Assembly (NCBI GenBank): GCA_035278895.1
Contig: DATEIO010000055.1
Coordinates: 375 to 64,374, forward strand
Direction: 5' to 3'
DNA from: Thermoanaerobaculia bacterium
Lineage (GTDB): Bacteria > Acidobacteriota > Thermoanaerobaculia > Multivoradales > UBA5704
DNA length: 64,000 nucleotides
The notes under the pieces were generated by a model. The model was not told where the DNA came from. It did not search any database and saw only the letters and a program-made list of their open reading frames with translations. Both the position numbers and the translations under genes were made by a program. Positions 1 through 64,000 of this stretch are shown here, in pieces. Position 1 is the first letter of the stretch. The number at the start of each line of letters is the position of its first letter.

Positions 1-1146
1 GAGCGCTCCCCAAAGCGCACCCCGCAGCCGGCGGGGGAGGAGGTTCGCGCGGGCGAAGAGGGCCGCCAGGGTGGAAATCATGACTCCGAAGACCGGCTGG
101 TAGAGGCGGGCGAGCCAGGAGCCCCGGAGCTGCCAGCCAGGGTAGGGGGGCGCCAGGTTGGTGAAGAGGAAGAGGAGGATGGCGGCGATCAGCACGCAGA
201 CCTCGGCCCGGGGGACGATCCGGATCTCCTTCGGCAGCCAGCGTGCGGCGAGGAGCCCCAGGAGGAAGAGGAGCGGCAGGAAGAGAAAGTTGCTGTAGAG
301 AAAGACGTCCAGCGCGATCCCGGGGAGAGCCGTGAGCAGCCTGCCCCAGGTGCGGAGGCTCTCTTCCGTGAGGCTTCCCAGCGAGAGATAGCTCCCCACG
401 ATGTTGCCGTAGGCCTGGGTGTTGGAGCTCTGGAAAGGGACTTGGTAGATCGCTCGCAGCGCCACGGCCACGAGCGCTGTGGGGGCGGCCGCGGCGACGG
501 CGAAGACCGTGGCGGGCCCCCAGAGACGGCGGGAGAGGAGGAGCAGAAACCCGGCGGCGCCGAAGAATGGCAGGAGGTCGTACCCCGTGGAGAGCACGCC
601 CAGGCCGAGCCCGCAGAGGAGAGCCGGACGCCAGCCGGTGGCGGTCTCCAGCTTCCAGAGGAGCACCAGGGCGAGGAGGCTCGCCGGCACGATCACGGCG
701 TAGGAGTAGGGGAGCCCGGCCCAGTAGAAGATTCCGGGGGAGGTGGCGAGAAGCCAGAGGAGGGCGACCGGGACCTTGCCGTAGCGGTTCCGGAGAGCGC
801 GCCAGAAGACCGCGACGGAGCCGAGCGCCAGGAGGACGTTCGCCACGATTCCCCCGGCTCCGAAGCCCAGGAGCTTTATGAAGGGATAGGCGAGGAGCGG
901 GTGGAGGACCCTCCGCAGGACCACGCTGTACTCCCACTGGTCGCGGGGCGCGCCGTCCAGCATCATGAAGACGGCTTTGAAATGGTTGTGATCGATGTTC
1001 AGAAGATAATCGCACGGCCCCCAGACGTAGGGCTTGGCGAGCGTCGCGGCGTAGGGGGCGAGGGTGCCGGAGCTCGCCCAGACGCCGAGGATGAGGACCA
1101 GGGAGGCCCCGGCGAGGTGGAGGAGCTCCCGCCGCGCCGTGCTCAC
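1..1146 (-). CDS. polytopic integral membrane protein, 3'-partial (runs off left edge); function unassigned (GT-C-like sugar transferase is only a guess)
   Basis: Not in the supplied ORF track because it has no stop in the window. Hand translation of the minus strand from GTG 1146..1144 gives 382 open codons down to nt 1. Third codon positions are strongly G/C. There are at least 8 hydrophobic helices (LVLILGVWASSG, VLLALGSVAVFW, ASLLALVLLW, FLFLPLLFLLGLLAA, VCVLIAAILLFLF). The GTG overlaps the stop of the upstream methyltransferase (GTGA, 1143..1146). Confidence 0.6.
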   Translation of the reverse strand, partial: MSTARRELLHLAGASLVLILGVWASSGTLAPYAATLAKPYVWGPCDYLLNIDHNHFKAVFMMLDGAPRDQWEYSVVLRRVLHPLLAYPFIKLLGFGAGGIVANVLLALGSVAVFWRALRNRYGKVPVALLWLLATSPGIFYWAGLPYSYAVIVPASLLALVLLWKLETATGWRPALLCGLGLGVLSTGYDLLPFFGAAGFLLLLSRRLWGPATVFAVAAAAPTALVAVALRAIYQVPFQSSNTQAYGNIVGSYLSLGSLTEESLRTWGRLLTALPGIALDVFLYSNFLFLPLLFLLGLLAARWLPKEIRIVPRAEVCVLIAAILLFLFTNLAPPYPGWQLRGSWLARLYQPVFGVMISTLAALFARANLLPRRLRGALWGAL

Positions 1147-1940
1147 GGGAGCCGCTCGAAGACCACGTAGCGGCGCTGCATTTCGGGAGACATCTCCTCG
1201 CGGACGATGCGGAGGGGGTGCCCTTCGATCAGGCGCTCCACGTCTTCCCGCGTGTAGCGGAACATCGCCGAAGGATAGGTTTTCGAGAGGGCGTGGTCAG
1301 GGGTGAGGACCACGAACTGCTCGACCTCGGGGTTCGGCCAGAAGAAGTCGGCGTAGAGGAGCCCGCCCGGCTTCAGAAACCTTTCCATGAACTCCAGGTT
1401 CCACCGGCCGAGCTTCAGGTTCTGGTGAATCCAGAAGAAGCGGCCCACGACCGTGTCGACGGTGCCGAAAAACGGCTCCAGGCCTGCCCGGTCGGCCACG
1501 TGGACGTAGCTGCAATTGGGCGGGGAGACGAGCCGCGCGATCTTCAGGGCGAGCGTGCTGTAGTCGGTCCCGAGATAGGAATCGACGTAGCGGCCGAGGA
1601 GCTTGCCCATGTTGCCGCAGCCGCAGCCCATCTCCATGACGCGTTTTCCCGCCAGGGCCTCCTTGTCGCAATAGAGGTTCAGGTCCCAGGCGAAGCCGAA
1701 CGTGAGCTTGAGCATCGCGAGCGGCGAGTCGGGCAGCGGAGGCGTCACGGGGTACTCGGTGTACGGCGCGAGCTGGTAGGGCCACTCCCGCTTCAGGTAT
1801 TCGAACCACTCGGCGTTCCAGCGCTCGATCTCCTGCTCGGTGCACTCGAGCGGTGGGGAGGCGGGGAGCTCGTCGTCGTTCTCGAGGGCCACGGGAGGGG
1901 TGGCACGTCCACCAAGGGCGCGAAGAAATCTTTCAATCAT
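1143..1940 (-). CDS. class I SAM-dependent methyltransferase (265 aa)
   Basis: ORF-track ORF with ATG at 1940. Motif I is 'VMEMGCGCGNMGKLLG'; a post-motif region 'LKPGGLLYADFFW' follows. It starts 9 nt downstream of the fcl stop, and its own stop overlaps the next gene's GTG. Confidence 0.8.
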   Translation of the reverse strand: MIERFLRALGGRATPPVALENDDELPASPPLECTEQEIERWNAEWFEYLKREWPYQLAPYTEYPVTPPLPDSPLAMLKLTFGFAWDLNLYCDKEALAGKRVMEMGCGCGNMGKLLGRYVDSYLGTDYSTLALKIARLVSPPNCSYVHVADRAGLEPFFGTVDTVVGRFFWIHQNLKLGRWNLEFMERFLKPGGLLYADFFWPNPEVEQFVVLTPDHALSKTYPSAMFRYTREDVERLIEGHPLRIVREEMSPEMQRRYVVFERLP

Positions 1941-1949
1941 GGGAAAAGC

Positions 1950-2930
1950 TCAGGCGGTTGCGGCGTGGGCCTCGGTCCTCACGTCTTCGCGGTCCCAGTG
2001 CTCGACGAACCAGCGGTAGGTCTGCTCGATCCCTTCGCGGAGATCGATGCGGTGCCGCCAGCCGAGGCCATGGAGGCGCGAGACGTCCAGGAGCTTCCTA
2101 GGCATGCCGTCGGGTTTTTCGGTGTCGAAGGAGAGCCGCACGCCGGGCGCCACGATGTCGCGGATGGTCTCCGCGAGCTCGCGGATCGACAGGTCCTCGC
2201 CCGTGCCCACGTTGACGTGGGAGTCGCCGTCGTAATGGCGCATCAGGTAGAGGCAGGCGTCGGCCAGGTCGTCCACGTGGAGGAACTCGCGCCGGGGCGA
2301 TCCCGTGCCCCACACCACGACCTCGCCGCTGCCGGAGACGCGGGCCTCGTGGAACTTGCGCATCAGGGCGGGCAGCACGTGGGAGCTCTCAAGGTCGAAG
2401 TTGTCGTTCGGGCCGTAGAGGTTGGTCGGCATGGCCGAGATGAAGTCGGCCCCGTACTGCCGGCGGTAGGCCTGGCAGAGCTTGATCCCCGAGATCTTGG
2501 CGATGGCGTAGGGCTCGTTCGTGGGCTCGAGCAGGCCGGTCAGCAGATATTCCTCGCGGATCGGCTGCGGGCACTCGCGCGGGTAGATGCAGGAGCTGCC
2601 GAGGTACAGCAGGCGCTCGACCCCATGGAGGTGGCTCGCCTGCACCACGGTCGCGTGCATCATCAGGTTGTCGTAGATGAACTCCGCGGGCCGCGTGGAG
2701 TTGGCGAGGATGCCGCCCACGGTGCCGGCCACCATGAACACGTACTCCGGCCGGTTGGCCCGGAACCAGTAGTTCACCGCCGCCTGGTCGCGCAGGTCGA
2801 GCTGCTCGCGCGTCGCGGTCAGGAGGTTGGTAAACCCCTCGGCCTGAAGGCGGCGGACGATGGCCGAGCCGACCAGGCCGCGGTGGCCGGGAACGTAGAT
2901 CCGGGCGGAAAGAGGAATGTCGTGACCCAT
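1950..2930 (-). CDS. fcl: GDP-L-fucose synthase (GDP-4-keto-6-deoxy-D-mannose 3,5-epimerase/4-reductase)
   Basis: Co-linear with E. coli Fcl as I remember it: '[15 protein letters not shown]', 'LGSSCIYP', '[19 protein letters not shown]', '[12 protein letters not shown]', '[14 protein letters not shown]', '[10 protein letters not shown]', '[15 protein letters not shown]'. I chose ATG 2930 ([18 protein letters not shown]). The GTG at 2990 used by the ORF track adds 20 non-homologous residues. Confidence 0.9.
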
Positions 2931-2946
2931 GCGAGCTTCAGCATCT

Positions 2947-2979
2947 CCCCCCAGTTGCGAGGAAAAATTGCAAGGGGGG
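2947..2979 (-). other. imperfect stem-loop in the MFS-fcl intergenic spacer
   Basis: CCCCCC (2947..2952) pairs with GGGGGG (2974..2979). TTGC (2955..2958) pairs with GCAA (2970..2973). There is a 2-nt bulge and an 11-nt A/T-rich loop. No U-tract follows on the transcribed strand. Confidence 0.3.
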
Positions 2980-3012
2980 AAATGTACCACATCCTCTTTT
3001 CCGCCCTTCCGT

Positions 3013-4371
3013 TCAGGCGTTCTGCAGCCCCGGGGCCGGAGGCGGCTCGGGTTGTGGCTCGGGCCGCACGGCGGGGACCGCGTCGGGCAGCTCGGTCTCG
3101 ACCCGCCGCAGGCGCGGATTCAGAAACGCGAGGCTGACAATGACGAGGACGACCGCCCCGACGACCACGAAAAGCAGGCCTGCGCCGCGGCCGGGCCCCA
3201 CGCCGATCAGGCTTCCGACGAAGGTGCCGGCGAGCCCTCCACCCGGGGAGAGCAGGGGCTGGAACACGCGGTCGACCAGGGGACCGGCGATCGCCGAAGC
3301 GATCGGGATCGTGCAGGCGACGATGAAGGACGCCATGCCGAACACCCGGCCCTGGACCTCGGGCGCGACCTTGGATTGGAGAATCGCCTGGTTGGTGCCG
3401 CCGATGATCGGAGAGGTGAACATGAAGCCGAAAACGGCCAGGGCGATCAAGGGGATGCTGGGCTCGACGCCGCCCAGGAAGAGGAGGCACCCCTGGAAGA
3501 CCAGGATGGCGAAGATCGTCCAGATCCGGTTCCTGGACCCTCCCCAGAGGGACAGGGTGATGCTGCCGAGGAGGACGCCCGCCGCTCCCGCCGAGTTGAC
3601 GCTTCCGAGCTCGACGGGCGTGGCGAAGCTCAGGATGAGAGGCGTGAGCAGCACCTGGACGGTCCCCATGCAGAAATTGGTCAGCGTGTACATGCTGAGC
3701 AAGGCCAGCAGGCCGGGCCGCTCGCGGAGGTAGGCCCACCCCTGGACCAGATCGCCGAGCACGGACCGCCGCCGGGGCCCGGCCTCTCGGGCGGGGTTGG
3801 GAATCCGCACCAGAAGGAGCGTGGCCGCTGCGAACAGGAACGAGGCACAGTCGATGTAGATCGCGCCGTAGTAACCGATCGCCGACACGAGGAAGCCGGC
3901 GATGAAGGGGCCGACGATCCCGGCGGAAGCCCGCGAAATCTGGGACAGGCCGGAGGCTCGGGCGAGTTGGCTGCGTGGAACGAGCAGGGAGATCGAGGAG
4001 GTGAGGGCCGGCCCCTGGAGGACGCCCAGGATGACCATGACGGTGATGAAGGGGTAGACGTGCCAGATCTCAAGGCGGCCGGCGAGCATCAGGGAGGCGA
4101 GCACCACGGTCATCGCCGCGGAGCCCAGGTTGGAGAAGAGCATGATCTTGCGCCGGTCCCACCGGTCCGCGAGGGCTCCGGAAATGGGCGCGACCACCAG
4201 CAGGATGACGCCGACGAGCACGGAGATCATGGCAAAGGGGGTCGCGGAGCCGGTTTTTTCGACGACCCAGACTCCGAGGGAGAAGCTGCCGAGGCTGGTG
4301 CCCAGGGCCGAGACGAGCTGGCCGATCCAGATCACGAAGAAGCTGCGCATATCCTTTGCAAACAAGCTCAT
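3013..4371 (-). CDS. MFS transporter (DHA3/EntS-like exporter family), 452 aa
   Basis: About 12 hydrophobic segments and an N-terminus '[31 protein letters not shown]...[10 protein letters not shown]' typical of MFS_3 exporters found in NRPS clusters. ATG 4371 is preceded by GAGGAGG (4377..4383) at 5-nt spacing. The ORF-track start at 4407 adds 12 aa with no RBS. Confidence 0.85.
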
Positions 4372-4376
4372 TTCGA

Positions 4377-4383
4377 CCTCCTC
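4377..4383 (-). promoter_or_regulatory. Shine-Dalgarno GAGGAGG of the MFS transporter gene
   Basis: 5-nt spacer to ATG 4371. Confidence 0.7.
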
Positions 4384-4486
4384 GAGTCTCTGAATCGCAG
4401 GGCCCACCCGAGGGGCGGAATCGGGCGCGAACCGGCACGCCAGGGGGCAAGCGGCGGTTGGGGCCGCAGGTAGAGCTTCTCCTCGA

Positions 4487-7400
4487 TCATTCGTAGTCTC
4501 CTCTCAAGGCTCGATCAGGGGCCGGGTGGCCGGAAGGGGAAAGCGCCAGGATTCCGGTCAGGAACAGATTCTGGAGCGTCTCGATCTCGCGGCTTCGCGC
4601 GGAGGGCCGGATTTCGCCGCAGGTGCGGCCGAGGGATGCCTCGACGGCATCGCGCTCGGTCTCGCTCAGTTGCCGCAGCGAATGATCGGTCAGCGCGCGG
4701 CGGGTCTCAGGGTTCCAGAGCCGCACCAGCGGGCTCAAGCGGACAGTCAGGGAGGCGAAGTCGGCCGGCTCGGGATGGAAATCCAGGCGGCCCAGCTCTG
4801 CGGCCACGTCGCGGCGGAAGGCTTCGCGATTGTAGCGCCGGGCGATGAGACCGGCGCCGCGGCGGCACTCTTCCCCGGCGCTGGCCGGATCCGTCACGGT
4901 ATTCCGGTAGATGGCTTCGGCGACGGGCAGGTAGGCCTCGGGATCGCCGAATCCCATGGCCTCGCTTTCGTGGACGTGAATCCCACACCCCTCGGGCAGG
5001 AGGTAGCGGAGATTGCCGATCCCGTTGGTGTAGATCGGGCAGCCATGGAAGACGGATTCCAGGGCGTAGAGCCCGAAGGATTCCGGGATCGTGTTGTAGA
5101 AGACTCCAAACCGGCAGGCCCGCAGGATCTCGAACAGGGCCGACTGCCTGAGGTGGGGAATCGGGATGAGGAGGTCGGCGGCCGTCAGCCCCAGGGCCGT
5201 GAGGTTGTCCCGAAAGAACCTCATTTCCAAGGGATATTGCTCCGCCGGCAGGTCGAGGGCGGCCTGGATCCGCCGGAACATGTGATCCGCGACGAAGACG
5301 CGGAACCTCCGCCCCAGGCCGCGCTCCTGGGCGAGCTGGTTGAGCCGCAGGAGGATGCTGTAGAGGGCCGATTCGTCCACTTTCTCCGCGGTCACGGCGT
5401 GGCCGAGGACGTCGCCCCGGTCGATGGCCTCCCGGGCGTGCCGGGGGAGGTCGCCGCTCCCCTCCTCGAGGGCCCCTGCGGGCTCCTCCAGGCAGGGCAG
5501 CGCCAGAGTCAGATGCGAGACGATTCCGAAGGCCCGGGAATCGAGGATCCGCTGGCGCCGCCAGTCCGGCAGGGCGAGCAGCGACTGCACGACGTCGCCC
5601 GTGTAGGCCGAGTTGCCCCAGTAGCGATCGATGGCGGGGTTGCCGGCCCACTCGCCCGGAGAGCCGGCAAAGCCGTGGAAGAACACGACGTTTTTCTGCG
5701 CTCCCCTGCGGCGCACGGGGCTCACCTGGAGGCCGAAATCGCAGTGCACCGTCAGGCCCGCCGGCGGAAGAGAACGGCTCTGAAACCTCCGTTCCACGGC
5801 CCGCAGAGGGACCAGGACGTCCGCGGAGGAGGGGTTGCGCCCTTCGGCATAGACTCCGTGGACCTGGTATCCGAGATCCTCGAGAGTCTCGTTCAAACAG
5901 GAGTTGACCACGGCGCAGGAGCTGCCGAACGGGCGGACCGGAGGATGGAAATAGAAGACCTGCGCCCTTTTTTCCTTCGGATGAGGCGTCCTCCGGGTCC
6001 GGGGGCGAAGCTCCGGGGTCTCCTCCGGAGGGGCGGCCAGGGCCAGACGGCGCACGGTCGCGCCGAGGCCTGAGAGAGTGGGCCTGGCGAACAGCGCTCC
6101 GGGGTCGATGCGTCCCCAGCGCGCGGTGATCCGGGAGAGCAGGCGGACGGCGGAGACCGAGTCACCGCCGAGGGCGAAGAAGTCTTCGGCGAGCGTTGCG
6201 GGACGCCGGCCCAGGACCTCTTGCCAGAGCGCCGCCAGCTCCGTCTCGATCTCGCCCCATTCTCCGCGAACCGCCACTGGAGGAGGGGGCAGGGCGGCAG
6301 AGCCCAGGGCTCCGTCCGCCGTCCGAGGGAGCTCCTCGAGACCCACGAAGGCGTCCGGGATCAGAGCCTCGGGGAGCCGGGCCCGCAGATCGCGCCGCAG
6401 CTCCTCTTCGTTCGGCGGGTGGCCGTCTTCCGGAACGATCCACGCGACAAGGCGCCCCGGCTCTTCTCCTGGCGCCACCCAGGCCACCGCGGCCTGGCGC
6501 ACGGCCGGATGTTGTTCCAGGGCCCTTTCGACGAAGCGTGGATGGGCTCCGTAGCCCAGCGCTCCGGTGAGATCGGCGAGCCAGGGCTCGGGCACGTTCC
6601 AGGCTCCGACGCGGAGCGCGGGCCGCTCCTCGTTCCAGGCCTCCTCCCCGGCAGCCAGCCGGGTGAGCAGATCGCGGTAGGACTCGATCAGGCTGGGGAT
6701 GAAGTCCTCGGGAAAGACCTCCTCGACGGCCTGGCTGACCAGCTCCAGGCCGCCCTGGCCGTTCAGGGTGGCGACCCAGAGGATCAGCGCCTGCGGCAGG
6801 GAGAGCATCAGCTCGATTTCCCGGAAATCGAGCCGGGGAGGCGCTTCTCCGGGAGCTGGAGCGGCCGGCCGCGGCGAGGTCTCCTCTGCGGGCGCCGCCG
6901 GGTGGCTGTACTCGACGACGCTGTTGAAGTGGATCGGCAGGAGGGCCCGCGCACCCATCCGGTGCCGCCGGTTGTACTCGCGCCACACCTGGTGGCCGGA
7001 GAATTCCTGATGGTCGAGATCCGCTGCGATCCGCGCCTGGAGCCGCTGGGCGCGTTCCTGAAAAGCGCCGGGTCCATCTTGAGCCGCCAGCAGGTGGATG
7101 ATCGTGAAGCTGCCCAGGGAGCGGGCCATGTGCGGGTGGAGGTCCGGCCGGTAAGACCCGCCGCAGCCGATGCTGAAATCCGGGCGCGCGCTCCACAGGC
7201 GCAGCACCTCGGCGAACGCTGCGGTCAGGGCGCTCGTGGGCGACAGCCCGGCGTTGCGGGCCCGTTGGCTGAAGCCCTCCCAGCTCTGGCGGTCCAGGAC
7301 CTCCGGCTGGCGTTTGACGATCCGCGGCACCGTGTCCGGGGTGAGCGGCCGGGCCAGAGGCAAGACCGGCGGCGGTGGCAGCGAAGGCAGCTGGGACAGC

Positions 7401-8131
7401 CAGTAAGCGCGGGAACGGGAGTAGGCCGCGGTCTCCCGGAATGCGGCAAGCGCCCGCGCGTAGTCCAGGAACGAGACCTCGAGCGGAGCCAGCTCCCGGT
7501 CCGGGAAGTTGAGGAGCTGCGACAGCTCCTCGAACAGCCTGGCGCGGGCGGTGCCGTCGATCAGGATCGCCTCGAAGCGCCAGTGCAGCCGGATCCGGCC
7601 GCCGTTGATCTGGTGGAGCACGGCTTCGAAAAGCGGCCAGCGGTCGAGCGGGCGTTTCGCGTAGCGCATCTCGTGGCGCACGCTGCGCAGGCGCTCCTCG
7701 GTCCAGGCGCTGCTCCTGCCGCTCAGGTCCTCCGCCTCGACCTCAAAGGGCGGCACCTCGGGGAGGAGCTGCAGGTGGCCATCCGGCAGGACGATGGTGC
7801 GCAGCATCTCGTGGCGCCCGATGACCGTGCGCAACGCCCGGGTCAGGCGGTGGGCGAACGGCCAGAGAGAGCCCTGGTACTCCTGCTCGATGTAGATGTT
7901 GGCCCCGCACCCCCCCACGTCGAAGACGCCGCTGCGGCCGAGCCAGAGAACCTCCTGGAAGTCGGTCGGGGGAACCGGGGCGAAGCGGTCCGGAGGCCTC
8001 TCGGGGAGGCGTGGACGCTCGGGGAGGAGCGGAGGCGGCGCGGCCGGACCGCCGCGATCCTTGATTCTGCGCATCAGCAGATCGCGCTGTTCGGGCGACA
8101 GGGCGGCGATGCGCCGCTCGAAGTCATTCAT
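4487..8131 (-). CDS. atypical terminal NRPS-like protein: degenerate Cy-family domain, A C-terminal-subdomain remnant, PCP, GT4-like glycosyltransferase, unassigned tail (1214 aa)
   Basis: ATG 8131 overlaps the stop of the upstream NRPS (ATGAATGA). The N-terminus has an 'LSPEQRDLL' helix. The Cy-family domain spans aa 50-495 (6647..7984: 'PPTDFQEVLWLGR', 'GGCGANIYIEQE', 'RHEMLRTIVLPDG'), but DxxxxDxxS reads 'EAILIDGTA' and (G/A)DFT reads 'GSFT'. The A-subdomain remnant spans aa ~525-612 ('HPAVRQAAVAWV..GRLVAWIVP..LPEALIPDAFVGLEELPRTADGAL'), with no A1-A8 and no A10 Lys. The PCP has 'FFALGGDSVSAV' (Ser codon 6158..6160). The GT-B/GT4-like domain spans aa 722-1115 with 'ESFGLYALE' (E-x7-E). A ~100-aa tail is unassigned. 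Confidence 0.85.
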   Translation of the reverse strand: MNDFERRIAALSPEQRDLLMRRIKDRGGPAAPPPLLPERPRLPERPPDRFAPVPPTDFQEVLWLGRSGVFDVGGCGANIYIEQEYQGSLWPFAHRLTRALRTVIGRHEMLRTIVLPDGHLQLLPEVPPFEVEAEDLSGRSSAWTEERLRSVRHEMRYAKRPLDRWPLFEAVLHQINGGRIRLHWRFEAILIDGTARARLFEELSQLLNFPDRELAPLEVSFLDYARALAAFRETAAYSRSRAYWLSQLPSLPPPPVLPLARPLTPDTVPRIVKRQPEVLDRQSWEGFSQRARNAGLSPTSALTAAFAEVLRLWSARPDFSIGCGGSYRPDLHPHMARSLGSFTIIHLLAAQDGPGAFQERAQRLQARIAADLDHQEFSGHQVWREYNRRHRMGARALLPIHFNSVVEYSHPAAPAEETSPRPAAPAPGEAPPRLDFREIELMLSLPQALILWVATLNGQGGLELVSQAVEEVFPEDFIPSLIESYRDLLTRLAAGEEAWNEERPALRVGAWNVPEPWLADLTGALGYGAHPRFVERALEQHPAVRQAAVAWVAPGEEPGRLVAWIVPEDGHPPNEEELRRDLRARLPEALIPDAFVGLEELPRTADGALGSAALPPPPVAVRGEWGEIETELAALWQEVLGRRPATLAEDFFALGGDSVSAVRLLSRITARWGRIDPGALFARPTLSGLGATVRRLALAAPPEETPELRPRTRRTPHPKEKRAQVFYFHPPVRPFGSSCAVVNSCLNETLEDLGYQVHGVYAEGRNPSSADVLVPLRAVERRFQSRSLPPAGLTVHCDFGLQVSPVRRRGAQKNVVFFHGFAGSPGEWAGNPAIDRYWGNSAYTGDVVQSLLALPDWRRQRILDSRAFGIVSHLTLALPCLEEPAGALEEGSGDLPRHAREAIDRGDVLGHAVTAEKVDESALYSILLRLNQLAQERGLGRRFRVFVADHMFRRIQAALDLPAEQYPLEMRFFRDNLTALGLTAADLLIPIPHLRQSALFEILRACRFGVFYNTIPESFGLYALESVFHGCPIYTNGIGNLRYLLPEGCGIHVHESEAMGFGDPEAYLPVAEAIYRNTVTDPASAGEECRRGAGLIARRYNREAFRRDVAAELGRLDFHPEPADFASLTVRLSPLVRLWNPETRRALTDHSLRQLSETERDAVEASLGRTCGEIRPSARSREIETLQNLFLTGILALSPSGHPAPDRALRGDYE
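4787..5968 (-). other. domain: GT-B fold, GT4-like glycosyltransferase fused to the PCP
   Basis: N-half Rossmann start 'QVFYFHPPVRPFGSSCAVV..LEDLGYQVHGV'. C-half 'NTIPESFGLYALESVFHGCPIYTNGIGNLRYLLPEG', containing the E-x7-E motif. Confidence 0.7.
6047..6259 (-). other. domain: peptidyl carrier protein
   Basis: 'ELAALWQEVLG..EDFFALGGDSVSAVRLLSRI'. Confidence 0.8.
6296..6559 (-). other. domain remnant: adenylation C-terminal subdomain only
   Basis: The post-A8 pattern 'ALEQHPAVRQAAVAWV..GRLVAWIVP..LRARLPEALIPDAF' is present. The A10 position reads 'LPRTADGAL', with no Lys. There is no A1-A8 core anywhere in this protein. Confidence 0.6.
6647..7984 (-). other. domain: heterocyclisation-family (Cy-like) domain with degenerate signature motifs
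   Basis: Cy-type Z1/Z2 motifs are present. 'EAILIDGTA' (7556..7573) replaces DxxxxDxxS. 'GSFT' replaces (G/A)DFT. Confidence 0.7.
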
Positions 8132-11100
8132 CGCCGCCCCCGAGGCGCGAGCCGGCCGGATCTCCCGACATCTGCTCCACTTCCTCGAGCAGCTCGGCGA
8201 GCAGGCTGGCATCGATCAGGCTGGCCCGCGCGTTGGCCACGGCGACCGCCATCTCCTCCAACGTGGAGCTGTAGAGCACGTTGAGCGGCAGCTCGATGCC
8301 GAAGGCGGAGCGGATGCGGAGGATGAGCTGCATGGCGACCAGAGAGTGGCCTCCGAGCTGGAGGAAGCGGTCGCTCCGGCCGACACGCTCGGCCCCCAGC
8401 ACCTCCTGCCACAGAGCGGCAAGCTGGCTCTCGATCTCGGTGCGCGGAGGATCGTAGGAGTCCTCTTCGCGCCCCTGCCGGGCCCTCTCCGGATCGGGCA
8501 ACGCGCGGCGGTCGAGCTTGCCGCTGGGGGTGAGAGGCAGCGCGTCGAGCACGACGATGGCCGAGGGGACCATGGGCTCGGGCAGCCGGGTGCGCAGAAA
8601 GTCCTGCAGACCCGCAGCCAGCGAGTCGGAGGCCTTCTCTTCGTCGCGGCCCCTCGGCACGACCCAGGCGGCGAGGCGCCGGTCGGTGCCGGCCTGATAG
8701 GCGCCTGCGACGGCCTCCCGGACCTGGGAATGTTGCAGCAGCGCTCTTTCGACCTCTCCCGGCTCGATGCGGAAGCCCCGGATCTTGAGCTGCTGGTCGG
8801 CGCGCCCGACGAAGTCGAGGTCGCCGCCCGGCAGCCAGCGGCCGAGGTCGCCCGTGCGGTAGAGCCGCGCTCCGGGAGCGGTTGCGAAGGGATCGGGGAC
8901 GAACCTCTCCGCGGTGAGGTCGGGGCGCCCCCGGTAGCCTCGGGCGAGACCGGCGCCGCCCAGGTAGATCTCCCCGGGAACGGCGGTCGGAGCCGGCTGG
9001 AGCCAGGAGTCGAGCACCAGCACCCGGACTCCGTCGATCGGCGGACCGATCCGCGGCCTGCCGCCCTCGGCTCCGGGGCTCGAGACGTCCCCCGCGGTCG
9101 CGCAGACCGTGGCTTCGGTCGGTCCGTAGGCGTCGATCACCCGCCGGCCGCCCGGCCCGCCGCTCCAGCGCCGGACCAGCTCGGACGGACAGGCTTCCCC
9201 GGCGACGACGAGCACTCGCAAATCGGGCAGCCCGGCCTCGGGCAGCACGGCGAGCACCGAGGGGGGAAGCGTCAGATGGGTGATCCTCCGCTCGGCCAGG
9301 AGGTCGATCAGCCCGGGGCCGGGCAGGAGCCGGGAAGGAGAGGAGAGGTGCAGCTCCGCGCCTCCGAGCAGCGCCATCAGAATCTCCGAGACCGAGGCGT
9401 CGAAGCTCAGAGAGGCGAACTGGAGCACGCGGTCGCCTGGGCGGACGTCGAACAGCCTCGTCTGGGCGGCCGCGAGATTCCCGAGCCCGCCGTGAGGCAC
9501 GACGACGCCTTTCGGCGCACCGGTGGAGCCCGAGGTGTAGATCAGGTACGCGGAGCTTTCCGCATCGGCGGTCTCCGGGAGGGGAGAGTCTTCCTGAGCA
9601 TCGATCAGCCAGACGTCGCCGTCCAGGCGGAGGATCGGGATCTGGTCGACCTGGCTCGGGAGGCTCTCGAGGAGAAGCTCGGTGGTCAGCAGCACCGCGG
9701 CCTGGGAATCCTTGAGGAGAAGAAGGAGGCGTTCGAGCGGATAGGCCGGATCGAGCGCCACGTAGGCGCCTCCCGCCTTCCAGATGGCGAGTAGCCCGAT
9801 GAGAAGGTCCGGAGAGCGGTCGAGACAGACGGCCACCGGGACCTCGGGACCGACGCCCCACAGCCGCAGGGCCCGCGCGACCTGGTTGGCGCGGCGGTCG
9901 AGCTCGCCATAGGTGAGGCGGGAATCGTCCCCGGCCACGGCGACCTCTTCCGGGATCGTGCGGGCCCTCTCCTCGAAGAGCCGGGCGGCGTTGACGCGCG
10001 GGGAGGCCGGACCGCCGTCGCTCCAGACGGTGAGGACCTGCCGTTGCTCTTCTTCGGACAGCAGGGAAGACTCGTGGTGCGGCCTCTCGGGATGGGCGGC
10101 GAGAGCGGCCAGGGCCTGCGCGTAGCACGCGCCGACCGCGCGGACCTGCTCGGGAGAGACCTCGGCATCGGAGTAGTTCAGGCGCAGGGAGATCCACGCG
10201 CCTTCGATGTCGAGCGTGCAGTTGGTGCCGAGAGGGAAGTTGGTCTCTTCGTAGCCGTAGTTGGACAGCGACTGCAGGCCACCGGCTTTGCGGACCTCCT
10301 GATACACGTGAAACTGAGTGACTCCGAAGGCGGTCTCGAACATCTCCTGGCCGCCGGCCGCGCTCTGGATCTCACCCAGGGGCAGGCGGCGGTGAGCCAG
10401 CATGTCGCGTTCGAGCTCGAAGGCCTTCCGGGCGAGCTCGCTCCAGGTCTCTCCGCCCAGGCGCAGCCGGAAGGGCACGGTGTTGAGGAAAAGCCCGAGC
10501 GCCTCGGTCCCTCCCTCCTGCTCGGGCCGGCCGTGGACCACCAGCCCGGTGACCACGTCGGGCTCGCCGCAGACGCGCGCAACGACGGCGAGGTGCGCGG
10601 CGAACAGCAGGCTCTTCAGGGGGACGCCCGTCTGCCGCGCTGCCTGCCGGAGGGCTTCCGTGGCCTCCGAATCGACCGGCACGAAATGATCGTTCGCCCG
10701 CGGGGCGGCCGGGCGTACGTGCGGCCAGCGTGGAAGGCGGTTGGGCGGGGCCTCGGCGAGAAGCCGCTGCCAGAAGGCGCGGGTCTCGGCCGAGGCGAGC
10801 GCTTCCCTCTCGAGCCGCACGGAGTCGCGGAAGGCAGCGGCCGGAGGCGGCTCCTCGGGCAGCTCTCGTCCCTCGGCCATCGCCATGTAGCTGTGGAACA
10901 GCTCGGTGCGCAGGGTGGCCGCGCTCCAGCCGTCGAGCACGGAGTGATGGAAGCTCAGGGTGTGCTGGAAGACGTCGTCCGCGAGCCGGTGGACGTGGAA
11001 GCGCAGCAGCGGGGGGCACGACCAGTCGAAGTCGCGGTAGCGCTCGGCCTCGAGCCAGGCCGCCACGGTCCGCTCGCGCTCGGGCTCGGACAGGCCGCGC

Positions 11101-14100
11101 AGGTCTTCGATCGCCAGCGGAGCCGTCACGTGGCGGTACACGAGCTGGAGCGGCTCGCTGGTCTCGCGGAGCTCGAAAGCGGTCCGCAGGGCGGGGTGGC
11201 GGGCCACGGCCCGGGCGAGCGAGCGGTGGAAGGCGTCCTCGTCGAACGGGCCGCGCAGGCGCTCGCTCACGATGTCGTGGTAGACGGCGGTGCCGGGGTT
11301 GAGCTGGGTGTGAAACAACATGCCGGCCTGGGTGCGGGCGAGCGGATAGGCATCTTCCACTGCGCCGGGCAGGAGGCGGCGGTCGGCTTCGGAGATCAGC
11401 TCGAACGGCTCCAGGGGCACCAGGCCCGTCTCGGGCTCTCCGGTGCTCAGCACCCGCGCCAGCTCGCCCAGGATCTGGTGCTGGAAGATCTGCTGGAGCG
11501 TCATCGACAAACCCAGGTCGCGCGCCCGCGCCAGCACGCGGATGCTCAGGATCGAGTCGCCCCCGAGAGCGAAGAAATTGTCCAGGCTGCCGACCTGCGC
11601 AACGCCCAGGACCTCGGACCAGACCTGGGCCAGAATCCTCTCGGCCGGGGTCTCCGGCGCGACGTGCTCGACCTCGGCGCGTGCCGTGGCCGGATCGGGA
11701 TCGGGGAGGGCCTTGCGATCGAGCTTGCCGTTCGGAGTGAGCGGGAGACCGTCGAGAGGCACGAAGGCCGGCGGGATCATGTAGGACGGGAGGCGCTGCT
11801 CCAGGTGGGCCCGCAGCTCCGCAATCGTGGGAATCCGGGCCTCGCGGGAGACGAACCAGGCGACCAGCCGGCCGTGGTCGCCGCCGCGTCCCCGGGACAA
11901 TACGACGGCTTCGCGGACGTCCGGATGGCTCATGAGAGCGGCCTGAATTTCCCCGAGCTCGATGCGGAAGCCGCGGACCTTGACCTGGTCGTCGGTGCGC
12001 CCGAGGTACTCCAGCTCTCCATCCGGCCGTCGCCGGGCGAGGTCGCCCGAGCGGTACAGGCGGGCCCCGGGCTCCGGGCTGAACGGGTCGGCCACGAAGC
12101 GCTCGGCCGTCAGCTCCGGCCGGTTCAGATAGCCTCGCGCCACGCCGGGCCCGCCGACGTGGATCTCGCCGGGAACCAGGAAGGGGACCGGCTCGAGACG
12201 GCGGTCCAGCACATGGACCTGGAGATCCTCGATGGGAAGGCCGATGCGGCTGCCTCCGCCGAGGTCGGCGTGCGACATGGGCCGGTAGGTCACGTGCACC
12301 GTGGTCTCGGTGATGCCGTACATGTTGACCAGGAGAGGCTCGCGGTCGCCGTGACGCTCGAACCAGGAGGCCAGAATGGAGGGCTCGAGAGCCTCACCGC
12401 CGAAGACGACGGTGCGCAGAGAGAGGCGGCGAGGACGCTCGGCGTCGGCGGCGGAGAGCTGGCGGAAGGCGGAAGGCGTCTGGTTGAGCACGGTGACCCG
12501 CTCGGATTCCAGCAGGTCGAGAAACGCTTCCGGGGACCGGCTGATCCAGTAGGGGACGATGACGAGGCGCCCGCCCCAGGCCAGGGCCCCCCAGATCTCC
12601 CAGACCGAGAAGTCGAAGGCGTGAGAGTGGAACAGGGTCCAGACGTCGCCGGGGCCGAAGGCGAAACGGTCCTGCGTGGCCGCCAGCAGGCGCGAGACGT
12701 TGGCGTGGGTGACCACGACTCCCTTGGGGAGGCCGGTGGAGCCGGAGGTGTAGATGACGTAGGCGGCATGGCCGGGGTCGACCGCTGCGTCCTGGAACGG
12801 CACCGGGCTCTCCGCATCGAGGCCCGGGAGCCCGGCGTCGAGGAGCAGGCGGGGGAGCCCCGGAATCTCGGGCAGCCGCATCTCGAGGCTGGAATGGGTC
12901 AGCAGGACCGCGGCCCCGGAATCGGCGAGCAGGAAGCCGAGACGCTCGCGCGGAAGATCGGGATCGAGAGGCACGTAAGCGGCACCGACCCGGAGGATCG
13001 CCAGGATGGCGGCGATCATCTCCGGAGAGCGTTCGAGGCAGAGCGCGACGCGCATCTCGAGCCCGGCCCCGAGCCGGTGGAGGCGCCAGGCGATGCGGTT
13101 GGCTTCGGCCTCGAGCTCTAAGTAGCTCCAGCGTACGCCCGCACCGGAGAGCGCCTCCGCCTGGGGAGCGCGGCGGGCGGCCGCGGCGAAGAGCTCATGA
13201 AGCGGCGCGAGCGGTCCGGGCTGGACGCCGAAGCGGTTCCATCCGCTGATCAGCTGCTGCCGCTCCGCCCCGGTCAGGAGGGGCAGCTCGGAGACCGCAA
13301 GGCCGCCCCGGCTGGCGATACCCTGGACGAGGGTCTCGAAGGAGCGTGCGAGGCGTGCGGCCGAAGACTCCTCGAAGAGGTCGGTGCGGTAGATCAGAGT
13401 CCCCGAAATCCTCTGGGGAAGCTCGTTCATCACCAGGTGCAGGTCGTATTGTGCGGCCTGGGTCTCCACGCTGAACGGAGCCGGGGAGCCCGGGGACGAG
13501 GGCTGGGTCCCGGAGAGGTTCTGGAAGGCCAGCGCCACCTGGAAGAGAGGGGTCTGCGAGAGGTCGCGGGGGAGGCTCAGATCCCGGACCAGGGATTCGA
13601 ACGGGAGCTCCTGGTGGGCTTCGGCCTGGAGGATTCGCTCGCGCACCCGCTCGAGGAGCTCCGGGAAAGGAGGGTCGCCCGCCAGATCGATCCGGATCGC
13701 CAGCATGTTGATGAAGAATCCGATCAGGGGCTCGAGCTCCCGGCGGGTGCGGCCGGCCACCGGAGTGCCGACGAGCAGGTCCTCTGCGTTTGTCGAGCGA
13801 TGGAGGAGGACGCCGAAGGCGGCCATCAGGAGCATGAACAGGGACGAGCCCCGGGAGAGGGCCAGCTCGCGAATCGCCGCGGTGGTGCCGGGGTCCAGGG
13901 TCAGCCGGACCGTGCCGCCCCGGGAGCTCTGGACGGCGGGCCGCGGCCGGTCGGAAGGCAGGGCCAGCGAGGTGGGCGCCCCCGCCAGGCACTCGCGCCA
14001 GTAGCGGAGCAGGGCCTCGAGAGTCTCCCCTTGCAGCTGGTCGCGCTGCCAGGTGGCGAAATCGGCGTACTGGATCGGCAGCTCCGGCAGGGGCGAGGGT

Positions 14101-14695
14101 TTTCCGGCGGCCAACGCGTCGTACAAGGCCGTCAGCTCCCGGACGAGAATCCCCATGGACCATGCGTCCGAAGCGATGTGATGCATGATCAGGACGAGCG
14201 CGTGGTCCTCGCCGCCGAGCCGCAGGAGAGCGCTGCGGAGGGGGAGGGAGCGGGTCAGGTCGAACGGCCGAGCCACGAGGAGGCTCCCGAGCCGCCTGGC
14301 TTCGCCGAGGCGCGCCTCGGCGGGAAGGCCGGACAGATCGGCGCACGCCATCGGCGGCTCCGGCTCCTCGATCACGATCTGCACCGGCTCGCCGCCGGCC
14401 GTGCCGAAGAGGGTGCGCAGGCTTTCGTGACGCCGCAGGAGCTCGCCGAAGGCCCTGCGCAGGATCCCGGCGTCCAGGGGGCCGGAGAGGCGCACGCCTT
14501 CGGGGAGGTTGAAGGTGAGGGCGTCAGGATCGAGCTGGTACAGGAACCAGAGGCGCTGCTGGCCGAAGGAGAGCGGGGAGGGCCCGGTGCCGGAGCGCCG
14601 GGGGATGACCGGACGCGGCGCGGTGGCCACTCCCTGTTGGCGGAGCCGCTTCTCCAGCAGGAGTTGGTACTTCGCGGAGAGCTCGAGGGCATTGG

Positions 14696-14699
<4 letters not shown>
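8124..14699 (-). CDS. NRPS, 2 modules: C-A(Thr)-PCP-C'(DCL-like)-A(Tyr-type)-PCP (2191 aa)
   Basis: GTG 14699 overlaps the upstream stop (GTGA), with an AAAGGA SD-like element 8 nt upstream. C 13260..14582 ('PLSFGQQRLWFL', 'HHIASDAWS'). A 11709..13208 (Tyr codon of YTSGSTG at 12750..12752; code DFWNVGMVHK). PCP 'GGDSILSI' (Ser 11553..11555). C' 10065..11363. A 8499..9992 (YTSGSTG Tyr codon 9537..9539; code DASTVAAVCK). PCP 'LGGHSL' (Ser 8343..8345). Acidic tail 'SLLAELLEEVEQMS'. ORF-track residues upstream of 14699 are out-of-frame overlap. Confidence 0.9.
10065..11363 (-). other. domain: second DCL-like C' domain not preceded by an E domain
   Basis: 'VEDAYPLARTQAGMLFHTQLNPGTAVYHD', 'SFHHSVLDGWS', 'YEETNFPL'. 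The upstream PCP is 'GGDSILSI'. Confidence 0.75.
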
Positions 14700-21279
<6,580 letters not shown>

Positions 21280-21283
<4 letters not shown>

Positions 21284-24200
21284 GGCAGGGTTCCTTCGTC
21301 GAGGGCCAGCTCCAGCTCCTCCTGCGAGGCGCTGGCGATCATCGCCTCCTCGATCGCGACGGCGAGCGCGGCGATGGTCGGGGCGTCGAAGAGGCTCCGC
21401 ACCCGCAGCTCGACCCCGAGGGTCCTGCCGAGGCGGGAGACGAGCTGAAGGGCGACCAGCGAGTCCCCGCCCAGCTCGAAGAAGTTGTCGTGAATGCCGA
21501 TCCGCTCGATGCCGAAGACCTCCTGCCAGACCTCGGCGATCTCTCGCTCGAGCTCGTCGGAGGGCGGGCTGTACGGGGTCGCCAGGGGCGGCCGCTCGTG
21601 GATCGACGCCGGCGCGGGCCGCCGCTCGAGAGCCTCGAGCACGCTCGCGCCGGCCTTCTGCGCCCGCCTCCAGCGCGCCGCGAAATCGCCGGCCGAGACG
21701 ACCACCTGCTCCAGGCCGCTCGCCAGGGCGCGATCGAACGCCTCGACCCCCTCGGCCGGAGAGAGGCCGCCGGTCATCTCCTCGCCGGTCAGCTCGCGGT
21801 GCCGCCGTTCGACGGCGACGGCCATGCCGGTCCCCTGCCAGCGGTCCCAGTCGAGGGCCAGGGTCGGTATGCCGGTCTCGGCCGCGTGGAGGTGGGCCCA
21901 GGCATCGAGGAAGGCGTTGGCGGCGCAGTAGCCGGTCTGGCCGGGCTGTGCGAGGAGCGCGCTGGTCGAGGAGAAGACGACGATCTGGCCGGGCGGCAGC
22001 TCCCGGCAGACCTCGCCGAGGGCGAGCGCGCCCCGGACCTTGGCCGCGAGCTCCTCCTCGAGCGCCTCGCGCGTCTGCAGGGCGAGGAGCCGCCCTCCCG
22101 GCACACCGGCGGCGTGAATCACGCCGTCGAGGCGGCCGAAGCGTTCCACGGTGCGGCGGACGGCGGCGCGCAAGGCTTCGAGGTCGGCGGCGTCCGCCGC
22201 TTCGACGGCCACTTCGGCTCCCAGGGCCCGCATCCGGCGCACCCGGTCGGCACGGAGCGCGGGATCCGAGACCGCCACGGCCGCCGGACGGGTGGCGAGC
22301 AGGAGCCCGCAGTCGGCGTCGGCCCGGCCGTCTTCGTCCTCCGGCAGGGCGGCGGCGACCTCGAAGCCGGCCCGCGCGAGCGCCTCCTTCCAGGCCTCGA
22401 GATCGATCAGCGGCGAGCCGTGGCGATAGGCGTCGGAGAACAGCCACCAGCCTTCGGCGAGCCCCCAGACCATGTCCATCCAGCGCTGGCGGCGGGTCAG
22501 CTCGATCAGGCAGAGCTCGCCGCCCGGGCGCAGCAGCCGCCTCAGGTTGCGCAGGGTCGCCTCGACGTCCGGGGTGGCGTGGACGACGTTCAGGGCGAAG
22601 AGCAGGTCGAAGCTCTCCGGCTCATAGCCCTGCTCTGCCGGATCGCGCGAGGCGTCGAGCACGCCGAAGCGCAGGAAGTCGAGCCCCGCCCGCGCCGCCT
22701 CGCGTTCGGCCTCGGTCACGAACAGGCGGCCGAGGTCGGTGAACCAGTATTCGGCTCCGCGGCCGGAGAGCACCGGAGCCACCTGCCGCGTGAGGACGCC
22801 CTGGCCGCCGCCGGCTTCGAGGACGCGGAGCGTGCGTCCCGCGGCGGCGCACCGCCCGGCGGCACGGCTCGCGATCTCCGCGGCGAGGGCGGTGTAGACC
22901 GGCGTGTGCGAGAGGCTCTCGGCGGGCTCTCCCGGCTCGCCTCCGGAGAACAGGTACTGGAGCGCCTCGCCGTCTCCCGAGAGCGCGGGCCCATAGCCGG
23001 CGGCGCACCGCTCGACCCTCTCGAAGAGGGAGCGTAGAAAGGGATGCCGCAAGGCCGCTTCGCGGGCCAGCGCCGCGGGGTCGGGAGCGCCGGCCGCGTC
23101 CACCTGGAAGACCGCGGTGTCCCCCTCCCGCCGGACCCAGCCGTCCTCGGCCAGGGTTTCGAGGAGAAAGTCGAAGAAGCGGTGGAACTTGGGGAGGAGC
23201 CGCAGATCCTCGCGCCGCAAGGGCGCACCCCGGCGGACCTCGATCCCCGCTTCGATGAGAAAGCGGAGCAGGCGGGCGGAGCAGAAGGCGTCGAGCGACT
23301 CCTGGGCTCCGGGGCGGCTCGCCAGGCCTCGCACGCCGAGCTGGTGCCGCAGCTCGATCTCCCGGGCGGCGAGATCCGCGCCGGGGGTCCCCTCCCGGCC
23401 GGGGAGGGCTTCCCGTTCCTCCTCCGGCGGCAGGCCCGTGCGCCCGAGCAGCACCACCCGCGCTCGCGCCGCCGCCAGGTGCTCGGCGATCTCCAGACCG
23501 ACCCCGCCGAGCCCGCCGGTCACCAGCCAGACGTCCCCCTCGCGCAGGGAGCTCCGCGTTGCGAGCCGCACCGGCGTGAGGTCCGGCAGCCAGCGCCCGC
23601 CGCCGCGCCAGGCGCTGAGCGGCGCGGAGATAGGAGCCGCGATCTCCGCGGCGATGCGGCCGAGCCACGATCCCCGCAGGGGAAACCCGACGTCGATGGC
23701 GCGGCAGGTGATGCCGGCGTGCTCGCGGGGCGCGACGCGGCAGAGCGCCAGGACCATGGCGCGCTCCGGGCAGGGGAGATCTCCCGGAGCCACCCTCTGG
23801 GCTCCGGAGGTCACGGCCGTGATCTCGAACGTCTCGGAGCCGCCGCGGTCTCCGAGCGCCTGGATGAGGAAAAGGAGGCTGTAGAAGCCGCGGTCCTTCT
23901 CCTGCTCCAGCCGGGCGAGCCGCTCCGGCAGGCCGTCGGCCGGCTCCAGCGGCTCGGCGCTGCCGAGGTGGAGGATCCGCGGCGGCAGGGAGCCTCTCTC
24001 CCGCGCGATCCCGGAAAGCAGGGCGTCGTAGTCTTCCCGCCGCCGCAGCCGCCCGTCGAGACGGACGGCGACCGTCTCGGCGCCGAGCCGGCGGAGGTGG
24101 TCGAGGAGGGCCTCGCCGACGCCGTCTCCGGCCTCCTCGGCCGCCGCGAGGAAGACGAGCCAGGGGCCGTGCCCGCCCTCTCCGGCCGGGGCCCACGGCT

Positions 24201-27200
24201 CGGGCTTCCAGAAGGGGGTCCAGAACCGGTCGGCCGGCGAACGCTCCTCAGGTGCCTCGCTCCTCCCCGGCTCGACCCAGTAGCGCCGGCGCTCGAAGGG
24301 GTAGGTCGGCAAGGGGATCCGGCGCCGCCGCTCGCCGTCGTGGAGGGCCTGCCAGTCGACCGGCGCCCCGGCCGCCCAGAGCTGGCCGAGCGCGGAGAGG
24401 ACCGTTTCGACGTCGTCTTCGGCGCCGTCCGGATGGCGCAGGGAGGTCACCACCGGGTGCGCCGGAGAACGGTCGGGGTGCCGCCTCGCCAGAGCCGAGA
24501 GCGTGCGGCCGGGGCCGGCTTCCAGGAGCACCGGGGCCGGCCGGTCCGCCGGGTGGCGGAGCAGGGTGGAGAGGCCGTCGGCGAAACGCACGGTGGCCCG
24601 CAGGTGGCGCGCCCAATACCCGGGGTCGGTCGCTTCGGCGTCCGTGATCCATGTCCCGGTGACGTTGGAGACCCAGGGGATGCGCGGCGGCGAGAGCCGG
24701 ACCCGGCCCACGGCAGCGGCGAAGGGAGCCACGGCCGGGTCCATCATCGCGGAGTGGAAGGCGTGCGAGGTGCGGAGCCGCCGGCCCTCGATCCCGCGGG
24801 CGGCGAGCCGTTCGAGCAGGTCCTGGATCTCCTCGCCGGGGCCCGAGACCACGCACTGGGCCGAGCCGTTGACAGCGGCCAGGGCCAGCCCCGGGCCGAG
24901 CAGCGGGGAGATCTCGGCCTCGGAGAGCGGCAGGCTCGCCATGCTCCCGGGCGGCAGGGCGGCGACGAGCCGGCCCCGCTGCGCGACCAGGGCGAGGCCG
25001 TCCTCGAAGGAGAACACGCCGGCCAGGCAGGCGGCGGTGTACTCGCCCAGGCTGTGGCCGATCATGGCTTCGGGGGAGAGGCCCCAGCTCGCCCACAGGC
25101 GGGCCAGGGCGTGCTCGACCGCGAACAGGGCCGGCTGGGCGAGCCCGGTGTTTTCCAGCTCCCCCTTGAGCAGGTCGCGCAGATCGCCGCCGAGCCACGG
25201 CAGGAGGATCTCGGCGGCACGGTCCATCTCCGCGCGGAAGACCGGCTCGGAGCGGTAGAGGCCGAGCCCCATGCCCGGATGCTGGGCCCCCTGGCCGGGG
25301 AAGAGGAAGATCACGCCCCGGCCTTCTTCGGCCCGGTCTCCTCCGGGTTTCGCGAGCGCCGCCACCGCCTCCGCCGCGTCTCTGCAGAGCACGGCGCGCC
25401 GGTGCCTGAAGGCACGGCGGCCGGTCTGCAGCGTCCAGGCGGCGTCGGCCAGAGCCGTCTCCGGCCTCTCCTCGAGGAAGCGGCCCAGGAGGGCGGAGGA
25501 CGCCTCGAGAGCGGACGGAGTCCGGGCGGAAAGCACGAGGAGGTTCCAGGGGCGGCGCGGCGGGGTGCCGGGCTCGGCAGGCGGCGGCTCCTCCAGGACC
25601 ATGTGGGCGTTGGTGCCGCCGATCCCGAACGAGCTGACGCCGGCCCGGCGAGGACCGTCCCCGCTCTTCCACTCGGCGAGCCGGTCGTTGACGTAGAACG
25701 GGCTCGCGGCGAAGTCGATCTTCGGGTTCGGCGTTGTGAAATGCAGGCTGGGCGGGATCTGCCCGTGCTGGAGCGCCTGGGCGGTCTTGATCAGCCCCGC
25801 GACGCCCGCCGCGGCGTCCAGGTGTCCCAGATTGGCCTTCATCGAGCCGATGGCGCAGAAGCCGCGGTCGGCCGTGCCGGTCCGGAAGGCCTGGGTCAGA
25901 GCCGCCACCTCGATGGGATCGCCCAGGGGCGTGCCCGTGCCGTGCGCCTCGACGTAGCGGACCGTGCGCGGGTCGACGCCCCCTTCGGCGAGGGCCGCGG
26001 TGATGACCTGCGCCTGTCCCTCCACGCTGGGCGCGGTGTAGCCGACCTTGAGCGATCCGTCGTTGTTCACCGCCGAGCCGAGGATCACGGCGTGGATGGT
26101 GTCGCCGTCGGCCAGCGCGTCGGTGAGCCGCTTGAGCAGCACCACGCCGGCCCCGCTCCCCCCCACGGTGCCCTGGGCCTGCGCATCGAAGGCCCGGCAG
26201 TGGCCGTCCGGAGAGAGGATTCCTCCCTCCTGGTAGAGGTAGCCGGTGCGCAGAGGCCAGGAGATCGCCGCGCCTCCGGCGAGGGCCATGTCGCAATCCC
26301 CCGCGATCAGGCTCCGGCAGGCCAGGTGGGCCGCCACCAGCGACGAGGAGCAGGCGGTCTGGACGGCCAGGCTCGGCCCCCGGAGGTTCAGCTTGTAGGA
26401 AACCGTGGTCGGCAGATGGTCCTTGTCGTTCGCGATGTCGAGCTTGTAGGCGCCGGCCGAGCGCAGCGCCTCGGGATTCCTGTACAGGTGAATCAGGTAG
26501 CCGCTCCTGCGCACCCCGGCGTAGACACCGATCCGGCCGGGGAAGGCCGCGGGGTCGTAGCCGCTCGCCTCGATCGCCTCCCACGCGCATTCCAGGAAGA
26601 GGCGGTGCTGGGGGTCGGTGATCTCCGCGTCCCGGGGGGTGAAACCGAAGAAGTCGGCGTCGAAGAGGTCGACGTCCGCGAGGGGAGCGCTCGCCCGGAC
26701 GTAGCGGGGGTGCCGGAGCGTCTCGGGGTCGACCCCGGCTTCCAGAAGCTCCTCCTCCGAAAGCCGGACGATCGACTCGACGCCTGCGCAAAGGTTTCGC
26801 CACAGATCCTCGACGCCCGCCGCGCCGGGGAAGCGGCCGGACATGCCGATGATGGCGATCCGGGAGTCCGTTCCGGCGGCCCGGGTTCCGCGGGCCGCGA
26901 GGGGAGCCGAAGCGTCCTCCGCTCCCCGCGTCAGAGAGCGGGCCAGCGCCTCGACGGTCGGGTGGCGGAACAGATCCACCAGGGGAATCTCCCGGTCGAG
27001 GGAGGCCCGCAGCCTCTCCTGGAGCCGGAGGAGGAGCAGGGAGTGCCCGCCGAGATCGAAGAAGTTGTCGTGGCGCCCCACCTGGGCGAGGCCGAGGACG
27101 TCGCGCCAGGCGGCGGCGACCTGCTGCTCCATCGCGGTCTGTGGAGGCGTCGCGGGTCCGTCACCGGCGCCCGGACCCGGCTCGGAGCCCAGACGGCTCA

Positions 27201-30200
27201 GGGCCCGCCGGTCGATCTTGCCGTTCGCAGAGAGGGGCAGGGCCGGGAGGAAATGCCAGGCCGCCGGCACCATGGGCTCCGGCAGGCGCTCGCGCAAGGC
27301 CTGGCGCAGCTCGGGAGCTCCGGCGGTCGCTTCCTCCGCCAGGGCCACGAACGCCGACAGCCGGCGGTGGACCCCCTGGCCGAGAGCCAGAACCGCCGCC
27401 TCGCGCACCGCGGGCAGCTCGCACAGCGCGGTCTCGATCTCGCCCAGCTCGATGCGGAACCCGCGGACCTTCACCTGATGGTCGAGCCGGCCGAGGAACT
27501 CCAGGGAGCCGTCGGGCCGCCAGCGGGCCAGGTCTCCGGTCCTGTAGAGGCGGGACCCGGCGGGCGCGTACGGGTCGGGCAGGAAGCTCGCGGCGGTCAG
27601 GTCCGGCCGGCCGAGATAGCCGCGGGCGAGGCCGCTGCCGCCCAGATAGAGCCCTCCCGGCGCACCCAGGGGGAGAAGCCGCAGATCGGCGTCGAGCACC
27701 AGGGCGCGGGTGCCCGGGAGGGGGCGCCCGATGCGGGGATCGCCCTCGCCGTCGACCGCGCACCCGGTCGAATACGTCGTGTCTTCGGTCGGTCCGTAGA
27801 GGTTGAAGATCCGCTCGGCGCCGGAGCGGGCGTAGACCTCCCGCACGAGCGACCCCTTGAGCGGCTCGCCGGCGAGATTGACGGTCCGCACGGACGCGGG
27901 GAACCTGCCGCTCCGGACCAGCTCGGCGATGGCTGAAGGCACCGTGTTGACGAGAGTCACCTCGCCCGCCGCCGGAAGCCCGGGCAGCGCGAGAGCGTTG
28001 TCCGCCAGGATCACGGTGCCGCCGCAGGAGAGCGGCACGAAGATCTCGAAGACCGACAGGTCGAAGCAGACCGAGGTCGCCGCCAGCACGCCCGCGAGGT
28101 CTCGCGCCGGAAACGCCTGCTGCGCCCAGGCGATCCGGTTCACGGCGTTGCGGTGCGGGATCATCACCCCCTTGGGGCGGCCGGTGGACCCGGAGGTGTA
28201 GATGACGTAGGCGAGCTGGCCGGGATCGGCGAAAGCCGGCGCGTCCGGGGCCGGTGGGGCGTCCTGCTCTCCGTCCACCGTGAAGACCCGCGGAGCGAGG
28301 TCCGCCACGCGCCCGAGCAGCGACTGCTGCGTGAGAAGGAGGGCGGCTCCCGAATCCCGCAGCATGTACGACAGCCGCTCGGCAGGGTAGGCGGGATCGA
28401 GAGGCACGTAGGCGCCTCCCGCCGCGAGCGTTGCGAGGAGGGCCGCGATCAAATCGGGCGACCTCTCCAGGCAGATCCCGACCCGGACCTCGGGCCCTGC
28501 TCCCAGCCGCCGCAACTGCCGCGCGAGCCGCGCCGCGCGGTCGTTAAGCTCGCGATAGGTCCACCGCTCCCGCCCATGGACGATGGCGACGGCCTCCGGG
28601 GTGCGCTCCGCCTGCCCGGCGAAGAGCCGGTCGAGAGAGGCGGCGGGGGGCTTTGCCGCCGTGTCGTTCCACTCGGTCAGGATCTGGTGTCTTTCGGACG
28701 CGCCGAGCAGCGGCAGGTCGCCCAGCCGCCCGCCCGGCTCCGCGGCGGCGCCGGCCAGCAGCCTGCCGAGCTGGGCGAGCAGCCGCTCCGCCGTGGCCCG
28801 GTCGAAAAGGTCGGCGTTGTACTCGAGACCGCCGGCGAGCCCACCCGGCTGCTCCACGAGGGTGAGCAGCAGCTCGAACTTGGTGGTGCCGCTCTCGGCG
28901 GGCAGCGCGGTCAGGGTCAGACCGGGGAGCGTGAGGTCCTCCCGGGGAGCGTTCTGGAGCACCAGGACGGCCTGGAAGAGGGGGCTGCGGGCGAGGTCGC
29001 GCTCCGGCCGGATCTCTTCCACCAGCTTTTCGAACGGCAGGTCCTGGAGCGCGTAGGCCTCGAGAGCGGTGTCGCGGGTCCGCGCGACGAGCTCCCGGAA
29101 GGCCGGCTCGCCGGCGAGGCCCCCCCGCAGCGCGAGCATGTTGATGAAGACGCCGATCAGGCCTTCGGTCTCCGCGCGGCTGCGTCCCGCGATGGGGGTG
29201 CCGGTCACCAGGTCGTCCTGCCCGCTGTGGCGGTGGAGGAGGGCCTGGAATCCGGCGAGAGCCACCATGAACAGGGTGGCGCCCTCCCGGCGGGCCAGGG
29301 CGCGCAGGGCGGCCGTCTCCTCCTTCCCGAGCCGGAATGGAGAGACGCCGCCGCGGAAGGTCTGCACGGGGGGGCGCGGGCGGTCCGTCGGCAGCTCGAG
29401 CGCGGCGGGGGCGCCCGCCAGCCGGGTCCGCCAGGCGGCGATCAGCCCGTCGAGCACGTCTCCCGTGAGCCAGCTCCGCTGCCAGGCGGCGAAGTCGGCG
29501 TACTGGATCGCAAGCTCCGGCAGGGGAGACGGCTCCCGCCGGGAAAAAGCGCGGTACAAGGCGCCCAGCTCGCGCACGAGCACACCCATCGACCAGCCGT
29601 CGCTGGCGATGTGGTGGATCGTCAGGAGTAGCACGTGCTCCTGCTCACCCAGGGAGAGCAGCCGGATCCGGAACAGGGGGCCGCGCGAGAGATCGAAAGG
29701 CCGGTCCCTCTCGCGCTGCAGAAAGCGCGCGCGCTCTTCGTCGCGCGCGGAGCGGGGGAGGCCGGCCAGGTCGATCACCGGCAGCGGGACCGGAGCGGCC
29801 GGCGCGATCCTCTGCACCGCCGCTTCGCCACGGCCGTGGAACGTCGTGCGCAGCGCCTCGTGGCGTCTCACGATCTCGTCGACGCTGGCGCGGAGGACGC
29901 CGGCCTCGAGACGGCCCTCGAGCCGGCACGCGGTCGCGATGTTGTAAGCCGGGCTGCCGGCGTCGAGCTGATAGAGGAACCACAGCCGCTGCTGGGCGAA
30001 CGACAGGGGGAGGTCGCCGTCGCGGCCGGCGGCCTGGATGGGGGGAAGGGCGGGCCCGGCTCCCGACTGGATCGCGGCCCGCACGGCGCCGGCGAACCGT
30101 TCCAGCGCCGGCTCCGCGAACAGCGTCTGCAGCGGGACGTCCACCTTGAGCAGGCTGCGGACCCGGGAGATCACCTGGACGGCGAGCAGCGAGTGGCCGC

Positions 30201-33200
30201 CGAGATCGAAGAAGTCGTCGCGGGCGAGCACGCGGTCGCGGCCGAGGACGTCCGCCCAGAGGCTGGCGATCAGCTCCGTGACCGGATCGGCCAGGTCCGC
30301 GGCCTCCCGGGGCTCGAGGGTCTCCGGGGCGGCGGGATCGGGCAGGGCGCGCCGGTTCAGCTTGCCGGAGGGGGTCAAGGGGAAGGAATCGAGCACCACG
30401 AACGCGGCGGGCACCATGTGCTCCGGCAACCGGCCGCGCAGAGATCCGCGGAGCTCCTCCGGAGCCGGCGCCACCGGGCCCGAGGGGACCACGTAGGCGA
30501 TCAGGCGCTTGCCTCCGGTCCCGGGCTCCGGGCGGGCCTCGACGACCGCCTCGCGCACCGCCGGATGCTGGCTCAGCACCGCCTCGATCTCCCCCGGCTC
30601 GACGCGGAAGCCGCGAACCTTCACCTGCTGGTCGAGCCGCCCCAGATATTCGATCTCCAGGCCGGGTGTCCAGAGAGCCAGATCGCCCGTCCTGTAGAGC
30701 CGGGCGCCGGGCTCGCCGCGCAGAGAGCCGAAGGGATCGGGGATGAACCTCAGGGCCGTGAGGCCGGGCCGGCCGTGGTAACCCCGCGCGAGGGCCGGGC
30801 CGCCGATGTAGAGCTCGCCGGCGACGCCCAGGGGGACCGGCTCGAGACCGGGGCCCAGCAGGCGGATCGTGGCCCCGTCGATCGGCCGTCCGATCGACGG
30901 CAGGGCAGGCCAGTCCGCCGCGGCGCCGCCGAAGGTGGCGGCGGTGACCACGTGGGTCTCCGAGGGGCCGTAGTGGTTGTGGAGCCGGCAGCCTTCGAGC
31001 CCGCTGAACCAGCGCACCATGGCCGGTGTGACCTGCAGCTGTTCCCCGGCCGCAATGACGTCTCGCAGGCGCAGCGCCTGCCCTGGCCTCTCCCCGGCCG
31101 CTTCGGCCAGATGCCGCAGGGCCACGAAGGGGAGGAAAAGGCGCTCGATCCCCGCCTCTTCGAGCCGGGCGAGGAGGGCCGTGGCATCCCGGCGCCTCTC
31201 CTCGTCGATCAGGTAGAGGGTCCCTCCGGCCCGCCAGGTCGAGAAGATCTCCTGGAAGGAGACGTCGAAAGAGAGCGATGCGAACTGGAGCGTACGGGCG
31301 GCCCCGCTCAGGCCCCCTGCCGTCTCCTGCCAGTCGAGCAGGCCCTGGAGGGCCCGCCGCGTCATCGCGACCCCCTTGGGCCGGCCGGTCGAGCCCGACG
31401 TGTAGATCACGTAGGCGAGGTTGCCGGGATCGGTGCGAACCTCCAGGCGGCCGCCGCTCTCCCGGGCGATCTCCTCCCAGTCCGCGTCGACGCGGATCAC
31501 GTGGACGGGCGACGGCTCCGCCGGGAAGCGGTCCGCCAGGCGCTCCTGGGTGAGGACCACCGCGGCGCCCCCTCCGCCGAGCGCGTCGTCGAGCATCCAG
31601 GCGAGCCGTTCCCGCGGGTAGCTCGGGTCCAGGGGGACGTAGGCCCCGCCGGCCTTCAGAACGGCGAGCACCGCGACCAGCATCTCGGGGGAGCGCTCCA
31701 TCGAGACCACCACCGGGCCGTCCGGGAGGAGGCCCAGCCGAAGCAGCCTTCTCGCCAGCCGGTTGGAGCGGGTGTCGAGCTCCCGATAGGTGAGGACCTG
31801 GGAGCCGTCGACGACGGCCGGAGCCTCCGGGCGGAGGCGCGCCCAGTCCGTGACCCAGCTTTCGAAGCTTTTCGCCACGCCGGGCCGGGCCGGGGCTCCG
31901 GCGGCCTCGACCAGCAGCTGAGACCTCTCCTCGGGAGAGAGGAGGGGCAGGGCTTCGAGCCTTTGGCCGGCTCCGGAAGCGATCCCCGCAAGCAGCGTCT
32001 GAAGGTGGCCGAGCAGGCGGTCCACGGCCGCGTGGTCGAAGAGCCGGCCGTCGTAGAGGGCCTTGAGGATGAAACGGGAACCGGACGCGGCCTCCAGGCA
32101 CAACGGATAGTGGGTCTGCTCCGCCGTCTTCGAGCCGCCGATCCGCAGGCTCCTGTCCACCCGCTCTTCGAGCGTGGCGTCGACCGGGTAGTTCTCGAAC
32201 ACCAGGAGGGTGTCGAACAGGGGGGTCCCGCGCGGGATCTCGCTCCAGCCCTGGATCTCGGTCAACCGGCTGTTTTCGTACTGCCGCGCCTCGGCCTGGC
32301 TTTCCTGGATCTCCTGCAGCCAGGCCACGAGCTCGGCCCCGCCGGGGACCTGCACCCGGGCCGGGAGGGTGTTGATGAACAGCCCGACCATCGACTCGAT
32401 CCCGGCGAGGGGCGCGGAGCGTCCCGAGGTGACCGCGCCGAATAGAACGTCCTCGCCGCCGTGGTAGCGCCCCAGGAGGAGGGCCCAGGCGCCCTGCACG
32501 ACCGTCGCGAGCGTCAGCCGGTGGGTGCGGGAGAACCTCTGCAGAGAGGCCGTCTCCGGGGCGGGGAGCCGCGAGAACCGCTCGCCCCGCGCGGCTTCGC
32601 CAGCCGCCTGGGTCTTCGCGAGGCCCAGGGCGGTCGGCTCTTCGAGCCCCGCGAGGGTGCGCCGCCAGAACGCCTCGGCGGCCGCCGCATCGCTCCCTTC
32701 CAGCCAGGCGATGAAGTCCCGGTAGGGGCGGACCGGGCCGAGCACGGCCTCCTCTCCGCGCCGCCCCGCCTCGTACAGCGAGAACAGCTCGTTGAGCAGG
32801 ATCGACGTCGACCAGCCGTCGAACAGGATGTGGTGATGGCTCCAGACGAACTGGTGCTCCTGGTCTCCAAGCCGGATCAGGGCGAGCCGCAGCAGGGGCG
32901 GACGGGTGAGGTCGAATCCCCGGCGGCGGTCCTCCTCCAGGAAGCTCTCCAGCCACGGCTGCCGTTCGTCCGCGGAGAGCTCGCGCAGGTCGTGGCGCTC
33001 CCAGGGCAGCTCCACCTCGGCATGGACCCGCTGGAGCGGCCGTGCCAGCCCGTGCCAGTGGAAGGTGGTGCGGAGGGCCGGATGCCGGCGGACCAGCCGC
33101 TCCCAGGCGCGCTCGAACGCGTCGAGGTCGAGGCCGGCCTGGAGATGGAGGCTGAGCTGCTCGACGTAGACCCCGGACCCCGGCTCCTGAAGGCTGTGGA

Positions 33201-36200
33201 AGAGCATGCCCTCCTGCACCGGAGCAGCGGGGTACAGATCCTCGATCGCCGCGCCCCGCGACTCTGAAGCCAGCAGGTCGAGCTCGGCCTGGCGGATCCG
33301 GGCGAGAGGGAAGTCCGCAGGCGTGTAGCCCCCGGCTTCGGGAGAGAGGCAGTGCTCGATCAGGCCCCGCAGGGCCTCCTGGAACCGCCCGGCCCACGCC
33401 TCGACCGCCTCCCGGTCGCGGCGCTCGCAGATCCAGGTGAGCTGCAGGCGCCCTTCGCGGACGCCGCCGTTGATCTCCACGGGGTAGAGGCGGCGCTGGC
33501 GGGGATCGGACACGGCGCCGGCCGATTCGCCGGCCGCCTGGAACAGGCTCCGCGCGGGGAGTGCCTGGTCGAGCTGCCCGAGATAGTTGAACAGGACCCG
33601 GGCGTGGGGCAGCGCGCGGAGGGCGTCCGCCGTCTCTCCCTGCCCGAGATACCGGAGCACGCCGTAGCCGATTCCCTGGTCGGGAACCGCCCGGAGCCGC
33701 TCCTTGACCGCGCACAGGGCGGCGCCGGTACCGGCCGCTCCCGTGGTGTCGAGAAGCACCGGGTGGACGGCGGTGAACCAGCCCACGGTGCGGGAGAGGT
33801 CGAGGTCCGGAAAGATCTCGGCGCGGCCGTGGCTTTCGAGGTCCACCAGGAGGCGCCGGCTCCCTGTCCAGGCCCCGAAGGATTCGACGAGAGCGGTGAG
33901 CAGGGCGTCGTTGATCTGGGTGCGATAGGCGCGCGGCACGTCCTGCAGCAGGGCGCGCGTCTCCGCCGCGGTCAGGGCGACCGCCACCCGCGCCGCCGTG
34001 GCCGCCGTGCCGAGGCCGGCCGGGAAGACCCGGGGCAGGGAGAGCGGACGGCGGCGCTCCGCGAGCCAGATCTCCGCTTGCGCGGCGAGCTCCGGCGACG
34101 CGGCATGAGCGGCCAGGCGCTCCGCCCAGCTCTGGTAGGAGCTGGTCCTGGGGGGGAGGGAGACCGCCTCGCCGGCGGCGAGCTGGCGGCAGGCGGTCTC
34201 GAGGTCTTCGAGCAGGATGCGCCAGGAGACCCCGTCGACCACCAGGTGATGGATGGCGAGCAGCAGGCGGCAGGGCTCCCCGGAGCCTGAAGTGAACACG
34301 GCCGCCCGCAGCAGCGGACCCCGGGAGAGATCGAGGCTCGCCTGCAGGCGGGAGGCCACCTCCTCGAGGCTCTCCCTCTGGCGCTCCCGGGGCAGCGCCC
34401 GAAGATCGACCTGGGAGAAGAAGCCGCCCGGTCCCCCGGAACGGTAGACCTGCTGCCAGCCCCCTTCCGGGTGCCGCTCGAAGCGGATGCAAAGCGCTTC
34501 GTGGTGGGCGGCCAGGTGCTCCAGCACCGGGCCGAGCCGTCTCTCGTCGAGCTCGGACGACGAGAGCAGCACCGCCTGGTTGTAGTGCTCCGGGTGGACC
34601 CGGTCCTGCTCGAAGAAGCGCTGCTGGATGGGCGTCAGCGGCGTGGGCCGGTCGCTCCAGCCCGCCTCCTTGCGGTCCCCGGCTTCCTCGGCGACCGCAG
34701 CCAGCCCGGCCACCGTGGGGTGCTCGAAGACCTGGCGCGCGGTGAGGCGCAGACCCGCGGCGGAGGCCCGGGAGATCACCTGGATGCTCAGGATGGAGTC
34801 GCCCCCGAGCGAGAAGAAGTTGTCGTGGATTCCGAGGCGCTCCACCCGCAGGACCTGTTTCCAGACCTCCGCGAGCCTCTCCTCGGCGGAGTTGCGCGGA
34901 GCCTCGTAATGCCTCTCGGGAGACGGCTCCGGCGCCGGCAGCCGCTTGCGGTCGAGCTTGCCCTGCGGGCTGCGGGGGAAGTCCTCCAGCCAGACGAAGG
35001 CGGTGGGCACCATGTAGCCGGGGAGCCTCTCCTGGGCGTAGCGCTGCAGCTCGGCACCGTCTGGACGGGCCTCTCCGCGCGGCAGCAGGTAGGCGACGAG
35101 CCGCTTCGCCCCGCCGCCGTCCTCGCGGGCCGCGACGGCCGCCTCGCGCACTCCGGGGCACCGGCTGAGCGTGCTCTCGATCTCTCCCAGCTCGATGCGG
35201 AAGCCGCGGATCTTGACCTGGTGGTCGAACCGGCCGAGGAACTCCACCCGGGCGTCCGGCAGATACCGGGCGAGGTCCCCGGTGCGATAGAGCCGGGCGC
35301 CCGGCGCTACGCCGAAGGGATCGGGGACGAAGCGCTCGGCCGTCAGGTCCGGCCGCCCGTCGTACCCGCGCGCCACGTTGGCGCCGCCGATGCAGAGCTC
35401 GCCGGGGATTCCGAGCCCGACCGGGCGCATCCCGCGGTCGAGCAGGTAGATGCGCGTCCCGGCGAGCGGCCGGCCGAGCGGGGCGGTTCCGGAGATCCCG
35501 GCCGCCGGACCGCCCGGCCCGATGCGGCCCGCGAGCACCCCGACCGTGGTCTCGGTCGGGCCGTAGTGGATGAAGACCCGGCAGGCCGGTTCAAGCGTTG
35601 CGAGCGCGGCCGCCCACTCCGCGCGCGAGGCCTCGCCGCCCAGGGCCAGCCAGCCCCGGGGCAGGACGTCCTGCGGAGCAGGGGCGCTCTGCAGGGCGGC
35701 GAGATGGGACGGCGCGATCTTCAGCAGGTCGACCGCATGCCGGCGGAAATAGTCGCCCAGCGCCGCGGCGTCGAGCGCCCGCTCCTCCGAGATCAGGTGC
35801 AGGGTCCCGCCGACCAGCAGGGGAGGGTAGAGCGCGGTCTTCCCCGAGTCGACGCTCAGCGGCTGGAGCAGGCCGGCGCTCGCTCCCGGGGCGAGCTCCA
35901 GCCGGGCGATGACGGCCCGCAGGTAGTTGACGATCTGGCGGTGCTCCACGACCACGCCCTTGGGCCGGCCCGTCGAGCCCGAGGTGTAGAGGATGTAGGC
36001 CGCGTTCGCAGGCGTGACGCCGCTGGCCGGCGGCCGGTGCTCCGCTCCGTCGATGAGCGGCCAGTCCGCGTCGAGCCGCAGCACCGTGCCGGCGTGCGCC
36101 GGCAGGCGGCCGGCGAGCCCGGCCTGCGTCAGCAGCGGAGCCGGCTCTCCGTCCCGCTCCAGGTCCCTGAGGAGGCCGGCGAGCCTCTCCGCCGGCGCGG

Positions 36201-39200
36201 CGGGGTCCAGCGGCACGTACGCGCCGCCTGCCTTGAGCACGCCGAAGAGGGCGACGACCATCTCGATCGACCTCTCGAAGCAGAGGGCCACCCGGACCTC
36301 GGGCCCGACGCCCAACCGGCGCAGATGGTGGGCCAGGCGGTTCGCCCGGCGCTCGAGCTCCGCGTAGGTGAGGCTCTCCTCCTCGAAGACCGCGGCGGCG
36401 TGGCCCGGGGTGCGCCGGGCCTGTTCCGAAAAGAGCGTGTGGAGGCAGGCGTCCCCGGCCCACCCCTGCGCCGTGTCGTTCCAGTCGGCGAGGAGCTGGT
36501 GGCGCTCCGCCGCGGTCAGCAGCTCCACGTCCGCGACCCGCGCCTGCGGATCGGCGGCGATCCCGGCCAGCAGGATCTCCAGATGGCCCAGGAGGCGCTC
36601 GGCCGTCGGCGCGTCGAACAGGTCGGTGTTGAACTGCAGCACGGTCCCGAGCCGGTCCTGGTCCTCCCGGACGAGCAGCGTGAGGTCGAACTTGGCGGTC
36701 CCGGTTTCGAGGGCACCGCGGGCGAGCGGGCGGACCGCAAGCCCCGGGAGCTGCCCGGCCGCGGGCGGCAGGTTCTGGTAGGTCAGCATCACCTGGCAGA
36801 GCGGGTTGACGCTCAGGTCCCGCGGCAGGTCGAGGTCGTCGACCAGCTTTTCGAACGGGAGGTCCTGGTGGGCGTAGGCCGCGAGCGTCGTCTCGCGCAC
36901 CGCGGCGAGGAGGCCGGCAAAGCTCCCGGAATCCGGCGCCTGGACGCGCAGCGCCAGAGTGTTGACGAAAAAGCCGATGAGGCTCTCGATCTCCTCGCGG
37001 TTGCGGTTGGCGATGGGGGTGGCCACCAGCACGTCGGTCTGCCCCGAGGAGCGGGCGAGCAGCGTGGCGAAGGCGGCGAGGAGGGTCATGAAGGGGGTGA
37101 GGCCCTCGCGGCGGGAGAGCGCGAGGACCGCCTTGCCGAGATCCTGCGGCAGGAGGCGTTCGCGCCAGGCGCCGCGGAACATCGAGACGGGCGGACGGGG
37201 GCGGTCGAGCGGCAGCGCCAGGACCGTCGGGGCGCCGGAGAGCTGCTCTCTCCAGAAGGCGGTCTCGCGTTCCAGGATCTCTCCCTGGAGCCAGCTCCGC
37301 TGCCAGACGGCGAAGTCGGGGTATTGCAGGGGCAGGGGCGGCAGGGGATCGGGGCGGCCCTCGGCCAGGGCCGGATACAGCGCCGCCAGCTCGCGCATCA
37401 GCACCTGGACGGACCAGCCGTCGGAGACGACGTGGTGCTGGGTCAGCAGGATCGCGTGCTCGCCCTCCCCGAGCCGCAGCAGGGCCGCCCGCAGCAGAGG
37501 CCCGCGGGCGAGGTCGAACGGGAGCCGCGACTCTTCGGTGGCGAGCCGGAGGGATTCGGGCCGGCGGCGGTCCTTCGGCAAGGCCTGCAGGTCCACCTGC
37601 GGGAGGCGCCAGGGGCCGGGAGCGGAGATCCGCTGCACCGGCTGCCCCCCGGCCAGGGGGAAGGTGGTGCGCAGCGATTCGTGCCGCGCCACGATCCTGC
37701 CGAGGCCGGCCTCCAGGGCTCTCCGGTCCAGGGGACCCGTGAGGCGCACCGACAGCGGGATGTTGTAGAGCGGGGTCCCGGGCTGGAGCTGGTCGAGGAA
37801 CCAGAGCCTCTGTTGAGCGAAGGACAGCGGCAGATCTCCGTCCCGCGGCGCAGGGCGGAGGGGCGGGGCCTGCGGCGCGGCGCCGGAGCTGCGCTCCCGC
37901 TCGATGCGGCGCGCCAGGGCGGCGACGGTCGGATCCTCGAACAGGGCGCGCAGCGGCAGCTCCACCCCGAGCACGCTGCGCACTCTGGAGGTGACCTGGG
38001 TGGCCAGCAGTGAATGGCCGCCCAGGTCGAAGAAGTCGTCCCGGGCTCCGACGCGCTCGACGCGGAGCACCCCGGCCCAGATCTCGGCGACCAGCTCTTC
38101 GATGGGACCCTGCGGCGGCGCGAACGAGCCCTCCGCCGCAGAGAGGGTGGAAGCGGGGGCGGGGAGGGCCTTGCGGTCGAGCTTGCCGTTGGGGGAGAGC
38201 GGGAGCTCTTCCAGGACCACGAAGGCGCTCGGGACCATGGCCTCCGGCAGCTCTGTGGACAGGACCTCGCGCACCTGCGCCAGGTCGCGCTCGGCCATCC
38301 CGCGCCCGGCGCGCGGCACCAGGTAGGCCACCAGCCGGCGGTCTCCCGGGACGTCCTCGCGGGCGAGCACGGCGGCGGCGCGCAGCAGCGGGTGGCTCCC
38401 GAGGACCGACTCGATCTCGCCGAGCTCGATGCGGTGGCCGCGGATCTTGACCTGGTGGTCGATACGCCCGAGGAAGTCCAGGCGTCCATCCGCCCTGAAG
38501 CGGGCCAGGTCGCCGGTCCGGTACAGGCGCTGCCCGCGCTCGCCGGCGAACGGGTCGGGCACGAAAGCCTGCGCGGTGCGCGCGCCGTCGCCCAGGTAGC
38601 CGCGCCCCACCCCGGCGCCGCCCACGAAGAGCTCGCCGGCGACTCCGGCGGGCAGCGGCGCCATCGCGCCGTCGAGCACGTAGGCCCTCAGGTTGGCCAC
38701 CGGCCGGCCGATGGGAGTGGGAGGGCGCACCGGCTCCTGGCCGTGGCGGATCGGATGGTGGGTGATGTCGTCCGAGCACTCGGTGGGGCCATAGGCGTTG
38801 AGCAGCGGCACGCCGGGATAGAGCCGCAGCCATTGGCCGCACAGCTCGGCCGGCAAGGCCTCGCCCGTCGGGATGAGCCAGCGCAGCCGTTGCAGCGCGG
38901 GCCGGCCGGGTCCCTGCCGGTCGAGCTCTTCGAGCGCCAGCCGGAGCAGGGAGGGCACGGTCTCCAGGACCGTGATGCCGCCGCTTTCCACCGCCGCGAA
39001 AAGCCGCCGCGGATCGTGAGCCACTTCGTCGGGGAACACGTGCACGCTCCCGCCCGCCAGCAAGGCGGCGAGGAACTGCCAGACGGAGATGTCGAAGCTC
39101 TGGGAAGCCGTCTGGGCCACCACGTCGCCAGGCCCCAGGCCGAGGTCCCGGACCTTGGCCCACAGGTGGTTGAGCATGCCGCCCTGCTCGATCATCACCC

Positions 39201-41081
39201 CTTTGGGCGTGCCGGTGGATCCGGAGGTGTAGAGGAGGTAGGCGAGCCGGCGAGGCTCGAAGCGCGGCTGCTCCACCTCGCGGCGGCCCGCGAGGCCGGC
39301 CAGATCCTCCAGGACGTGGAGCCGCGGCCGGACGGCCGCGGGCAGCTCCCCGGCGGCCTCCGCCAGGACCGGGAAGAGCTGCCGGCCGGCGATGGCCAGC
39401 TCGACGCCGCTGTTGGCGAGCAGGCCGGCGAGACGCCGCCGGGGGTGGCGCGGGTCGAGGGGCAGATAGGCGCCGCCGGCGCGGAAGATGCCGAGGATCG
39501 CGACCAGGAAGTCGAGGCTGCGCTCGGCGAGCAGGGCCACGCGGGATTCGGGGCCGACCCCCTCTCCGCTCAGCGCGCACGCCAGCCGCTCGCTGCCGGC
39601 GGAGAGCTCGCGGTAGGTCAGCCGCCGGCCGGCACAGAGCGCGGCCACGGCCTCCGGCCGCTCTGCCGCCTGCGCCGCGAGCACCGCCGCCAGGTCCAGG
39701 CCCGCGGCCGGGAGCTCTGCCGCGCTGTCGTTCCACTCCCGGAGGATCTGCTGCAGCTCGGGCGGGCTGGGCTGCAGGAGATCGCCCAGGCGGTCCGGCC
39801 TCTGCCGCGCCATCCGCTCGAGCAGGCCGGCCAGGCGGGCGAGCAGCACGGGAGCCTCCGCTCCGAAACGCGCCCGGTCGACGTCGAGCTGGAGAGTGAG
39901 ACGGCGTCCGGGCTGGGCCAGGAGCACGAGCGGGTAGTTGGTGAAGTTGACCAGCCGGAGATCGGTCAGCTCGAGACTGGCGTCCTGCCCCCCGTCCTGG
40001 GCGCCGGGAGGGTAGTTCTCGAAGATCACCAGGCTCTCGAAGAGCTGGGCCTTGCGCGGCACCTCGCTCCAGCCCTGGACCTCGGGGAGAGGGACGTGCT
40101 CGAACTGGCGGCTCTCCACCTGCCTCTGCTGGAGGTCGCGCAGCCAGTCGAAGAGGGGGATCTCCGCCGCGACCTTCGCCCGCAGGGGGACCGTGTTGAT
40201 GAACAGGCCGACCATCGATTCGACGCCGGGCAGATCCGGGGGGCGCCCGGAGACCGTGACGCCGAACACGAGGTCCCGCTCGCCGGTCGTGCGGGCGAGG
40301 AGCAGAGCCCAGCCCGCCTGGATCAGGGTGCCGAGAGTGACCTGGGCGCCGCGGGCGAGCGCCTGGAGGGCGGCGGTCGTCTCCTCGGAGAGCGGGATCG
40401 TGTGCCGCACCGGATCGGGGGCGTCCTGCGCTCCGCGGTCCCCCGGGAGCGGCGTCGGGGCGGTGAAGCCGGCGAGCTCGCGCCGCCAGAAGCCCTCGGC
40501 CACGGCCCGGTCCTGGCGCAGGAGCCAGGCGATGTAGCTCCGGAAGGGAGGAGGGGCGCCGAGGCCCGGCTCCCGGTCCTGGCGGAAGGCCTCGTAGCAG
40601 AGGAACAGCTCGGCGGTCAGCTTGGCGACCGACCAGCCGTCGAGCAGCAGCATGTGCAGGCTCCAGACGAGCCGGTGGGAGCGGTCTCCCTCGCGGGCGA
40701 GCAGGAGGCGCATCAGGGGGGCCTGCCGCGGGTCGAAGCCGCGGGCCAGATCCTGGGCGAGACAGGCCTCCAGGCGCTCGCGCTGCCCGTCTTTGTCCAG
40801 CCGGCTCCAATCCTCCTCGGCGATCGGCACGGCGGTTTCGCGCGCCACGACCTGCAGCGGCTGATCGAGGTCCTCCCAGAGGAAAGAGGTGCGCAGGATC
40901 GCGTGCCGCTCGACGATCCGCGCGAGAGCCCGGCGCAAGGCGAGGCGGTCGAGCTCGCCTTCGAGGCGGCAGCTCATCTGCCAGACGTAGAGCCCCTCGC
41001 TGGGGGCCATCAGGGAATGGAAGAGCATTCCCTGCTGCATCGGGGACAGCGGGTAGATGTCCTGGATCGGGCGGCTCGCGG

Positions 41082-41085
<4 letters not shown>
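21280..41085 (-). CDS. hybrid NRPS-PKS megasynthase, 6601 aa: C(DCL, HMxxxDG)-A-PCP-C-A-PCP-E-C(DCL)-A(Pro)-PCP-C-A(Ala-type)-PCP-KS-AT-psiKR-KR[MT inserted]-ACP
   Basis: GTG 41085 overlaps the upstream stop (GTGA). The N-terminus 'TASRPIQDIYPLSPMQQGMLFHSL' is a DCL-type start. My residue count was validated twice: it predicts YTSGSTG of A4 at 28198..28200, and the total is 6601 aa. Approximate domains: C 39766..41064; A 38161..39702 (DIWEITADDK); PCP Ser 38011..38013; C 36511..37839; A 34936..36453 (DSTKAGHVGK); PCP 'GGDSILSI' Ser 34795..34797; E 33271..34644 ('HHLVVDGVSW'); C 31936..33246; A 30340..31872 (DVQFIAHVVK); C 28696..30018; A 27196..28638 (DLFNNALTYK); KS 25588..26868; AT 24421..25317; psiKR 23551..24174; KR/MT 21676..23538; ACP 'GGDSLVAL' Ser 21460..21462. 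The ORF-track '8461 aa' includes 5.6 kb of out-of-frame overlap. Confidence 0.9.
21676..23538 (-). other. domain: ketoreductase catalytic subdomain interrupted by a methyltransferase
   Basis: N-part: 'VWLVTGGLGGVGLEIAEHLAAARARVVLLGRTG' (TGGLGGVG at 23497..23520). C-part after the insert: 'MRALGAEVAVEAADAAD', 'LDGVIHAAGV', 'AAKVRGA', 'VVFSSTSALL', 'GQTGYCAANAFLD', 'LDWDRWQGTGMA'. Confidence 0.8.
22276..23418 (-). other. domain: PKS-type SAM methyltransferase (C- or O-MT undetermined) inserted inside the KR
   Basis: 'FHRFFDFLLETLAEDGWV', motif I 'LRVLEAGGGQGVLT' (22798..22821), 'YWFTDLG', 'FDLLFALNVVHATPD', 'LLRPGGELCLIE', 'GLAEGWWLFSD'. Confidence 0.8.
24421..25317 (-). other. domain: acyltransferase 3, malonyl-type
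   Basis: 'FLFPGQGAQ', 'MIGHSLGEYTAACLAGVF', 'TSHAFHSAMM'. Confidence 0.9.
25588..26868 (-). other. domain: ketosynthase 3
   Basis: 'IAIIGMSGRFPGA', 'TACSSSL', 'EAHGTGT', 'KANLGHL'. Confidence 0.9.
33271..34644 (-). other. domain: epimerisation
   Basis: 'LTPIQQRFF', 'EHYNQAVLL', 'AIHHLVVDGVSW', 'VLFNYLGQLD'. Confidence 0.9.
39766..41064 (-). other. domain: DCL-type C domain with HMxxxDG (second His replaced by Met)
   Basis: 'LVWSLHMLLLDGWS'; the ATG codon for Met is at 40651..40653. Confidence 0.85.

Positions 41086-64000
<22,915 letters not shown>

Follow-up and report, generated by a model that had tools for sequence, protein, structure and literature searches.

A probably functional orphan hybrid NRPS-PKS assembly line, most likely from an uncultured member of the Thermoanaerobaculia

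The 64,000-nucleotide stretch of DNA that was analysed here (the window) carries on its minus strand, at positions 4487-64000, six translationally coupled genes that very likely represent a genuine and probably functional orphan cis-AT hybrid NRPS-PKS assembly line. The most likely host is an uncultured member of the Thermoanaerobaculia. The window covers the modules n to n+15 of the line, whose start is absent. Most of the individual features are known arrangements, and only the release logic and a possible dehydro-aspartate (dehydro-Asp) residue are unusual.

The genes, which we designate G1 to G6 and which are all located on the minus strand like their domains and the MFS gene described below, follow each other without gaps and with overlapping stop and start codons. 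G1 (48755-64000, at least 5082 aa) is open to the window edge and its N-terminus lies outside. It is followed by G2 (41085-48755, 2557 aa, TTG start), G3 (21283-41085, 6601 aa), G4 (14699-21283, 2195 aa), G5 (8127-14699, 2191 aa) and G6 (4490-8212, 1241 aa). For the latter gene, the ATG at 8131, which gives a protein of 1214 aa, is more likely to be the start than position 8212. The gene calls thus bear out the initial annotation, which had described six minus-strand genes and a 6601-aa protein spanning 19.8 kb. It had also been proposed that the rightmost open reading frame stays open to nt 64000 and begins inside a carrier protein. Indeed, the segment 63896-64000 encodes carrier-domain helices from the C-terminal end, and because the window edge cuts this domain of G1, neither the modules upstream of it nor the loading module are covered.

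The window is probably part of an assembled metagenome, and NRPS modules are of a repetitive nature (43 repeat families were listed). Therefore, it has to be considered whether several NRPS/PKS loci were fused via repeated module sequences during assembly, so that the contiguous line would be a chimera. However, the identity between module repeats does not exceed 79% across no more than 300 nt, which makes a repeat collapse unlikely and means that the repeats are too divergent for mis-joining. Moreover, every gene junction is a clean overlap of 4-8 nt, the logic of an E domain preceding a DCL-like C domain is kept over the G2/G3 junction, the G1/G2 junction is annotated likewise in an independent contig, and the order of G5, G6, the glycosyltransferase-like (GT-like) domain and the adjacent MFS gene is confirmed in relatives. 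A chimera is thus extremely improbable, and the inter-protein junctions, the pairing of E and DCL-like C domains and the short overlaps all support the earlier view of a co-linear line.

Domains were identified by Pfam and motif scans and by sequence searches against the PDB. These searches confirmed the previous tally of 12 A domains, 14 C-family domains (three in G1, two in G2, four in G3, two each in G4 and G5 and one in G6), two E domains, three KS-AT pairs and 16 complete carrier (T) domains, to which the helices of the cut 17th T domain have to be added. With domain E-values of 1e-40 to 1e-120, chance matches can be excluded. Absent from the earlier tally were the distinctions that the C-family domains include one Cy domain, one non-catalytic interface-type domain and two dehydrating-type C domains, and that the remnant of an A domain and a domain with a glycosyltransferase fold are also encoded by G6. 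Altogether, 16 modules are present in the window, and the line has at least as many. Twelve of them are C-A-T modules with the core motifs HHxxxDG, A3, A8, A10 and GGxS, and the three KS domains carry the TACS/HGxGT/NxGH motifs (Cys-His-His) and are accompanied by three in-cis AT domains with the HAFH motif. Each protein ends with a T, E or TauD domain, and the next protein starts with a C-family domain. The two E domains, whose best PDB matches are the E domains of PvdL, TycA and GrsA, are both followed by DCL-like C domains. All catalytic motifs are intact except in the first C domain of G3 (G3_C1), in AT1, and in the Cy domain and A remnant of G6. The substrate calls are weak or lacking for five of the 12 A domains, and most of the assignments given below follow Stachelhaus codes that we take to denote the respective residues. 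Besides the two codes of G4 given below, the codes of the 12 A domains include DFWNVGFVWK and DIWEITADDK.

G1 (48755-64000) has the domain order T(part)-KS-AT-T-C-A(Thr-like)-T-C-A(Gly)-T-KS-AT-T-C-TauD. The first PKS module consists of KS1 (62720-63847), in which the Cys/His/His residues are intact, the malonyl-type AT1 (61301-62278, HAFH), in which GYSLG replaces GHSxG, and a T domain (60791-61003), and it contains no reductive domains. The second PKS module, KS2-AT2(HAFH)-T (51296-54388), has no KR, DH or ER either. The C-terminus of G1 is formed by a catalytic C domain (49949-51232, residues 4257-4684, HHIGFDG) and a TauD/TfdA Fe(II)/2-oxoglutarate dioxygenase domain (48803-49684, residues 4773-5066). 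The H-x-E...H iron triad of the latter is present, with HNE at 49418-49441 and AHGR at 48842-48859.

G2 (41085-48755) has the order interface-type C (no HH)-A(Asp)-T-dehydrating-type C-A(Thr)-T-E. In its first domain, G2_C1 (47526-48731), PALCADA stands in place of HHxxxDG, and this non-catalytic C-like domain precedes an A domain (46020-47465) with the code DLTKVGHVGK, which corresponds to Asp or OH-Asp and, in tistrellabactin, to OH-Asp (PMC10391617; PMC12283262). Judged from its sequence, the combination of a TauD domain, an interface-type C domain and an Asp-specific A domain is a known beta-hydroxy-Asp arrangement. For instance, potashchelin PtcB has the layout 'C-TauD-C-A_Asp' (PMC7100376). 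The T-C-TauD end of G1 followed by the C(no HH)-A(Asp) start of G2 matches the layout of PtcB and of the cyanochelin proteins CcsJK/CcsL, and a fused beta-hydroxylase plus interface unit (IBH_Asp) is also the arrangement of cupriachelin-type beta-hydroxy-Asp siderophore NRPSs. Furthermore, in two unrelated loci encoding C-TauD proteins, the next protein likewise opens with an HH-less C domain that has its best match in G2_C1.

The resemblance to potashchelin and cyanochelin could indicate that the whole locus is a siderophore (NRP metallophore) synthetase, for which the TauD/interface/Asp unit would be the beta-hydroxy-Asp hallmark. IBH_Asp is part of the antiSMASH metallophore rule, and the neighbouring MFS transporter shows a weak match to EntS. 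However, in contrast to the IBH_Asp siderophore NRPSs, the unit lies between a PKS module and a dehydrating-type C domain, midway in a hybrid line of 16 modules, for which only one hydroxylated Asp is predicted. Further chelating units (catechol, hydroxamate or a second OH-Asp/OH-His) are absent from the window, as are a TonB-dependent receptor and siderophore uptake genes of the TonB-dependent/ABC type, an MFS pump being all that is present. Moreover, an eLife paper counts non-metallophore beta-OH-Asp NRPs as false positives of such rules. A role of the locus in metallophore synthesis is thus unlikely, and an orphan hybrid line with a single beta-hydroxy-Asp unit is the preferred reading.

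The C domain that directly follows the Asp module, G2_C2 (44355-45650), and a second C domain directly after the Thr module of G5, G5_C2 (10035-11357), belong to the McyA/AmbE (CmodAA, dehydrating) type. Their PDB matches are McyA (8jbr, 4e-109) and AmbE (7r9x, 4e-56) for G2_C2 and the same two structures (4e-117 and 6e-64) for G5_C2. Both domains keep the HHxxxDG motif (HHAILDG and HHSVLDG), which agrees with the sequence features of CmodAA domains. An assignment as dual E/C domains is less likely because the scores of PvdL and other C domains are far lower than those of McyA and AmbE. The two domains thus resemble the CmodAA/DHC class (McyA C, AmbE C2, AlbB C2/C3) in that the McyA/AmbE matches beat those to ordinary C domains and in that both follow beta-hydroxy residues, the donor modules being predicted to supply OH-Asp (G2_C2) and Thr (G5_C2). 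In AmbE, a TauD-type hydroxylation is followed by dehydration by a CmodAA-type C domain (PMC10880069). However, beta-hydroxy-Asp is not among the described donors of this class, and dehydroaspartate is not mentioned in the same review (PMC10880069). The triad of TauD, Asp module and dehydrating C domain was not seen in the two comparator C-TauD loci either. As far as can be predicted from sequence, G2_C2 may dehydrate its donor residue and G5_C2 probably does.

G3 (21283-41085) is composed of C(HMLLLDG)-A(Dab-like)-T-C-A(Asp-like)-T-E-C-A(Pro)-T-C-A(Ala)-T-KS-AT-[KR N-part]-cMT-[KR rest]-T. In the HMLLLDG motif of G3_C1, Met takes the place of the catalytic second His. The third PKS module (21361-26865), which follows the Ala module, has the order KS-AT(HAFH)-psiKR/KR(beta1-beta2)-cMT(CurJ-like)-KR-ACP, and the K, S, Y and N residues of the KR are present. 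A KR that is split by a methyltransferase was considered as a novelty and rejected, as a cMT is commonly inserted behind beta2 of the KR; the KR-cMT-KR stretch is matched whole and in one piece by dozens of 50%-cluster representatives. In the bleomycin BlmVIII-type module, an Ala-activating NRPS module is followed by KS-AT-cMT-KR-ACP. The Ala-type A code followed by KS-AT(malonyl)-cMT-KR-ACP in G3 resembles this domain order, whereas the rest of the line is unrelated to bleomycin. G4 (14699-21283) encodes C-A(DMVQFGLVYK)-T-C-A(DALDLGSVTK)-T, and the substrates are not predictable from these codes. G5 (8127-14699) encodes C-A(Thr)-T-dehydrating-type C-A(Tyr)-T.

The line ends with G6 (4490-8212), which encodes a Cy domain, an A remnant, a T domain and a GT-B glycosyltransferase-like domain. 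The Cy domain (6713-8023) matches the Cy domains of EpoB (5t7z, 4.5e-52), BmdB, HMWP2 and PchE with E-values of 1e-21 to 1e-52, and on the basis of these matches, the alternative of an inactive C domain of the X-like or interface type was rejected. It carries ExxxxD (EAILID) and not DxxxxD. The A-domain remnant (6293-6538) comprises only the C-terminal subdomain, the A10 Lys is replaced (TADGALGS), and about 400 aa of the A core are missing in comparison to the relatives L001 and L087. In L001, DxxxxD is present and the A domain has no P-loop. The last carrier domain (6056-6241, LGGDSV) is fused in frame to the GT-like domain (4490-5965). For the C-terminal 520 aa of G6, a hidden release domain (TE, R or terminal C) was also considered and rejected because the structural model has a GT-B fold. 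The AF2 model of the domain (pLDDT 89.6, pTM 0.88) retrieved retaining GT-B enzymes of GT4 and related families as Foldseek top matches with E-values of 1e-8 to 1e-10. The modelled two-Rossmann GT-B fold and the EX7E motif (5054-5086), whose residues are invariant in the family alignment, suggest a likeness to GT4-type retaining enzymes such as MshA, BshA and sucrose-phosphate/glycogen synthases. However, the identity to these enzymes is only 10-16%; Pfam and NCBIfam gave no match to the domain, and PDB sequence searches gave matches at E ~0.5 only. The GT-like family comprises 22 proteins that are encoded beside NRPS/PKS genes in every context examined, and the fusion to an NRPS carrier domain occurs in this window only.

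The yersiniabactin protein HMWP1 contains an A-less heterocyclisation module, Cy-MT-PCP-TE, which is loaded in trans. G6 resembles HMWP1 in that its terminal Cy-T module has no functional A domain. In contrast to the yersiniabactin system, the window encodes neither a Cys-activating A domain nor a TE, the Cy domain shows ExxxxD, a relic of an A subdomain persists, and the position usually taken by a TE is occupied by a domain with a glycosyltransferase fold. No TE, R or terminal-C release domain was detected in the window by Pfam and motif scans, no chain-release domain was present within 10 kb downstream in the relatives L001, L086 and L087, and neither an MbtH-like gene nor a GxSxG hydrolase was found in the other frames of the window. 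The absence of both a loading module and a release domain from the window weighs against the assumption of a complete and productive line.

Downstream of G6, an MFS efflux transporter of the Mef/EntS-like type is encoded (3013-4407), which is the probable product exporter. A 44%-identical MFS transporter is located downstream of the end cassette in L087, after a gene for a CmlA-like hydroxylase; the latter gene is present in the relatives and absent here. A GDP-fucose synthase gene at 1950-2990 was considered as a source of the sugar for the GT-like domain, which it may or may not be. It adjoins genes for a methyltransferase and a polytopic membrane protein that resemble genes for envelope polysaccharides, and it is absent from the relatives' loci.

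Several features argue against full function of the line, and it could be viewed as a decaying or silent relic, in which the line is unproductive, the last module vestigial and the glycosyltransferase fusion accidental. The A core of G6 is deleted and its A10 Lys lost, the Cy domain carries ExxxxD, G3_C1 has lost its second His, AT1 contains GYSLG, a TE is absent and so is the CmlA-like hydroxylase gene of the relatives. However, the 59.5 kb at 73% GC contain zero stops and zero frameshifts, the remaining catalytic motifs are all intact, and the 92.6%-identical contig retains the G1/G2 junction. Moreover, the TE-less cassette of Cy, defective A, T and GT-like domain recurs in related metagenomic contigs, in which the A domain is already dead and in which the GT-like domain is about 60% and the Cy-T part about 38-40% identical. 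The conservation of a cassette with a dead A domain in divergent relatives points to selection on a role that is independent of A-domain activity. Decay is thus improbable, and we regard the line as probably functional. A further, rather doubtful proposal goes beyond this reading. The TE-less cassette (dehydrating C-A-T, Cy, an A domain that is dead or lacking, T, and the rare GT4-like domain) might embody a so far undescribed way of terminating and tailoring the chain, with the glycosyltransferase acting on the carrier-bound chain or helping to release it. As part of the same proposal, the TauD/interface/Asp unit and the McyA-type C domain might together yield 2,3-dehydro-aspartate or its decarboxylation product, a residue undescribed in NRPs.

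The nearest sequences to the locus are unannotated MAG fragments of Thermoanaerobaculia (Acidobacteriota). The best match has 92.6% nucleotide identity over 2.7 kb, and the amino acid identity is otherwise 60% or lower. The closest syntenic loci, which cover the last three genes, are 45-60% identical at the amino acid level and likewise unannotated, and all relatives of G6 and of the TauD domain that were found are MAG fragments of uncultured Acidobacteriota. A syntenic full-length counterpart was not found among the relatives; the best KS relative, L006, is 66% identical, has a different module order and is not syntenic. At the right edge of the window, an exact 43-mer (nt 63941-63983) did not occur in a collection of metagenome contigs, and neither the G4 product nor the MFS protein had an exact match. 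In the PLSDB plasmid collection, coverage did not exceed 6%, with an identity of about 72%. In the literature, neither an acidobacterial product with such assembly logic nor a Thermoanaerobaculia NRPS-PKS product was found. It is conceivable that the line belongs to an already characterised pathway that was not recognised, as single units resemble the bleomycin AHM part, the McyA C domain of microcystin synthesis and the siderophore TauD unit. However, the best matches are MAG proteins, the closest syntenic loci are as divergent and unannotated as described, and the PLSDB and literature searches were negative, which makes this very improbable. The statement in the initial annotation that the pathway is not a characterised one is therefore a well-supported negative, although not a proof. 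Large orphan NRPS/PKS clusters from uncultured soil Acidobacteriota are known from soil metagenome surveys. The present locus is similar to them with respect to its high GC content, its very large multimodular hybrid genes and the fact that it is known from sequence only.

From the domain order, the following assembly can be proposed. An upstream carrier-bound chain would be extended with malonate, with the beta-keto group retained, before a Thr-like residue, Gly and a second malonate, again with its beta-keto group retained, would be joined. Asp would be added next, and the carrier-held residue would be hydroxylated at C-beta by the TauD domain of G1, docked via the interface-type C domain of G2. 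The McyA/AmbE-type C domain may dehydrate the OH-Asp during the addition of Thr, which would then be epimerised. In G3, a Dab-like residue, an Asp-like residue that would subsequently be epimerised, Pro and Ala would follow, and Ala together with malonate, C-methylation and ketoreduction would give a 4-amino-3-hydroxy-2-methylpentanoyl unit as in bleomycin. After two unpredictable residues added by G4, Thr would be joined and probably converted to dehydrobutyrine by the second dehydrating C domain, and Tyr would be added. In the final Cy-T module, whose own A domain does not work, a residue would have to be loaded in trans to form an azoline. The fused GT4-like domain would probably glycosylate the chain, either on the line or after release, and the adjacent MFS pump would export the product.

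Large orphan hybrid NRPS-PKS loci are, as a category, routine in soil metagenomes. Soil Acidobacteriota are abundant and largely uncultured, and a near-complete, frameshift-free line of 16 modules whose chemistry can be interpreted lends itself reasonably well to synthetic or heterologous approaches. The predicted product would contain D-configured and dehydro residues, a unit with a beta-keto group, an amino-hydroxy-methyl acid like that of bleomycin, an azoline and a sugar. Two aspects are of interest for enzymology in a wider sense, namely the TE-less end cassette with its Cy-T module and GT4-like domain, and the succession of an Asp beta-hydroxylase unit and a putative dehydrating C domain.

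Between 4487 and 64000, the minus strand of the window is tiled without gaps by six long open frames, in agreement with the uninterrupted run of six genes described in the initial annotation. The first gene in the order of transcription, G1 (48755-64000), encodes at least 5082 aa with the architecture (T, cut)-KS-AT-T-C-A-T-C-A-T-KS-AT-T-C-TauD; it begins with a cut T domain and lacks a stop codon up to the window edge, as had been stated for the rightmost ORF open to nt 64000. It is followed on the same strand by G2 (41085-48755, 2557 aa, TTG start; C*-A-T-C-A-T-E), G3 (21283-41085, 6601 aa; C-A-T-C-A-T-E-C-A-T-C-A-T-KS-AT-KR(N)-cMT-KR(C)-T), G4 (14699-21283, 2195 aa; C-A-T-C-A-T), G5 (8127-14699, 2191 aa; C-A-T-C-A-T) and G6 (4490-8212, 1241 aa; Cy-(A remnant)-T-GT). 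The start codons of successive genes lie 4-8 nt within the preceding gene, as is typical of translational coupling. The true start of G6 is probably the ATG at 8131, from which the N-terminus (MNDFERRIAALSPEQRDLL...) is similar to those of G4 and G5. Moreover, an independent 2.7-kb NCBI contig (L005) with 92.6% DNA identity has the same G1/G2 junction and the same annotated TTG start. Misassembly via repeats is unlikely because the DNA repeats shared by the modules do not exceed 79% identity or a length of 300 nt. GC content ranges from 67 to 75% across the window, being 0.67 in 1-6000, which includes the GT-like part of G6, and 0.71-0.755 in the NRPS/PKS body (6000-64000). The plus strand opposite the NRPS/PKS genes contains very long antisense ORFs of up to 1729 aa (for instance, 23044-27936, 42438-47627 and 34471-38013), which are presumably the usual high-GC artefact.

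The architecture is based on Pfam searches with 1-kb protein slices, motif scans and PDB sequence searches. In total, there are 12 A domains, 14 C-family domains, two E domains, three KS-AT pairs and 16 complete T domains plus a truncated one, exactly the numbers of the initial annotation; the 12 copies of the repeat family D1 provide an independent recount of the A domains. Chance matches can be excluded, given E-values of 1e-40 to 1e-120 for the domains. At every junction, the upstream protein ends with a T, E or TauD domain and the next one begins with a C-family domain. The two E domains could be identified as such because their best PDB matches are the E domains of PvdL, bacitracin synthase, TycA and GrsA (E 1e-70 to 1e-117). 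After each of them comes a C domain of the DCL-like 'YPLxPMQxGMLFHS' type, and one of these E/C pairs spans the G2/G3 junction.

For the Stachelhaus codes, the A domains were aligned with a GrsA segment, and all landmark motifs were checked by eye. The codes of G1 A1 (DFWNVGFVWK) and A2 (DILQLGLVWK) presumably specify a Thr-like residue and Gly. We take G3 A1 (DIWEITADDK) to be Dab-like, A2 (DSTKAGHVGK) Asp-like, A3 (DVQFIAHVVK) specific for Pro and A4 (DLFNNALTYK) for Ala, and G5 A2 (DASTVAAVCK) is presumed to activate Tyr. Directly before the presumably Dab-like module, in the middle of the line, the first C domain of G3 deviates from HHxxxDG and reads HMLLLDG (40636-40656, minus strand), with Met in the position of the second, catalytic His. 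The codes of G4 A1 (DMVQFGLVYK) and A2 (DALDLGSVTK) are without substrate prediction. G2 A1 (DLTKVGHVGK) is assigned to Asp, and both G2 A2 (DFWNIGMVHK) and G5 A1 (DFWNVGMVHK) to Thr. Indeed, DLTKVGHVGK is a general Asp code and DFWNIGMVHK a Thr code (PMC12283262), and the Asp specified by the former is present as OH-Asp in tistrellabactin (PMC10391617).

All three KS domains have an intact Cys/His/His triad and all three AT domains the malonyl-type HAFH motif. AT1 reads GYSLG (61943-61957, minus strand) instead of the canonical GHSxG, with the Ser and HAFH retained. The third PKS module contains a CurJ-like cMT (PDB 5thy, E 1e-45), which interrupts the KR (21646-24246, minus strand) after its beta1-GxGxxG-beta2 element; the K, S, Y and N residues of the KR are retained. 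The cMT-interrupted KR was considered as a novelty and rejected: when 1.8 billion representatives were scanned in full with HMMER, the whole KR-cMT-KR stretch was matched in one piece by dozens of proteins, each about 1900 aa long, and the arrangement is thus the common KS-AT-cMT-KR-ACP layout. The Ala module and the third PKS module would together produce a 4-amino-3-hydroxy-2-methylpentanoyl unit like that of bleomycin.

G1 ends with T-C(HHIGFDG)-TauD, in which the iron ligands of the TauD domain are present, and G2 starts with a C-like domain (active site PALCADA) that precedes the Asp A domain. We take this arrangement to be the IBH_Asp plus interface-domain unit reported by Reitz et al. 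2019. The best match of the TauD region is a partial protein of a Thermoanaerobaculia MAG (94% identity). The architecture at the G1/G2 junction is also found in cyanochelin CcsJK/CcsL and in potashchelin PtcB, the latter being 'FAAL-ACP-C-TauD-C-A_Asp-PCP' (PMC7100376). C-TauD also occurs widely as a stand-alone protein of about 840 aa. In two such loci, from Bacillus mycoides (L089; LDHM01000062.1, 10001-15720) and a JGI contig (L090; 5852-14426), the protein following C-TauD begins with an HH-less C domain whose best match is the first C domain of G2. The Bacillus unit lies in a PKS-NRPS cluster of a cultured bacterium, and the two loci provide a model in which the C-TauD/interface unit is accessible to experiments.

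The second C domains of G2 and G5 share 48% identity with each other and about 25% with LCL-type domains. Their best PDB matches are McyA (8jbr; E 4e-109 and 4e-117, respectively) and AmbE (7r9x; E 4e-56 and 6e-64), with scores far exceeding those of all ordinary C domains. Both belong to the CmodAA, or dehydrating, C domains, which dehydrate the beta-hydroxy donor residue prior to condensation (PMC10880069). Because the G2 domain directly follows the (hydroxy-)Asp module and the G5 domain a Thr module, dehydro-Asp and dehydrobutyrine are predicted, respectively; formation of the former from hydroxy-Asp is the more speculative of the two. A precedent is AmbE, where a TauD-type hydroxylation comes before the dehydration; dehydroaspartate is absent from the review of dehydrating C domains (PMC10880069). 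In both comparator C-TauD loci, the next C domain is not of the dehydrating type.

The N-terminal domain of G6 has a weak 'Condensation' score in Pfam. Judging from its PDB matches (EpoB Cy, 4.5e-52, as well as BmdB, HMWP2 and PchE), it is a heterocyclisation (Cy) domain; its motif is ExxxxD in place of DxxxxD. Only the C-terminal subdomain of the A domain remains (6293-6538, minus strand), with the A10 Lys replaced. In the nearest relatives (L001, 2499-5840), the A domain is full-length but dead (P-loop SDADGEG, A10 GT), and about 400 aa of this dead core are deleted in the window. This looks like stepwise decay of the A domain in a terminal Cy module that kept Cy and T.

The C-terminal 520 aa of G6, which include the GT-like domain (4490-5965, minus strand), have no match in Pfam, NCBIfam or PDB sequences and only 22 homologues among 5.8 billion proteins. 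A confident AF2 model built from the homologue alignment (pLDDT 89.6, pTM 0.88) matches retaining GT-B glycosyltransferases with E 1e-8 to 1e-10, among them MshA, BshA and the sucrose-phosphate and glycogen synthases, and the EX7E glutamates are invariant in the family alignment. The family is rare and GT-B/GT4-like. Stand-alone proteins of about 340-505 aa make up 21 of the 22 homologues, and the remaining one (776 aa) carries a CHAD domain. Family members lie in L001 (5831-7321), L002 (12245-13717), L003 (6230-7726), L004 (10079-11545) and L087 (10001-11512); in five of five members with examined context, the gene adjoins NRPS/PKS genes of Acidobacteriota. The neighbours often include an SDR or a carbamoyltransferase. 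In the related acidobacterial locus L002 (5213-11302), KS-AT-T-aminotransferase-C is encoded ahead of an SDR and then the GT-like protein; its PKS module is beta-amino-forming, whereas the window has unreduced beta-keto modules. In the closest relatives, the GT homologue is a separate gene with an ATGA overlap to the Cy-A*-T gene, and its in-frame fusion with an NRPS carrier domain is seen in the window alone.

A loading module is absent from the window because the G1 frame runs off its edge. Furthermore, neither a release domain (TE, R or terminal C) nor an MbtH gene was found in any frame of the window. The related contigs L001, L086 and L087 likewise have a TE-less end, with the order dehydrating C-A-T, Cy-A*-T, GT-like gene, CmlA-like hydroxylase and MFS pump. 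Thus, the absence of a terminal TE is conserved in the cluster family and is not an edge effect. That the assembly line is a decayed or silent relic is quite improbable, given the intact 59.5-kb frame and the conserved end cassette. In the relatives, a gene for a CmlA-like diiron beta-hydroxylase separates the GT-like gene from the MFS gene (L086, 7693-9339; L087, 11534-13180; L001, 7370-9016), whereas in the window the hydroxylase gene is absent and the Mef/EntS-like MFS pump (3013-4407) directly follows G6. The pump is followed, also on the minus strand, by the GDP-L-fucose synthase gene fcl (1950-2990; 499.6 bits vs a cutoff of 500), a SAM methyltransferase gene (1143-1940) and a gene for a polytopic membrane protein that extends beyond the left edge (about 1-1140). 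Fcl may supply a sugar for the fused glycosyltransferase or serve envelope polysaccharide synthesis. On the plus strand of this flank, two short ORFs were compared with Pfam and gave no match.

Among the species-representative genomes, relatives of G6 occur exclusively in Thermoanaerobaculia/Acidobacteriota MAGs and have at most 60% identity. The proteins and DNA of the window itself were absent from the collections searched, and the locus probably stems from an uncultured Thermoanaerobaculia bacterium of soil. A characterised cluster with the same order was not found in searches of the literature and PLSDB, MIBiG lying outside the search, and the locus is filed as an orphan hybrid NRPS-PKS. 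The idea that it produces a siderophore is weak because there is at most one chelating residue, which may be dehydrated, and uptake genes are absent from the window. TE-less termination involving the rare GT4-like enzyme, together with a dehydro-Asp residue, is a tentative reading that we consider rather unlikely. All catalytic units fall into classes that have been described, and for most of the arrangements there are direct precedents. The locus is unsurprising, but it is a good genome-mining target for the specialist.
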